Counted from the stretch's first letter, positions 1 through 64,000 are shown. The stretch is DNA of 64,000 nt from an uncultured bacterium (GCA_964612295.1 CAZTDY010000009.1:25992-89991); one strand, 5' to 3'. Translations and numbers: made by a program. The notes: generated by a model not told the origin, from the letters alone.

Positions 1-981
1 GCGGGTCGTGTAGAGGTGGGCCAGATCACGGTAGGCTTTCAAGGCACGTCGGAAGGACGCGACGATCGGAAGACCGGTGGCGAGATACTCGTACAGATTG
101 AGGCCTCTGACAGCCGCCAGGTGCGGCTCCCTGCGGAAGGGAAGAATGAGCACATCAGAGGCCTTGACGGTAAGCGCGGCCTTGACGGGGCGAAGCGGCC
201 CCACGGGCCGGATGCGATCACCCGGGAGACGCTGAAACACGGTCAACCCGTCGGGACGAACCTCGCCCACGAAGACGAAGCGCGCCCTTTCGTCAATCTC
301 GATCATGGTGAGAAGGTCTTCATACGAGACGCGCGCGTCGCAGTTGCCCAGGAACGTGATCATCTTGGCTGTGTCGGGCATCTCGAGCTCGGCCCGCAGC
401 GCCTGGCGCTCCTCGACCGAAACGGGCTTGAAGAGATCGAGATCCACGCCGTGTTCGATCACCGCGCTCGGCGCGCCCCCCGGCAAGTATCTCTCCCACG
501 ACTCGATGATATACCGGTTGATCGCGATCATCCCATCGGCGTGGGGAAGTCCCTCGCTCATGGCCTCACCGTAGGCCTCAGCCGAGGGTCGTGACGCCGA
601 CTTCGCTTCGACGTCCTCCGCACAATCGAGCACGATGCGAGCCTTACAGGCCTCCCGTACATGGGGCATCAGGCTCGGGTGGTAACAGAGCACAATATCG
701 GGATCCGGCTTGGCCAGGTCTGCGAGGCTCTTTGCTACAAGCTTTCCCCAGGCTGCCCACGTCTCCCGCAACGACTCGCCGGAGGGCTGCGCAGCGGACT
801 TCCCAAGCGAATGCACCTGAAGATTGGCCAGGGCTTCAGCCGTCTCGGCGGCCGGGTCGCAGGGGCTCGGGGGTTCGAGGTACACGACATCGTGACCGCG
901 TTGCGCCAGACCCAACGCCATCTGCTGGGGTCGATGCCGCATTCCCGCAAAGGGTGTGTCGCTAACCAGGAGCACGTGCAT
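1..981 (-). CDS. Glycosyltransferase family 4 (GT-B), 3' end truncated by window edge
   Basis: Not in the ORF track because it runs off the window. Manual translation from ATG at 981 (RBS AAGGAG): MHVLLVSDTPFAGMRHRPQQMALGLAQRGHDVVYLEP...VIEHGVDLDLF...ASDVLILPF...NLYEYLATGLPIVAS, typical GT4 motifs; open to position 1. Confidence 0.85.
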   Translation of the reverse strand, partial: MHVLLVSDTPFAGMRHRPQQMALGLAQRGHDVVYLEPPSPCDPAAETAEALANLQVHSLGKSAAQPSGESLRETWAAWGKLVAKSLADLAKPDPDIVLCYHPSLMPHVREACKARIVLDCAEDVEAKSASRPSAEAYGEAMSEGLPHADGMIAINRYIIESWERYLPGGAPSAVIEHGVDLDLFKPVSVEERQALRAELEMPDTAKMITFLGNCDARVSYEDLLTMIEIDERARFVFVGEVRPDGLTVFQRLPGDRIRPVGPLRPVKAALTVKASDVLILPFRREPHLAAVRGLNLYEYLATGLPIVASFRRALKAYRDLAHLYTTR

Positions 982-1118
982 GATTCTCTCCTTGTGACGC
1001 GGCCCACCCGCTGCGCATGGGCCCCGAATCCCTCGAAGGGGAAATCATGCGTCAACTTGCGTGTCCGGTCCAGCTGGCATTTGCCTCCCCGGCCCTTCTG
1101 GTTGGCGCCCGGCGCCCG

Positions 1119-1127
1119 TGCTATACT
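1119..1127 (+). promoter_or_regulatory. Putative extended -10 sigma70 promoter (TG-n-TATACT) of the LVIVD gene
   Basis: TGCTATACT about 60 nt upstream of ATG 1189; supports a start at 1189 rather than 661. Confidence 0.5.
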
Positions 1128-1188
1128 CGTTTCGGCGGTTTCGCTCCAGCGACGCCCGCTCATCGGGCGGATGCAGAGAGGAGGTCCG

Positions 1189-3366
1189 ATGCCGGCTTCG
1201 AATGCTCTTCGTGCACTTGCTCTCACGATCCTGACCTGTGCGTTCTCCACCGTCTGTGCTGCTTCAGAGTGCATCGACTACAGCGACTACATCCACCTCG
1301 AGTGCAGCTTGGGGACGCCCGGCCCGGCCTTGGGGATCACCATCTCGGACGATCATGCCTTCATCGCGGATGGAAGCTCCGGGTTGACCATCATCAACAT
1401 CACGAATCCAACACTCCCCCAGGTCGTGAGCAACACCGCCACCCCGAGCGCGGTCCATGACGTTGCGGTCTCCGGTCAATTCGCCTATGTCGCTGCCTTC
1501 GATGCGGGCCTGCTCGTGATCGACATCGGCCTTCCGTGGGCGCCCGAGATCGTCGGTAGCATCGTAACACCCGGCTACGCGAGAGGCGTGGCGGTCTCCG
1601 GCAGCCATGCCCTCGTGGCCGACTACTTCAACGGTCTGCAGGTGATCGATGTCTCCGATCCCGAGAATCCCCTGATCGTGACCGGTGTCGAGCTCGACGG
1701 CCTCGCGTTTGCCGTCGCCACCGCGGGCACGCACGCCTACGTCTCGGTCAATGATCACGGCATTGCGGTGATCGATGTCGCAAACCCTGAGAGTCCGCAG
1801 TTGGTCACCACAGTCGACACCCCCGGCCATACGCGCGGCGTCACGATTACAGACCCGTACGCCTACGTGGCGGATGTCGCCACCGGGCTGCAGATCATCG
1901 ACATCAGCGATCCTGAGCACCCTCAGATCGTCGGCAGCGCCGATACCCCGGGCGCCGCGCGGGACGTGGCGGTCACGGCGACGCACGCCTTCGTTGCAGA
2001 CGATGACCGCTGCCTCCAGGCGATCGATATCACCGATCCCGAGAATCCCCGGCTTGTGGGGGCCGCCTATGGAAACGGGGAAGCCTACGGCGTTGCCCTC
2101 CGGGGAGACTTCGCCCTTGTTGCGGACTACACGACCGGTTTGCACGTGATCGACGTAAGCAGTCCGGCGTCTCCCGAACTCATCGGTGGAGTGGACACGT
2201 CCGGACAGGCCGCCTCTTTGGCCGTCGATGACACGTACGCGTATGTCGCCGATCGGCTCGGCGGCCTGAATGTCATCGACATCACGATTGCAGAGGCTCC
2301 CGCGTGGGTCAGCGCAATCAACACGCCGGGGACCACCAACGACGTCGCCGTTCAGGACCAGCTGGCCTACGTCGCCGACGGTTATCATGACGGGCTCCAA
2401 GTGGTCGACCTCAGCGATCCCGAGAATCCCACCATCTTGGGAAATGTCGGCTGTCAGGGCTGGGGCGAAGGCGTGGCGGTGTCGGGTTCGCTGGCCTTCC
2501 TGGCCGACGGGCCATCAGGGCTCCTGGCCATCGATGTCGCGAATCCCCTGTCGCCGGAAGTTCTCTGCGAAATCGAAACCCCCGGGTGGGCCATCGCCGT
2601 GGAGGTCCGCGCCCCCTACGCGTATGTGGCGGATGGCGGGCCCGGTTTGCAGGTGATCGATTTCTCGGACCCGGAAGATCTCCAGATCGTGGAGACCGTG
2701 AACACTTCAGACAGCGCCCGCGATCTGGTGATCTCGGGAGACTATGCCTTCGTCGCCGATTTCCACGACGGACTGCAGATCATCAATATCGCGGATCCCC
2801 ACAACGCCTTCACCGTCGGCCGCGTGGGCCTGCCTGACCTGGCGCGGGATGTGGATGTCGCCGGCCTCCACGCCTATGTGTGTTCGGGTGACAATGGCGG
2901 CCTTCAGGTGATCGACATCTCGGATGTGACCTCCCCTCGGTTCGTGGGGAGCGTGGACACCCCGCACTCCGCCGCAAGCGTGGTCGTTCGAGATGATCTG
3001 GCCTATGTGTGCTGTTGGGAGGAGGGGCTGCAGGTCTTGCACGCGCAGTGCGACGTGTCGGAGGTGGATGACGCCCTGTCCCCCGGTCCGCGGACGACGC
3101 TGCAGACATTTCCCAGCCCGCTGGACACACGCCCCGCCACCATCTGCTTCGATCTGCCCGCAGAGACTCGCGTGGTTGCGTCGATCCACGACGTGACGGG
3201 CCGCGTGGTGCGGTTCCTGCGGGAAGGATCGATCGCAGGCGGCTCTCATGAGCTTCTTTGGGATGGGCGGGATGATCGGGGGTCGCCCGCGCCGAACGGC
3301 ACCTACCTCGTGCGCGTACTCACTCCGCGGGAGACCCTGTCGGGGCGGCTCGTCATCGTCCGCTGA
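1189..3366 (+). CDS. Secreted LVIVD-repeat beta-propeller protein (14 repeats) with C-terminal FlgD Ig-like domain
   Basis: RBS GAGGAGGT before ATG 1189; signal peptide MPASNALRALALTILTCAFSTVCA; 14 repeats of about 42 aa (TPG.A..V.V.G..AYVAD...GLQVID.SDP.NP); C-terminus DVTGRVVRFL...LLWDGRDDRGSPAPNGTYLVRV. Confidence 0.9.
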   Translation: MPASNALRALALTILTCAFSTVCAASECIDYSDYIHLECSLGTPGPALGITISDDHAFIADGSSGLTIINITNPTLPQVVSNTATPSAVHDVAVSGQFAYVAAFDAGLLVIDIGLPWAPEIVGSIVTPGYARGVAVSGSHALVADYFNGLQVIDVSDPENPLIVTGVELDGLAFAVATAGTHAYVSVNDHGIAVIDVANPESPQLVTTVDTPGHTRGVTITDPYAYVADVATGLQIIDISDPEHPQIVGSADTPGAARDVAVTATHAFVADDDRCLQAIDITDPENPRLVGAAYGNGEAYGVALRGDFALVADYTTGLHVIDVSSPASPELIGGVDTSGQAASLAVDDTYAYVADRLGGLNVIDITIAEAPAWVSAINTPGTTNDVAVQDQLAYVADGYHDGLQVVDLSDPENPTILGNVGCQGWGEGVAVSGSLAFLADGPSGLLAIDVANPLSPEVLCEIETPGWAIAVEVRAPYAYVADGGPGLQVIDFSDPEDLQIVETVNTSDSARDLVISGDYAFVADFHDGLQIINIADPHNAFTVGRVGLPDLARDVDVAGLHAYVCSGDNGGLQVIDISDVTSPRFVGSVDTPHSAASVVVRDDLAYVCCWEEGLQVLHAQCDVSEVDDALSPGPRTTLQTFPSPLDTRPATICFDLPAETRVVASIHDVTGRVVRFLREGSIAGGSHELLWDGRDDRGSPAPNGTYLVRVLTPRETLSGRLVIVR

Positions 3367-3369
3367 GGG

Positions 3370-5130
3370 CTACTGCCGGCGCGCCATCTCGTGCAGTGTG
3401 ACGCCCCAGAGATGTGGATCTTCAGGGCAACACGTGTTCCAGTCTTCAAAGGAATGGTTGCTGTCACTGCGGAATTGCAGGGAGTAGTTTCCCGGTTCGA
3501 GCGTCATCACCCGCTCCGCACGGCGGTTCTTCTTCGCTCCACCGGCGTGCCAGGTTTCCTCGTATTGCATTTCCCAGATCGTCTCTCCGGTGTCGGTGCG
3601 GTCGAGCCATCCGTAGTCGTACATGCGGCCCTTTGAACCTTCGCCCAGCGCAATGATCTTGATGGGTGTCGGGTCATTCACGCTGAATCGCACCCGGCGA
3701 TTGACGTCATTGCCCATCGGCGCGAGCTGGATAAGGGTCAGCGATCCCTCGCCCGGCTGGAAAGTTTCGACCACATCGGGTGAGAAGTCTTCTCCGATGC
3801 CGCGCAGCCCAATACCCCATGCGCCGGGATCGTAAGGGGCTTCGTTCGCCCAGGCGCGGCTGGAGTGCGCGTAGTCGGTCATGTAGCAGAGGTAGTATTC
3901 ACCTGCGGGCAAATGAAGCTGCTCGCACACCTGCCGATTACGGGCTTCCCCGCCTCCGTAAACACCGCGTTCGAACTTCATCGACCACACTTCTTCGAGC
4001 GTGCGTGCATCTTCGATCCAGCCGTAGTCAAGCGCCTGACCCTCCGAGAAGGACCACTCGCCCAGCCCGTGCGCGCATACATCGATACCGTCCAGCACGC
4101 GAAAGCCGAGGCGGCCGAAATCGGAGTCGCCCATGCGATCCAGGACGGCGAAGACATTCACACCCGGCGGGTCGAGCTGGACTTCGATCGCATCTTCAGC
4201 CAGCGGACGCGCGGGGAGAATCGTCAGCCCCCACGACTCGGGATCGAAGGGCGGGTGCATGTTCCAACGATCATAGGCGTGCGTTGCATCCGTCGCATAG
4301 CAGACCAGGTAGCGACCCGGCCGCAGCGTGACCTCGCTGTCGAATACGCGGTTCTTCTTTGCGCCGCCAGCCATCCTGGTGTTCGTCAGGGTCATCTCCC
4401 AAATGCGACCGCAACCGTCAAGCTGTTCGATCCAGGCGCCATCGGAAAACGCCTGTTCGCGCGCCCAGTACTCGCCCACCGCGAGAATCCGCAACCGGAC
4501 ATCTTCACGCACCGTGAGCTCAGCGCGCCTCAGTTGATGCGAGGGAACGCGCCGAAAGGCAACGATTTCTTCCATGTCGACCGATCGCGCCGGGCTGTGG
4601 AGGGAGTTGAGAGGGAAGTCCTCATCCGCGGCGCGGACAACGACCCGCCAGTCGCGAGGTTTGCCGTATCGGTCCCAGGGCACCATGACCCCGCCGTGCA
4701 CATCCACGCGTCCGAGTTCGAAGAGTTTTAGAAACTTGATCTTCTTCTTGAGTGGATAGGGGCCACCGTGCGCCGAGAAGTAGAGCGCATAGTCACCGGC
4801 GGGCAGGGTCAATTGAGCAGACGCTTCGACGTTGTCGTCCCGCGTGGGCTCGACGTTCGCCAGCTCCATCTTCCAGATCACTTCACGGCTGTTCAAGTCG
4901 AGCAGCCAGGGGTAGCTGAACAGAAACTCCTCAGCGGGCGCACCCGCCGAGATCGCATCGATCTCGACTGCGGTCGGGAAGTCCAACGAAAACGTCTCGC
5001 GATAGAGTCCTTGATCCGGGATGTCCTTGATGGCCGCAAGCACCGGGCCCTTCGCTTGTGCCACCACCACGCCCGCCAGGAAGGCCAGCGCCAGACCGGC
5101 AAGCTGCAGCGCCGCCCTGCGTGTGACCAT
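3370..5130 (-). CDS. Exported hypothetical protein with four internal repeats of about 130-140 aa
   Basis: Start taken at MVTRRAALQLAGLALAFLAG (possible Tat-like signal; alternative start 5172). Repeats share D.GWI...IW.M...AGGA.KNR...L.PG.Y...TD..H...W...P.DP..WG. Confidence 0.8.
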   Translation of the reverse strand: MVTRRAALQLAGLALAFLAGVVVAQAKGPVLAAIKDIPDQGLYRETFSLDFPTAVEIDAISAGAPAEEFLFSYPWLLDLNSREVIWKMELANVEPTRDDNVEASAQLTLPAGDYALYFSAHGGPYPLKKKIKFLKLFELGRVDVHGGVMVPWDRYGKPRDWRVVVRAADEDFPLNSLHSPARSVDMEEIVAFRRVPSHQLRRAELTVREDVRLRILAVGEYWAREQAFSDGAWIEQLDGCGRIWEMTLTNTRMAGGAKKNRVFDSEVTLRPGRYLVCYATDATHAYDRWNMHPPFDPESWGLTILPARPLAEDAIEVQLDPPGVNVFAVLDRMGDSDFGRLGFRVLDGIDVCAHGLGEWSFSEGQALDYGWIEDARTLEEVWSMKFERGVYGGGEARNRQVCEQLHLPAGEYYLCYMTDYAHSSRAWANEAPYDPGAWGIGLRGIGEDFSPDVVETFQPGEGSLTLIQLAPMGNDVNRRVRFSVNDPTPIKIIALGEGSKGRMYDYGWLDRTDTGETIWEMQYEETWHAGGAKKNRRAERVMTLEPGNYSLQFRSDSNHSFEDWNTCCPEDPHLWGVTLHEMARRQ

Positions 5131-5271
5131 CCGTGCTCTACTTGTGTTGTTGGCCGCTTCCACCGCGATCACCTCGTTTCCTTCGATTCGATCGTCGGTC
5201 CCCGTCCCGGGGGATCCGCACTCGTCCCATCGGTCTGGCCCCTCGCTACTTACCAGCCATTTACGCCTGCG

Positions 5272-6168
5272 TCAGCTGCAAGTTGCGCCCCAGCCAGGAT
5301 TGTTGGAGGCGCCGGCCTGCTCCCGCAGCTCCTGCAGGGCCTCGTACGGACACTCTCCTGGGCGGCCAATCCCTTCCAAACAAAGCAGTTCCCGGCGCGG
5401 ACCCCGCCTGGAGCCCTCTAGATCATGGACATCGACCAGCACGCCGCGCTCGCATGCCAGGCAGCGTTCGGGCTGGCCATCCAAGCGCATCGCCCCCACC
5501 TGGTCGGTCAGGGCCTGGTCCCAGGCGGCCGGGTTGGCCCCGCTTCGCTCTTCGACATGAATCCTCCGCAGTCCGCTGGCCAGGAGCCGGCCGCGGTCGA
5601 GAGCAATCTCGCCTTCGGCTTCGAGCCGGTCGCCCTCGGCCAGCTTGAGCCGCTGCTGCTGTCCGCTGCTGATCCGCATGAAGATGGGATCGGCAAAGCC
5701 CTGCCTTCCGGCGAAGGCGGGGCAGAGCCTCACTAGAAAGCCGCGCAGGTAGATTCGGCTCCGCCGGCCGTCGACCTCTCGCACCAGACGCGGACGAATG
5801 CTGCTGACCGTCCCCCCCACCTCGAGTCGCCGTCCGCCATGGTCCTCGAGCCATTCATCGAAGCGGCGACAGTCGTCCTCGAATTGGCGGTACTCATCGT
5901 CGGAAACCAGCCGCTCCGGGTAGCGGTGGATCTTCTCTTCGTCGTAGTGACGACACTGGGTGCAGTTGTTGCCAACATGCCCGTAGCCTTTGGGACACTG
6001 CCCACCCTTGCCCAGCTTCTTGCACTTCCACTGAAAGCCCAGGCAACCCTCGGGGTAGCAGCGCTTCTCGCCGAGCACATGGTACGCTGAGACCGCATGG
6101 TTGAAGTTCCGGTGGGCCTCATGCCGGCAGATGAAGATGTCGTCGCGCTTGTACGGGTTGCGCATCAT
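5272..6168 (-). CDS. Cys/His-rich hypothetical protein (putative metal-binding, possible OB-fold core)
   Basis: Strong RBS GGAGGAGG before ATG 6168 (MMRNPYKRDD); clusters CRH, CYPEGC, CPKGYGHVGNNCTQCRH, CLAC...C...CPY; no signal peptide. Confidence 0.75.
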   Translation of the reverse strand: MMRNPYKRDDIFICRHEAHRNFNHAVSAYHVLGEKRCYPEGCLGFQWKCKKLGKGGQCPKGYGHVGNNCTQCRHYDEEKIHRYPERLVSDDEYRQFEDDCRRFDEWLEDHGGRRLEVGGTVSSIRPRLVREVDGRRSRIYLRGFLVRLCPAFAGRQGFADPIFMRISSGQQQRLKLAEGDRLEAEGEIALDRGRLLASGLRRIHVEERSGANPAAWDQALTDQVGAMRLDGQPERCLACERGVLVDVHDLEGSRRGPRRELLCLEGIGRPGECPYEALQELREQAGASNNPGWGATCS

Positions 6169-6266
6169 GGCGATTGCCTCCTCCTGAATCATCTCATCTC
6201 GCCCTACCCGGATACAGGCTTGGATGCTCCGCAGTGAGGTCTGCGTCTACCCTTCGGAATCCGTTG

Positions 6267-6294
6267 GGAAATCAAGGCATATACCTTGATTTCC
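6267..6294. promoter_or_regulatory. Perfect 11-6-11 inverted repeat in the divergent intergenic region (candidate operator or IHF-like site)
   Basis: GGAAATCAAGG-CATATA-CCTTGATTTCC; the arms are exact reverse complements. Confidence 0.55.
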
Positions 6295-6406
6295 TGACAG
6301 CCCACAGAGGCACATGCAAACCTGCCCACCCGGAGAACTTGGCAGGGCCGGCCGGGTATACCCCGATAGCCACTCACCGACATCCCCCAGTCCTCTCAGA
6401 TTCCAG

Positions 6407-6436
6407 TTGACATACATAAAAAGATACCGATACTTT
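6407..6436 (+). promoter_or_regulatory. sigma70 promoter of sahR-ahcY, probably giving a leaderless mRNA
   Basis: TTGACA (6407-6412), 18-nt spacer, TACTTT (6431-6436); ATG at 6443 is 6 nt downstream and has no Shine-Dalgarno; AT-rich island in a GC-rich genome. Confidence 0.6.
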
Positions 6437-6442
6437 TATATT

Positions 6443-7399
6443 ATGAATGAGCAGTTACTCGATAGACTCAAGGCCTTGGCCGATCCACTCAGGCTGCGCA
6501 TGATCGCAATCCTGCGCGCCGAGGAGCTCGCCGTAACCGAGCTGGCCGAAGTTCTGTCCATATCGCAGCCGCGGGTATCGCACCATCTCAAGGTCCTCAG
6601 GGAAGCCGACATCGTAACCGTCCGCCATGAAGGCACTTGGACCTTCTGTTCCATTGTGGCGGGAGAATCCCCCGGCGACGGACTCCTGGCCGCGCTCGAG
6701 CCCATGGCCGGCGGATTCGAGCCCCACCCGGACGACCAGAGACGCCTACACGGGGTGATGGCCCAACGCCGCAAGCGATCAAAGGAGTTCTTTGAATCCG
6801 TCGCAGCGGACTGGAACGAGCTCGAACCGCGCTTCGCCGGCAACGGCCTTCGCCACCAGGCCCTCTCCTTTCTGCTCCCCGAGGGGCTGGTTTTTGCCGA
6901 CATTGGGTGTGGCACCGGTTTCATGTCCCGCACGCTGGCCACGCGGGCGAGAAAGGTGATCCTGATCGATCACTCCCCCGCGATGCTCGATCAGGCCAAG
7001 GCGGAACTGGGCACCATCAAGGGCGTGGAACTGGACTTCCGCGTGGCCGAACTCGACAGCCTGCCGCTCGACGATGCCGAGGTCGACGGGGCGTTCGCGA
7101 ATCTCGTCCTGCATCACGTGCCGGATCTCGGCGCCACGCTCAGGGAGCTGCACCGGGTGATCAAAACCGGAGGCCGGCTCGTGATTTCGGACTTGTTGCC
7201 ACACGAGGTGGAATCGCTCCGCGAGGAGCAGGCGGATCTCAGGCTGGGCCTGAGTCCTGATGAACTTGCCGTCCGTCTCGAGCAGGCGGGCTTCGCGCAG
7301 TTGGAGTATGAAGAAGCTGTGGACGCGCTTTGGATCACGACAGAAGCGGGGGAAGACGAACTCCTCCCCATTTTCGTGATGAGTGCCAGGCGGCCGTAA
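6443..7399 (+). CDS. sahR: ArsR-family HTH regulator fused to a SAM-dependent methyltransferase domain (SahR-like regulator of the SAM cycle)
   Basis: N-terminal ArsR HTH ([13 protein letters not shown]...[15 protein letters not shown]); class I MTase motif ADIGCGTG; NLVLHHVPD; directly upstream of ahcY, the known SahR context. Confidence 0.8.
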
Positions 7400-7421
7400 C
7401 AAACGGGAGACGAAGAAGACC

Positions 7422-8858
7422 ATGACCGAAGCAATGCTGACCAAGTCCCTCCCCCACAAGGTCAAGGACCTCGCTTTGGCCGATTGGGGACGCAAAGAGA
7501 TCGTGCTGGCCGAGGCCGAGATGCCCGGCTTGATGTCCATCCGCAAGAAGTACGGCTCGGAAAAACCGCTGGCCGGCCACCGGGTCATGGGCTCTCTGCA
7601 CATGACGATTCAGACCGCGGTCCTGATCGAAACGCTCGAAGCGCTCGGAGCCGAGGTCCGCTGGGCGAGCTGCAACATCTACTCGACGCAGGATCATGCC
7701 GCCGCGGCAATCGCCGACGCGGGCAAGTCCGCCGTGTTCGCCTGGAAGGGTGAGTCGCTCGCCGAGTATTGGTGGTGCACCCATCAGGCCCTCACCTTCT
7801 CAGGCGGCAGGGGCCCCTCGCTCATCGTCGACGACGGCGGCGATGCCACCATGATGATCCACTGGGGTTACGAGCTCGAGCAGTACTATCAGAAGAACGG
7901 CACCTACCCGGAGTGGGAGCTGGACGGCGAAGATGCGATCGAGCTCTTCAAGATCCTGACCGAGATCCACGCGGAAGATCCGCAGCGCTGGACCAAGATG
8001 GTGCCTGAAATCATCGGCGTCTCGGAAGAAACCACGACTGGCGTGCACCGGCTCTATCAGCGGAACGAAGAGGGTTCGCTCCTCTTCCCCGCCTACAACG
8101 TGAACGACTCGGTCACCAAGTCGAAGTTCGACAACCTCTACGGCTGCCGCGAGTCGTTGGCCGACGGAATCAAACGCGCCACCGACATCATGGTGGCCGG
8201 CAAGGTGGTCGTGATTGCCGGATACGGCGATGTCGGCAAGGGCTGCGCCCAGTCGATGCGGGGGTTCGGCGCGCGGGTGCTGGTGACCGAGATCGATCCG
8301 ATCTGCGCTCTGCAGGCCGCGATGGAAGGCTACGAGGTCACCACGATGGAAGACGCCCTCCCCGAGGCGGACATCTACGTCACCTCCACGGGCAACTGCG
8401 ACGTGATCACCGCCGAGCACATGTCAAAGATGAAAGACCGGGCGATCGTCTGCAACATCGGCCACTTCGACAACGAGATCCAGGTCAACCAGATGAAGGC
8501 CATGTCCGGCGTCGAACATCGCAACATCAAAGACGAAGTGGATGAGTACATCTTCCCCGACGGCCACAGCATCATCTTGCTGGCGCAGGGCCGATTGGTG
8601 AACTTGGGTTGTGCGACGGGACATGCCTCCTTCGTGATGAGCAATTCGTTCACGAACCAGTGCATGGCGCAGATCGCGCTGGCGCAGGATAAGCCCGAGA
8701 TCGGCGTCTACGTGTTGCCGAAGCACCTCGACGAAGAGGTCGCGCGCCTCCATCTCAAGAAGCTGGGGGTCAAGCTGACCAAGCTCACCTCGCGGCAGGC
8801 GAAGTATCTGGGGGTGCCCGAGAACGGGCCCTACAAGCCGGACGCGTATCGGTACTAG
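7422..8858 (+). CDS. ahcY: Adenosylhomocysteinase (SAH hydrolase)
   Basis: [78 protein letters not shown]-like motif, C-terminal [10 protein letters not shown]. Confidence 0.98.
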
Positions 8859-8862
8859 AACC

Positions 8863-8898
8863 AAAAGGGGCGGCCGATTTCCCGGCCGCCCCTTCGTT
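8863..8898. terminator. Bidirectional intrinsic terminator between convergent ahcY and the LVIVD gene
   Basis: 12-bp stem AAGGGGCGGCCG / CGGCCGCCCCTT with loop ATTTCC; preceding AAAA gives a U-run on the minus strand, TTCGTT follows on the plus strand. Confidence 0.8.
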
Positions 8899-8909
8899 CA
8901 CCCCACGTT

Positions 8910-11900
8910 CTATCGCATCACGATCGCCTGCCTAGTTTGCTGAAACGCCCCCGTTTCAAGCCGGTAGAAATAGGTCCCAGACGGCACGGGCCGCCCCAAT
9001 TCGTCAATCCCTAACCAGGTAACGGCGTGAGATCCCGCCGCGGTCGGGCCGTCGATCAATGTCGCCACCCGTCTTCCTTCCGGCGTGAATACCCGCAAGC
9101 GCACCCACCCCGGATCTGCGATGGCAAACTGGATCTGGGTATGCGCCCCGAACGGATTGGGAGTATTCGGATGGAGGGTGGAACGGCCAAGCGTGGGATC
9201 GGACACCGAAGAGGAGGCGTCGGCGGTCGCTTCCTCCCCCTCGTTGCCGGAGAAGTCCGTCACCGTCAGATGGAAGTAGGGATGCACATCTTCGGAGAAG
9301 TCGAATGAGGTGTCGGTTGTGTGGAGAAGCACTTCCGCTGACTCATCCAGGGTCTCCGATTCAGAGCCGTAGAGCGTGAAGTAGTTGAAGTCTTCCACGG
9401 CGGTCTCGTCCCAGGCCAACATGGCGCCCGGTTCGATGCGGAAGTTCGCCGGCGCGGTCGGTGCCAGGTTGTCGACCGAGTAGCCGCTGTCGGGTGGTGA
9501 GTCGAAATACACGCCGGGCACGTCCGTCAGCGCGCGCACGAAGTAGGTCGTGAAGTACATCCCGTCCGCAATCGTGGAGTCTGCCAGGGTGGGCACCACC
9601 ATCGCGTATTCGCCCTCGCAGCAGGCGGGGACCGAGGCCAGATAGTCCCAATCCCCCGGCGGCCAGCACACCCTGAGCAGTCCGCTGCCCGGGTCATTTG
9701 CCGCGTCCGAGTCTTCGCCAGGATCACCGCCCCGCCTCAGATCCTCGTCGATTCGCCGGTAGATCGCGTACTCGGTGATCGGAGTCGTGCTGCCGAGCTG
9801 ATCGTATCCGCTCGCATCCCACGACAAGCGCACCTGCCTCCCCTGATCGTTGGGGATATCGGTGATCGCCGACGCGAATGGAAACTCGTTGAGCCACTTG
9901 ATCTCGAGACCGGTGCAGGTTGGGATGACCAGCGGATCGCTCGAATCCCAGATGTGTTCACTACGCCAGCGCAGGTCGGAGACATCGGCGCCCAGAGTGA
10001 ACCACTCCCCAGCTGCCGGCACACTCACCCATGAGCCGCCCCCATCGTCGGACAACCACCAGTTGTTCTCGCCGACCTGGGCAGGTGTCACGCGGACTCC
10101 CAGCACGATATTGCTCAGGAGCCCGGGGATCGTGAGGGACTGGCCCTGATTGTCCTGCCAGTTCTGGGTGTGCAATGACCTCACGCGGCAGGCCTGCACA
10201 CTGGTCTTGCAGGCCACATAGGCAACCTCGCCCGCAACGCACAGGTCAAGGGATCTGTCCGGCATGCCCACGATGTCTATGATGACAGGCTCCGAAGGGT
10301 CGCTGATATCTACGATCCAGAGGGTGTCGTCATTGACATCCGTTACATACGCTAAATCGCCCGCCACCGTCAGGCACTTGGTGAGGCAGTCGGGCAGGAT
10401 CACCCCCCCCAATAGGATTGGATTGGTTGGGTCGCTGACATCCACCACCTGCAGGCCCCCAGCAACGCAGGTCAGATAGGCGACATCCCCGGAGACCTTC
10501 ACATCGTATGCGTTCCCCGGCACCGGACAGGTGCCGATGACTGCCGGGCTGGTTGGATCGCTGATATCCACAACTTCCAGTCCGTCGTTGTAACCTGCAA
10601 CGAAGACCAGATTACCTGACATGGCCACGCCGTAGGTCGTCGCACCCACGCTAACGATGCCGGTAATCGCTGGGAATGCCGGATCGCTCACATTCACCAC
10701 CCAGAGTGCGTTAGCCCCGGAGTCCAGCACGCAGGCGATATCCCCGGATACGGCCACGCCGTGGGGGTCAGATAGGCCCAGTGTACCGATGACGGTGAGA
10801 TTGACCGGGTCGCTGACGTCAACAATGCTCAACCCGTAGTAGCCGCTCACGACATAGGCAACGTCGCCCGACACCGCCACCTGCGATGCATTGGAGGTCA
10901 GACTCACGGCGCCGATTTCGACGGGATTGGTTGGATCACTGATGTCGACAGCCATCAGGGCACCGTTCAGGTCCACCACAAAGGCCACATCCCCTACCGC
11001 CGCCACGTCTATAGCATACGCGAAGCCCACATTGCCGATCAGGCTCGGGCTGACCGTCTCACCAACCTCCACCACGACCAGACCATTGGCGCGGTCGGCC
11101 ACGTAGGCGACATCGCCCGCCACGACGACCCCCCAGGCCAGATCTTCCGTGTCCGCGCAGCCCATCAATTGGAGGTCGGCCGGATCAGTGATGTCGATCG
11201 CAAGTAGCCCGCTTTCGTAGTCCGCCACGTAGATCATGTCTCCTGAAGTCGTCACGCCCATCGCGCGGTTGGGGGTCACGAGGCTCCCGATCAGAATCGG
11301 GTTCGTCGGGTCACTGATGTCGAGCGCCTCCACCCCGGACCAGTGGCCCGCCACATAGGCGACATCACCAGCAACGGTCACGTCCCGCACGATGTCCGGC
11401 AAGTCGACGCTGGCAATGATGGCCAGGTTCGTGGGGTCCGTAATGTCCACCACCTGAAGATCGCCCACGTAATCCGCCACGTAGGCAACATTCCCCGCCA
11501 CCGCCACTCGTAGGGCTCTGTCGGCCGTCGCGACGCTTCCGATGAGCGCCGGGTTGGCCGGATCGCTGATGTCGACCGCCAGCAGGCCACCCGTGTGGTC
11601 GGCGACATAGGCAACGTCGCCTTCTATCGCAGCGTGCCAGCTCTTTCCGGGCGTAATCATGCTGCCCACAATCACCGGACTACTCGGCGTGCTGATATCG
11701 ATGACCTGCAGTCCGCTGTCCGCATCCGCCACGTAGGCCACATTCCCAGCCACGGTCACGCCGTAGGCGAGGCCCGGCGTGTCGACGGTGCCGATGATCG
11801 CCGGGTTGGCCGGGTCGCTGATGTCGACAACCTGCAAACCCTCCTCACCGTCCGCGAGGAAGGCATGGTTTCCCGCCACAAAGAGGTGGCGTGCTGTTCC

Positions 11901-12131
11901 GGGAGTGTCCACGCCGCCGATCACCGCCATGTCGTTCGGCCACAGGCTCAACTCGCCGGCGTCCGTGTTCCAGCAGGCCGTTGTAGCCCCCATATCGCCA
12001 TAGTCGGTGCTCGTGAAATCTTCGGTGTAGCTTCCGGCCTGGGCCGGAGCAGGGAGCCCAATTGCCAGCAAACAGACAAGGGCCGTTCCCGCAAGGAGTT
12101 CGCTTGCGAGCAGCCGTGCGGTCGTGAACAT
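8910..12131 (-). CDS. Secreted LVIVD-repeat protein (14 repeats) with Fn3-like domains and C-terminal FlgD Ig-like domain
   Basis: RBS GAGGAGG before ATG 12131; signal peptide ending PAPAQA; 14 LVIVD repeats; DIPNDQGRQVRLSW and DNLAPTAP beta-sandwich segments; C-terminus PNPF...GRRVATL...TWLGIDELGRPVPSGTYFYRL. Confidence 0.9.
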   Translation of the reverse strand: MFTTARLLASELLAGTALVCLLAIGLPAPAQAGSYTEDFTSTDYGDMGATTACWNTDAGELSLWPNDMAVIGGVDTPGTARHLFVAGNHAFLADGEEGLQVVDISDPANPAIIGTVDTPGLAYGVTVAGNVAYVADADSGLQVIDISTPSSPVIVGSMITPGKSWHAAIEGDVAYVADHTGGLLAVDISDPANPALIGSVATADRALRVAVAGNVAYVADYVGDLQVVDITDPTNLAIIASVDLPDIVRDVTVAGDVAYVAGHWSGVEALDISDPTNPILIGSLVTPNRAMGVTTSGDMIYVADYESGLLAIDITDPADLQLMGCADTEDLAWGVVVAGDVAYVADRANGLVVVEVGETVSPSLIGNVGFAYAIDVAAVGDVAFVVDLNGALMAVDISDPTNPVEIGAVSLTSNASQVAVSGDVAYVVSGYYGLSIVDVSDPVNLTVIGTLGLSDPHGVAVSGDIACVLDSGANALWVVNVSDPAFPAITGIVSVGATTYGVAMSGNLVFVAGYNDGLEVVDISDPTSPAVIGTCPVPGNAYDVKVSGDVAYLTCVAGGLQVVDVSDPTNPILLGGVILPDCLTKCLTVAGDLAYVTDVNDDTLWIVDISDPSEPVIIDIVGMPDRSLDLCVAGEVAYVACKTSVQACRVRSLHTQNWQDNQGQSLTIPGLLSNIVLGVRVTPAQVGENNWWLSDDGGGSWVSVPAAGEWFTLGADVSDLRWRSEHIWDSSDPLVIPTCTGLEIKWLNEFPFASAITDIPNDQGRQVRLSWDASGYDQLGSTTPITEYAIYRRIDEDLRRGGDPGEDSDAANDPGSGLLRVCWPPGDWDYLASVPACCEGEYAMVVPTLADSTIADGMYFTTYFVRALTDVPGVYFDSPPDSGYSVDNLAPTAPANFRIEPGAMLAWDETAVEDFNYFTLYGSESETLDESAEVLLHTTDTSFDFSEDVHPYFHLTVTDFSGNEGEEATADASSSVSDPTLGRSTLHPNTPNPFGAHTQIQFAIADPGWVRLRVFTPEGRRVATLIDGPTAAGSHAVTWLGIDELGRPVPSGTYFYRLETGAFQQTRQAIVMR

Positions 12132-12237
12132 GATGACCTCCTCACCTGGCAAGCCGCAGCCAACGACCGGTGCCCATCGCTCCGGATGGCCGCCATCGTC
12201 TGACTGTTACTCGCGTGAGGAGGGCTGATCTAACGGA

Positions 12238-15207
12238 CTAATCCGCACCGATCAAGACAAAGGGGGACCAATAGGCGGGATGGGAGAATGGCTGCGTGCC
12301 GTCTCCATCGGTGTGAGTTCGCAGCCACTGCTTCGCCTCGCGCAGGGCGGGGGTTGCGGGAAGCGTCCCGAGATTCTGATAGAACCTCTCCATGAGAAGC
12401 GCGGTCGCTTCATCCTCCACGTCCCACAAGCTCACGAGGAGGTTTCGGGCTCCGGCCTGGAGGAACGCGTGACTCCAGCCGATGTACCCCTCCCCCGGAA
12501 CCTCGGACCCCAGCCCCGTCTGACAGCAACTCAGCGTGACCAGGTCCGCGCGGATGTCCCACTCCCTCACCACGTCGGCCGTCGTGATCAGGCCGTCGCA
12601 GATTCGTTGCCCGGCGAGGATCGCCTCAAATGGGTCGGGGAGATCGACCGTCGAGAACACGAGCGCGGAACGATCCGGTCTGAGTGCATCCTGGATCGCA
12701 TGCGTCGCCAGATGAATCGTGCGGAAGGATGTCAGCGTCCCGTTGTCGACCATCGTCGTCAGGCTTTGCTCCGTAGCCTCCTCACCGACAAGAACGGTCG
12801 GGCTGGGCAAGAGGCACGCGATCCGCTCGACTTCCTGACGGGTCGCCGCCAGCCGCGGCAAGGCCGCGAGGATCGGCTCGACGTGATCCGGACAGAAGGG
12901 CGGATCCCCCAGGAGAAGCGCTCGATCCTCCTGCGGCCGCTCGCCCAGGCGGCGCTCCCGGAGCCAGCTGTAGATGGTCGCGGACGGCGCGTAGGAAATC
13001 GCCGTGGATTCGATCGCGGCCACCCCGTCGGCATCCACCAGAATCTCCAGTGGGACTCCCAGCAGCGGGCCGTCGGAAAGCACGATCAGATGCGTGATCT
13101 CCTCCAGGTGCGGCATGAGCGGCGCGACCCACTGCCGCCAGAGCTTGTTCCCCTCGGCCGCGATGCGGGTGGTCTCCATCACAGGAAGCGGCCAGCTTCC
13201 GGCCCGGCGCAGAGATTCGCGGAAGGCGTCCACTGACCGGTGAGCGGCAGGGGTCACCTCCTCGAGCGCCACCCAGCGGACCGGACCATCGGATCGGATG
13301 ACGTAGCCCCAGGCGGGAAGATCCAGATGGTCATCTTCGATGTGGACCCACCCCAGGATGGCACAGTCGCTGGACAGCTGAGCCTGCACACGATCCAGCG
13401 CGTAACAGTCGCCGGCCGGAACCGGATGTTGCGCCACGACCTCTTGTTGATGCTTGCTCCAGGCTGCCTGAATCTCGAGAAGCCGGGTTCGCTGCTCGGA
13501 GACCCGCGTCAGCATCTCACGCGACGAATCGGCCCTGGACTGCTGTTGGAGGGCGGTCAGCCGGCGCTCTGCCTGACCCAGCCCAACCCGAAGCGAGTCG
13601 GCTCGTTTTTCCTCGCTCACGCTGAGCGGATGTTCACTGGCGGCAAGCAGAAGGTCCGCCAACCCGCGCCCCAAAGAACGCTCGACCGCCGGCCAGGCCT
13701 GGACGGGATGACCCGCGAGGAGATGGGCGGCAGCCAACATCAGGTGTGGTGAAGCCAAGAAGCTGGAACGGGAGGAGCCGGCACCCATCCGCACCCGGGC
13801 CGTTTCGTAGGCATCGGCGGCTGACGCCAGCAACGACTCGGCCTCAGCGTAGGCCGCACCGGCCAGGGCGCACTCGGCCAAACGCGAGCGCCCCGCAACG
13901 ACCAGAGGATGATCGGGGGAAACCAAGTCCCCCAACATGGCCAGCGCCTCCTCGAGCAGCGGTTCGGCTGCCGAATACCCCGCCGTGCGACGCAAGAGGA
14001 TGGCCAGATCAATCAGGCCTTCGGCGATATCGGGGTGTTGCGCGCCGTAGGCCCGCCGCCGGATCGCGAGCGCAGCGCGCAGCTTCGCTTCCGCCTCTTC
14101 GTTCTGATCCAGTGCGCCATGCAGATGGGCCAGGCCCACCAGGCTCTCCGCGACCGAGGGATGGTCCTCTCCCATCGTTCGGCGACGAATCGAGAGCGCT
14201 TCTTCCAGAAACGGTTGGGCAGACCCGTATTCCTTTCGGTCGTAGAGCACGTTGCCGAGATTGCTGACGTATTGGGCAAGCATCGGATTCGCCTCGGGCA
14301 GCGTGGCGCGAAGGATGGAGATGGCCTCGAGGTAGAGTTGCTCGGCCTGGGTCAGCTTGCCCTGCTTCTTGAGCAGCACGGCGAGGTTGTTGAGACTCTG
14401 GGCCACCTCGCCGGCCTGGTCACCGTGAACCCGCCGGCGCCAGGCCAGCGCCTCGCGAAAGAGGGGCTCGGCATCCGCGTAATGGCTCCGCTGGTAGAGA
14501 ATCACACCCAAGTTGTTCATCCCCGACAGAATCGACGGGTGATCGGGATCGCGGATGTCGCGGATCATCCGGAGGGCTTCGCGGAAGTGAGTCTCGGCCA
14601 GATCGTACTCGCCGGCATCGCGCTCGATACAGGCAAGCGTGTTGAGTACATTGAACGTGTGCGGTTGCGGATGACGCCAGAGTGCGCGATCGAGGGCCAG
14701 GGCCCGCAGCGCGTGTGCACGGGCCTTCTCGAGATGCCCTGCCTCTTTGGCCAGAACCGCGAGGTTGTTGAGCACGATCGGAGCCTCGTACGATTCGGGT
14801 CCCAGGAGCCTGATCCGCACCTCGGCCTGGTGCTCCGCAGCCGTCACGCCTTCCTCATAGCGACCCTGCGCGTGGAGATCTTCGAGGTCTCCATAGGATG
14901 CATCGGCCGCGGCCAGCTCCGCCATCTGGTCGGGAGGAAGCCGAAGAATGTACTCCAGCAGCTCAACGCGGGCGGAGATCTCCTCCCACTGCCACTCGCG
15001 AGAATGTGCATCGGAGCGCACCTGTTCCCGAAGGTCGCGCCCGACCTCGAGCGCCGTCTCATATGCACCCTGCTCGCGTAGGTCGTCGATCGTGGCGGAA
15101 ACAGAGTCGAAGACCGCCTCGGTAACATTCGCGCCGGCGGTGCCCGTCATCAGCGCCAAGAGAAACGTGACCACCCAAACCGAACGGCTAGTCATCGTGA
15201 AGCTCAT
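12238..15207 (-). CDS. Signal-peptide TPR-repeat protein with C-terminal CHAT (caspase-like) protease domain
   Basis: Start 15207 or 15195 (MTSRSVWVVTFLLALMTGTAGA); about 8-9 kinesin-light-chain-type TPRs (LNNLA.L....G.Y..AEPL...AL...R...G..HP); CHAT motifs PLLGVPLE, IHLATHA (His), LVTLSCCQTG (Cys), AGARNLLVSLWDVED, HPAYWSPFVLIG. Confidence 0.9.
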   Translation of the reverse strand: MSFTMTSRSVWVVTFLLALMTGTAGANVTEAVFDSVSATIDDLREQGAYETALEVGRDLREQVRSDAHSREWQWEEISARVELLEYILRLPPDQMAELAAADASYGDLEDLHAQGRYEEGVTAAEHQAEVRIRLLGPESYEAPIVLNNLAVLAKEAGHLEKARAHALRALALDRALWRHPQPHTFNVLNTLACIERDAGEYDLAETHFREALRMIRDIRDPDHPSILSGMNNLGVILYQRSHYADAEPLFREALAWRRRVHGDQAGEVAQSLNNLAVLLKKQGKLTQAEQLYLEAISILRATLPEANPMLAQYVSNLGNVLYDRKEYGSAQPFLEEALSIRRRTMGEDHPSVAESLVGLAHLHGALDQNEEAEAKLRAALAIRRRAYGAQHPDIAEGLIDLAILLRRTAGYSAAEPLLEEALAMLGDLVSPDHPLVVAGRSRLAECALAGAAYAEAESLLASAADAYETARVRMGAGSSRSSFLASPHLMLAAAHLLAGHPVQAWPAVERSLGRGLADLLLAASEHPLSVSEEKRADSLRVGLGQAERRLTALQQQSRADSSREMLTRVSEQRTRLLEIQAAWSKHQQEVVAQHPVPAGDCYALDRVQAQLSSDCAILGWVHIEDDHLDLPAWGYVIRSDGPVRWVALEEVTPAAHRSVDAFRESLRRAGSWPLPVMETTRIAAEGNKLWRQWVAPLMPHLEEITHLIVLSDGPLLGVPLEILVDADGVAAIESTAISYAPSATIYSWLRERRLGERPQEDRALLLGDPPFCPDHVEPILAALPRLAATRQEVERIACLLPSPTVLVGEEATEQSLTTMVDNGTLTSFRTIHLATHAIQDALRPDRSALVFSTVDLPDPFEAILAGQRICDGLITTADVVREWDIRADLVTLSCCQTGLGSEVPGEGYIGWSHAFLQAGARNLLVSLWDVEDEATALLMERFYQNLGTLPATPALREAKQWLRTHTDGDGTQPFSHPAYWSPFVLIGAD

Positions 15208-16003
15208 CTTCGGCCTGCGCACGCGCCCCCACGCCGCCGGGCATCTCCCGCAGGTGGTGGAGCAGTGATTCGGCTTCGGCGAAGCGATCGCACTCTCGCC
15301 AGGCGATGTAGAGAGTCCACATGGCTTCGGCTCCCCAGGGATCCGGTATCGACTCCAGAGGAAGCGGAGCCAGGATCTCGGCCGCTTCCGTGTAGTCACC
15401 CCTCCACGCCAGTGCGCTGCTCAGGTAGACCTGCCGCAGCTGATCATAGGGCGGCTGCGCCTGAGCCGTACTCAGCAGGCGAATCGCCCTGGGCATATCC
15501 CGGCGTCCGTAGGCATCCAATCCGCCCAGCAGATCCGCATCCAACGCGCCGCCTCCCTCGGCGCGGACGTGCTGGAGCTTCTCGACGGCCGGGAGCCACT
15601 GAAGCCGGTGGTCCCTTAGACCGCGATCCGGCAACAGCCACAGCAGGAGCAGAGCAGCCGCCGCTACCGCGCCGAAGGTGAATCCCCAGGTTCGGCGACG
15701 GCGGAAGAGCCCGGCCAGGGATCGGTCTTCCGTCGGCACAGGCAGGGCAGGCTCGAGCACAAAGTGGCCGGACGGATCGCGAACCAGACGATGGCGAGCA
15801 GTGCGGCGTTCATGGCCGGTGACCAGACTGCGGAACCGGGTCTCGCAGGTCGCACAGGAGGAGAGGTGAGCCAGGTGCGCATCCCGCTCGGCTTCCGGCA
15901 GTAGATTGTGAATCAGTTCCAGACACTGATCCTCTGAAACATGCTTCGGATTGGTGGGGGGACTTCCGGCGCCACCCCAGTCGTCATTCTTGGGACTATC
16001 CAT
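15188..16003 (-). CDS. Zinc-finger (zf-HC2/ZAS) anti-sigma factor with one TM helix and a TPR-like extracytoplasmic domain
   Basis: HLAHLSSCATC zinc motif; RRRRTWGFTFGAVAAAALLLLWLLP membrane anchor; helical C-terminus; overlaps the sigma gene stop by 8 bp. Confidence 0.85.
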   Translation of the reverse strand: MDSPKNDDWGGAGSPPTNPKHVSEDQCLELIHNLLPEAERDAHLAHLSSCATCETRFRSLVTGHERRTARHRLVRDPSGHFVLEPALPVPTEDRSLAGLFRRRRTWGFTFGAVAAAALLLLWLLPDRGLRDHRLQWLPAVEKLQHVRAEGGGALDADLLGGLDAYGRRDMPRAIRLLSTAQAQPPYDQLRQVYLSSALAWRGDYTEAAEILAPLPLESIPDPWGAEAMWTLYIAWRECDRFAEAESLLHHLREMPGGVGARAQAEDELHDD

Positions 16004-16703
16004 GGGGCTTCTCCAGATTGAATAGCTTCCACAGCTCGACGAAGGTGCCCGGCGGCATCTCGTGAGGTTCGAACCCAGCCTTGCGCATACAGGCGCGGAT
16101 CATCTCGCGGCACCGCTGCAGGAGAACATCGACATGGCCCGGTTTCAGACCGACCCCGGGATGCGTCGCGATCTCCTTACTCGGCATTTCGCAAAACACC
16201 CTCAGGAACCAGGCGCGACGCGCGCGGGGCGCCAGCCCCCCCGCGCAACCCTTCAGGGCCTCGGCAAAGTCACGGCGTTCGACCTGGAGATCCGGAGGCT
16301 CGGCCGCCCCCGGCTGATGCGTGAAGTGGTTCGTTTCCCGATCCAGTTGAGTCTCCACATTTTCAGCCGAGCGGCGGTGATCGGCTCTCAACGTGTCGAT
16401 CAGGGCGTTCCGCGCGGTCTTCGACAGAAAGGCCGCCACCTCGCCGGGGCTGCGCGCATCCGGCTCCCACCGTCCCGAAACGATTCGATTGAGCAAATCC
16501 AGGGCTTTCTGGGCGGCGATGTCCTCGATGTCATCGTGACTGAAGCCCGTCAGACTGCGCGCATGTCGGTGGGCGTAAAGGGCAATCGCATCGAAGAGCA
16601 ACTTCCACAGATCTCCGCCAAGGCGATCGTTCGGGTGGAGCCGCAGTTCACGACCCAGTTGTTGCAGGCGCTGAGGCCACTCGAGCAGTGCGGAGACGGT
16701 CAA
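15996..16703 (-). CDS. ECF-family RNA polymerase sigma factor
   Basis: Probable TTG start at 16703 (GGGAG 7 nt upstream; ORF open to 16847). Region 2 DDIEDIAAQ...FLSKTARNALIDTLR; region 4 LAPRARRAWFLRVFCEMPSKEIA...VDVLLQRCREMI. Confidence 0.85.
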   Translation of the reverse strand: MTVSALLEWPQRLQQLGRELRLHPNDRLGGDLWKLLFDAIALYAHRHARSLTGFSHDDIEDIAAQKALDLLNRIVSGRWEPDARSPGEVAAFLSKTARNALIDTLRADHRRSAENVETQLDRETNHFTHQPGAAEPPDLQVERRDFAEALKGCAGGLAPRARRAWFLRVFCEMPSKEIATHPGVGLKPGHVDVLLQRCREMIRACMRKAGFEPHEMPPGTFVELWKLFNLEKPHG

Positions 16704-16758
16704 CTGTACACTCCCGGTCCGGTCGGCTGACGATGCGGAGCTTCCCCGTTCGGCTTCG

Positions 16759-16784
16759 AACGCTGACCATAGACCGCGGTTGTA
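16759..16784 (-). promoter_or_regulatory. Possible ECF-type autoregulatory promoter
   Basis: Minus strand TACAAC-N16-CGTT, about 55 nt upstream of the TTG start, matching the generic ECF AAC...CGT pattern. Confidence 0.35.
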
Positions 16785-16824
16785 CAGGAGACAAGATGGA
16801 AGCCTCGAATGCACAACCGCGGTC
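16772..16824 (-). repeat. 15-bp inverted repeat / RNA hairpin between the FlgD-tagged gene and the ECF sigma gene
   Basis: Minus-strand GACCGCGGTTGTGCA-N23-TGTACAACCGCGGTC; fully paired with one G-U wobble; no poly-U tail. Confidence 0.6.
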
Positions 16825-16830
16825 CGCATG

Positions 16831-18603
16831 TCATCTCTCCAGGACAACCACAGAACAGGCTACGGGATCTTGCCCCGCAACGCTCAGTTCGGCCCAGTAG
16901 ACCCCCGTCGGAACCGGACGGCCGTCGCCCGCCCGGCCATCCCACGAGAAATGATGGTCCCCGGCCGCCAACTCGCCTTGAACAACCTGCCGCACGAGCC
17001 GTCCGTTGCTGTCGACAACGCGCAGGCAGCCTGTCTCGGCCGTTGGAAGCCTGAATCGCAGCGTCCCTGACGTCGTGATCGGATTCGGCTCGACGCGCAG
17101 ATTCAAGGCCTGCCGGAATCCCGGCTGCTCCGCATACGGGTCGGCGCCGGGTTCGCCGTCCACGCTACTAGAAAGCCAGACGAGCCCGACCTGCAGGTCG
17201 TCCAAGAGGGGAGCCCCGGCGGTCGGAAAACGATCGGGAAGACCCAGTGGCGCGCCCGCGTTGTAGAACTCGAACACGACCCGCACCGAATCCCACTCGG
17301 CCGGCAACGGTTCGCCGGCCAGTCCATCCAGATTTGTGAGATTGGCGAGCCAGGTTTCAGCCTGCGCAGTCCCCGAGTGCCACCAGGTGTTCTGTCCGCG
17401 CCGCAACGACCAGCGATCCTCGGCCCCGCCCTCGCCCGGGCTTGGATACACCCGGTAACCGGGTCGGAACATGGGACCCATGGCGCTCAGGAACGTGCTG
17501 TAACGCACGATGGTTTCGTCGCAGCCCGGCGGCAAAGAGACGTCCTGAACCACGGGTCCCGACTGACCGGCCTGCGAGCCGACCGGCATACTGGGCGCGT
17601 CGCGGCTGTTGCCCCGGTTGTCCAGGAATTCCAGCACGTTGCCGGTCATGGGCCAGTCCGTGAGACCGGATTCCTCGACCCACGGAACCCAGGCGGATTC
17701 CGGGACCGTCCCCATGACCGACTGTCCACCGGACGCGCACTTCTCGAACGTCCAGCCGTCAGGACCGGTGTCGAAGTTGTATCCGAAGGATCCGCCGCCG
17801 CCGATCGTGATCCTCACCTGGTCCACCCCCAAGGGGCCGCAGGGAGAATCCCATCCGCCATCCTGGTCCGACCAGGCGCCGTCGGCTTCCACGAAGAAAC
17901 CCAGTTGCGCAAGGTGGGTGCCCGACGGAATCTCAGCAGCACCCACGACGGCCGCAAACTCCGCCCAGACCTCCGGCGAGCCCTCCACCCCGGTCAGGGA
18001 GGAGACGAGCACCTCGTCGAGTGGTTGCCCGGTATCATCGAAGCAGTGCAGATTGACATACACATAGTCCCAGCCGGTCTCCGTGTTCAGGAAGTACTCA
18101 AAGGAAATCCCGACCGAGGCGTCCACGGTCAGATCGAATTGGGGCGAGCGCGCACGTTGGCACATGAAGTTCTGATAGCCGATTCCGCTCTCGAAGTGGC
18201 GCTCCCAGGCCTCGTCTTCATGGATGCCGCACCAGAGTATGCCCCCCTCTTCTACCGGCATACAGGGATCCCCGTGGGCGATGAAGTCCGCTGCGGTCAC
18301 GCGCTCGAAGTACACGCCGGGGTTGATGTAGTTGCCGTGCGGTTCCCATCCCTGCAGGGGATCTTCGACAATCGTGTCCCAATCCCAGATTCCCCCAAGG
18401 TAGCCCATGCCCGTCCCGTCATCCCCGCCCGTCCAGGCGGTGTCATCGCGCGCCCCCGAGAACCTCCCCGGCTCGCTCTGCTGGGGAGGCGGCATCGGCT
18501 GCAGCAGATCCCCCACCGGATCGTTCGGGGTGACGGCAAGCGCTGAAGGCACCAGGGTCAAGATCGTTCCAAGGGTCAGCATGATCAGTGTCAGAGTCTT
18601 CAT
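16831..18603 (-). CDS. Secreted hypothetical protein (MAM/InhA-like jelly-roll segments) with C-terminal FlgD Ig-like domain
   Basis: RBS AAGGAGGAG before ATG 18603; signal MKTLTLIMLTLGTILTLVPSALA; SFEYFLNTETGWDYVYV and ADGAWSDQDG segments; C-terminus EPNP...GRLVRQV...FSWDGRAGDGRPVPTGVYW. Confidence 0.8.
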   Translation of the reverse strand: MKTLTLIMLTLGTILTLVPSALAVTPNDPVGDLLQPMPPPQQSEPGRFSGARDDTAWTGGDDGTGMGYLGGIWDWDTIVEDPLQGWEPHGNYINPGVYFERVTAADFIAHGDPCMPVEEGGILWCGIHEDEAWERHFESGIGYQNFMCQRARSPQFDLTVDASVGISFEYFLNTETGWDYVYVNLHCFDDTGQPLDEVLVSSLTGVEGSPEVWAEFAAVVGAAEIPSGTHLAQLGFFVEADGAWSDQDGGWDSPCGPLGVDQVRITIGGGGSFGYNFDTGPDGWTFEKCASGGQSVMGTVPESAWVPWVEESGLTDWPMTGNVLEFLDNRGNSRDAPSMPVGSQAGQSGPVVQDVSLPPGCDETIVRYSTFLSAMGPMFRPGYRVYPSPGEGGAEDRWSLRRGQNTWWHSGTAQAETWLANLTNLDGLAGEPLPAEWDSVRVVFEFYNAGAPLGLPDRFPTAGAPLLDDLQVGLVWLSSSVDGEPGADPYAEQPGFRQALNLRVEPNPITTSGTLRFRLPTAETGCLRVVDSNGRLVRQVVQGELAAGDHHFSWDGRAGDGRPVPTGVYWAELSVAGQDPVACSVVVLER

Positions 18604-18767
18604 CACGGTCTCCTCCTTCCCGCCATTTGAATCCGATGGGGGATGACTGCTGTCACCGGGAGCACGAGTGGAAGAGACGGAATCTAACAGGCGATTTGAC
18701 CTGCAGGTTCTCCGCTGGTTTTCCTCAGCCGGTGCGTTTGGACACTGGAGGGAGGAAGGAGCAAGCC

Positions 18768-19751
18768 ATGAAACGAGCAATCTTCATCGGAATCGCCATC
18801 CTGGTCGCCACGGTCGTCACCTGGGTCATCGTGCGCGAGTCCGGGGCGAGCACCACAGCGTACCGGTTTGTGACCGTGGATCAGGGGACGGTCACCGAAA
18901 CCGTCGCCAGCACGGGGACGCTGGATGCGATCACGACGGTGGAGGTGGGCACCGAGGTGTCGGGGTCCATCGACCAGCTCTATGCCGACTTCAACGATGA
19001 GGTTGTCGAAGGGCAACTGATCGCGGTCCTCGACACCACCCTGCTCGAGATCGCCGTTCGGGAAACCCAGGCGAACCTGGATCGCAGCCTGGCGCAGCTC
19101 AAGTACACCCAGCGCGAGTATGAGCGGAAGGACAAGCTGTTCGAGCAGGGTCTTGTGGCGGAAACTGAGCACTACAAGGCAGCCTACGAACTGGAAACTG
19201 CCCGAGCGGACGTCGGCGCCGTCGAGGCCCGGCTGCAGGAGGCCCAGGAGAAGCTGGCCGACGCGAGGATCTACGCCCCCGTCTCCGGCATCGTCATCGA
19301 GCGCGATGTCGATGTCGGGCAAACCGTGGCCGCCAGCCTCTCCTCACCCCGCCTCTTCCTCATCGCGGAGGACCTTGCCTCCATGAGGATCTTCGTGGCC
19401 GTGGATGAAAGCGACATCGGCAAGATCCATGCGGGTCAACCCGTTGAATTCCAGGTGCAGGCCTATCCCGACGAGCTGTTCGAGGGCACCGTGAGCCAAG
19501 TGAGGCTGCAGTCGGAGGTGGATCAGAATGTGGTGACCTATACCGTGGTCATCGACGTCGGCAATGGCGACCGCCGGCTGTTGCCCGGGATCACGGACGG
19601 GCAGTACACCGAGGTGCGCGGACCCGATCTGGCGAACGGTCGGCGGGTGATCGTGGGCACGACGACCCAATCCTCGCAAGCGGCCAGCAGCAGTCCGTTT
19701 CAATCGGAGCAGCGGAACACGCGCCGGGGACCTCCCGGGCCGGGCTTCTAG
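18768..19751 (+). CDS. Efflux membrane-fusion (periplasmic adaptor) protein, MacA-like; appears internally deleted
   Basis: N-terminal TM; TGTL...VEVGTEVSG lipoyl half; coiled-coil hairpin; IYAPVSGIVI, VDESDIGKI, VVTYTVVI; LLPG joined directly to ITDGQYTEV. Confidence 0.85.
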   Translation: MKRAIFIGIAILVATVVTWVIVRESGASTTAYRFVTVDQGTVTETVASTGTLDAITTVEVGTEVSGSIDQLYADFNDEVVEGQLIAVLDTTLLEIAVRETQANLDRSLAQLKYTQREYERKDKLFEQGLVAETEHYKAAYELETARADVGAVEARLQEAQEKLADARIYAPVSGIVIERDVDVGQTVAASLSSPRLFLIAEDLASMRIFVAVDESDIGKIHAGQPVEFQVQAYPDELFEGTVSQVRLQSEVDQNVVTYTVVIDVGNGDRRLLPGITDGQYTEVRGPDLANGRRVIVGTTTQSSQAASSSPFQSEQRNTRRGPPGPGF

Positions 19752-19763
19752 AGGAGAGCCGCC

Positions 19764-20498
19764 ATGATTCTCCCAACCGACAACGGCTCGCCGGCCGACG
19801 GCGTCATCCTCGCGCACGATCTCACGCGGACCTATCGGATAGGGAACACCCCGGTCCATGCCCTACGGCAGGTCAACCTTACGGTGCGCCGCGGCGAGAT
19901 GATCTCGATCATGGGCGCCTCGGGCTCCGGGAAATCGACACTGCTCAACCTGCTGGGCTGCCTCGATTCCCCGACGTCCGGATCCCTCTGCCTCGCGGGA
20001 CGGGAAACGCGGGGGCTGAGCCGCGATGAGCAGGCGCGGATTCGAAACCAGCTGATCGGCATCGTCTTTCAGGGTTTCAACCTGCTCACGCGCACCAGCG
20101 CGGTCGAGAATGTGGAACTCCCCCTGCTCTATCGCCGAAACGGCCGGGCCGCCGACTCGCGGCGGGCGGCCACGGACATGCTACGCCGGGTCGGACTCGG
20201 CGAAAGGCTGGCGCACGATTCCACCGAGCTTTCGGGCGGAGAGCAACAGCGGGTCGCCATCGCGAGGGCGATGATCAGTCAGCCGGAGATTCTCCTGGCC
20301 GATGAGCCGACCGGCAACCTCGACTCCAAGACTTCGATTGAAGTGATGGGTCTGTTCCAGGAACTGAACGAACAGGGAATCACGATCCTGATCGTCACCC
20401 ACGAGGATGAGATCGCCCAGTACACGAACCGGATCATCGAGCTGCGCGATGGGCAGATCGTCAGTGACAGGCCTGTGGAAGAGGAGGCCATCCGATGA
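19764..20498 (+). CDS. ABC transporter ATP-binding protein (MacB/LolD family)
   Basis: Walker A GASGSGKST; signature LSGGEQQRVAIARA; Walker B ILLADEPTGNLD; IVTHE. Confidence 0.95.
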   Translation: MILPTDNGSPADGVILAHDLTRTYRIGNTPVHALRQVNLTVRRGEMISIMGASGSGKSTLLNLLGCLDSPTSGSLCLAGRETRGLSRDEQARIRNQLIGIVFQGFNLLTRTSAVENVELPLLYRRNGRAADSRRAATDMLRRVGLGERLAHDSTELSGGEQQRVAIARAMISQPEILLADEPTGNLDSKTSIEVMGLFQELNEQGITILIVTHEDEIAQYTNRIIELRDGQIVSDRPVEEEAIR

Positions 20499-21712
20499 AT
20501 GCTCTGGCCCTGGGACGCCTGGCGGTCCGCAATGTTGTCCGCAATCCCATGCGCAGTGGGCTGACGATGCTCGGCATCGTGATCGGCGTTGCCGCCGTGC
20601 TGGTCATGGTCGGCATCGGGGAAGGTGCGCAGGCCCAGATTCGCCAGCGCATCGAAAGCCTCGGCACAAACCTGATCGTGATCTCCCCCGGCGCGCACAC
20701 GCAGGGCGGAGTGAGCGGCGGCGGGGCTAGCGGCAACAGCCTGACCGTCGATGATGTGGAGCTGTTGGCCCGCGAGAGCTTGATGATCACCGCCATTTCC
20801 CCACTGATTGCCAGCGGGGGCCAGGTGATCGGGGGGACCGGCAACTGGCGCGCGCCGATTCAGGGCGTCTCGACCGACTACGCGCACATCCGGGATCTCA
20901 CCACCAGTTCGGGAGCCTTCTTCGACGAATCCGCCGTCCGAACTTACGAGAAGGTCGCCGTTCTCGGGAAGACAGTTTCGGACATTCTCTTCCCGGAAAG
21001 CGACCCCGTCGGGGAGAGAGTGCAGCTTCGCAATGTCCCCTTCACCGTCATCGGCGTGTTGGATGCAAAGGGCCAATCCGCGGACGGCACCGACATGGAC
21101 GATGTGATTCTGATCCCCTACACCACGTTGCAGCGTCGCCTGTCGGGCCGGCAGTTCATTCCCATGATTCTGGCCAGCGCCTCCTCCCCCGGCGACATCG
21201 CGCCGGCTCAGGAGGAACTCCAGATTCTGATGAGAGAGGCGCACGAACTGGCCAGCTGGGAAGAGGATGACTTCACGGTCCGCAATCAATCCGATCTGGC
21301 GGAGACCGCGGAAGGAACCACTGAGGTGATGACCCAGCTCCTGGCGGCCATTGCCGGGGTGTCTCTGATCGTGGGGGGCATCGGCATCATGAACATCATG
21401 CTCGTGTCGGTCACTGAGCGCACTCGGGAGATCGGGATCCGCATCGCGGTTGGCGCACGGGGCCAGGACGTGCTGCGGCAGTTTCTGGTCGAGAGCGTGG
21501 TGATGACATTGCTGGGCGGATGCATCGGCATCGCCACCGGCTTCGCGGGCGCCCTGGTGCTGTCCCGGTTCACCGGCTGGAGCACCTACATCTCCCCGCA
21601 GGCGATCGCGATGGCGATGGGTTGCTCGGCCCTCGTGGGTATCTTCTTCGGATACTATCCGGCCAGACGCGCTGCGGCGCTCGATCCCATCCAGGCCCTC
21701 AGGCAGGAGTAG
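20495..21712 (+). CDS. ABC transporter permease (MacB/FtsX family)
   Basis: RSGLTMLGIVIGVAAV; periplasmic core; VGGIGIMNIMLVSVTERTREIGIRIAVGA; GYYPARRAAALDPIQALR; ATGA overlap with the upstream gene. Confidence 0.95.
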   Translation: MNALALGRLAVRNVVRNPMRSGLTMLGIVIGVAAVLVMVGIGEGAQAQIRQRIESLGTNLIVISPGAHTQGGVSGGGASGNSLTVDDVELLARESLMITAISPLIASGGQVIGGTGNWRAPIQGVSTDYAHIRDLTTSSGAFFDESAVRTYEKVAVLGKTVSDILFPESDPVGERVQLRNVPFTVIGVLDAKGQSADGTDMDDVILIPYTTLQRRLSGRQFIPMILASASSPGDIAPAQEELQILMREAHELASWEEDDFTVRNQSDLAETAEGTTEVMTQLLAAIAGVSLIVGGIGIMNIMLVSVTERTREIGIRIAVGARGQDVLRQFLVESVVMTLLGGCIGIATGFAGALVLSRFTGWSTYISPQAIAMAMGCSALVGIFFGYYPARRAAALDPIQALRQE

Positions 21713-21718
21713 CCGCGC

Positions 21719-24700
21719 CTACTCCCTCACCGCCCGCGGGAAGATCGTCTCGACGAGCCCGGTGACCGCCGCATTGGGGCTCGGAATCGACTCGAGCTCG
21801 ATCTGCATGTGCTCTTCGAACGGCGAAGCGTAGCCGAAAACGACTTTCGTAATCGATTGACGGCTGCCTCGCAGGATCAGAGCCGGCGTGCTCGGGCGGC
21901 GGCCACGCCCGCGAGGCAGCTCCGATGCCGTCAGCCTACCTTGCGAGAATCGCAAGCGGGCCCGGAGCTCATCACCCTCCAAGTCGATCACACCCGTCCA
22001 ACCGCGCCACGGTTTGCTCGCCCGCAGACGCTCTTCGAACATCACTTTGAGCTCATCGAGAAGCTGCACGAGATCGTTGATGCGATGGAGTTCGACCAGT
22101 CCGCCGCGCGTGGTCGCATACCCGGCGTGACGCACGAGCCCGAAAAGGAAATCGTCGAAGAGGGATCCGTAGACGTCCTTCTCGATCCTCTTCTGCCCCT
22201 TGCGGTGAAGCTCGCGGTGAACACGATTGAGCAAGGCCAGTCCCACCTGCTCACGCCAGTTCACCTTCGGTTTCGCCTTGTCCGGGGCAGGCGACTTCTT
22301 CGCCTTCTTGCTCTTGAGCTCTGCAACCTCGATGAACTCCAGGTGCGCTTCCTCGTGACGAAGGTGCGCGGAAGCCACCCCCACCAGTCGCTTGCCCTCG
22401 AATGCCACGAAGGCCGGACCCAGCTCGGGCCACCGGGTCAGTCGCACCGGCTCCATGATCTTGTCCATGCGCCGGGTCATGAGGAGATCGGTGACTGCGG
22501 GCATGTCATCCGGGCGGGCCGGACGGATCGTGATGCCGCGGGGCGCCTTGATCAGCGGCTCTGCAGTGAGTTCACGCTTCATCTCGTGCATGACCCAGAC
22601 ATCCTGCAGCCCAAACTGCCGGTAGAGCGTGTGGGCGACGTTGCGGGTGCCTGTGTGAAGGCTGGTGGTGGCGCACTCCCGATCATGGTGTTCGTCCAAG
22701 CAGGCCGCCATGGCGAGACGGGCCAATCCCCGCCGGCGCCAGCGCGGCGCCGTGTGCACCCAATCGACATACCAGGTCGAGAGGGCGGTCTGGTAAGGCA
22801 TGTCGAAGAAGAAGGGGAGATTCCAGGTGTTGGCCACCGCGTATCCGTCCACGGTGGGAAAGACCTTCTTCATGCCGCGGTGATAGCAGGTCTGGAAGCC
22901 GCAGCCGCGCAGTTTGTCAAAGGCAAACCGCTTCGCGCGGCGGTCGGCGGCACACTCGAGCGCGTAGCCGGCGCTCACCTGAAACCGCACATCCTGCGCG
23001 GCCGCATGACGCACGAGGGCATCGCAGGCCCGACCATCGCGCGTCTCGAAGGCCAGCATCAGCGCCACCGCGGCAGCCAGCCCATGATCCGCCGATCGGA
23101 GAAACTTGCGCGCCGGCTTGATCCCTCGCTCATCACGCACCAACAGAAGCCGGGCGATGGCGGGCAGAGACCGAGCCGGGCGGGCGGAAAGACTGTCCTT
23201 GGCGCACTGATCCAACGTGCGTTTCTCACTCGCCAGGCGCTCCCCCAGCAGCACCAGTGCATCATGCCGGTCGGATGCCGGTTCCTGCGCGTTCGCCAGG
23301 ATGCGCAACCAGTCACGACGGGTGGCGTCTTTGAGCGCATCGGAACCCGGCGCCTGCAAGGGAACGCGCCGCACCGTGTGGCCCTGCCTCTTCAGCCATG
23401 CGTAGGCCTTCGGCCCGACGACCGTGGCGAGGAAGAATGCGATCTGATCCAGCTCGCTGTAGAGCTTGTCATCCAGGTACTTGAGCGGGTTCTTCTTGGG
23501 AAGCGCCTTCCAAAGCCGGCTGACAGCGCGCGGTCCCCAAGTACGCTCGATATCGAGCCAGAAGCGGCGCTGCCGCGCGGTCTCTCGCCTCTCCGAGTAG
23601 ATCCGGCCAAGATCGGCGGGATCCTCGTCCGAACAGGCGTTCTCCAATTCAGCCGCGAAGCCCTCTTCACCCAGCTTGCGCAGCAGATGATGTTTGAGAT
23701 AGAAGGCCATTGGCTGCCAGAAGGTGCGCCAGGCCCAACTCACCCGGTGGAGCATCCAGGCGTCGCAGAGCATCTCGGCCAGCGCGGCGATCAATGCGCC
23801 CCGGTGACAACTCGTGCCCAGAAAGGTCTGCAGCGGATCACGGAACGGCCACTCACTCCAGTAACGACACCCACCGTGGAGCGTAATCTGCCAGTGAGCG
23901 AGTTTCTGGTTGGGGTCCATCACGCGGCGCGTCTCTTTCCAGACCTCTTCGGCCAGCGCGAGCACGTCCTTGGCCCGCGCTCGATCGGCGGGCGTGAACA
24001 CGACCTTCACGCCTCCTCGCTCGAGAGTCTCATAGGAGGCAGCGATCACCGGAGGCACCTGCCACTTCGGATCGCGCTCTAAGCGCCTGGCCGAGCGGCG
24101 CGGTCCGGGCGCCAACCTGGCCAACCAGTGCGTCGCGGCCCAGGTGTTGTAGCGCATCGAGAACATCTCGGCATCGCCGAGAACCAGGACGCGGCCCTTT
24201 CCATGGCGCGACATCGCCGCGACGCAGGATCCGTCCTTGGCACGCAGAAGGGCTCGCGCGCCGGAGGGAGCGGTGATTGGGCCGGGTCGCTGGAGGAGCA
24301 GGTCCCCCAACTTGAGTCCGAGCCGCTTCCCGGCGGCGGTGAGCTCGAGATCCTCCGGCGAGTAACCTCGGTGGGCATAGAGGTCGGGGGGAAGCTCGCC
24401 CACGCTGAGAAAGGAGTAGCCGAAAACTCGCGCGATCTGCTGGGCGGCGAGGCGATCCACGCTCCGTCCGGACTCCAGCTCGAAGCGCCCCACGCCGGCA
24501 GCCACCAGGAGTGACCCGCCGCGTTTCACGAACGCGCGAATCGTCTCACACTCTTGCGCGCTGTAGGACGCGGCGCTGGTGCTGCAAATGACCAACAGAT
24601 CGTAGTCGCGAAGACGCTTCTCGGTGAGGCGTCCCCTGTTGTCGGTACTGCGGAAGGTGCGCAGTGGCCTCAGCCAGCTGACGACCTCTCCGTAGCCCGC

Positions 24701-24760
24701 ATCGCGCGACCGATCCACCATCACTAGAATCGGATCCGCGTGCACGATCGATGTGAACAT
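21719..24760 (-). CDS. Multidomain protein: GATase-like/DUF4350-like N-terminus, helical/HEAT-like middle, tandem GNAT acetyltransferase domains, SCP2-like C-terminus
   Basis: RBS GGGAGAG before ATG 24760. N-terminal LRDYDLLVI...ECETIRAFVKRGGSLLV; GNAT1 VDWVHTAPRWRRRGLAR...NVAHTLYRQFG; GNAT2 ITIRPARPDD...AFEGKRLVG; C-terminal RINDLVQLL...LRFSQGRL...LILRGSRQSITKVVFG. Confidence 0.75.
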   Translation of the reverse strand: MFTSIVHADPILVMVDRSRDAGYGEVVSWLRPLRTFRSTDNRGRLTEKRLRDYDLLVICSTSAASYSAQECETIRAFVKRGGSLLVAAGVGRFELESGRSVDRLAAQQIARVFGYSFLSVGELPPDLYAHRGYSPEDLELTAAGKRLGLKLGDLLLQRPGPITAPSGARALLRAKDGSCVAAMSRHGKGRVLVLGDAEMFSMRYNTWAATHWLARLAPGPRRSARRLERDPKWQVPPVIAASYETLERGGVKVVFTPADRARAKDVLALAEEVWKETRRVMDPNQKLAHWQITLHGGCRYWSEWPFRDPLQTFLGTSCHRGALIAALAEMLCDAWMLHRVSWAWRTFWQPMAFYLKHHLLRKLGEEGFAAELENACSDEDPADLGRIYSERRETARQRRFWLDIERTWGPRAVSRLWKALPKKNPLKYLDDKLYSELDQIAFFLATVVGPKAYAWLKRQGHTVRRVPLQAPGSDALKDATRRDWLRILANAQEPASDRHDALVLLGERLASEKRTLDQCAKDSLSARPARSLPAIARLLLVRDERGIKPARKFLRSADHGLAAAVALMLAFETRDGRACDALVRHAAAQDVRFQVSAGYALECAADRRAKRFAFDKLRGCGFQTCYHRGMKKVFPTVDGYAVANTWNLPFFFDMPYQTALSTWYVDWVHTAPRWRRRGLARLAMAACLDEHHDRECATTSLHTGTRNVAHTLYRQFGLQDVWVMHEMKRELTAEPLIKAPRGITIRPARPDDMPAVTDLLMTRRMDKIMEPVRLTRWPELGPAFVAFEGKRLVGVASAHLRHEEAHLEFIEVAELKSKKAKKSPAPDKAKPKVNWREQVGLALLNRVHRELHRKGQKRIEKDVYGSLFDDFLFGLVRHAGYATTRGGLVELHRINDLVQLLDELKVMFEERLRASKPWRGWTGVIDLEGDELRARLRFSQGRLTASELPRGRGRRPSTPALILRGSRQSITKVVFGYASPFEEHMQIELESIPSPNAAVTGLVETIFPRAVRE

Positions 24761-24862
24761 GGACTCTCCCATCATTTCACTGGATGCGCTGACCACACTC
24801 CACCAAGAGAACCTTCGCCGCCCGGGGGAAATCTTTTCACACCGGCGGCGGCCTGGTCCGGG

Positions 24863-26080
24863 CTAGCTCGTGTAGCGCAGGAATCGAGCGCCCAGAGCAG
24901 TGAACACGGCCGCGTAGGCCAGCAGAATCAGACAGGGAAGAACGACCGCCTCGGCTCCAGCCCCGTAGGAGATCAGCGCGTGGAATCCGTCCAGAGCCCA
25001 GGCAGCCGGAGAGATATGCCCCGCGGTACGCAGCCAGGACGGCACGACCTCGAGAGGCCACCAACACCCTCCCATGGCTCCAAGAAAGAGGGATACGACC
25101 AGGACGACTGCGGTCGCCTGCTCAACCCGGCGCAAGACCGCGCCCCAGAAGAGCGAAATCGAGGCGACCGTCAGCGCGAGGCACAGGACCACCGCGGCGA
25201 GCCCCACCGGGCTGTTGCCCAGATAGACGCCGAGCAGGAACTTGCCGGCAAGGATCAGGATGATGGCCTGCAGAAGCGCCAGCAGCGTCCGGCCCAGTAG
25301 TTTGCCCACCAGGATCCCCGAATGGGAGACGGCGTAGGTGGCGATGCGCGGCAGAATCTGATCCTGCTTCTCCTGCGTGAGGAAAACGGCCCCATAGATG
25401 GCGGTGTTGATCAGCATGAAGAGCGTCAGCGTCGCCGGAAAGCTCTGCCCCTTGCCGGAGGGAACCGGTCGGCCGCGACCGGCCGTCTTCGCCTCCACGA
25501 ATACACGACTCGATTCGGCCGCGGTGGCAACGAAGGCGGCTTCGAACGCTTCGTCAATCACGAGCAGCGGTGAGTTCGCGCTCGGCTCACCGGGCGTGGG
25601 GCCGGGGCCCGCGATCTTCCGCTGCGCCTCGGCCAGATTCGTGATGGTCTCGATGATCGCGCGCTGCAGATGCATCTCGGCCGTGATGGTCGCCTCGTCG
25701 TTGGTGTTCGGACGCCTATGCAACCGGAGCGTGACCTGGTGTCCCAAGGCCACGCTGTCCTGGAAGCCGACCGGAATGTGGAGGCAGCGTGGCCGCGAGG
25801 CGATCGAATCGGCGTCGATCACGGCCATCCGCGCGACGTTGAAACCCTCGGCGGTCAGGGCGTCGCAGAAAGAGCCGGAGAGAAACGACTGATCCTCGTC
25901 CGCAACCAGGAGGTTGATCCGGACGGTCTGAACACCTCCCCCACTGTTCATCGCACCGAATGCGTAGATGAAGACGACGGGCATGATGACCATCCAGAAG
26001 ATCGACGGACGATCCTTCACCGTCTGCAGCAGGTCGACCATGGCCATTGAGAACACTCGTCTCAGCATCTCGATCCTCAT
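24863..26080 (-). CDS. ABC-2 type exporter permease
   Basis: N-terminal TM (WMVIMPVVFI), large external loop, EKQDQILPRI, GKLLG, LGAMGGCWWPLEVVPSWL, SPAAWALDGF. Confidence 0.9.
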   Translation of the reverse strand: MRIEMLRRVFSMAMVDLLQTVKDRPSIFWMVIMPVVFIYAFGAMNSGGGVQTVRINLLVADEDQSFLSGSFCDALTAEGFNVARMAVIDADSIASRPRCLHIPVGFQDSVALGHQVTLRLHRRPNTNDEATITAEMHLQRAIIETITNLAEAQRKIAGPGPTPGEPSANSPLLVIDEAFEAAFVATAAESSRVFVEAKTAGRGRPVPSGKGQSFPATLTLFMLINTAIYGAVFLTQEKQDQILPRIATYAVSHSGILVGKLLGRTLLALLQAIILILAGKFLLGVYLGNSPVGLAAVVLCLALTVASISLFWGAVLRRVEQATAVVLVVSLFLGAMGGCWWPLEVVPSWLRTAGHISPAAWALDGFHALISYGAGAEAVVLPCLILLAYAAVFTALGARFLRYTS

Positions 26081-26083
26081 AAC

Positions 26084-27430
26084 TTAGTTACCCTGCATCA
26101 TGCGGCGCTGCAGGGCCCATCCTCCCAGAACAACACTCAGCAACCCGATACCGCCCAGGACCAGGAGCTCGGTGGCAATACTCGCGATACCGGCATCCGA
26201 GAAGAGCAGCGTCTTGAATCCCTCGCTCGACCAGTAGTTCAGGGAGAGAACCGACAGATTGCGCAAAAAAGCGGGAAGCATGTCCAGCGGGATCCAGGAG
26301 CCACCCAGGAAGGCCATCATCATCACGATGATCGAGGCTACCGTTCCGCCCTGTTGCTCGGAGCGCGCCGCACCGAAGACCAGGGACAGCAGTCCGGTGA
26401 CGGCCGCCAAGAAGGCCACACAGAGGAGGGCGAAGGCGGGCAGATCGGCCCGGGCTTTGAGCAGAAGCGCGCCCACCACGGCCATCGCGGTCGCGACGAG
26501 CAGGCCCATGACCATCGTGGAGAGCATCTTTCCGGCCACCACGCTCCACCCGCGGATCGGCAAGGTCAGCTGGCGCGCCAGCGTGCCCATCGTCCGTTCG
26601 CGCGGAATGTCCGCCATGAAGCCGAGTGCGAGAATCGCCAACGCAAATGTGGCCATCCCCGGCAGCACATACCGAAAGACCATCAGGAAACCCGAGTCGT
26701 CATTGTCCTCTTCCTCGCCGGCATCCGCGTTGGAGGCGGTGTCCGCGTTCGCTTCAGAGGGCTGCGCACCGCCGGCCAGCAGGGAATCCTTGGTGGTTTC
26801 CAAACGAATCACCGGCGGGAAGGCCAGGCGGCGGATCGATCGCAGGCTGTTGTTCATCGACGTTGCGGTCGCGGCCATGAGTTCATTATCGAGAAAGCCA
26901 CTCCACTCGGCGTCGGCAGCATTGGCTTCGTTAACCCCGCCGCGGATCATGCCCAGTGGTTCGGCCAGAATGGTGGTCGCGCCATCGAGCAGCTGGGCAA
27001 TCATCCGGGCCGCTTCTTCAACCGCCTGCGGGCCGATGGCCTCGGCCGGGTTCTTGATCACCTCGAGCTTGGTCGGGCGGCCGTCGAAGATGTCGTCGCT
27101 GAACCCCTTCGGGATGATAATGGCGCCGGACACCTTGCTCTTGCGAAGAAACGTCTCGGCCTCCTCGCGCGTGACCTCGGTTGTTTCGAAGTACTGCGCG
27201 ACCTGCTCCTGCCCGAACGCCCCCATGACGAAGCCGCCGACGAACCCATCGTCCTCATTGACCAGGGCGACCTTGAAGCGTGGAATCTGATCCCCGCCGG
27301 CCCCGCCGCCGAAGGCCAGCGCGATCAGCCCCGAGAAGATAAAGGGGAACAGAAGATAGACGATCGGAGCCAACGGGGACCGCAGCCGCCGCAGCAGATC
27401 GTTCATCATGACTGTCAGACAGGCACGCAT
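26084..27430 (-). CDS. ABC-2 type exporter permease
   Basis: ERTMGTLARQLTLP, GKMLS, FLGGSWIPLDMLPAFL, LNYWSSEGF; acidic low-complexity loop AGEEEDNDDSG. Confidence 0.9.
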   Translation of the reverse strand: MRACLTVMMNDLLRRLRSPLAPIVYLLFPFIFSGLIALAFGGGAGGDQIPRFKVALVNEDDGFVGGFVMGAFGQEQVAQYFETTEVTREEAETFLRKSKVSGAIIIPKGFSDDIFDGRPTKLEVIKNPAEAIGPQAVEEAARMIAQLLDGATTILAEPLGMIRGGVNEANAADAEWSGFLDNELMAATATSMNNSLRSIRRLAFPPVIRLETTKDSLLAGGAQPSEANADTASNADAGEEEDNDDSGFLMVFRYVLPGMATFALAILALGFMADIPRERTMGTLARQLTLPIRGWSVVAGKMLSTMVMGLLVATAMAVVGALLLKARADLPAFALLCVAFLAAVTGLLSLVFGAARSEQQGGTVASIIVMMMAFLGGSWIPLDMLPAFLRNLSVLSLNYWSSEGFKTLLFSDAGIASIATELLVLGGIGLLSVVLGGWALQRRMMQGN

Positions 27431-27451
27431 GGCCCCTCGCCTCCCAACTCG

Positions 27452-28381
27452 CTAGTCGCGTAACTCCCGGCCGGTCAGCTTCAGAAAAACACCTTGGAGA
27501 CTGGGCTGTTGAATGGAGATGTCATCGATCGAGAGGCCCTGCGCCAGGAGGCGCCCGAGAACCTGGGCCACTTCACCCTCGCCGGAGCCCACGTCGACCA
27601 TGGCATGACCATCTTCGACGTGGACGACGCGCACGGCGGTTTCGGCTTTCATCAGGACATCGATGTCGGCCGCGCGAAACGCGCCACGAAGCGTGAGGAT
27701 CTCGCCCTCGCCCACACTGCGTTTGAGCTCGTCGAGCGTACCTTCGGCCAGGACGCGCCCCTCGTCCATGATGCCGATCCGGTCACACAGGTCCTGCGCC
27801 TCTTCGAGGTAGTGCGTCGTGTAGAGGACGGCCGTTCCCTTCTTGGCTTCGGTGCGCACGACTTCCAGAATATTGAGACGGGCCTGAACATCGATGCCGA
27901 CGGTCGGCTCATCCAGAAGCAGCAGGCGGGGGTTGTGGATCATGCCCACCGCGAGATTCAGGCGGCGCTTCATCCCGCCCGAGAATTTGCGCGTCGGCTC
28001 CCGGCCCCGATCCTGGAGCCCCACGGTTTCGAGCACCTCTTTGATCCGGGTCTTCAACTCCCCACCGCTCAGTCCCGCGAGTTGTCCCCAGAAACGGAGA
28101 TTCTCATGAGCCGTCAGGTCTCCGTAGATGGCGGTCTCCTGGGGAACGACGCCGATCCTCTGTTTGAATTCGAGCGGATCGCTCGAGAGGGGAATCCCTT
28201 CGAGTTCGATCCGGCCCGCGTCCGGTTTCAGAAGACCGCAGGTACAGGAGATCGTGGTCGTCTTGCCGGCCCCGTTGGGACCCAAGAGTCCGTAGATCTC
28301 GCCGGGCTTGACCTGGAAGGAGATGTTGTCCACCGCCTTCAAGGAGCCGTAGGACTTCGAGAGCGTCTCGACCGTGAGCAT
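27452..28381 (-). CDS. ABC-2 exporter ATP-binding protein (LnrL/DrrA-like)
   Basis: GPNGAGKTT; FSGGMKRRLNLA; LLLDEPTVGID; TTHYLEEA; C-terminal PSLQGVFLKLTGRELRD; alternative GTG start at 28387. Confidence 0.95.
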   Translation of the reverse strand: MLTVETLSKSYGSLKAVDNISFQVKPGEIYGLLGPNGAGKTTTISCTCGLLKPDAGRIELEGIPLSSDPLEFKQRIGVVPQETAIYGDLTAHENLRFWGQLAGLSGGELKTRIKEVLETVGLQDRGREPTRKFSGGMKRRLNLAVGMIHNPRLLLLDEPTVGIDVQARLNILEVVRTEAKKGTAVLYTTHYLEEAQDLCDRIGIMDEGRVLAEGTLDELKRSVGEGEILTLRGAFRAADIDVLMKAETAVRVVHVEDGHAMVDVGSGEGEVAQVLGRLLAQGLSIDDISIQQPSLQGVFLKLTGRELRD

Positions 28382-28479
28382 AGGCACCCCATCCGTCGCA
28401 TCAGAAACGAGAAGTCAGGTCGCAATTGGGTCAGCCTAGCAGGCGGAAGGGCCACCGACAAGGGCGGGGCGAACGATCG

Positions 28480-30021
28480 TTATCCCATGAACAGCTTGAC
28501 CAGCGTGTTCTTCATCGGCAGATGGGAGCGCAGTAACATTTCTTTCTCTTCGGAGCCGTATACGCGCAGCCAGCGGAGAATCAAGAACTGACCCAGGGTT
28601 ACGCCGCCCAATACCGCAACGAGCACCACCGGATGGGTAAGCTGCGTTCGGACAAACCACAGCGGGAGCACGACCCCTGAGCCGAGCAACACCTTGGCGA
28701 AGGTCCCCCAGGGGATCTTCATCTGAGGGACGAGCCGTCTCGTGACGAAGTACTGCAGGATGCCGGTTAGAAGCAGCGCGATCGCCACGGGCGGGATGCC
28801 GCCCCAGATGCCGTAGCGAGGGATGAAGACAAAGTCGAGCGCGACATTGATGATCGCACCCACGATCGCAATCAAGGTGTTGACGAGGACCTTCTCCTTG
28901 ACGTAGAGCGCCATGCGCAGCGGCGTCACCAAGAAGGACAACAGGAAGATCAGACTGAAGACCTGGCAGAGCGGGGCCCCCCGGAACCTCTCGACTCCGT
29001 AGAGCGCAAGGTACGCCTGACCGCCCAGAACCGCACCGGTCACGGCGACGGGCACGACCAACACGAACAGGAGACGGAAGTAGAGGTGAACGCCGCGAAT
29101 CAGATCCTCACCGCGGCGCGCGTGCGCTTCCGAAAGCGAGGCGAGAACGATCGGCCAGATCGCAAGAGGCACGAACTCCAGGAGCATTTGCGGGAGGTTG
29201 TAGGCAGTGTTGAAGTCGGTCACATCGGCCGGGAGCCAGTAGTGACCGATGATGAGCGTCTCTGAAGACCGCCAGAGCACCTGATTGATGAGCGCCCCCA
29301 GGGCGATGGGCAACGCATAGCGCATGATGCGCGCGGTGGAGATGCCCTCCCCCTGATCGGCCCGCACCCAGGGAATCGCGCGCGGCAACCAGGGTGCCAG
29401 GAGCAAGATCCCCGCGATGAAGCTCACGGCAACAGCCAAGAGCACGCCGACCAGGTTCATGCCCCGCGTGAACATCAGGGTGAGTAGCCCGACGAGCACG
29501 AGCTTCTGCACCACCGTTGCGAGGGCGAACTGCCGCATGCTCCGTACGGCCATGAAGATGTGGCTGACCGTGTTCCACAGAATCTCCGCGAGGATCAGCG
29601 CAGCCCCCAGGGGCAGGATGTCGCCCAGGTCGGCGCGGAACGCCTCGTGGAAGAGCCCCACCAACGGATGCCGCACCAGATAGACCACGGCCAGCACAAC
29701 CACCCAAGCCAGGAGCTGGTAGCCGAGCCCACGCCAGAGAAGCTGCCGGGCTCCGCGCGCGTTGTTCTTCACCCGCATCTCGGGAAGGAACTGGAGCATC
29801 GACTGTGCAATGCCCATGGCCATCGCCAGGGAGAGGAAACGCGCGATGTTGAGAAAGACTCCATAGACGCCGTAGGCGTGTTCGCCGAGTCCCCGCACGA
29901 TGAACGCGTTGGAGGCCAGGGAGAGGACGGCCACCAAGACCTTGGCCAGGAATCCCCAGGCCAATGCGCTGGGCACCTCCTGCGAGGTGCGAACCGATGA
30001 CTCGCCCTGGCTCTGGGTCAC
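28480..30021 (-). CDS. Oligosaccharide flippase (Wzx/MOP family)
   Basis: About 13-14 hydrophobic segments; IVRGLGEHAYGVY, RYALP, IIGHYW, LNVALDFVFIPRYGIWGG-like motif. Confidence 0.85.
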   Translation of the reverse strand: MTQSQGESSVRTSQEVPSALAWGFLAKVLVAVLSLASNAFIVRGLGEHAYGVYGVFLNIARFLSLAMAMGIAQSMLQFLPEMRVKNNARGARQLLWRGLGYQLLAWVVVLAVVYLVRHPLVGLFHEAFRADLGDILPLGAALILAEILWNTVSHIFMAVRSMRQFALATVVQKLVLVGLLTLMFTRGMNLVGVLLAVAVSFIAGILLLAPWLPRAIPWVRADQGEGISTARIMRYALPIALGALINQVLWRSSETLIIGHYWLPADVTDFNTAYNLPQMLLEFVPLAIWPIVLASLSEAHARRGEDLIRGVHLYFRLLFVLVVPVAVTGAVLGGQAYLALYGVERFRGAPLCQVFSLIFLLSFLVTPLRMALYVKEKVLVNTLIAIVGAIINVALDFVFIPRYGIWGGIPPVAIALLLTGILQYFVTRRLVPQMKIPWGTFAKVLLGSGVVLPLWFVRTQLTHPVVLVAVLGGVTLGQFLILRWLRVYGSEEKEMLLRSHLPMKNTLVKLFMG

Positions 30022-30024
30022 GGT

Positions 30025-32943
30025 TTAGTAAACCTCCAGCACGCCCACGGTCTCTCCGTCATAGAGATCGCGATCGGTCAGGTAGTGCGTGAACGGCCAA
30101 CTGGGAAGGAAAGCCTGCTCCATCCACTTGACCTTCAGTTCGTACTCACCGAGGGCGGCGTACTCTGGAACCTCCAGTTCAATGCGATCGATCACGAACT
30201 CGTCGTGCGGCCAATGCTCGATGCCGAGCATGCCATCCAACGGCACGTGTGTATCCGGGACGCGGTAGACGACGTTGTTGCGACCCTGCTGCCATCGCCG
30301 GTGAACCTTGCTCCACCGCAGGGACCAAAGCCGTCCGCGGGGCGCCGCCGTGTCCATTCGCAGATACACATTGACCGGGAACTGAGGGCTGTCCCCGACG
30401 CGGCGCCAATAGAGCGTCGCTCCCACCGTATCTCCGCGGCTCACAAGGGTGGTGTCGAGCACCACCGCGGTCAGGGTGAGACCCGCCAGCGTATCGGACA
30501 GCACGGGGAACACGTCGTCCGGAAGATTCCGCACGAGGATCTCGCGCGTCAGTTCCTCGCTGGTGCGCCCGGCCGGGATGACCTCGCCGGGGCGAACCAC
30601 ACCGGAGAGGACATCGACGTTTTCCCGTCGAACCCGGTAGAGCGCGCTCTCACCCTCCCGTCCGTGCTCGAAGACCTTCTCGAACAGGCTCGGCTCCGCA
30701 TCCAGGGCGGCACTTTGCACGATCGGCAGGTCGCCGCCGGCGTTGCAGAAGAACTGGTCGATTCGTCTGGGCAGCTGCCCGTTGACCAGGACGTATTCGA
30801 TCTGAAACGACCGGCAAAGACGGGCCTTCTCCCCCGCCCCTCGGTAGGGGCTCAAGATATCCCGGCAGGCGGCCAGCCGCGCGGTGGCCAGTGAGTCGGA
30901 GGGTGATCCATGCTGGTGCAACACGGCAACCGTGTAATGGGGCGTGAATGCCGGAATGCTGTAGCTGGTCACCGGATCACTCAGGATCACCGCCGGCTGG
31001 GGGACTTCATCGGTGACTCGGTCCAACAAGTCCATCCAGGCCAGAGCCGAGGCGTTGTGTCGCGCCTCCAGATTCGATGCCGAATAGGAACGCGCGAACC
31101 CTTCCAGCCGCGGGAACAGGAGCACAACCATGAACACGTAGAACAGAAGCGACGTGATCACCCTGCGAGCAGAGTTCAGCGTCAGCAGATTCTCACCCAT
31201 CGAGCGCGCCATGTAGGCGAACACCATCAGGAAAGGCACCGCGACCACAAATCGGGCCACCAGATAGCCCAGGTAGGGCTCGAGCAACGGCACCAATACC
31301 GGATTCATGACAATGAGAATGGGCACGAGACTGAGGGCCGCCATGTAGAGGATCGCATCATCCTTGCGCGCGTGTCGCCACAGGAAGAGCGACAGGAAGA
31401 CCCCTCCGAATCCAGTTCCCATCAGGAATCGTTTCCAGTGCTCCGGCATCAGAATGTAGAACCCGCTCCCAAACGAGAGAATCCCGTGGGTGTGGGTATG
31501 AATCGTACTCAGCGGGGAATAGGCGAAGACCAATCGCCAGACCGTCGGCACAAAACAACCGGCCGACGCGGCCAGGAAGACCCAGCCCACCCGTCGCAGG
31601 TTGGGATAGTCGATCCCCTGCAGGATGAGCATGACGACGAAGAAGACGCCCAGGGAAAACAGGATGTGGAATGCGGCGAAAATGTGGGTGGCGGTTGCCC
31701 CGAACGCCGCCATGGCGACGAGCAGGAGCACTCTTCGGCGGGCGGCCCGCAAGACGTACTCGAGCGCAACGGCGAGCGTCGCCCAAGCCAGGACGATCCC
31801 CATCTGACTCCCGTAGCCCAGCCGGAGGAATGCGCCTCGATTGATCTCTCCGAAGAAGACAAACGCCAGGAAGGTGGCAAAGAGAGCCGTCCCCTCGCTG
31901 CGCAACAGCCGGCGCGAGAAAGAGTGAAAGATGATCAGCGCCAGGGGCATCAAGAGACCGGGCAGGAGGTGCCAAAGCGTCTGCACGGAGCTATGCGTCA
32001 GGGTGGCCTGCGCCGCCAGCAGAACGTGGAAGAAGCCTTTGCGCGCGTCCACCGCAGCGCCGTCGCCCTCTACATAGAACGTGGTGCGCGGCAGGATTTG
32101 ATCGCGCTCCACCATCTCTCGCAAACAGGCCAGGTGATCGAGTGCGTCGGTGCCGAGCCCAGACGGCCCGCCGGCGTAGAACCCCAGGCAGGAGGCCGAG
32201 ATCATCAACACGCCGAGAACCAACAACGTTGCCCAGCGCGGCGCCACCGGGTGGTCCTTCTTGTGCTGGTCGCCCAAGCGGTAGGCATCGCGCAGAATCC
32301 GCTGCATCACCGGGTTCGCGGGATGACCGCCCACGAAGAGCTCCCTTTGGGCATCCGCTTCCTTGGATGCATCGTCAGCCGCACCACCCTCGGACCCCTC
32401 ACCCATCGGGCGCGAGGCGCCGTCCGACGCGGACGGGTCGGGCGAACCAGGCGGAGTCTCTTCGGCGGGATCAACCGGCTTCGAGGCGGCGCCAAGCAAT
32501 CCCCTCAGATCCCGCACGACCAGCAAGACGGCCATCAGCAGCACCGCAGCGGCCTCCGCCCAGATCAACGTCGAGAGGCGACCCGGAAGGATCGGGCGCG
32601 CAGCGTCCAGGCCGGACACCGGTCCGAGCCCGACATCACCGCCGAAGAACCACCCCACCATGCCAAGAAAGGAACCGATCGCCACACTGAGCGCGATCGA
32701 ACGGGTGAGACGTGAAGCGAGGCCGATTCGCGATTGAGGAAACACCAGCAGATGGAAAAGCCAGCCGGGCAGGAGCAGGAAGAGCGGCGGACCCGCGAAG
32801 TGGCGAAGCGTCTCGGGAATCACCGGCGTGGAGAAGTAGAGCAGCAGATAGGCCAAAGGGCTGGCCAACCAGAGCAGGTGCAGCGGGCTGATGTGCCGCC
32901 TGAGCACCGGCGGCTGCACGACCTTCTTATCCGCGGCTTCCAT
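30025..32943 (-). CDS. Large polytopic membrane protein, GT-C-like (DUF6541-like) glycosyltransferase candidate with C-terminal soluble domain
   Basis: Many TM helices; loop DALDHLACLREM...GFFHVLLA; later ILSDPVTSY.IP and IEYVLVN segments typical of lipid-sugar-dependent transferases; flanked by a flippase and a GT2. Confidence 0.6.
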   Translation of the reverse strand: MEAADKKVVQPPVLRRHISPLHLLWLASPLAYLLLYFSTPVIPETLRHFAGPPLFLLLPGWLFHLLVFPQSRIGLASRLTRSIALSVAIGSFLGMVGWFFGGDVGLGPVSGLDAARPILPGRLSTLIWAEAAAVLLMAVLLVVRDLRGLLGAASKPVDPAEETPPGSPDPSASDGASRPMGEGSEGGAADDASKEADAQRELFVGGHPANPVMQRILRDAYRLGDQHKKDHPVAPRWATLLVLGVLMISASCLGFYAGGPSGLGTDALDHLACLREMVERDQILPRTTFYVEGDGAAVDARKGFFHVLLAAQATLTHSSVQTLWHLLPGLLMPLALIIFHSFSRRLLRSEGTALFATFLAFVFFGEINRGAFLRLGYGSQMGIVLAWATLAVALEYVLRAARRRVLLLVAMAAFGATATHIFAAFHILFSLGVFFVVMLILQGIDYPNLRRVGWVFLAASAGCFVPTVWRLVFAYSPLSTIHTHTHGILSFGSGFYILMPEHWKRFLMGTGFGGVFLSLFLWRHARKDDAILYMAALSLVPILIVMNPVLVPLLEPYLGYLVARFVVAVPFLMVFAYMARSMGENLLTLNSARRVITSLLFYVFMVVLLFPRLEGFARSYSASNLEARHNASALAWMDLLDRVTDEVPQPAVILSDPVTSYSIPAFTPHYTVAVLHQHGSPSDSLATARLAACRDILSPYRGAGEKARLCRSFQIEYVLVNGQLPRRIDQFFCNAGGDLPIVQSAALDAEPSLFEKVFEHGREGESALYRVRRENVDVLSGVVRPGEVIPAGRTSEELTREILVRNLPDDVFPVLSDTLAGLTLTAVVLDTTLVSRGDTVGATLYWRRVGDSPQFPVNVYLRMDTAAPRGRLWSLRWSKVHRRWQQGRNNVVYRVPDTHVPLDGMLGIEHWPHDEFVIDRIELEVPEYAALGEYELKVKWMEQAFLPSWPFTHYLTDRDLYDGETVGVLEVY

Positions 32944-33037
32944 GCCTTTTAAAAGCCCTCCGCGCCGCGCCGGGTTCCCACCGGCCGACAGGGGGTCGAC
33001 CGGCCGGGCGGACCTTCAATGTAGCCGCTAGACTTGA

Positions 33038-33709
33038 TCAGCTGAAGCGCTTCTTGAAGAGAAAGCAGAGGTTCTCCCACCCGTCACGCCACTTGCGCAG
33101 TTTGACCTCTCCAACCCGCGGGTCGTAGTTGATGTGGTACTCGGCGAATCGAACATCCCGGTTCTTGACCGCCTCGATCTTGATTTCCTGCGAGAAGGGC
33201 ATTCCGTCGCTGGTGACGTTGAGTTTCTCCAGCACCGCCCGTTTGAAGACCCACATGCCTGATTGGGAATCGGCCATTTTCTGCCCGAAGAGCAGCCAGG
33301 TGGTCGCGGTGAGGATCCAGTTGCCGACCTTGTTGCTGAAGTTCATCGCCTCGGCATTCTTGAGCGGGAAACGCGCCGCGGAGATGAAGTCGAGTTTCTC
33401 AGCGATGAGATGGCCCATCAGCCCCGGGATTTCCTCAGGAGGATAGGTGCAGTCGGCGTCCATGGTGATGATCACGTCTTTGCTGGCCGCGGCCATACCG
33501 GCCTTGTAGGCCGCCCCGTACCCCTGGCGGGTCTCGAGAACGACCTTCGCGCCCAGGCTCTCAGCAACCTCCTGGGTTCGATCAGTGGAGTTGTTGTTGG
33601 CCACGACGATTTCATCGATGCAGTCCGGGAGTCGTTTGATGACCTCCTGGATGCCCTCTTCCTCGTTGTAGGCCGGAATGACCATACTGATCGTAAGCTC
33701 TTGAAACAC
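33038..33709 (-). CDS. Glycosyltransferase family 2, polyprenol-phosphate sugar synthase-like (DPM1-like)
   Basis: VIPAYNEE, NNNSTDRT, GYGAAYKAG, ITMDADCTYP, DSQSGMWVF, RVGEVKL; GTG start with RBS GGAGG. Confidence 0.92.
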   Translation of the reverse strand: MFQELTISMVIPAYNEEEGIQEVIKRLPDCIDEIVVANNNSTDRTQEVAESLGAKVVLETRQGYGAAYKAGMAAASKDVIITMDADCTYPPEEIPGLMGHLIAEKLDFISAARFPLKNAEAMNFSNKVGNWILTATTWLLFGQKMADSQSGMWVFKRAVLEKLNVTSDGMPFSQEIKIEAVKNRDVRFAEYHINYDPRVGEVKLRKWRDGWENLCFLFKKRFS

Positions 33710-33880
33710 CGGCTCCTCCCGCGGGCCCCGCGTTCAGTCCTGGCACACCTGCCACAAAAATGACGTCCAGTGAGTCTATCGGACGATGAGGGCCGGATCC
33801 AGCGTCACATCTGCCTGGGCAATCCCCCCGCCGGACCGAGCGCGCCGCGGCCCCAGGCCGGGCTGCCGGCAGATATCCCC

Positions 33881-33907
33881 CTAACATATTGCAAATAAAC
33901 ATGTTAG
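33881..33907. promoter_or_regulatory. AT-rich inverted repeat in a divergent promoter region (IHF-like or TF site)
   Basis: CTAACAT-ATTGCAAATAAAC-ATGTTAG; 7-bp arms; each strand is close to the IHF consensus YAANNNNTTGATW. Confidence 0.35.
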
Positions 33908-34038
33908 AGCCTCGGCCCGAGCCCGGCGGACCACCGGCGATCATCCCCGAGGTGTGTAGTATAATCGGGACGTGTACGCCACCGGTAACGGCCACCTCGG
34001 CCGAGGGAAGCCCTGACAACGCCCGATGGGAGGATTCG

Positions 34039-36219
34039 ATGTTCTCGCGCCCTACACCGACCCACCGCCCGGCTCATGCCGCGATCCCGATGTTGCTCTG
34101 TCTGATGTTGTTGGCCACAGGCTCCGTCGCGGACGCTCAGTGGGAATCCACGCTCGAACTGATCGCGCCGGATGCGTCGCCGGTCTCGATTCACCGCGAC
34201 GACTACGGGGTACCTCACATCTATGGGGACACCGAGACCGGCATCTTCTACGCGCAGGGGTTCGCCGTGGCCCAGGACCGGCTGTATCAGATGGAGATCA
34301 ACCGACGCGCCGGATTGGGACGCCTGGCCGAGATGTTCGGTCCCGCCTATGTGAGCCTCGATAGAAACACCCGCAAGCTCTACTACACGGAGGCCGAACG
34401 GCAGGCGCAGATCGAAAGCCTGCCTCAGTCTTTCCGGGATATGGCGGATGCCTACGTGGCGGGGATCAACGCGTACCTGGATTCGATGGAGGTCGATCCC
34501 GGCACCTACCGGCCGCTCCCGTTGGCGTCCTGGGTGGTCGAGCCGTGGACGACAGACCACGTCGTCGCCACGACCCAGTACTACATGCGCCAATTCGGCG
34601 AGTTCGGCGGCCAGGAACTGCAGAGATTGGCCGAGCTGGAGAACAACGGACAGGCCTGGTTCGATGCGAACCGTCCGATCAACGATCCCACCGCCCCCAC
34701 GACGATCCCCGATCGAGGGCGCGGGCCCGCGGTGCCCGGCCGCGACTGGTCCGGTCAGCGCGTATCGCTCGAGACCATTGCGCGGATCTCCGAAGAGCAG
34801 TCGCGGATCGATGAGCTGAAGGTCGCGTTGGGCCTGCCTCCCAAGTTCGGCAGCTTCGCGGTTCAGATCACGACCGAAAAATCGTTGAGCGGCAACGTGC
34901 TCCTCCTCGGGTGTCCGCAGATGGGAACCCCGACGCAGGCAGAGACGAACACGATCCACGAACTGGAGTTGCTCTGCCCCACCTACCACATGGGCGGGAT
35001 GACCGTGGCGGGGGTTCCGGGGGTGATTATCGGGCACAACGGCTTTCTCACCTGGACCCTGACCAGCGGCATCAGTGACAACACCGACGTCTACATCGAA
35101 ACCACCCAAACCCAGGCGCTGGATTTCTACTGGCACAACGACGCCTGGGTCCCATTCGAGGCGATCGCGGACACTGTCTTTGACAACAGCGGTACCCCCT
35201 ATCCATTCGAGATCACGCGCACGGTGCACGGTCCCGTCTACTCGACCAATCTGGGCGAGTATCAGGCTTTCACGAAGAAGATGACCTTCTGGAACAACGA
35301 GCTGGAGATGGGCGCTGCACTCTACGACATGTGCACCGCGCGGAGCCAGAGCCAGTTCGAAGCGGCCCTCGGGCAGATCTCGATGTCGTTCAACGTCTTC
35401 TATGCCGGGCGCAACGGTCACATCAAGTATTGGCACGCCGGTTGGTATCAGGATCGCACCGACGGCATCGATCCGCGCCTCCCCCACAACGGCGACGGAA
35501 CGGAGGAATGGGGCGGCCTGCGCGACTTCGCCGACCTGCCCGTGGCCGAGAACCCCGCCCAGGGCTACTTCGTGAACTGGAACAACAAGCCGGTTGTCTG
35601 GTGGGACAACGGCGACAACGTCCCCTGGTCGGGTTGGCACCCGGTGATGAACATCGACAACTACGTCAGCGCGCTGACCCCGTTCGATTACGACGACCTG
35701 AAGGAAACGCCCCACGCCATCGGAAGCCACGGCACCTATCAGCAGGCAATCGAGCTGGGTCCCGCGCTGATCGTCGATGAGAACATCGTGCCGCCGGGGC
35801 AGAGCGCGTTTGTCAGTCTGGCGGGCGTCCCCAGTCCGCACGTCACCGACCAGTGGCCCCTCCATGTGGCCTGGCAGTTCAAGGACCAGATCTACGCGTG
35901 GGATGCGAGCGCGGTTGATGATGACACGCGTGAAGAGGCGGCGGCGCTCATCCGGGATTTCCGGGTGGCCAGTCCACTGATTGGCCAGGGACGAATCGCC
36001 TTCAACCTGAGGAGTGGTGCCCAGATCCACCTGGACATGTTCGATGCGCAGGGGCGCATTGTCCGGCAGCTTCTCAGCGAGCACTTGGAGGCCGGATCCC
36101 ATCAGGTTTCCTGGGACGGGCGGGATCTCAGCTCCAATCCGCTGCCGAGCGGGATCTACTGGAGCCGGCTGCAAGCTGATCGGGAGCAAGCCGTACGGGG
36201 ATTGCTGCTCCTGTGGTGA
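34039..36219 (+). CDS. Penicillin acylase family Ntn-hydrolase with C-terminal FlgD Ig-like domain
   Basis: RBS GGGAGG before ATG 34039; signal peptide; HRDDYGVPHIY, AQDRLYQME, nucleophile Ser in KFG/SFAV (34852), RTVHGP, WNNKP, PPGQS...PHVTDQ; C-terminus AQGRIVRQL...SWDGRDLSSNPLPSGIYW. Confidence 0.9.
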   Translation: MFSRPTPTHRPAHAAIPMLLCLMLLATGSVADAQWESTLELIAPDASPVSIHRDDYGVPHIYGDTETGIFYAQGFAVAQDRLYQMEINRRAGLGRLAEMFGPAYVSLDRNTRKLYYTEAERQAQIESLPQSFRDMADAYVAGINAYLDSMEVDPGTYRPLPLASWVVEPWTTDHVVATTQYYMRQFGEFGGQELQRLAELENNGQAWFDANRPINDPTAPTTIPDRGRGPAVPGRDWSGQRVSLETIARISEEQSRIDELKVALGLPPKFGSFAVQITTEKSLSGNVLLLGCPQMGTPTQAETNTIHELELLCPTYHMGGMTVAGVPGVIIGHNGFLTWTLTSGISDNTDVYIETTQTQALDFYWHNDAWVPFEAIADTVFDNSGTPYPFEITRTVHGPVYSTNLGEYQAFTKKMTFWNNELEMGAALYDMCTARSQSQFEAALGQISMSFNVFYAGRNGHIKYWHAGWYQDRTDGIDPRLPHNGDGTEEWGGLRDFADLPVAENPAQGYFVNWNNKPVVWWDNGDNVPWSGWHPVMNIDNYVSALTPFDYDDLKETPHAIGSHGTYQQAIELGPALIVDENIVPPGQSAFVSLAGVPSPHVTDQWPLHVAWQFKDQIYAWDASAVDDDTREEAAALIRDFRVASPLIGQGRIAFNLRSGAQIHLDMFDAQGRIVRQLLSEHLEAGSHQVSWDGRDLSSNPLPSGIYWSRLQADREQAVRGLLLLW

Positions 36220-36289
36220 TCGTCGCGACCAGCCTTCGCCAAGAACATAGGAGACCGCCTAACTGGAACGTGCTGCCGAAAGAAACAGG

Positions 36290-37246
36290 ATGACCCCACG
36301 AGAATCATTCATCGCCGCACTGAATCGCGGGACCCCTGCCGGGCGGGTCCCGCATTTCGAGCTGGAGTTCTTTCTCACCATGGAGGCCTTCGGGCGCGTC
36401 CACCCGTCGCAACGTTCCTACGGGCAGTGGAGCCAGATGTCCGACCAGGAGCGGGATCTGCACAGGCGGGATGTGGCCGATCTCCAAGTCGCGGTTGCCC
36501 GCCGCTTTGAGCACGCGGGGATGCTCTACCACTCCCCGGGCGGCTGGAACGTGGAGGACACGCGCCTCTCGATCGATCATGTGCGCGAGCTTTCGGGATT
36601 GGACTACCTGATCACCCTTCATGGCGATGCGACCTACTCGCTCCCGAGTGGAGACGAGATGATGGACTTCGTCATGAAACTGGCCGAGCAGCCGGAAGAG
36701 ATGAAGGACAACGCGCAGCGTCACGTGGATGCGGCCCTACGGCAGGGTGAGCAGATCAAGACCTGGGGCACGGTGGACGGCTTCTGTCTGTGCGCGGATT
36801 ACTGCTTCAATGACAATCCGTTCCTGTCTCCGGCCATGTTCGACGAGTTCGTGACCCCCTATCTCGCCCAGCTCGTGTCCGGCTACCGTGAGATGGGCTT
36901 CTATGTCATCAAACATACGGACGGCAACATCATGCCGATCCTGGATGCTCTGGTCGCGGCGCGTCCGCACGCTCTTCACAGCCTCGATCCGCAGGGGGGC
37001 GTCGATTTGGCGGAGGTGAAGCGCCGGGTTGGCGACCAAGTCTGCTTGATCGGCAATGTGAACTGCGCTCTGCTTCAGACGGGTTCGGCCGACGAGGCCG
37101 CCCAGGATGTGCGCCGGGCGCTCTCGCAGGGAATGCCGGGAGGAGGTTACGTCTTCAGCACCAGCAACTGCATCTATACCGGCATGGACCTCGAGCGGTA
37201 CGAGCTGATGCTGGAGGTTTGGCGCGAGTACGGCGTGTACGAATAG
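36290..37246 (+). CDS. Uroporphyrinogen decarboxylase-like (URO-D/MtaA family) protein
   Basis: CADYCFNDNPFLSP.MFDEFVTPY, IKHTDGNIMPILD, HSLDPQGGVDL, CLIGNVNC, GGGYVFSTSNCI. Confidence 0.85.
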   Translation: MTPRESFIAALNRGTPAGRVPHFELEFFLTMEAFGRVHPSQRSYGQWSQMSDQERDLHRRDVADLQVAVARRFEHAGMLYHSPGGWNVEDTRLSIDHVRELSGLDYLITLHGDATYSLPSGDEMMDFVMKLAEQPEEMKDNAQRHVDAALRQGEQIKTWGTVDGFCLCADYCFNDNPFLSPAMFDEFVTPYLAQLVSGYREMGFYVIKHTDGNIMPILDALVAARPHALHSLDPQGGVDLAEVKRRVGDQVCLIGNVNCALLQTGSADEAAQDVRRALSQGMPGGGYVFSTSNCIYTGMDLERYELMLEVWREYGVYE

Positions 37247-37258
37247 GAGAGGAAGGCG

Positions 37259-37843
37259 ATGGCAGGCAAACCCAGAGTACTCCTGCTGGGAGACTCGATC
37301 CGCATGAGCTATCAGACGCACGTTGCGCGCTTGCTCGGCGGCAAAGCGCAGGTCGTGGGGCCCGCGGACAACTGCCAGTACAGCCTCTACACGCTCTCTT
37401 CGTTCGACAGATGGATCGATGAGCTGGGGACGCCGGACATCGTCCACTGGAACAACGGGATCCATGATTCAGGCCACAATCCCGCCCGCAACCCTGTCCA
37501 GATCCCCATCGAATCGTATCGGGCCAACCTGGAGTTCATCCTTGAGCGACTGACCGCCCTGACCAGCAAGATCGTCTGGGCGACCACGACCCCGGTCCAT
37601 CCGGACCGGCCCTTTGTCGACCTCGACTGGTCGTGGCGCAACGAGGAGATCGACCAGTACAACCAGGTGGCCGGGGATCTCATGGCCGGCCACGGCATCC
37701 CCGTCAATGACCTGCACGGGCTCGTCTGGAGGAACGTCTCGGAGTGCCTGAGTGAGGATCAGCTACATTTGTCCGAAGCGGGAGAGGCGGCCTGTGCAAA
37801 GGCAGTCGCCGACAGCCTTCTTCCCTGGCTCATGCCGCAGTAG
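37259..37843 (+). CDS. SGNH/GDSL hydrolase
   Basis: Block I LLGDSIRM, block III HWNNGIHD, block V EDQLHL. Confidence 0.9.
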   Translation: MAGKPRVLLLGDSIRMSYQTHVARLLGGKAQVVGPADNCQYSLYTLSSFDRWIDELGTPDIVHWNNGIHDSGHNPARNPVQIPIESYRANLEFILERLTALTSKIVWATTTPVHPDRPFVDLDWSWRNEEIDQYNQVAGDLMAGHGIPVNDLHGLVWRNVSECLSEDQLHLSEAGEAACAKAVADSLLPWLMPQ

Positions 37844-37870
37844 GGATCCGCGGAGCCGGATCTTGTCAGC

Positions 37871-39061
37871 CTATCCCCGCGGCGTTCTCGTCCAGTCCTG
37901 CTCGCCCCGGCCGAGCAGTCCCTTCAATGAGATGCGCGCGAGCCTCCACACGAGCAGCGGCGACCGAAGAATGAAGCCAAGGCGCGTGCGATTGACCCCC
38001 AGAAGCAGGATCCCGAGCGCGAAGTAGACCGCCAGCCCGGCGAGCGCCACCAGCGACCAGGTGAACACCAAAGCCGCGCCGGGCCCAGGCGTCAGAATGA
38101 TGCTCAGCAAACTGATGAGAAACGCGAGTCCCGCCAAGGCGAGCACCAACGGCCGACTGAGGACGAGCAGCGTCCATCCCCCATCGAACTGCATCAGGTT
38201 GGCCTGCGAGAGCCCGCGGTGCATCAGTCCGAAAGACTGAGATCGGCCCAGGCTCAGATTGCCTTCCGCCCACCGGGTCCGTTGCGCCTCCAGTTGCTCA
38301 CCGCTGATCGGAAACGCCGAGGAGACCTTCACCTCCTTGATGAACTTCACTTGCACCTTCTCCTTCAGGAGCCGGAGGGAATAGTCCACATCCTCAGCGA
38401 CCGAGTAGGCATCCCAGGGAATGCGCTCGAGAACATCCCGGTGCAAGACCATCCCGGTTCCGCGTAGGAGCACCGCCAGCCCGAGGGCCGACTTCGGCGC
38501 GTAGAAGAGATCGTTCTCCAGGAGATTACCCACCGCGAGCGCGTAGCTCATGGGCGCATCGTCGGGGTTCGAGGTCACGTCGTTGGCCTGCAGGACGAGG
38601 GCAGCCCCCTGGATCTGCTCGTCGAACACGCGCAGGGCGTGCGCGTCGATCACGCAGTCCGCATCCAGAATGAGGAACGCATCGATCGGCTCATTGAGAA
38701 GCTGCTCGAACGCCCAAGCAAGAGCGAAGCCCTTGCCCCGCTGCTCAGCGTTGGTGCGCTCAAGAACCTGTGCCCCACATCGGCGGGCCATCGTAGCGGT
38801 CGCGTCCGTGCAGTTGTCCGCGATGACCACCGTCCGCACCAGCTCGGCCGGGAAATCCAGGGCTTGGCAGGATTCAATCGTGGCGCGAATCGCCTCTTCT
38901 TCATTGTGGGCGGGCACGATGATTGCGAAGCGCGTGGCAGGAGGCGCATCCGATCGGTTTTCTCGACGGACAGGCAGCAAGAGCCCCACCACGGCCAGGG
39001 CCAGGTAGTAGGCCACGACCACGGATGCCGGCAGTAGAAAGATGAGCGCTAGATAAGTCAT
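37871..39061 (-). CDS. Glycosyltransferase family 2 (processive, cellulose-synthase-like membrane GT)
   Basis: N-terminal TM; IIVPAHNEE, ADNCTD, GKGFAL, LDADC, LRGTGM, AEDVD, QRTRW (QxxRW); C-terminal TMs; RBS GGAGAGG before ATG 39061. Confidence 0.92.
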   Translation of the reverse strand: MTYLALIFLLPASVVVAYYLALAVVGLLLPVRRENRSDAPPATRFAIIVPAHNEEEAIRATIESCQALDFPAELVRTVVIADNCTDATATMARRCGAQVLERTNAEQRGKGFALAWAFEQLLNEPIDAFLILDADCVIDAHALRVFDEQIQGAALVLQANDVTSNPDDAPMSYALAVGNLLENDLFYAPKSALGLAVLLRGTGMVLHRDVLERIPWDAYSVAEDVDYSLRLLKEKVQVKFIKEVKVSSAFPISGEQLEAQRTRWAEGNLSLGRSQSFGLMHRGLSQANLMQFDGGWTLLVLSRPLVLALAGLAFLISLLSIILTPGPGAALVFTWSLVALAGLAVYFALGILLLGVNRTRLGFILRSPLLVWRLARISLKGLLGRGEQDWTRTPRG

Positions 39062-39231
39062 CCCCTCTCCCGCAGTGAACCGCAAACCACCATGCCTCTC
39101 ATACCGCATGGGAGCCCATCGTCAACTATAATGACGGCCGCCGGAGAGGCGATCTTTGCACAATCCGCCCCAAATGCGAAACGGCGCCCCAGCCAAGCTG
39201 AGACGCCGCCTCACACTATGTGAAAATCGAC

Positions 39232-41979
39232 CTACCTCACGAGCAGCAGGCGCCCTTCCTGCTGGCCGTTCCGGTCGCCGACCTTGTAGAGATACATGCC
39301 GGCGGGGACCATCGTGCCGTTCTGATCGCGTCCATCCCAGTGGAGCCCCTGCACGCCGGCGGGCAGCAGGCTCTCGAGACTCCGAATCTGACGGCCCTGC
39401 AGATCAAAGACCTGAGCCTTCACGATGCCGCCCTGGCCAAGTTCGAATCGCAGCGTGGTCGCTCCGGGACCCGGGTTGGGCGCAGCGCCCATCAGCCGGA
39501 GACCCACGGCCAGCTGGTTCTCACTGATGCCCTGGCTGCCCTCGACCGTGAAGCTGGCCGCCGCCATGCAGGGACCGCGCTCCTCGCCGTCGTCGGCGAA
39601 GGCCCGCCAGTAGTAGGTGCCGTCGGCCAGCGGCGGGCTGACGTACCAGGCGGTCTCGGTAGCGCCTTCGGCCACACCATCGGTCGCGGTCACCAGGCTG
39701 GTGAGCAGCTCATCCGCGAAGACCTGGTAGCCGTAGGTCAGCGTGGTGCCCGGATCGGGATCGGTCGCGTTCAGGACGACCAACTGCGGGGTCGAGGTGT
39801 GCACCAGCTCTCCGTCGCCAGGACTGACCAGCGCGGGCGGGCCCGGCGCGGTGTTGTCCGTGCTCAGGCCGGAGATCAGGAGATCATCGACGTACCAACC
39901 TTCTCCCCCGCTGTTCCCGTCGGAGCCGAAGCGGAAGCGGAACTGCGCCTCGCCCGTGACGCCCGCCAGAGAGATCGTGCCTGCGGTCCAGTTGAAGCTG
40001 CCCGAGTAGACCGGCGTATCCTCGGCGAACGGCCCCGGCTGGCTTCCCTCACGGATCGTGTGGGTGTAGCCCTCGTCGGGCAGAATCTGCACCCAGGGAG
40101 CCTCATTCACCTTCATCTCGATGAGTCCGCCGTCATAGGCCCGGCCGGTGTAGTAGCTGCTGTCCTCGGCATCCATCCAGTGCCAGAAGCTGATCTGGGT
40201 GACGCTGCCGAGCTGGACCGGGGGCGTGATCAGCGCGCCATCGGCCAGGTCCGCGTAGTCGCCGCTGCCGGTGGATCCGAACTTCCAGCTCGTGTCGCCG
40301 CCGCCCGTATGATTGCGCGCCGTGCTCAGGTGCCACTCGTCGGCGAAACCGCCGGTGACGACCTCGTGAGTCCAGTCGCCCTGACCCGACTCCATGTCAT
40401 CAGCGAAGAGGACGGGCATGTCACCCACCGTGTACTCACGCACAAATTCCATCTCGTAGCCGTCCGCAGTCACCAGGATCGAAAGCACCAGGTTGTGCCC
40501 CGCCGGACAGGCCGGATCGACGAAGAAGGAAGCCGGCGTGCCGGCGTTGTCGCCCGTCTCGCGCGCGGCGATGCTGCCCATCGAGGCCTCGGCCGTGATC
40601 ATCTGCACGTACGGATCGTCGGAGCGCAAAACTACGGCGGCGTTCGTCGCGTCAGTGACGATCGCGTCGTTGCGCACGGAGAGGACCACGTCCAGCGTCT
40701 CGCCCGGATCCGGCTTGCCGTCGCCATTGCCGCCGCTCATGGTCAGATCGAGCAGCGTCAGATAGATGCCGGCGGCCTTCATCAGATAGATGTTCTTGGG
40801 GATGTTCTCAGCGACCAACCCCGGGATCTCGGAGTCGCTGGGCCAAAACCCGGAGCCGTTCACCTCGGTGCAGATGCTCCAGACGCGCGGCTTCATCTCC
40901 GTGTCACCGTACGTCCAGTCGAAGGTTGTACCCGAGCAGCTGTAGCCGATCATCGGGCCGGCCTGGCCGACGGGATAGTCCGAGTCTCCGACCAAAGCCG
41001 TGCCGTACTCCATGTAGAGGTCATTGTGCGGGCAGGGATTGTCGGTCCAGCTCCACGGAATGAGAACAACTCCCGCAACGCTGTGGTACGTGTCATGGGT
41101 AATGAACTCATGGTCCATGATGATGTTCATCATCGCCTGCACTTCAGGTTCCGAAGCAGGCTCCGGCCCCAGATAGACGTCATTGCACGGATCGTAGCTG
41201 ATGCCGCCGTTGTCCCACATGTAGGGGTAGTTGCGGTTGGGATCGACGCCGTAGCAGGAGCTGCCCTCGTTGTCGCGGCGGTTCTTGCGCCACATGCCAC
41301 CCCCGCCCGGGTAGGTCGATTCGTTGTAGAGGTATCCGTCCGGATTCACCACCGGAATGAAGTAGGTCTCCCGGTTGTCCACGAGGAAGGTGACTTCCGG
41401 ATCGGTACCGTAGTTTTCGCACAGGTGGCGAATCGTCTCGATCAGCACGTTGACCGTGATCGGCTCGCGGGCGTGGTGAAGGGCATCCATGAGGACGTCG
41501 GGCTCGTCAGGCTCATCGACCCCGACGTTGTCCGACAACTTGATCGCCCAGATCGTGTTTCCTTCCCAGGTCGTGCCGATGGAAAACTTGTCGCTGAGAA
41601 TCTCGGGATAGGCCGCGCTGAACTGGTCCAGATAGGCGACCATCTCACTGTAGGTGTAGAAGTCCCCGAAATTGCGCATCCCCTCGCGCTGGCTCGCGTA
41701 GTGCTCCTCCATGTCCGCGATCTGGATTTCGACCTCGAAACCCAGCGCCTCCAGCCGCTCGATCTGGTCATCATTGCTGACCAGAATGATCTCTTCGCCG
41801 GGCACGTACTTCATCACGTCGAGATCCTGGATCTGGCTGAGGGTCTGCAGATCGATTGCATCGACCCATTGGAGACGAACCTGCATCTTGGGGTGGTTGC
41901 CGGTATAAGCCGTTGCGCTTGAGAAAACCATGCAACCGACTGCCACGACAAGCGTTAGAAGGGCGAGACGCTGACGCAT
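39232..41979 (-). CDS. Secreted M14 zinc carboxypeptidase (carboxypeptidase T-like) with accessory domains and FlgD Ig-like C-terminus
   Basis: RBS GGAGG before ATG 41979; signal peptide; pro-domain; HHAREP, WRKNRR, GVDPNRNY, TYHS, catalytic TEV; MAM-like domain; C-terminus PNP...GRQIRSL...HWDGRDQNGTMVPAGMYLY. Confidence 0.92.
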   Translation of the reverse strand: MRQRLALLTLVVAVGCMVFSSATAYTGNHPKMQVRLQWVDAIDLQTLSQIQDLDVMKYVPGEEIILVSNDDQIERLEALGFEVEIQIADMEEHYASQREGMRNFGDFYTYSEMVAYLDQFSAAYPEILSDKFSIGTTWEGNTIWAIKLSDNVGVDEPDEPDVLMDALHHAREPITVNVLIETIRHLCENYGTDPEVTFLVDNRETYFIPVVNPDGYLYNESTYPGGGGMWRKNRRDNEGSSCYGVDPNRNYPYMWDNGGISYDPCNDVYLGPEPASEPEVQAMMNIIMDHEFITHDTYHSVAGVVLIPWSWTDNPCPHNDLYMEYGTALVGDSDYPVGQAGPMIGYSCSGTTFDWTYGDTEMKPRVWSICTEVNGSGFWPSDSEIPGLVAENIPKNIYLMKAAGIYLTLLDLTMSGGNGDGKPDPGETLDVVLSVRNDAIVTDATNAAVVLRSDDPYVQMITAEASMGSIAARETGDNAGTPASFFVDPACPAGHNLVLSILVTADGYEMEFVREYTVGDMPVLFADDMESGQGDWTHEVVTGGFADEWHLSTARNHTGGGDTSWKFGSTGSGDYADLADGALITPPVQLGSVTQISFWHWMDAEDSSYYTGRAYDGGLIEMKVNEAPWVQILPDEGYTHTIREGSQPGPFAEDTPVYSGSFNWTAGTISLAGVTGEAQFRFRFGSDGNSGGEGWYVDDLLISGLSTDNTAPGPPALVSPGDGELVHTSTPQLVVLNATDPDPGTTLTYGYQVFADELLTSLVTATDGVAEGATETAWYVSPPLADGTYYWRAFADDGEERGPCMAAASFTVEGSQGISENQLAVGLRLMGAAPNPGPGATTLRFELGQGGIVKAQVFDLQGRQIRSLESLLPAGVQGLHWDGRDQNGTMVPAGMYLYKVGDRNGQQEGRLLLVR

Positions 41980-42193
41980 GAAGGACCTCCTGTGTGTTCC
42001 GCATTGCTCGGGGGCATTCCTCCCCCCGCTGGTGAGCCACAATTCGGGTCACTATACATATGTATTCTACCACGAATCAGGCCTGTTCGTCCTGCCGGAT
42101 TGACGCTCGCGGGGCGTTCCCGTAGGTTTTGCGGCACAGCACACAGAGCGGTTTGTGGCCCTCAAGGGAATGATGGGAAAGGAAGGCAGCTGC

Positions 42194-42958
42194 ATGGCGG
42201 ATAAAGCAGGGAAAGAGGATCTGTTGGGACAGGTCGCGATCGTGACCGGCTCGGCGAGGGGGATCGGCAAGGCCATCGCGCTCGCCCTTGCGACCCGTGG
42301 CGCGGATGTGGTCATCACCGACGTCGATGAGAGCCAAGCCAAGGCGACCTGCGAGGAGATCAAGGCTCTGGGGCGGCGTTCCTTGGCGGTGCGCTGCGAC
42401 GTATCGAAGAAAGATGAGGTCGATGCGCTCATCAAGCAGACCACCGGCGAGATGGGGGCGCTCGACATCATGGTCAACAACGCCGGGATCACCCGCGACA
42501 CGCTGTTGGTGCGCATGAGCGAGGATCAGTGGGACCTGGTGCTCGACATCAATCTGAAAGGTACCTTCTTCGGCTGCCAGGCGGCCGGCAAGGTCATGAT
42601 GAAGGCGCGCAAGGGCAAGATCGTCAACCTGGCCTCGATCATGGGGCTGGTCGGCAATGTCGGCCAGGCGAATTACGCCGCATCGAAGGGCGGGGTGATC
42701 GCCTTGACGCGCACCGCCGCCAAGGAGCTTGCTTCGCGAAACGTAAACGTCAATGCGATCGCCCCGGGCTTCATTGAGACCGAGATGACCAGGGAGCTGC
42801 CCGAGAAGTCCGTGCAGCAGTTTGTCGAGACGGTCCCTCTCAAGCGGACGGGCAAGCCGGACGATGTGGCCAACCTGGTCTGTTTCCTCTGCTCACCGGA
42901 GTCGGAGTACATCACGGGGCAGGTGATCGTCATCGACGGCGGTCTGACAATCAACTAG
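42194..42958 (+). CDS. fabG: 3-oxoacyl-ACP reductase (SDR)
   Basis: [63 protein letters not shown]. Confidence 0.85.
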
Positions 42959-43007
42959 AGACCGGGGCGCGCTCGCCTGCAGGGCGCTCGCAAGGGAGAG
43001 AAAACAG

Positions 43008-44309
43008 TTGGCGGCTGACGACCAAGCCCGATCGGCCAAAGCGCTGCTCGCCCGTCTGGATGACGATGAGCTTCGCCGGGCCGAGAAGCGCATCCACAGC
43101 TCGCGCAAGATGCTGCTGGAGTTGCTCGAGGAGTTGGTGCAGATCCGCTCCGAGAACCCTCCCGGCGAGAACTACTTAGAGTGTGCGCTGCTTCTGTCGG
43201 AACGATTGCGTGATCTGGGTTTCGTTCCCCGGCTGATCGACGTGCCGACCCACGAACTCGAGCGGCTCGGGTTGCCGGCGAAGTGCCCGCGACCATCGGT
43301 GCTTGCCAGCCTGGGACCCGAGGGCCCCAACGTCCCGACCTTGCACTTCCATGCGCACTACGACGTCGTTCCGGCCGAGGGTGAGAAGATGTTCAAGCTG
43401 CGGGTCGAAGGCGATTCGGCCTGGGGCCGCGGCACGGCCGATATGAAGGGCGGGATCGTCTCTCTCTTCCTCGCGCTGTCGTCGCTCAAGAGTCTCAGCC
43501 ACCGGCTGCGGGGCCGAATCCTGCTTTCGCTCGTGCCCGATGAGGAGACCGGCGGTGCAGCCGGGACCTCCTATCTCTTCCGCGCCGGCGCACTGCCGAC
43601 GAACTCGATCGGGATGCTCACGCCCGAGCCCACCGGCGGCGTGGTCTGGAACGGGAACCGCGGCGCCCTCACCCTCCTGCTGGAGGTGGGCGGGCAGATG
43701 GCGCACGTCGCGGTTCAGCACCAGGGGAAGAACGCCTTCGAGGGAATGCTCGAACTCGGGCAGATGCTGCGAGAACTCAAGACCGAGGTCGAAGGCCGCC
43801 AGTTCGAGAGCGGCGACCTCGGCATCGACGGGCCGCACTCGATTCTGCTTCTCGGCGGTATCGCGCGGGGTGGCACAAACTTCAACGTCGTGCCGGATGC
43901 CGTGCGGTTCTCCGTGGACCGGCGCTATCATCCGGATGAGATCCCCAAGACCGTGTCGAAGGAACTCGATTCGGTCTTCCGGAAGTTTCGGCGGCGCGGA
44001 TGGCATCTCGATGTGGATCGACTGCAGGAGGGCAACGCCTCGCTCACCCCGCAAGGGAGTTCCTTCGCCGACCTGCTCAGCGGTGTCGTCGGTTCCGTCG
44101 CGAAGAAGCCCCCCGTCTTCGGCCTCTGCCCGGGAATCCTCGAGAGTCGGTTCTTCATCGAACAGGGCACACCCGCCTTGGCCTACGGTCCCGGCGAGCT
44201 GGAGATCAGCCACACGGACCAGGAGCGCGTGAGCATCCGCAAGATCCTGGACGTTGCCACGATCTACACGCGCATGGCTTGGTTGATGGTGGGGCCGTCA
44301 CCGGACTGA
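43008..44309 (+). CDS. M20 family metallopeptidase/deacylase (ArgE/DapE-like)
   Basis: HAHYDVVP, GRGTADMKGG, PDEETGG, PEPT, AHVA, NVVPD, GPG...SHTDQE; TTG start. Confidence 0.9.
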   Translation: MAADDQARSAKALLARLDDDELRRAEKRIHSSRKMLLELLEELVQIRSENPPGENYLECALLLSERLRDLGFVPRLIDVPTHELERLGLPAKCPRPSVLASLGPEGPNVPTLHFHAHYDVVPAEGEKMFKLRVEGDSAWGRGTADMKGGIVSLFLALSSLKSLSHRLRGRILLSLVPDEETGGAAGTSYLFRAGALPTNSIGMLTPEPTGGVVWNGNRGALTLLLEVGGQMAHVAVQHQGKNAFEGMLELGQMLRELKTEVEGRQFESGDLGIDGPHSILLLGGIARGGTNFNVVPDAVRFSVDRRYHPDEIPKTVSKELDSVFRKFRRRGWHLDVDRLQEGNASLTPQGSSFADLLSGVVGSVAKKPPVFGLCPGILESRFFIEQGTPALAYGPGELEISHTDQERVSIRKILDVATIYTRMAWLMVGPSPD

Positions 44310-44331
44310 ACTTGAGCCTGACCCCTCTCGA

Positions 44332-46986
44332 CTACTCCACCACCACGACCCGCCTCGTCATCTGGGCTTCGTCGCTCTTGGCGCGAACGAAGTAGACGCC
44401 CGCCGCGGCAGCATATCCGTTCGCATCACGGCCGTCCCAGGTCACCGTGTGCATCCCGGCCGGGTAGTCCGCCTGCGCAAGAGTGCGCACGCGGCGACCG
44501 CTTGCATCGAAGAGGTCGACCCGCGCCTGGCCACCCGCCGGGAGACTGAGGTGGAGAACCGTGGGGCCGGACGTCACGGACGGCAGCGGCCGGCTGAGAC
44601 GCAGGGCGAACGGCTGGCGTTCCTCGGGGATCCCCTGATTGTCACCCAACAGATACTCGACCGAGTTCTCGAGGAGTTGGGCGGCCACCGCATTGTTCGC
44701 CAGAGCCTCGTAGTCGAACGAGTAGAAGACCACCGCGGGCAAGGAGCGCTCGGGGCTCTCGTAGACGAGGATGCCCGCATCGTCCGGATAGGAGCTGGGA
44801 CCATAGACCACCACCGCGTCGGCGGTCGGTGAGGCCGCATCCTCATCACCGAAGTAGTCGTAGTCGATGTCGAGCGTCGAGGGCAAGGCGTTTGGCGTCG
44901 TCGCCAGCGGATGACTCGCCTGCTCGGCGCGCAGGTTCAGATCACCCACATTGTCGCCGTGGTAGGTGGAGATGTGCAGCACGTCCGAGGCAAAGTGACC
45001 GTAGCCGGGGCTCTGCAGGGCATCGTATGCAATCTCACCGCCCTCGATCAGCAGCTTGCCGCCGTTTTCGATGTAGTTCTGGATTGCATCTCTCCGGCCC
45101 GCCATACGAACAGGGCTCTTGAACGAACCCGCGCTCCAGACGAGCAGGTCATAGTCGGCCCACGTATCCGACTGGGTCGTCACGATTGTCTCCTGGGTGG
45201 CCAGGTAGCCGAGCGTGGTCAGATCATCCGCGATGATGAAAGAGGGGTTTTCATCCCAAACCACGAGCACGTCGGCGCGCGACACCGGCAGCGTGAAGTC
45301 GAGGTCGAGGTTGGCGTTTACCACGCGGGTTTCGGTCACCGTCAGATGGCCGCCGGCACTGGCCACGATGTCGTAGGTGCCGCCGGGTAGGGTCATTTCA
45401 TAGACGCCGGTGCCCGGATTCACAGCAACTTCGACAGAGAATGCACCGCCGCCCATCTGGAGATACGCGCGGACGACCGCGTCGCTCAAGGGGGTTCCGG
45501 TGCCGGCTTCGGTGACAGCGCCATCCACGACGTGCCAGTCCCCGTCACGCTGCAGCTGAACATCGTGCTGCGTCGTCACGCCGGCGGAGACCGTGATGGG
45601 CGACGACGTATAGGTCTGATACCCGTAGGACTCGACCTCGAGCGTATAGGTGCCGGTTTCGAGCATGCGGTGATAGAGGCCGTCCGCCGGATCGTTGTAG
45701 ATCGTCTTGCCGATCTCGGTCACATCGATCGTGGATGCGACCGGTGTTCCGTCCAGCGCATCGGTGACGGTCCCCTCGACGCCGTTGCGAGCCTGATTGA
45801 GCAACCAGATCATCGAATCGCGATTGTCATCCCAGAGACCGGCCAGTTGGGCGGAGGACGGCCACTTCACGTTGTTGAGTTCGATGCAGAAGTGAAGCTC
45901 ATTGCGCCAATGGTAACCCCAATCCTGGAAGCCGCCATGGACCACGTACCATTCCCATCCGATGACCACGCCGTTCTCGAATTGAGGGCTGCTCCACATC
46001 GGTGGATTCCGGAAGGAATACCCCAGCGCGAGGTTGTGAATCTGGTCGTGGTCGGGCGTGTAGACCCCGTACCAGCAATCCCACGGGTAGTTCACCACCA
46101 GGGCGCCCGTGTGGTAGTTCACCCCGATGGTGAAGTTGTAGTCGTACTGCCAGATCATCATGTGCTGCACTTCGGTGGGCCGTCCGGCCGGATCGTCGAC
46201 CGGATCATCGTCCGGATCGGGGAAGTTGCGATTGAGATCGTAGCCGCTCGCGTTGTAGCGGCTCCCGCTGGCATTGCCGTCCGGGTTGTGAAGCGGACAA
46301 AACCACATCTCGAGATCGTCGACCAGGGCGGTCAGCTCCGGATCGACCCCGTACTGGTCGAGGATCAGCCGCAGCAGATAGATGATCATCTCGGTTCCGA
46401 CCGGCTCATCGCCATGCATGGTCGAGGTGAACTTGATCGCCGGCTCTTGCTCATCGACGCTCACGTTGTCGGAGAGCTTCACCATCCAGAGTTCGCGCCC
46501 CTCTTCCGATTGTCCGATCGAGGTCACCATCACGAGGTCGGGGTTGTCCGTCTCCATCTGTAGCAGCTCGGCGGTCAGCGACTCGTAGGTATGGTAGTCC
46601 TCCCGCCCGGGGGTGCGGAGTCCCGCCTCGACACCCTCTTTGAATTCCAGGAATGCCCTGCGAGCCTGGTTGGGAATGGGAGCAATCTCGAAGCCCGCGC
46701 TCGTGAGTTCGGCAAGCTCTTCGTCATCAACGTAGACGGTCGCCGTCGTGCCCTGCACCCGGTCGATGTCCACCCCCGACGACTGTAGCCAATCCAGGTG
46801 TTGCGGGCTCGGCAGCGACACCTCAGCCGGGAATCGGCCGGTGAAGGGACAACGGTCCGCTTCGGTTGGCACGAAGCCTGTTGCTCCCGCCTGGCAGAAC
46901 CACCCCGCTGCCACCAGCAAGGCCACTCCCCACAGCAGAGTCCGTCCGACGCATCCAGCTTCCAGCCATCCACCCGTGAGCCTCAT
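44332..46986 (-). CDS. Secreted M14 carboxypeptidase (N/E, CPD-like) with CarboxypepD_reg-like domains and FlgD Ig-like C-terminus
   Basis: STMHGDEPVG, RYNASGYDLNRNFP, NYHTGALVVNYPWD, CIELNNVKWP; GVEGTVTDA transthyretin-like domains; C-terminus DASGRRVRTL...TWDGRDANG...GVYFVR. Confidence 0.92.
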   Translation of the reverse strand: MRLTGGWLEAGCVGRTLLWGVALLVAAGWFCQAGATGFVPTEADRCPFTGRFPAEVSLPSPQHLDWLQSSGVDIDRVQGTTATVYVDDEELAELTSAGFEIAPIPNQARRAFLEFKEGVEAGLRTPGREDYHTYESLTAELLQMETDNPDLVMVTSIGQSEEGRELWMVKLSDNVSVDEQEPAIKFTSTMHGDEPVGTEMIIYLLRLILDQYGVDPELTALVDDLEMWFCPLHNPDGNASGSRYNASGYDLNRNFPDPDDDPVDDPAGRPTEVQHMMIWQYDYNFTIGVNYHTGALVVNYPWDCWYGVYTPDHDQIHNLALGYSFRNPPMWSSPQFENGVVIGWEWYVVHGGFQDWGYHWRNELHFCIELNNVKWPSSAQLAGLWDDNRDSMIWLLNQARNGVEGTVTDALDGTPVASTIDVTEIGKTIYNDPADGLYHRMLETGTYTLEVESYGYQTYTSSPITVSAGVTTQHDVQLQRDGDWHVVDGAVTEAGTGTPLSDAVVRAYLQMGGGAFSVEVAVNPGTGVYEMTLPGGTYDIVASAGGHLTVTETRVVNANLDLDFTLPVSRADVLVVWDENPSFIIADDLTTLGYLATQETIVTTQSDTWADYDLLVWSAGSFKSPVRMAGRRDAIQNYIENGGKLLIEGGEIAYDALQSPGYGHFASDVLHISTYHGDNVGDLNLRAEQASHPLATTPNALPSTLDIDYDYFGDEDAASPTADAVVVYGPSSYPDDAGILVYESPERSLPAVVFYSFDYEALANNAVAAQLLENSVEYLLGDNQGIPEERQPFALRLSRPLPSVTSGPTVLHLSLPAGGQARVDLFDASGRRVRTLAQADYPAGMHTVTWDGRDANGYAAAAGVYFVRAKSDEAQMTRRVVVVE

Positions 46987-47174
46987 GGTTGTTCCTCCCC
47001 GTCAAGACGATCCTTCTGCCTGAGTGCACAGCGCATCGGGCAGTAGCCCTTACAATTATAGCACTTCCGGCGGTTGGATTCACGTTTCGCCGGCCTGGGA
47101 GCCGTCCGGCCCGGAATCGGCTATCCCATTTCGTGCTCAGGAGATGACCCGGCAGGGTCGATCTTGGAAGAGCC

Positions 47175-47759
47175 ATGAAGAAACCGCTCTCGCCCAAGGA
47201 TGAACTCCAGCTCCGCCGGAGCTATCACAACTGCTACGCGCAAATTCTGCGTTGGGGCGAGGAGCGGGTGCCGCTCAACCAGTTTCTGAACCGCACGTTA
47301 CAGATCGTCGGCCTGGAGAGAGAGGTCTCCAGGGCCTACGTCTTCCGGATGGACCGTGCCCGGGGACGGATGCTCGGAACCCACGAGTGGACCGCCGAGG
47401 GCATCACGCCCTATCTGGGTCTGGAAGCGAGCTTTGACGACTTCCCCTACTGGGTCGCCCAGCTCGAGGCCAACCGGATCATCGTGGGCAGCAACATCCG
47501 TCGGGATCTGCCTGCCGAGGTTCATGAAGTCCTCACCATGCAGGACATTCTCAGCATCCTGGTCGGGCCGCTGCAGGTCGCCGGAGAGCTGTGGGGGTTC
47601 ATGGGTCTCGACGAGTGCTCGGTGAGCCGCGAATGGACCCATCTGGAGGCTGAGTTGTTTCATGGATTGTGCAGGGCGGCCGCGGCAGTGATCGGCCAGA
47701 CCCCGGTCCGTACAGGGTCGAGCGTGCTGTCCCCGCGGGGTGAGATGGTGCCGGACTAG
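47175..47759 (+). CDS. Stand-alone GAF domain protein
   Basis: VSRAYVF...THEWTAEGI...DILSILVGPLQVAGELWGFMGLDEC...REW; no output domain follows. Confidence 0.8.
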   Translation: MKKPLSPKDELQLRRSYHNCYAQILRWGEERVPLNQFLNRTLQIVGLEREVSRAYVFRMDRARGRMLGTHEWTAEGITPYLGLEASFDDFPYWVAQLEANRIIVGSNIRRDLPAEVHEVLTMQDILSILVGPLQVAGELWGFMGLDECSVSREWTHLEAELFHGLCRAAAAVIGQTPVRTGSSVLSPRGEMVPD

Positions 47760-47775
47760 CCGGCGGGCCTCAGTC

Positions 47776-47804
47776 TTGACCGAGTCGTCAATTGAAGATA
47801 GTCT
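47776..47804 (+). promoter_or_regulatory. sigma70 promoter of the Fur-family gene, with an overlapping palindrome; probably leaderless
   Basis: TTGACC-N17-TAGTCT; TTGAC-N6-GTCAA palindrome over the -35; ATG 47813 is 8 nt after the -10, without a clear SD. Confidence 0.55.
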
Positions 47805-47812
47805 CCCGGACC

Positions 47813-48325
47813 ATGAGCACAAACGACCCCGGCCCCAATGGCTCGATCTATGATGAGCTCGACTTCCCCCGCCTGTTGCGTGGCGCCGGTCTCAAGGTAA
47901 CCAAGACCCGTCTGGGACTGCTGACGTTGGTGGCGCGTGAAAACCGTCACCTGACGGCGGACGAGATCACCAGCGGCCTTCATGCCGACGGTATCCAACT
48001 GGACCGGGTCACGGTCTATCGGAACATCGATCGGATGCTGGACGCGGGCCTGTTCGTCGCGTCATTCCTTCCCGGCCGCGCTTTGCGCGTGGGTCTCTGC
48101 CGGCATCCGGACGCCCCCCATCATCACCATATCGTCTGCGAAAAATGCGGGCGGATGGCCGAGACCGAAGGGTGCTTGGTGTCGGATCGATGGGACCTGC
48201 TGTGCAAAGAGCTGCGAACCCAAACCGGATTCGATCTGACCGGCCACGTGATGCAGTACGTCGGCCTTTGCCCCCAGTGCAGCTCCTCCGGCGGTCGTTC
48301 GCCGGAAGGAACACTCAAATCATAG
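47813..48325 (+). CDS. Fur-family transcriptional regulator
   Basis: LKVTKTRL, HLTADEI, TVYRNID, HHHHIVCEKCG, VGLCPQC (two CxxC). Confidence 0.92.
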   Translation: MSTNDPGPNGSIYDELDFPRLLRGAGLKVTKTRLGLLTLVARENRHLTADEITSGLHADGIQLDRVTVYRNIDRMLDAGLFVASFLPGRALRVGLCRHPDAPHHHHIVCEKCGRMAETEGCLVSDRWDLLCKELRTQTGFDLTGHVMQYVGLCPQCSSSGGRSPEGTLKS

Positions 48326-48385
48326 GTTGTTGAACGCCTCATGAGCGCTTCTGGCAGGAATGCGCAGAGGTTACAGGAGATATCG

Positions 48386-50371
48386 ATGAGTCGGTGGCTG
48401 ATTGTGGCGGCTCTGCTCACCTGCCTGATGGGCTCCATGGTGATGACGGGTTGCGGATTCCGGCAGGCCGCGAGTGCCGAGGTGCGGCCCCAGGTGATGA
48501 AAGCGGCGACCCCGTCCGAGCCGGCCTCTACGGCGGCACACCAGGACGATCCCGAGCAGAACGCCGATACGGAGTGGTTGATCGACAGCCTCGCGGTGAC
48601 GGTTGACTCGCTCAACCTGCCGGGGGTTTTCGAAGTCGATCTGCCTGATATCTCCGATAGCCTGGCCGCGGCCACCGAGGCTCAGCTGCCTTCGGTCGAT
48701 GAACTCTTCGACTATCCCGTGGACGTCAATCACCGGGTCCTCACCTGGGTCGACTACTTCCTGGGGAAGGGGCGGCGGAGTTTTGAGATCGGGCTGACGC
48801 GATCCGGCCGGTACCTGGCCATGGCTCGCCGGATTTTTGCCGAGGAAGGCGTTCCCCAAGACCTCGCTTTCCTGGCACACATCGAAAGCGGTTTTCGTCA
48901 TAACGCACGATCCTCTGCGCGTGCGCTGGGATTGTGGCAGTTCATGCGAGGCACCGCCTCCATCTACAACCTGCGCTGTGACTCCTACGTGGATGAACGC
49001 CTCGACCCCGAGAAGTCGACCCGGGCCTGCGCGCAACATCTTCGGGATCTCCACGACGAGTACGACGATTGGTACCTGTCCCTGGCCGCCTACAACGCGG
49101 GCGCCGGAAAGGTCAATCGCGCGATCCGCAAGGCCGGCGCGCGCGACTTCTGGGCGATTGCCCGCACGCGGTATCTGGTCAACGAGACGCGCAACTTCGT
49201 GCCCCAGATTCTGGCCGCAACGCTTCTGGCAAAATCACCCGGGGCCTATGGCTTTAGCGAAACCACCGACCCCCCGCTCGAATATGACTCGGTGACCGTC
49301 GACTCCCCGACCGATCTGCGCGTTGTATCCAGCTGCACGGGCGTCTCCGTGGACGATCTGCAGGAATTGAATCCCGCGCTCCTCCTCATGCAGACCCCCC
49401 GAGCCTCCGAGTACGCGATTCACGTGCCCAAGGGATCCGGCGAGCGGTTTGCGCTCGAGATCGCGAAGATCCCGGCTGACAAGCGACTCGTGTTCCACCG
49501 GCACATCGTCCGCAGCGGTCAGACGCTCGGCCTCCTCGCCCGCCGTTATGGAACCACGGTCCGGGCCATCCAGGACGCGAACCGTCTGGGCCGAAAGACG
49601 ACGATCTATGTCGGCGACACGCTTCTCATCCCCAGCCGTCAGGGGGGCACGGCGGACTACGCCATGCTGGGCCGCGAGGGTGCGGTCAATCACACCGTAC
49701 GGCGCGGGGACTGCATCTCGGGAATCGCCGCTCACTATGGCGTCCCCTCCAAGGCCATCGTCGAGGTCAATGGCCTCACCGACCCGAGTCGCATCCATCC
49801 GGGGCAGATTCTTGCGATCCCCGTTCCGCCTCAACGCCGCAGCACCGCCACCGCGGCGGACAACGCCCTCGCGGAGCGCGAATCGAACCAGAAGGTTGGC
49901 GCTCACCGCAGTCAGCCGACCCACACCTTGCGCGCCCAAAACAACTCCGACTCGTTGGGCCGCGTTCCGACCACCGCCCACATCGTCGCCCAGGCCCGCG
50001 AGGCCATTCGTCTGGAGGAAGAGCTGGCCGCGGCTCAGGGGCCTCCCCCAAAGACAGGACCCACCACCCATGTCGTACGCCGGGGCGACACGTTGTCGGA
50101 AATCGCGACGCGCTATGGGGTCCGGGTCAGCCAACTCCGCAGCTGGAACGATCTGGGACGGTCCCACGTGATTCATCCGGGTCAGGAGCTGTCGGTAGCG
50201 CCACCAGGTGGCGTTTTGACGGCGAATTCGCGAATTCACACCGTGCGGCGCGGTGAGTCGATCTGGCTGATCGCCCAGCATTACGGAGTAGGCGTCTCCG
50301 ATTTGCTCAACTGGAACAATCTCAGTCGGCGCGCCGTGATATATCCAGGACAGAAACTTCGGCTATACTAG
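48386..50371 (+). CDS. mltD: Membrane-bound lytic murein transglycosylase D with four LysM domains
   Basis: RBS CAGGAG; lipobox-like MTGC; SLT motifs IESGF, GLWQFM, AAYNAG, ETRNFVPQI; LysM repeats HIVRSGQTL, HTVRRGDCI, HVVRRGDTL, HTVRRGESI. Confidence 0.9.
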   Translation: MSRWLIVAALLTCLMGSMVMTGCGFRQAASAEVRPQVMKAATPSEPASTAAHQDDPEQNADTEWLIDSLAVTVDSLNLPGVFEVDLPDISDSLAAATEAQLPSVDELFDYPVDVNHRVLTWVDYFLGKGRRSFEIGLTRSGRYLAMARRIFAEEGVPQDLAFLAHIESGFRHNARSSARALGLWQFMRGTASIYNLRCDSYVDERLDPEKSTRACAQHLRDLHDEYDDWYLSLAAYNAGAGKVNRAIRKAGARDFWAIARTRYLVNETRNFVPQILAATLLAKSPGAYGFSETTDPPLEYDSVTVDSPTDLRVVSSCTGVSVDDLQELNPALLLMQTPRASEYAIHVPKGSGERFALEIAKIPADKRLVFHRHIVRSGQTLGLLARRYGTTVRAIQDANRLGRKTTIYVGDTLLIPSRQGGTADYAMLGREGAVNHTVRRGDCISGIAAHYGVPSKAIVEVNGLTDPSRIHPGQILAIPVPPQRRSTATAADNALAERESNQKVGAHRSQPTHTLRAQNNSDSLGRVPTTAHIVAQAREAIRLEEELAAAQGPPPKTGPTTHVVRRGDTLSEIATRYGVRVSQLRSWNDLGRSHVIHPGQELSVAPPGGVLTANSRIHTVRRGESIWLIAQHYGVGVSDLLNWNNLSRRAVIYPGQKLRLY

Positions 50372-50421
50372 AGGCAAGCCATCCCCCGGCCGTTAACGTT
50401 CGCCAGAGAGGGGACCCTGCC

Positions 50422-51765
50422 ATGCCGAAGACATATCCCCGTCCGCTGAGTCGTGTGCTGCGCGTGCCTCTTCCCCTGATGATGAGTCTGTTCCTCCTGC
50501 CCGCCCTCGCACACGGTACCCTTTGGATCGTGGATCCCGAGGGCGGCGGCGACTTCACCGAGATCCAACCCGCAGTCGAGGCCGCCCAAACCGGCGATGA
50601 AGTCGAGGTTCGGCCCGGCACGTATGAGGAGTTCATCAACTACGGAGGGAAGGAGATCCGCGTCTACAGCTCCTCGGGATACGCCGTGACCACGATCCGA
50701 CCGGGGACGGGCCCATATCGACCGGGGACGGGCCCATATCACACGATCACCTTTGAATCGGGAGAGGGGCGCGCGGCAGTTCTCGAAGGCTTCACGGTGA
50801 CCGGCGGCATCGGGCGGCACATGGCGTCGCTCGGTGGACGAAGCGGGGGGGCCATCGGCTGCTACGATTCGGATCCCACCTTTCGCGACTGCATGTTCCG
50901 TGAGAATACGGCCGACTACGGTGGGGCCATCGCACTCGATGGCTCGAATCCCCTGATCACGGGGTGCCTGTTTGTAGAAAACGTGGTGGAAAACAACGGC
51001 TCGGCCATCGCGGGACCGAATTCGGCGCCGACGATCGAAGAATGCGCCTTCACCGACAACGAGGCCCCCTTCGGATTCGGCACCGTCCATCTCAACGCGC
51101 CGGCCGAGATTCTGGGTTGCACCTTCTTCGACAACGAGGCCCGGGGGGCGGGCGCCATCAACCTCCCCGACGATGGGGCCGACATGCACATCACGGGATG
51201 TCTCTTCTGGGCCAACCAATCGCTCAGCTTTCACGGAGGGGCCCTCCGAATCCATGAGGCCGACCCGGTCATCGAGTCCTGCACCTTCATCGACAACCGT
51301 GCCGCGATCGACGGCGGGGCCATCATGATCCAGGATGGCGCCGATGCTCAGGTCCGCCACTGCACCTTCTACGCAAACCTGGCGTCCCGGAGCGGGGCGA
51401 ACTTCGCCATCTGGGACTACAGCTCACCGGTGATCGAGAACTGCATCATGGCCGAAGGTCTCGATGGGTACGGCGTCTTCGTCGAGAATTCCGCCCCGAT
51501 CTTCCTCTGCACCTGCTCCTGGAACAACCGGCCGGACAACTTCATCGCCTTCCCCGATCCCACGGGGACGGACGGCAACATCACCGTCAATCCGCTCTTC
51601 TGCGGAGAGTCCAGCCGCGATTTCACCCTCCACTCGCTGTCCGAGTGCGCCGAGGAGAACAACCCCGAGTGCGGCCAGATCGGACGCTATGGAGTAGCCT
51701 GCGGCCCAACACCTTCCATTGAAACGAGTTGGGGCGAGATCAAGGCGCTTTTCCTATCCAAGTAG
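50422..51765 (+). CDS. Secreted right-handed parallel beta-helix repeat protein with C-terminal TSWGEIKALF motif
   Basis: VDPEGGGDFTEIQPAVEAAQTGDEV (DUF1565-like); repeats P.I..C.F..N.A..GGAI; Cys-rich closing segment; terminal ETSWGEIKALFLSK. Confidence 0.88.
   Translation: MPKTYPRPLSRVLRVPLPLMMSLFLLPALAHGTLWIVDPEGGGDFTEIQPAVEAAQTGDEVEVRPGTYEEFINYGGKEIRVYSSSGYAVTTIRPGTGPYRPGTGPYHTITFESGEGRAAVLEGFTVTGGIGRHMASLGGRSGGAIGCYDSDPTFRDCMFRENTADYGGAIALDGSNPLITGCLFVENVVENNGSAIAGPNSAPTIEECAFTDNEAPFGFGTVHLNAPAEILGCTFFDNEARGAGAINLPDDGADMHITGCLFWANQSLSFHGGALRIHEADPVIESCTFIDNRAAIDGGAIMIQDGADAQVRHCTFYANLASRSGANFAIWDYSSPVIENCIMAEGLDGYGVFVENSAPIFLCTCSWNNRPDNFIAFPDPTGTDGNITVNPLFCGESSRDFTLHSLSECAEENNPECGQIGRYGVACGPTPSIETSWGEIKALFLSK
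50698..50739 (+). repeat. Perfect 21-bp tandem duplication (in frame, RPGTGPY x2)
   Basis: CGACCGGGGACGGGCCCATAT occurs twice, head to tail. Confidence 0.9.
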
Positions 51766-51861
51766 ACCGTGCCCTGAAGAATCGGGACCTGATCAGGGAT
51801 CGGGCTGTTCTAGGGGAAGATCGAGCGACTGGAAGCACATGGGAAGAATGGCGGACACACG

Positions 51862-52455
51862 ATGAAATCGTTGGAGACAAGGACACGGCCCCATCGGAGC
51901 AGCTTGCGGCACGGGACCGTGCTGGCGCTTGCCCTATTGGGCCTGTGCGTGGGAATCGGCCTGGCCCTCGCTGAGGAGGATGCTGCGACTCCGGCGCGGG
52001 TGACCGCCTCCGCAAAGGCCACCACCGCCGTGGCCGCCCCTCCCGACACGCTGCTCCAGGCTGTCGCTGGCATTCTGGACGCCCCTGACGGCGTCACCGT
52101 TCTTCACTTCCACGCGGCCGAGCGCTGCGCCGACTGCATCCTCATCGAGACCTACGTGCGGGACTACGTCGAGCAGATCTTCGCCAAAGAGTTCGAAGCC
52201 GGATCGCTCCACTACCGGCTCATCAATGTCGATCTGCCCGAAAACCTGCCCATCTGCGATCACTACGAGATCGACGACACCATGGTCGTGCTGACCCGCT
52301 GGCGCGGCGGACAGGAACAGGAGTGGCTGGCGCTGTGGGAGGTCTGGGATTACGTCGAGGACTCGATCTCCCTGACGACCTACGTCGGTGACGAACTCAT
52401 CACGTTGCTCGAGGCAGCCGCTGCCGATGAGGCCGGCAAAACTGCTGACCGCTAG
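51862..52455 (+). CDS. Exported thioredoxin-like protein, ArsF-like family
   Basis: N-terminal signal/TM; VLHFHAAERCADCILIE (RCxxC); sits next to the ArsR operon, the usual context of this family. Confidence 0.65.
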   Translation: MKSLETRTRPHRSSLRHGTVLALALLGLCVGIGLALAEEDAATPARVTASAKATTAVAAPPDTLLQAVAGILDAPDGVTVLHFHAAERCADCILIETYVRDYVEQIFAKEFEAGSLHYRLINVDLPENLPICDHYEIDDTMVVLTRWRGGQEQEWLALWEVWDYVEDSISLTTYVGDELITLLEAAAADEAGKTADR

Positions 52456-52536
52456 ATCCTCCGGCCACCACTCTGACAACCTCCTACCTTTTACTGAGTT
52501 AGGGTTCGTCTGCCACGATTCTCCCCAAATCGATCC

Positions 52537-52565
52537 TTGACTTGGCCATTTGGCCATCTTACAAT
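52537..52565 (+). promoter_or_regulatory. Near-consensus sigma70 promoter of the ars operon with ArsR-type operator in the spacer
   Basis: TTGACT-N17-TACAAT; spacer contains TTGGC-CATTTG-GCCAT (52542-52557), also readable as TTGGCCAT x2. Confidence 0.75.
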
Positions 52566-52593
52566 TACGCCAATCAGCAAAACTGGAGGTTCA

Positions 52594-52929
52594 ATGGACA
52601 GCGTAAGGGCTGCCCGGCTCGAAGCCCGGGCCCGGATCCTCAAGGCGATGGCCCATCCGTCGCGGCTTCTGATCCTCGAGGAGTTGGCGGATGGTTCGCG
52701 CTGCGTGGCCGAGCTGACCGCCTTGGTCGGCGCGGATGTCTCCACGGTCTCGAAGCACCTGTCCGTGCTTCGGGAGGCGGGCCTGGTGGTGGGGGCACGC
52801 AGCGGCTCCCAGGTGAACTACACGCTCCACGTGCCCTGCGTCCTCAACTTCTTCGGATGCGTGGAAGCCGTCCTTCGGACCAAGGCCGAAGAACAGATGA
52901 ACCTCCTGAATGAGAGTGTCGACCCATGA
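52594..52929 (+). CDS. arsR: ArsR/SmtB family metalloregulator
   Basis: RBS GGAGG; ILKAMAHPSRLLIL, RCVAEL, STVSKHLSVLREAGLV; C-terminal PCVLNFFGC cysteine pair. Confidence 0.92.
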   Translation: MDSVRAARLEARARILKAMAHPSRLLILEELADGSRCVAELTALVGADVSTVSKHLSVLREAGLVVGARSGSQVNYTLHVPCVLNFFGCVEAVLRTKAEEQMNLLNESVDP

Positions 52930-54224
52930 TCTGGCGTCAGAACTGGAAACCCCTCCTCCTGCTTGCGGGCGGCTTTCTGCTCGCCTTCCACCTACCGGTC
53001 GGCACCGGGCGGTTCGACCGCTCGATCCTTGAGGCGTTCCACCTCGTCAAGTGGTACGCGCGCGAACATGTTCTCCTCTGTCTGATTCCCGCGTTCTTTA
53101 TCGCCGGAGCGATCGGCGTCTTTGTCAGCCAGGCGTCCGTGATGAAGTACCTGGGCGCCCGCGCCAACAAGGTCCTCGCCTACGGCGTCGCCTCGGTCTC
53201 GGGCACGATCCTGGCGGTCTGTTCCTGCACGGTCCTGCCGCTCTTCGCGGGTATCTACACGATGGGCGCGGGGCTCGGCCCGGCCACGGCGTTCCTGTAC
53301 GCGGGCCCGGCGATCAACGTGCTGGCGATCGTGCTCACCGCCCGAATCCTGGGTCTTGAGCTTGGCGCGGCGCGGGCCGTGGGGGCCATAGTTTTCAGCG
53401 TGGTCATCGGGCTGCTCATGCATCTGATCTTCCGCAAGGAAGAGATGGCCAAGGCGGAAGCGGCCGCCCACATGCCCGAACCGGAGGGTGGACGACCCCT
53501 GTGGCAGAACGGCGTGTACTTCGCAAGCATGATTGCCGTGTTGGTCTTCGCCAACTGGGGTCGCCCGGCCGAGGCCACGGGCCTCTGGCGGGCCGTGTTC
53601 GAACTCAAGTGGATCCTGACATCGATCGCAGGGCTGGGGCTCGGCCTCACCTTGGTGGTCTGGTTCCGACTCAGCCTCGTGCGCGCGCTTTTTGTCGCCG
53701 CCCCGGTTGTCCTGCTCACCTTGCTCTTCCCCCGCCAACCGATGATTCCATTCGGCGCGGCGGTTATCGGGCTTTCGGCCGTCACCAGCACGGCCGGCGG
53801 CGATATGGAACACTGGTTCGAATCGAGCTGGACCTTCGCGAAACAGATTCTGCCTTTGCTCTTCGCCGGCGTTCTCGTCGCCGGGCTGCTCCTGGGTCGC
53901 CCCGGTGAGGAAGGGGTGATCCCAGCGCACTGGATCAGCCAGGCCGTGGGGGGCAATTCGATCGGAGCCAACCTGTTTGCCTCTGTCGCCGGAGCATTCA
54001 TGTACTTCGCCACCCTGACCGAGGTCCCGATCCTGCAAGGCTTGATCGGCAACGGCATGGGCAAGGGCCCCGCTCTCGCCCTGCTGTTGGCCGGCCCGGC
54101 GCTGTCGCTACCCAACATGCTCGTCATCCGCAGTGTGATGGGCACCCGAAAGACACTCGTTTTCGTCGCACTGGTCGTGGTGATGGCGACCGCGAGCGGG
54201 CTGCTGTACGGAAGCCTTTTCTAA
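52926..54224 (+). CDS. ArsP-like (DUF318) permease
   Basis: EHVLLCLIPAFFIAGAI, LAVCSCTVLPLF, FLYAGPAIN, FMYFATLTEVPI, ALLLAGPALSLP. Confidence 0.88.
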   Translation: MIWRQNWKPLLLLAGGFLLAFHLPVGTGRFDRSILEAFHLVKWYAREHVLLCLIPAFFIAGAIGVFVSQASVMKYLGARANKVLAYGVASVSGTILAVCSCTVLPLFAGIYTMGAGLGPATAFLYAGPAINVLAIVLTARILGLELGAARAVGAIVFSVVIGLLMHLIFRKEEMAKAEAAAHMPEPEGGRPLWQNGVYFASMIAVLVFANWGRPAEATGLWRAVFELKWILTSIAGLGLGLTLVVWFRLSLVRALFVAAPVVLLTLLFPRQPMIPFGAAVIGLSAVTSTAGGDMEHWFESSWTFAKQILPLLFAGVLVAGLLLGRPGEEGVIPAHWISQAVGGNSIGANLFASVAGAFMYFATLTEVPILQGLIGNGMGKGPALALLLAGPALSLPNMLVIRSVMGTRKTLVFVALVVVMATASGLLYGSLF

Positions 54225-54242
54225 GAAGGAGATACGAAGGCC

Positions 54243-54476
54243 ATGGAGAAGATTCAGATCCTGGGCACCGGCTGCCCCAAGTGCAATCAGCTCGAAGAAA
54301 ACGCCAAAGCGGCCATCAACCAGCTCGGCCTGCAGGTCGCGGTGGAGAAGATCAGCGATCTTCAGGAGATCATGAAGTTCGGGGTCATGATGACGCCCGG
54401 CTTCGCCATCGATGGTGAGGTCAAGACCACCGGCAAGCTTCTATCGGTCGAAGAAATCAAGGAACTGCTCGGGTAA
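54243..54476 (+). CDS. Small redox-active disulfide protein (thioredoxin-like, TIGR00412-type)
   Basis: IQILGTGCPKC...GVMMTPGFAIDGEVK. Confidence 0.9.
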   Translation: MEKIQILGTGCPKCNQLEENAKAAINQLGLQVAVEKISDLQEIMKFGVMMTPGFAIDGEVKTTGKLLSVEEIKELLG

Positions 54477-54509
54477 GTGCGCAGACACTGATCGGAAAGG
54501 ACGCGACCC

Positions 54510-55010
54510 ATGACCATGACGAACCGTCTGATCATTCTTGGAGTGCTGGCGGTTCTCCTCGGGGGAACCATCGTACTCAAGCAATCGCGCGAGGCCGGTC
54601 GGGCCGAGGGGGGCAACCTCGAAGCCGATTCCCTGTCGGAAGTCGTGGACCTGGCTACGCTGCCGCCCGCGGACGGAGGCGATGAGGCGCCGGCTGCCCC
54701 CGCACCCACTCCCGCCGACCCCTCCAAGCTACCGCTGCTGGTCGATCTCGGGTCCGACACCTGTGTGCCGTGCAAGCTGATGGCGCCGATTCTCAAGGAG
54801 TTCAAGAAGGACTACGCGAACATCTTCACGGTCGAGTTCATCGACGCAAAGAAGAACCGTCCCGCGGCGGCCCTCTACGGCATCCGCGTGATCCCCACTC
54901 AGATCTTCTACGACGCCGCCGGAGAGGAGTTGTTCCGTCACGAAGGCTTCATGTCCAAAGAAGCCATCCTGGCGAAGTGGCTCGAACACGGCGTGGACAT
55001 CAGGAAGTAG
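54510..55010 (+). CDS. Membrane-anchored thioredoxin family protein
   Basis: N-terminal TM, Pro/Ala linker, DLGSDTCVPCKLM, IRVIPTQIF. Confidence 0.88.
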   Translation: MTMTNRLIILGVLAVLLGGTIVLKQSREAGRAEGGNLEADSLSEVVDLATLPPADGGDEAPAAPAPTPADPSKLPLLVDLGSDTCVPCKLMAPILKEFKKDYANIFTVEFIDAKKNRPAAALYGIRVIPTQIFYDAAGEELFRHEGFMSKEAILAKWLEHGVDIRK

Positions 55011-55012
55011 TC

Positions 55013-55711
55013 ATGGAAGAGCTTTTTACCCAGCTATCCGCTGCCGTCGAAGGATCGGCTTCCGTCGCACTTGCCGGGGCGTTCGCCTGGGGCATCCTCA
55101 GCGTGGTCCTGAGCCCCTGCCATCTTTCGAGCATCCCGCTCATCGTTGCCTTTATCGGTGAAACAGGGGGCAAGGCGCCGAAGCGCGCGTTCGCGGCCTC
55201 CTCGCTCTTCTCTCTCGGGATCCTGGTCACGATCGCCGCGGTGGGCGCGGCGACGGCCGCCTTGGGCCGCATGATGGGTGACCTGGGGCCCTACGGGCGC
55301 TACGGAGTCGCCGCGATCTTCTTCGTGCTCGGCCTGCACTTCCTGGGCGTGATCCCGATGCCCTGGTCGGGAGGCGGCCCGAGACAAACCCAACAGAGAG
55401 GATTGTGGGCGGCGTTCATCCTGGGGCTGGTGTTCGGCATCGCAGTCGGCCCCTGCACGTTCGCCTTCATGGCCCCGATGCTGGGCGTCACCTTCAGCGT
55501 GGCGTCCGAGAACTGGGTTTATGCAGCGGCCCTCCTGCTCGTCTACGGCGTGGGGCACTGTGGCGTCATCGTGCTCGCCGGCACGTTCGCCGGATGGGTG
55601 CAGCGGTACTTGAATTGGAACGAACGATCTCAGGGTTCGGTCTGGCTGCGGCGGGCCTGCGGAATTCTGGTCGTGCTCGGCGGTCTCTATCTGATCTACA
55701 CCGCGAGGTAG
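55013..55711 (+). CDS. ccdA: CcdA/DsbD-beta transmembrane electron transporter
   Basis: Six TMs with the LSPCHL and VGPCT redox cysteines; start 55013, two nt after the thioredoxin stop. Confidence 0.88.
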
Positions 55712-55724
55712 CACGGGAGGGCAC

Positions 55725-56920
<1,196 letters not shown>

Positions 56921-56924
<4 letters not shown>

Positions 56925-57337
56925 AATCCTATCGCAAGGAACTCTGGTTCGACATCACGCGGCGCCGGCAGCTGATCAATATCACCCCCCATGTGCAGGA
57001 GTGCCTGCGTGAAAGCGGCATCAAAGAGGGGCTCCTGCTCTGCAATGCGATGCACATCACGGCGAGTGTCTTCATCAACGACGACGAGTCCGGCCTCCAT
57101 CAGGACTACGAGGACTGGCTGGAGAAGCTGGCGCCGGAGAAGCCTCACTCGCAGTACCGGCACAACGTCGGCGAGGACAACGGGGACGCCCATCTGAAGC
57201 GAACCATCATGGGGCGCGAGGTGGTGGTGGCAGTCACCGGCGGTGACCTGGACTTCGGCCCCTGGGAGCAGATCTTCTACGGGGAATTCGATGGGAAACG
57301 CCGCAAGCGGGTGCTGGTGAAGATCATCGGCGACTAG
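56921..57337 (+). CDS. YjbQ family protein (secondary thiamine-phosphate synthase-like)
   Basis: [47 protein letters not shown]; ATGA overlap with acr3. Confidence 0.92.
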
Positions 57338-57359
57338 CCTTACTGCCACGTATTTTCAC

Positions 57360-57387
57360 TTGCGAGCAGCGCTCCATCTCCTATGAT
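57360..57387 (+). promoter_or_regulatory. Possible sigma70 promoter of the CydA-like operon
   Basis: TTGCGA-N16-TATGAT, about 130 nt upstream of ATG 57521. Confidence 0.35.
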
Positions 57388-57520
57388 CCAACGCGGTCCC
57401 GGGGGGTCTATGGATGATGTGGCGCACCACCTTTGCCCGCTTGCCCGCCATTCGAGACCGTCACAACACCCAAGCCTCAGGCCAGAGGCCGTCAACTCCT
57501 ATCCAATCGAGGATACGCCT

Positions 57521-58567
57521 ATGGATCCCAGCAGTCTGGTGCCAACCGCGGACACCATCCCGGTCCCCTGGGGATGGTTCAAGGCCCTGCTCCTCCTGAC
57601 CTTCCTGCTGCACCTGATTCTCATGAACCTGATGTTGGGCGGGGGGCTGCTGGCATTTTTCCGTCGCGTGCGCGGGGGTGAGGTGCCGGCGGAGGCGAAG
57701 AGCCTGCCGGTGCTCATTGCCTTGACCATCAATTTCGGAGTTCCGCCGCTGCTCTTCGTGCAGGTTCTGTGGGGCCAGTTTCTCTACAGCAGCTCGGTCA
57801 TGATGGCGACGTTCTGGATCCTGGTGGTTCCGATTCTCATCGGGGCCTACTACGCGGCCTACGGCTTCGTGAATCAGACCAAGAAAGGGAAAGAACTGGG
57901 GACCGTCTGGCTGGGGCTCTCGACACTCCTGATGCTCTGGATCGGATTCATGGTCTCGAACAACATGACCCTCATGCTCCGGCCAGAACGTTGGGGCGCC
58001 TACTTCGACCATGTGGGCGGGGGGTTCCTCAATCTGTCCGAGCCGACCCTTTTCCCCCGGTACCTGCACTTCATCGTCGCGTCCCTGGCGGTGGCCGGCC
58101 TCGGCCGGTCGATCTATGGGTGGGTGCTGCAACGCCGCCGGAATAAATCGCAGGCCCCCGCGATCCGGTCGGGCCTGCGCGTCTTCGCGATCAGTACGAT
58201 GGTGCAGCTCGTGATCGGCATCCTCTTCTGGATCACGCTCCCCGGCCGGATCGGCTCGCTCTTCCTGGGTGGGAGCATACCCCACACGGCCCACCTCTGG
58301 CTCGGCATCCTCCTCGGGTTGGGCGCCATCTGGTTCGCGCTGCGGGGCAAGCTGTGGTTGACCACGTGGACGACACTGCTGGTCCTCGTCCTGATGATTC
58401 TCGTGCGCGACATGGTGCGCACCGCATACCTCGAGCCCGTATTTCACGTGCGCGAGCTGGCCGTCACATCCCAGGCGAGTCCGCTGGTCGGTTTCCTGAT
58501 CTCTTTCGTCGTGGTGGGCGCGTTCATCGCCTACATGGTTCGCGAGGCGTGGAAGGTGAGAACCTAG
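57521..58567 (+). CDS. Polytopic membrane protein, divergent CydA-like partner subunit (OR-N-type) of a cytochrome bd-family complex
   Basis: About 9 TMs; TFLLHLILMNLMLGGG (His in TM1); NNMTLMLRP; PRYLHFIVASLAVAG; ILVRDMVR parallels YVREIAR of the next gene. Confidence 0.65.
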   Translation: MDPSSLVPTADTIPVPWGWFKALLLLTFLLHLILMNLMLGGGLLAFFRRVRGGEVPAEAKSLPVLIALTINFGVPPLLFVQVLWGQFLYSSSVMMATFWILVVPILIGAYYAAYGFVNQTKKGKELGTVWLGLSTLLMLWIGFMVSNNMTLMLRPERWGAYFDHVGGGFLNLSEPTLFPRYLHFIVASLAVAGLGRSIYGWVLQRRRNKSQAPAIRSGLRVFAISTMVQLVIGILFWITLPGRIGSLFLGGSIPHTAHLWLGILLGLGAIWFALRGKLWLTTWTTLLVLVLMILVRDMVRTAYLEPVFHVRELAVTSQASPLVGFLISFVVVGAFIAYMVREAWKVRT

Positions 58568-58586
58568 GTTCACAACGGATGAGGGC

Positions 58587-61283
58587 ATGGCAGTGAACTA
58601 TCCATTCTGGCAAATCCCGGCAATCGGCGGCGGGTTCCTGATCGCGCTCATCGCGGTCGTCCACGTCTACGTCTCGCACCTCGCGGTCGGAGGCGGGCTC
58701 TTCCTGGTGCTGACCGAACACAAGGCCCGCCGGAGCGGGGACCATGCGCTTCTCGACTACGTGAAGAGGCACACCCACTTCTTTCTCATGCTGACCATGG
58801 TCTTCGGGGCCGTCACGGGCGTCGGCATCTGGTTTATCATCGCGCTCGTCCACCCCCAGGGAACCTCGGCGCTGATTCACAATTTCGTCTTCGGCTGGGC
58901 CATCGAGTGGACGTTCTTCATCGGCGAAATCGTCGCCCTGCTTCTCTACCACTACTTGTGGGAGCGTCTCTCGGCGCGCGTTCACCTGACCATCGGATGG
59001 CTCTATTTCGCGTTCGCCTGGCTGAGCCTGTTCGTGATCAACGGCATCCTGACCTGCATGTTGACCCCCGGGCGCTGGCTCGAAACGCAGGGGTTCTGGG
59101 ACGGCTTTTTCAATCCGACCTTCTGGCCATCGCTGATCTTCCGCAGCGGCATGGCTTTCAGCATCGCGGGCATCTTCGGCTTGATCACCGCGACCTTCTC
59201 CAAGAGAGAGTACCGGGACAGGTTGATGCGCTACTGCGCGACCTGGATGCTCGTCCCCTTCGCGCTGCTCCTCGTCGGCGGACTCTGGTATCTCGGATCG
59301 ATTCCGGAGGGGCCACTGGCCAACATCCGGGCGCACAACCCGGAGGCGATGCCATTTTCACAGGGATTCCTGATCGCCAGCGCGATCGTGTTTCTCGGCG
59401 GGCTCATTGCTCTGGTCCGTCTGAAGCCGGCGCTGCAGCGTCTCGTCGTTCTGGTCGTTCTCCTGATCGGGCTCACCTGGATCGGCGGATTCGAGTACGT
59501 GCGCGAGATCGCACGTAAGCCTTACCTGATCTACGGGTACCTCTACTCCAGTTCGGTGACCGTGGCCCAGGCGGAGACGATGAAGGAGACCGGCTTCCTC
59601 GCCCAGGCGAAGTGGGTTCAGCACCACGAGGTGACGCCTGAAAATCGGTTGGAAGCAGGCCGCGAGCTGCTGACCCATCAATGCCTGATCTGTCACACAT
59701 TGGGCGGCTACAACGATCTGTTGGCACCGACCGCCAAGTACGGTCTGGTGGGCATGACCGCGCAACTCAGCGGGCATGGGAAGATCAACACCTACATGCC
59801 GCCTTTCCTGGGCAATGATGACGAAAAAGACGCGCTCGCCGCCTACATCGCCGAGGGTTTGCACGGCAATGCCGAGGACATTTTCGAGCCCGTGGACATC
59901 GCCGAGAAGGACTTCGAGGTGCCCAGCTTCGATGTCGAGAGCGACGAGTATGTCCTGCTGGCCTGGAACGATCTCGGCATGCATTGCCTGAGCGACAGTG
60001 ATCCCTGGTTCGTCATTCTCCCGCCCGCGAACACGATCTGGGCGCAACTCATCGAGCGCGGACCGAAACCGAGGCTCATGACCGAAGGCGTGGAGCTGAA
60101 GTACTTCGTGGAAGAGGGATTCGAACATCCGCAGAACCAGGTGCCCTTCTGGGATCATGTGAAGTCGAACTTCGGGGTCGACCTCGTACCGCCGGCCGGT
60201 CTGGCCGGCCTCGGTCTGGAAGGTTTTCTGGAGCCGAAGGAAGGGTATGCCGCATTTGTCGCGGAGAATGTCCCGGTCGTCCCCTACCCCGACGGAGGGG
60301 GCTTCGATCCCTATCCGCTCTTCACCGTGGAAGCCTACGACAAGGAGACCGGCGAGAGACTGGCCCAAACCCGCATGGTGGCACCGACCAGTTCGGAGAT
60401 GGGATGCCGCAATTGTCATGGCGGCGCGTGGCGGGTCGATGACGTGGCGGGGTTCACGGATGAAACCGCGCGCGACATCCTGCGCGTTCACGATCGCATG
60501 AGCCACACCGACCTGCTGAAAGAAGCCGAGGCGGGCAATCCTCGCATGTGTGGGGCCTGTCACCTCGATCTCGCCCTCGGCACCGAAGGAGAGGCCGGAC
60601 TGCTCAATCTGCCCGCCGCCATTCACGGGTTCCACGCGAACTACCTGCCGGACCTGGAAGAGCAGTCCTGTGCGCTGTGTCACCCATCACGGCCGGACGG
60701 GGCGACCCGCTGCCTGCGCGGCCGTCACGGGGATGAGGGGCTGGGGCTCACCTGTGTGGAGTGTCACGGGACGCTTGAAGATCATGCCCTGTCTCTGCTG
60801 AAACATGAGCAGGAGGCCGGCAAGCCGGGCGCGGCGCGCCTGATGGCGCACTTGGAGCCCGTGGCGGTCGAGACCACCCTAGAGATCAACGGCCGGATGC
60901 CGTGGATCAACGAACCCGACTGCTTCAACTGCCACCAGGATTTCGAACTTCCGTCCGAGGTCAAGGAACAGATCAGCCACGAGGACTTCCTCGAACTCGA
61001 CGCCGACATCCTGGTCGATGCATTCAACACCTGGACCGAAGGAGGAGCGGCGCTCTACCGAAACCGGACCGACTCGCGGGGAGTGATGTGTGCGGCCTGC
61101 CACGGGTCGCCGCACGCAATCTACCCTGCCTACAATGAGCGCGCGAAGGACCTGGACAACATCGGGCCCCTCCAGTACCAGGACGAGGCCGGCGTGATCG
61201 GCACCGAGATGAACTGCGTCATCTGTCACACGGTGTCACGCACCGAGGAGGGTCACCACCGGCGGATGCTTTTCCGCCAGTAG
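58587..61283 (+). CDS. Cytochrome bd-type subunit I (CydA-like) fused to a c-type cytochrome region with 8 CxxCH motifs (OR-C-like)
   Basis: CydA-like VHVYVSH, GAVTGVGIW, FGWAIEWTFF, INGILTCMLTP, FFNPT, GFEYVREIARKPY; heme motifs CLICH, CRNCH, CGACH, CALCH, CVECH, CFNCH, CAACH, CVICH; AWNDLGMHC. Confidence 0.85.
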   Translation: MAVNYPFWQIPAIGGGFLIALIAVVHVYVSHLAVGGGLFLVLTEHKARRSGDHALLDYVKRHTHFFLMLTMVFGAVTGVGIWFIIALVHPQGTSALIHNFVFGWAIEWTFFIGEIVALLLYHYLWERLSARVHLTIGWLYFAFAWLSLFVINGILTCMLTPGRWLETQGFWDGFFNPTFWPSLIFRSGMAFSIAGIFGLITATFSKREYRDRLMRYCATWMLVPFALLLVGGLWYLGSIPEGPLANIRAHNPEAMPFSQGFLIASAIVFLGGLIALVRLKPALQRLVVLVVLLIGLTWIGGFEYVREIARKPYLIYGYLYSSSVTVAQAETMKETGFLAQAKWVQHHEVTPENRLEAGRELLTHQCLICHTLGGYNDLLAPTAKYGLVGMTAQLSGHGKINTYMPPFLGNDDEKDALAAYIAEGLHGNAEDIFEPVDIAEKDFEVPSFDVESDEYVLLAWNDLGMHCLSDSDPWFVILPPANTIWAQLIERGPKPRLMTEGVELKYFVEEGFEHPQNQVPFWDHVKSNFGVDLVPPAGLAGLGLEGFLEPKEGYAAFVAENVPVVPYPDGGGFDPYPLFTVEAYDKETGERLAQTRMVAPTSSEMGCRNCHGGAWRVDDVAGFTDETARDILRVHDRMSHTDLLKEAEAGNPRMCGACHLDLALGTEGEAGLLNLPAAIHGFHANYLPDLEEQSCALCHPSRPDGATRCLRGRHGDEGLGLTCVECHGTLEDHALSLLKHEQEAGKPGAARLMAHLEPVAVETTLEINGRMPWINEPDCFNCHQDFELPSEVKEQISHEDFLELDADILVDAFNTWTEGGAALYRNRTDSRGVMCAACHGSPHAIYPAYNERAKDLDNIGPLQYQDEAGVIGTEMNCVICHTVSRTEEGHHRRMLFRQ

Positions 61284-61295
61284 GAGGACGACGCG

Positions 61296-61787
61296 ATGTC
61301 CCCGTCCCAGCCAGATCCCGCGATGGAACGATCCGCCGGCATTCTCGAGAAGGTGGAGGGTGTCATCTACGTGTTGGCCGGGATCCTCCTGGCCATCGTG
61401 GCCTTTGTCATTCTGGGGCATGCGGTCTACCTGTTCGCCACCCACATCATGGCCGGGGACTTCGGCGCCGCGGTGGTCGATCTGCTGGAAGAGTTGCTGC
61501 TGGGACTCATGGCCGCTGAGTTGCTCTACACGGTCACCGTATCGCTGCGCACACGCAGCCTGTCGGCCGAGCCGTTTCTCATTGTCGGCCTTGTGGCCGC
61601 CGTACGGCGAATCCTGACGATCTCGGTCGAGGCCTCGCACCTGTTCGCCAAGGATCCGGAGCTATTCCGACTCGCGCTCTACGAGATCGGCCTCCTCGTC
61701 ATGGCCGTGCTGATTCTTGTAGTGTCGATCTACATCCTGCGGCGGGCGCGTCCGGGCATCGCCTGCGAGGGCGAGGCGGTCGGCTAG
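61296..61787 (+). CDS. PsiE-like (phosphate-starvation-inducible E family) membrane protein
   Basis: Four TMs; ELLYTV, EPFLIVGLVAAVRRIL. Confidence 0.85.
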   Translation: MSPSQPDPAMERSAGILEKVEGVIYVLAGILLAIVAFVILGHAVYLFATHIMAGDFGAAVVDLLEELLLGLMAAELLYTVTVSLRTRSLSAEPFLIVGLVAAVRRILTISVEASHLFAKDPELFRLALYEIGLLVMAVLILVVSIYILRRARPGIACEGEAVG

Positions 61788-62761
61788 TTCAACGGCTCCG
61801 GCACGCAGATCTCTCCCGCCCTCGCGGCCATGATCGTTCTGACCAGAACCACCAGAATGACCACGCTCGTCAATCCCAGCAGAACCGCCGCCAGAAAGCG
61901 GAAGAAGAGGATTTGCGTGAGCTGGTAGTAGAGCAGCGTTGCGATCGTCAACGAAGCAAGCGGAAAGGTGAACGCCCACCAGGAGATGAAGAATGGCATC
62001 TTGCGAAATTGGTTGGCCATCGTGAGCAGGAGCAGCAACGTGAAGAGCGCCACGTAGAAGAGGAGGCGATGAAAGTCGCCCAGGTCACCGGTCAGCTTGT
62101 GGAAGGCGATGAACCCCACCGAGGGCGGAGCCAGCATGATCGCCAGGGTCGGCGCGAGCTTCCCCGGCAGTGGATCGTGAAACACCACCCGATAGAAGAC
62201 GATCGTGAAGAGCGCGACCCAGAAGAAGACGCCCACGCTGAAGAAGAACCAGGAGACCTCCCGGCCCGCCAGTTCCACGCCGGCCACCGGCACGATGATG
62301 TTGCCGACCACCGGGATGAACCAGGCCGGGTTGATCGAATGAACGTGAAGGTCCCGGCAGATCCACACGTGCAGGATCTTCAGGGTGTAGAGTAGGTGAA
62401 GCACGGTCCCCACCCACCACAACCCGCGCGACACCTGGGGCAGCAAGTGCACACACCCGATGCTGAGAAGCAAAAGCGAAATCGAGAAAGCGGGAAAGAA
62501 GTTCACCCGCACCGGGTGGTTGAACTCCTCCTGGACCGCCGTGCGATAGCGCAGGAACTTCGTGATGTAGAGCAGGGTCAGGACCGCGAACCACACCCCC
62601 GCGCCGCCGAGGATGATCTGGCCGATCAGCTCGGGCCAATCGAGGATGCGAGCTGCCCGCAGGTAGGCGATGGCCAGCCCGCACAGCCCCATGGCCGAGC
62701 CGTAGAGGGTGATCGGGAGATTCTCGAGGCGCCCTCCGCCACCCGTACCCACCGTGCTCAT
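61784..62761 (-). CDS. TDT/SLAC1 family transporter (TehA-like)
   Basis: MGLCGLAIA, EFNHPVRVNFFPAFSIS, INPAWFIPVVGNIIVP, LAPTLAIMLAPP, FFISWWAFTFP; start 62761. Confidence 0.92.
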   Translation of the reverse strand: MSTVGTGGGGRLENLPITLYGSAMGLCGLAIAYLRAARILDWPELIGQIILGGAGVWFAVLTLLYITKFLRYRTAVQEEFNHPVRVNFFPAFSISLLLLSIGCVHLLPQVSRGLWWVGTVLHLLYTLKILHVWICRDLHVHSINPAWFIPVVGNIIVPVAGVELAGREVSWFFFSVGVFFWVALFTIVFYRVVFHDPLPGKLAPTLAIMLAPPSVGFIAFHKLTGDLGDFHRLLFYVALFTLLLLLTMANQFRKMPFFISWWAFTFPLASLTIATLLYYQLTQILFFRFLAAVLLGLTSVVILVVLVRTIMAARAGEICVPEPLN

Positions 62762-62877
62762 CTTTCCCCCTTCATGCTGAGGTCCTGACCACCCAACCGT
62801 AACAGCTCGGGGGAAGTTCCACCACTTGCGCGCATCCGCCGGCCTCGCTAGGCTCCCGGCCGGGGAGGATTGTGCAC

Positions 62878-63786
62878 GTGGATCAGCAGACCAGAGCCTA
62901 TGGACGGGGCCTACTGGCCGTTTTGGCCTGGTCAACCGTCGCCTCGGTCTTCAAGCTCACCCTGCGCGAGCTGACGCCGGTGGGGATGCTCTTCTACGCA
63001 TCGGTCACCTCGGCCGTCACCCTCTTACTGGTCCTGGCGTTTCAGCGCCGCCTGGGTGAGTTGACCCGCCTGAGCAGGCGTGATGTCGCCTACTTCGGCG
63101 GTCTCGGATTCCTCAACCCGTTTCTCTACTACCTGATCCTCTTTCGCGCCTACCAGCTCCTGCCCGGTCAGGAGGCCCAGGCACTCAACTACACCTGGGC
63201 GATCGCGCTGGCCCTGCTCTCGATTCCGCTCCTGAAGCAGAAAATCAGACCGGTCAGCCTGGTGGCGCTCCTGATCAGCTTCGCGGGCGTCTGGGTCATT
63301 TCGACCCGGGGCAACGTCTTCTCCGCCGACTTCGCCCAACCCCTGGGGGTCTCGCTCGCCCTGGGGAGCTCGATCATCTGGGCTCTGTTCTGGATCGGAA
63401 ACGTACGCGACCCGCGCGATGAAGTCCTCAAACTGTGCCTGTGTTTCATCTCGGGCGCGCTGTTGGTGAGCCTGTACGCACTGGTGACCGGTGCGGACCT
63501 TCACGCCAACTGGGCGGGAGTGGGCGGGAGCGTCTATGCGGGCCTCTTCGAGATGGGCCTCACCTTCGTCATCTGGTTATCGGCCCTCAGGCTCTCGCGC
63601 ACGACGGCCCAGGTGGGAAATCTGATCTTCCTCTCGCCGTTCGGCTCGCTCGTACTGCTGCACTTCATCGTCGGTGAGGAGATCTTCCGGTCATCGATCG
63701 TGGGACTGGTGCTCATCGTGGCCGGGATCGTCCTGCAACGCCGAACCGAGCGGCCCGCTACGAGCCCTGCACCACCCGGCGAATGA
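62878..63786 (+). CDS. DMT/EamA family transporter
   Basis: Ten TMs in two EamA repeats; WSTVASVFKL, GQEAQALNYTW, FLSPFGSL; GTG start 9 nt after GGAGG. Confidence 0.92.
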   Translation: MDQQTRAYGRGLLAVLAWSTVASVFKLTLRELTPVGMLFYASVTSAVTLLLVLAFQRRLGELTRLSRRDVAYFGGLGFLNPFLYYLILFRAYQLLPGQEAQALNYTWAIALALLSIPLLKQKIRPVSLVALLISFAGVWVISTRGNVFSADFAQPLGVSLALGSSIIWALFWIGNVRDPRDEVLKLCLCFISGALLVSLYALVTGADLHANWAGVGGSVYAGLFEMGLTFVIWLSALRLSRTTAQVGNLIFLSPFGSLVLLHFIVGEEIFRSSIVGLVLIVAGIVLQRRTERPATSPAPPGE

Positions 63787-64000
63787 ACTGATCACCCACC
63801 ATCAGCCCCAATGATCCGCGCGCGGCATTGGCCTCGTCGAACGCCTCGGTGTCGTCGCCCTCTTCTCCGCGGCTCCAGATGGCCAGGGGAACCGGATCGC
63901 GACCGTGTTGCCCGGTTTCCACCGGCGTGGGGTGATCGGGGAGAATGGCGACGGTCCATTGCGGAGCTCGGTCGTCCAGCCCCTCGAGTATCGGGCGGAC
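63758..64000 (-). CDS. apgM: Cofactor-independent phosphoglycerate mutase (ApgM type), C-terminal fragment
   Basis: Not in the ORF track. Manual translation: VRPILEGLDDRAPQWTVAILPDHPTPVETGQHGRDPVPLAIW...DDTEAFDEANAARGSLGLMVGDQFIRRVVQGS*; DHPTP...H.RDPVP...FDE is the ApgM signature. Confidence 0.85.
   Translation of the reverse strand, partial: VRPILEGLDDRAPQWTVAILPDHPTPVETGQHGRDPVPLAIWSRGEEGDDTEAFDEANAARGSLGLMVGDQFIRRVVQGS

Follow-up and report, generated by a model that had tools for sequence, protein, structure and literature searches.

The type A C-terminal domain (CTD) of the Bacteroidota T9SS (TIGR04183/PF18962) is an Ig-like sandwich of 80–90 aa at the extreme C-terminus of its proteins, among them RgpB, PorZ and PorU of P. 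gingivalis. It is recognised by a PxP motif, a GxY motif and a basic last strand, and it is carried by otherwise unrelated Sec-exported proteins, including PorU itself. A trans-envelope motor and ring are considered essential to the T9SS of Bacteroidota. The same Ig-like fold occurs in the hook-cap protein FlgD (PF13860; 3c12, 3osv, 7bhq), where the domain is internal, behind an N-terminal FlgD domain, and the gene is part of a flagellar operon. In F. johnsoniae, 40 type A and 12 type B cargo proteins have been reported (PMC9127263).

The T9SS has been described as typical of Bacteroidota and as one that 'may also be present' in several further phyla of the FCB group, among which Eisenbacteria are not listed (PMC11285876). 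In a survey with TXSScan, complete systems were found only in Bacteroidetes (PMC4793230). Secreted hydrolases with basic C-terminal T9SS-type tails, similar to those described below, are known from outside Bacteroidota within the FCB neighbourhood, and TIGR04183 tails have been reported on the cellulases of Fibrobacter (PMC6851124). Those papers do not name Eisenbacteria, and in the literature searched no paper brought Eisenbacteria together with T9SS terms. Nor did we find any usable source reporting that GldLM is missing from the T9SS of lineages outside Bacteroidota. Here we describe six secreted proteins from an uncultured bacterium that share a C-terminal domain of this type and, unlike in the published cases outside Bacteroidota, the machinery is checked part by part and across 121 genomes.

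The window analysed is a stretch of 64,000 nt with a G+C content of 63%. Judged from named homologues, the host belongs to Candidatus Eisenbacteria (Eiseniibacteriota) and is uncultured; the nearest named homologues of its PorV, at ~64% identity, are entered at NCBI as 'PorV/PorQ family protein [Candidatus Eisenbacteria bacterium]'. As this naming shows, public annotation already recognises T9SS parts in the phylum. To our knowledge there is no cultured representative of Candidatus Eisenbacteria. The six ORFs are as follows.

Cargo A: 1189..3366, + strand, Sec signal peptide, LVIVD beta-propeller (choice-of-anchor B-like) and sorting domain at 3100-3363
Cargo B: 8910..12131, - strand, Sec signal peptide, LVIVD beta-propeller and C-terminal sorting domain at 8913-9176
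Cargo C: 16831..18603, - strand, Sec signal peptide, N-terminal part of ~500 aa and C-terminal sorting domain at 16834-17097
Cargo D: 34039..36219, + strand, Sec signal peptide, penicillin amidase (Ntn hydrolase) domain and sorting domain at 35953-36216
Cargo E: 39232..41979, - strand, Sec signal peptide, M14 zinc carboxypeptidase and C-terminal sorting domain at 39235-39498
Cargo F: 44332..46986, - strand, Sec signal peptide, M14 carboxypeptidase, CarboxypepD_reg and sorting domain at 44335-44598

All six had been predicted from the sequence as secreted proteins, and all six are present at these coordinates. Each begins with an ATG located 5–9 bases behind a GGAGG-type Shine-Dalgarno site, and each has a typical Sec signal peptide at its N-terminus. 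The families assigned to five of them were confirmed by Pfam, with LVIVD matches of 362.9 bits in cargo A and 355.7 bits in cargo B, a Penicil_amidase match of 322.8 bits in cargo D, and Peptidase_M14 matches of 224.3 bits in cargo E and 166.4 bits in cargo F. Cargo C had been labelled a jelly-roll protein. Its N-terminal ~500 aa gave no family match outside the tail in Pfam and other searches, and this part of the protein is rare, with 5 homologues among 5.8 billion proteins. The AlphaFold model of cargo C is poor (pLDDT 49.7) and supports the jelly-roll label neither way.

The other genes of the window are for housekeeping, ABC transporters and glycan synthesis, together with an ECF-sigma/TPR/CHAT operon. 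A survey of them turned up no T9SS component within the 64 kb, which agrees with the earlier observation that the window contains no secretion machinery.

By alignment, the six proteins end in one homologous domain of ~88 aa, which runs to the last residue in each case, as had been claimed for a shared domain of about 90 aa. The six tails have the motif PNPF...F.LP....V.L.V.D..GR.VRTL..G...AG.H...WDGRD..G..V..G.YF.RL, behind which come a hydrophobic last strand and, in most cases, a terminal R or K. The tail consensus (sPNPFrgettIrFeLPeaGeVrLeVFDvsGRLVRtLadGeleaGeHeltWDGrDdrGrpvpSGVYFvRLrtgdesatRrvlLLR) contains features of type A CTDs, namely PxP, GxY, and the hydrophobic strand with its basic end. 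The tails have a net charge of +1.2 and are basic, whereas the rest of the tagged proteins is acidic, at -7.4 per 80 aa.

Pfam FlgD_ig matches all six tails with 24.4–46.9 bits, five of them above the gathering score of 27 (A, 39.4; C, 46.9; D, 37.5; E, 27.4; F, 45.2) and that of cargo B just below it (24.4). With the full-length proteins, the TIGR04183 cut-off of 23 is passed by cargo E (28.3 bits) and cargo F (26.9 bits, or 31.3 as an isolated domain) and is nearly reached by cargo B (22.5); cargo C scores 17.3 bits, and no TIGR04183 match is listed for full-length cargo A and D. Against the home-built CTD HMM, cargo A scores 83 bits, and the match runs to its final residue. When 101 isolated tails from the genome were used, all 101 were matched by FlgD_ig, 100 by TIGR04183 at E <= 0.01, 99 by that part of the PorU model which covers the CTD, and 76 by PF18962 (Por_Secre_tail) at E <= 0.01. 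The TIGR04183 match to the tails is weaker than the FlgD_ig match. Scored in this way, the tails match both of the families to which the original prediction had pointed.

The CTD of cargo F, modelled by AlphaFold2 with the tail alignment, is predicted to be an Ig-like sandwich (pLDDT 92.4) of six long strands with short N-terminal strands. The top PDB matches of this model in Foldseek are FlgD (3c12, 7bhq, 3osv) and, from P. gingivalis, PorZ (5m11) and PorU (6za2, TMq 0.75). Because the tails match FlgD_ig and TIGR04183 and have this fold, the terms 'FlgD-Ig tag' and 'T9SS CTD' name one and the same object. The tail of the six cargo proteins is a type A CTD of FlgD_ig-like flavour. As a type of tag it is already known, being covered by NCBI and Pfam models, and is found here in one more phylum. 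Compared with the type A CTD of Bacteroidota, the Eisenbacteria tail is nearer to FlgD_ig and has an additional conserved loop, AG.H...WDGRD..G. FlgD itself has 25–30% identity with the tail and provides the top matches in both Foldseek and phmmer, but the six cargo proteins differ from it in having no FlgD N-domain, in having signal peptides and unrelated enzyme or propeller domains, and in the terminal position of their Ig domain.

How widely is the tag used by this organism? The genome comprises 4.82 Mb in 222 contigs and is 96% complete; a crude home-made codon-bias caller predicted 3,718 genes, with 91% of the sequence coding. Tags were counted by means of an iterated HMM built from the tails. 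Among the ~3,718 predicted proteins, 267 are tagged, which is 7.2% of the genes and 12.9% of the residues. A very large surface secretome had been extrapolated from six cargo proteins in 64 kb; by the same HMM the window contains exactly 6 tagged ORFs, where a stretch of 64 kb would have 3.5 at the average density of the genome. The number is also far larger than the cargo of F. johnsoniae. The cargo set includes proteases, amidases, propellers, giant adhesins and selenoproteins. With about 7% of the genes and 13% of the coding residues given over to such proteins, the organism appears to invest heavily in its surface and extracellular proteome, and the scale of this tagged proteome shapes how the ecology of Eisenbacteria is to be read.

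By a crude and permissive hydrophobicity rule, a signal peptide is present in 82–86% of the tagged proteins and in 38–43% of the untagged ones. Tagged proteins in which no signal was detected are mostly miscalls of the start site, carriers of Tat-type signals, or read-throughs of in-frame TGA (selenocysteine). The apparent cases of a tag on cytoplasmic proteins were rejected as being of these kinds, and among the tagged proteins of the genome there is no sign of cytoplasmic ones. The domain is internal in only 5 proteins and is present in two copies in none. One of the five is a true flagellar FlgD, encoded on contig C7 at 33209-33997 and adjoining flgE.

SprA, the giant outer-membrane translocon, is encoded in the genome: it scores 548 bits, well over the cut-off of 200, and its match to SprA of F. 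johnsoniae (6h3i) has an E of 7e-53. PorU, the cysteine-peptidase sortase, is also encoded, reaches 487 bits with the cut-off at 420, and bears the same CTD as the cargo. Its VGHGS (His) and ITASC (Cys) motifs align with the region of the His/Cys dyad in P. gingivalis PorU (6za2). Directly downstream of porU is a gene for a PorV/PorQ-family barrel, with 162 bits against a cut-off of 90 for NF033709 and an E of 4e-9 against PorV (6h3i_F); it misses the cut-off of the PorV equivalog, with 105 bits against 250. SprA, PorV and PorU are shared with the T9SS of Bacteroidota. These components are also widespread in the phylum. In a sample of 121 Eisenbacteria genomes from 62 genera, 103 of them of high quality, SprA was found in 118, of which 113 were over the cut-off, and PorU was found in 119.

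Is the tag a sorting signal at all? Or is it a structural or adhesive Ig-like module, such as a stalk or a binder of cell wall or glycan, that has no role in export? FlgD_ig is the stronger of the Pfam matches, Ig-like domains are frequent in surface proteins, and the PDB fold matches of the CTD model also include many unrelated Ig-like domains, all of which would be compatible with such a module. Yet the domain is present as a single copy per protein and reaches the last HMM position exactly, at the very last residue, in 255 of the 267. Its carriers are proteins of unrelated function and also PorU itself. The domain shows the type A signature of PxP, GxY and a basic terminal strand, is matched by TIGR04183 in all but one of the isolated tails, and is accompanied by SprA, PorU and PorV in genomes across the phylum. 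We regard an adhesive or structural module without a function in export as highly improbable.

The T9SS interpretation instead holds, since SprA and a porU-porV operon with the His/Cys dyad have been kept. The pathway related to the T9SS that the original prediction had proposed for the tag is supported by the presence in one genome of the tag family, SprA, PorU and the PorV-family barrel. The tail is very probably a T9SS type A CTD, FlgD_ig-like in form, which in Eisenbacteria would serve export by way of Sec, SprA, PorV and PorU. In this route the N-terminal signal peptide would take the cargo through Sec into the periplasm, the part of the route for which the signal is seen in the sequence itself. 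The cargo would then fold in the periplasm, where the Ig-like CTD would be recognised at SprA, and the cargo would be handed to the PorV-family barrel as its shuttle. PorU would then cut off the CTD, and the mature cargo would be released or joined to a surface glycolipid. Cleavage of the CTD, attachment to the surface and dependence on SprA are what homology with the Bacteroidota proteins would predict. Approximately 7% of the genes of this organism would use the route.

The motor and ring are another matter. GldM (TIGR03517) had no match in this genome, nor in any of the 121 genomes of the phylum sample (0/121). As a positive control, Bacteroidota genomes were gathered by their 16S signature, and GldM was over the cut-off in 12 of 12. 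The phylum-wide search for motor and ring components was that for GldM; GldL (TIGR03513) and GldN (TIGR03523) were looked for in the host's own genome, and neither had a match there. In addition, local HMMs for GldK, GldL, GldM and GldN were made from 12 Bacteroidota gldK-L-M-N operons and were run with hmmsearch --max over all ORFs of the genome. With filters off in this way, the best E was 0.22 for GldM and 0.59 for GldN, and the best GldL match (E 0.1) was rejected as a coiled-coil artefact. For at least 10 FGE-sulfatase paralogues, GldK is the best NCBIfam match, but the matches are confined to the C-terminal half and score 80–108 bits, the cut-off being 350; these paralogues have no neighbours resembling GldL, GldM or GldN. 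For PorP, a local HMM made from no more than 3 sequences had no match in the genome (best E 0.56). A weak match to PF11751, of 25.4 bits, is seen in one PorV paralogue.

Genes that might encode a motor were also looked for by other means. A topology scan for adjacent genes with GldL-like (2 TM) and GldM-like (1 TM) products found only a LapA/LapB-like pair and one irrelevant pair. The five genes for stators of the MotA/ExbB/TolQ type were considered as a substitute motor and were rejected, none being near sprA, porU, porV or the PorV paralogues. Behind one motAB pair there is a tagged gene, a position that is uninformative.

Homologues of the T9SS parts were therefore only in part recovered from the genome: SprA, PorU and a PorV-family barrel are present, GldL, GldM, GldN and PorP were undetected, and GldK is represented only by the FGE-sulfatase paralogues. 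From this it follows that the system is T9SS-related and is not a complete T9SS of the Bacteroidota type, and that the homologous parts may work differently from their counterparts in Bacteroidota. The finding that stands out is that SprA and PorU are near phylum-wide, while GldM is undetected in 121 of 121 genomes. Such a distribution indicates that the absence is a property of the lineage rather than a gap in one MAG. Have these components really been dispensed with? Or have they diverged past the point of detection by sequence, which could instead account for the missing parts? As far as sequence searches can speak to it, the evidence for absence of motor and ring is good.

It is possible, and we suggest it tentatively, that the whole phylum runs a high-throughput T9SS truly without either a GldLM proton motor or a GldKN ring, with SprA, PorV-family shuttles and PorU as its core. 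A lineage-specific cluster encoding an M6-like protein with a CTD, two DUF5683-like proteins, an NHL protein, a half-size SprA-like protein and an Omp85 barrel would then accompany this core. Transport through SprA would be powered or gated by some other means, and GldKLMN would be an addition made in Bacteroidota, tied to gliding and high-load secretion, rather than part of the ancestral machine. Should the absence of motor and ring hold, Eisenbacteria would be a natural experiment on the minimal T9SS and on how transport by SprA is energised.

The cluster in question is headed by porU and has the order porU(CTD)-porV-M6-like(CTD)-2x DUF5683-like-NHL-like-F2-F7, which is kept by the majority of 12 genomes drawn from across the phylum. 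The outer-membrane protein F2, ~1,150 aa long, has modules in common with SprA (over 83 columns, hhalign gives a probability of 96.6% and an E of 6e-10), and F7 is an Omp85/BamA-like barrel with a weak match to BamA. The conservation of this arrangement, the modules shared by F2 with SprA, the resemblance of F7 to BamA, and the undetectable GldL, GldM, GldN and PorP might together be taken to indicate that the tag is a sorting signal for another or hybrid outer-membrane machine, for example one made of F2 and F7 beside porU-porV, and not for a T9SS centred on SprA. This we consider unlikely, since full-length SprA is over the curated cut-off in 113 of 121 genomes and has conserved synteny with housekeeping genes, PorU and PorV are the canonical proteins that handle CTDs, and the sole link of F2 and F7 to the cargo is the position of their genes.

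On one side, sprA is flanked by a divergent gene for an lptF/G-like permease; on the other side, there is an M28 peptidase gene and then rimP-nusA-infB. Neighbours of sprA in 12 relatives were considered as candidates for a motor and were rejected, as they are housekeeping genes. Beyond the barrel encoded next to porU, the genome has several more PorV-like barrels, one of which is fused to an OmpA domain and adjoins a tagged protein of 5,145 aa.

In the genome outside the window, an in-frame TGA directly precedes the start of about ten ORFs tagged with the C-terminal sorting domain (CTD). The frame upstream of this codon contains an ATG, a signal peptide and, at its end, TATW, and the frame downstream opens with xxC; so the genes read W-U-x-x-C. 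This pattern marks them as thioredoxin-fold selenoproteins that carry a T9SS tail for export. One tRNA-SeC is present in the genome (aragorn). The closest known kind is NF045500 / GOS_C. The TGA-interrupted tagged ORFs, the last three being additional cases, are:

C3:19063-19968, + strand, in-frame TGA
C27:16861-17763, + strand, in-frame TGA
C81:16990-17907, - strand, in-frame TGA
C6:61713-63566, + strand, in-frame TGA
C67:2157-3047, + strand, in-frame TGA
C1:59694-61577, - strand, in-frame TGA
C149:255-1166, + strand, in-frame TGA
C138:1199-2893, - strand, in-frame TGA (additional)
C6:121354-121974, + strand, in-frame TGA (additional)
C69:19574-20095, + strand, in-frame TGA (additional)

Twin-arginine (RRxFLK-type) signals replace the Sec signals in four other CTD-tagged proteins of this genome:

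C1:16621-18054, - strand, RRxFLK-type signal
C59:14128-15531, - strand, RRxFLK-type signal
C83:5199-6764, - strand, RRxFLK-type signal
C132:2068-3531, - strand, RRxFLK-type signal

The presence of these signals suggests that Tat hands folded, possibly cofactor-bearing tagged proteins to the T9SS.

Three loci of the same genome bear on the secretion machinery and its cargo:

C56:26-16709, - strand, porU cluster, with counterparts from 11 relatives (L188-L199)
C29:35527-43181, - strand, sprA locus, with counterparts in relatives (L176-L187)
C14:32435-49652, + strand, giant tagged protein and PorV-like fusion

The order of the porU cluster, conserved in most of the 12 Eisenbacteria genomes compared, is porU (CTD), porV, an M6-like gene (CTD), two DUF5683-like genes, an NHL-like gene, F2 and F7. 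The M6-like product is a tagged, inactive metalloprotease that matches NF052323 at 200 bits. F2, at about 1,150 aa, is an outer-membrane protein with modules in common with SprA, the translocon (hhalign 96.6%), and F7 is an Omp85/BamA-like barrel. The cluster genes may be lineage-specific T9SS accessory parts. The sprA gene sits in housekeeping synteny conserved across its counterparts, with a divergently transcribed lptF/lptG-like permease upstream and an M28-family peptidase, followed by rimP-nusA-infB-rbfA, downstream. The Bacteroidetes 'Q-rule' raises the possibility that this M28 family member is a glutaminyl-cyclase-like enzyme. On C14, the gene for a CTD-tagged protein of 5,145 aa precedes one for a 553-aa protein in which a PorV-like barrel, thrombospondin type 3 repeats and an OmpA peptidoglycan-binding domain are fused. 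This fusion might serve specifically to carry or anchor a giant adhesin.

Within the window, an operon-like gene set (12238-16703, - strand) with a sigma / anti-sigma / CHAT arrangement lies directly downstream of the tagged secreted protein at 16831..18603, on the same strand. Its members and two further genes are:

15996-16703, - strand, ECF sigma factor
15188-16003, - strand, small TPR protein
12238-15174, - strand, 978-aa TPR-CHAT protease
58593-61283, + strand, 896-aa protein with an N-terminal multi-pass membrane domain
3370-5172, - strand, 600-aa secreted protein with a signal peptide

The C-terminal part of the 896-aa protein has several CxxCH haem-binding motifs (CFNCH, CAACH, CVICH); the protein is a predicted membrane-anchored multihaem cytochrome. 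The 600-aa protein has no CTD tag, its domain match being a weak one to DUF5013 only, so tag use is not universal among exported proteins here.

A second C-terminal ending, ...[ST]WGxIKxxY/F-R/K-COOH, unrelated to the FlgD_ig-type tail, is found in 18 predicted proteins of the genome, none of which has that tail as its C-terminus. Examples are:

C1:45036-45974, + strand, C-terminal WGxIK motif
C5:114499-115896, + strand, C-terminal WGxIK motif
C10:21557-22396, + strand, C-terminal WGxIK motif

In a 143-aa protein (C35:28540-28971, + strand) the Ig domain is followed by this short ending, which is a candidate sorting tag separate from the FlgD_ig-type tail.
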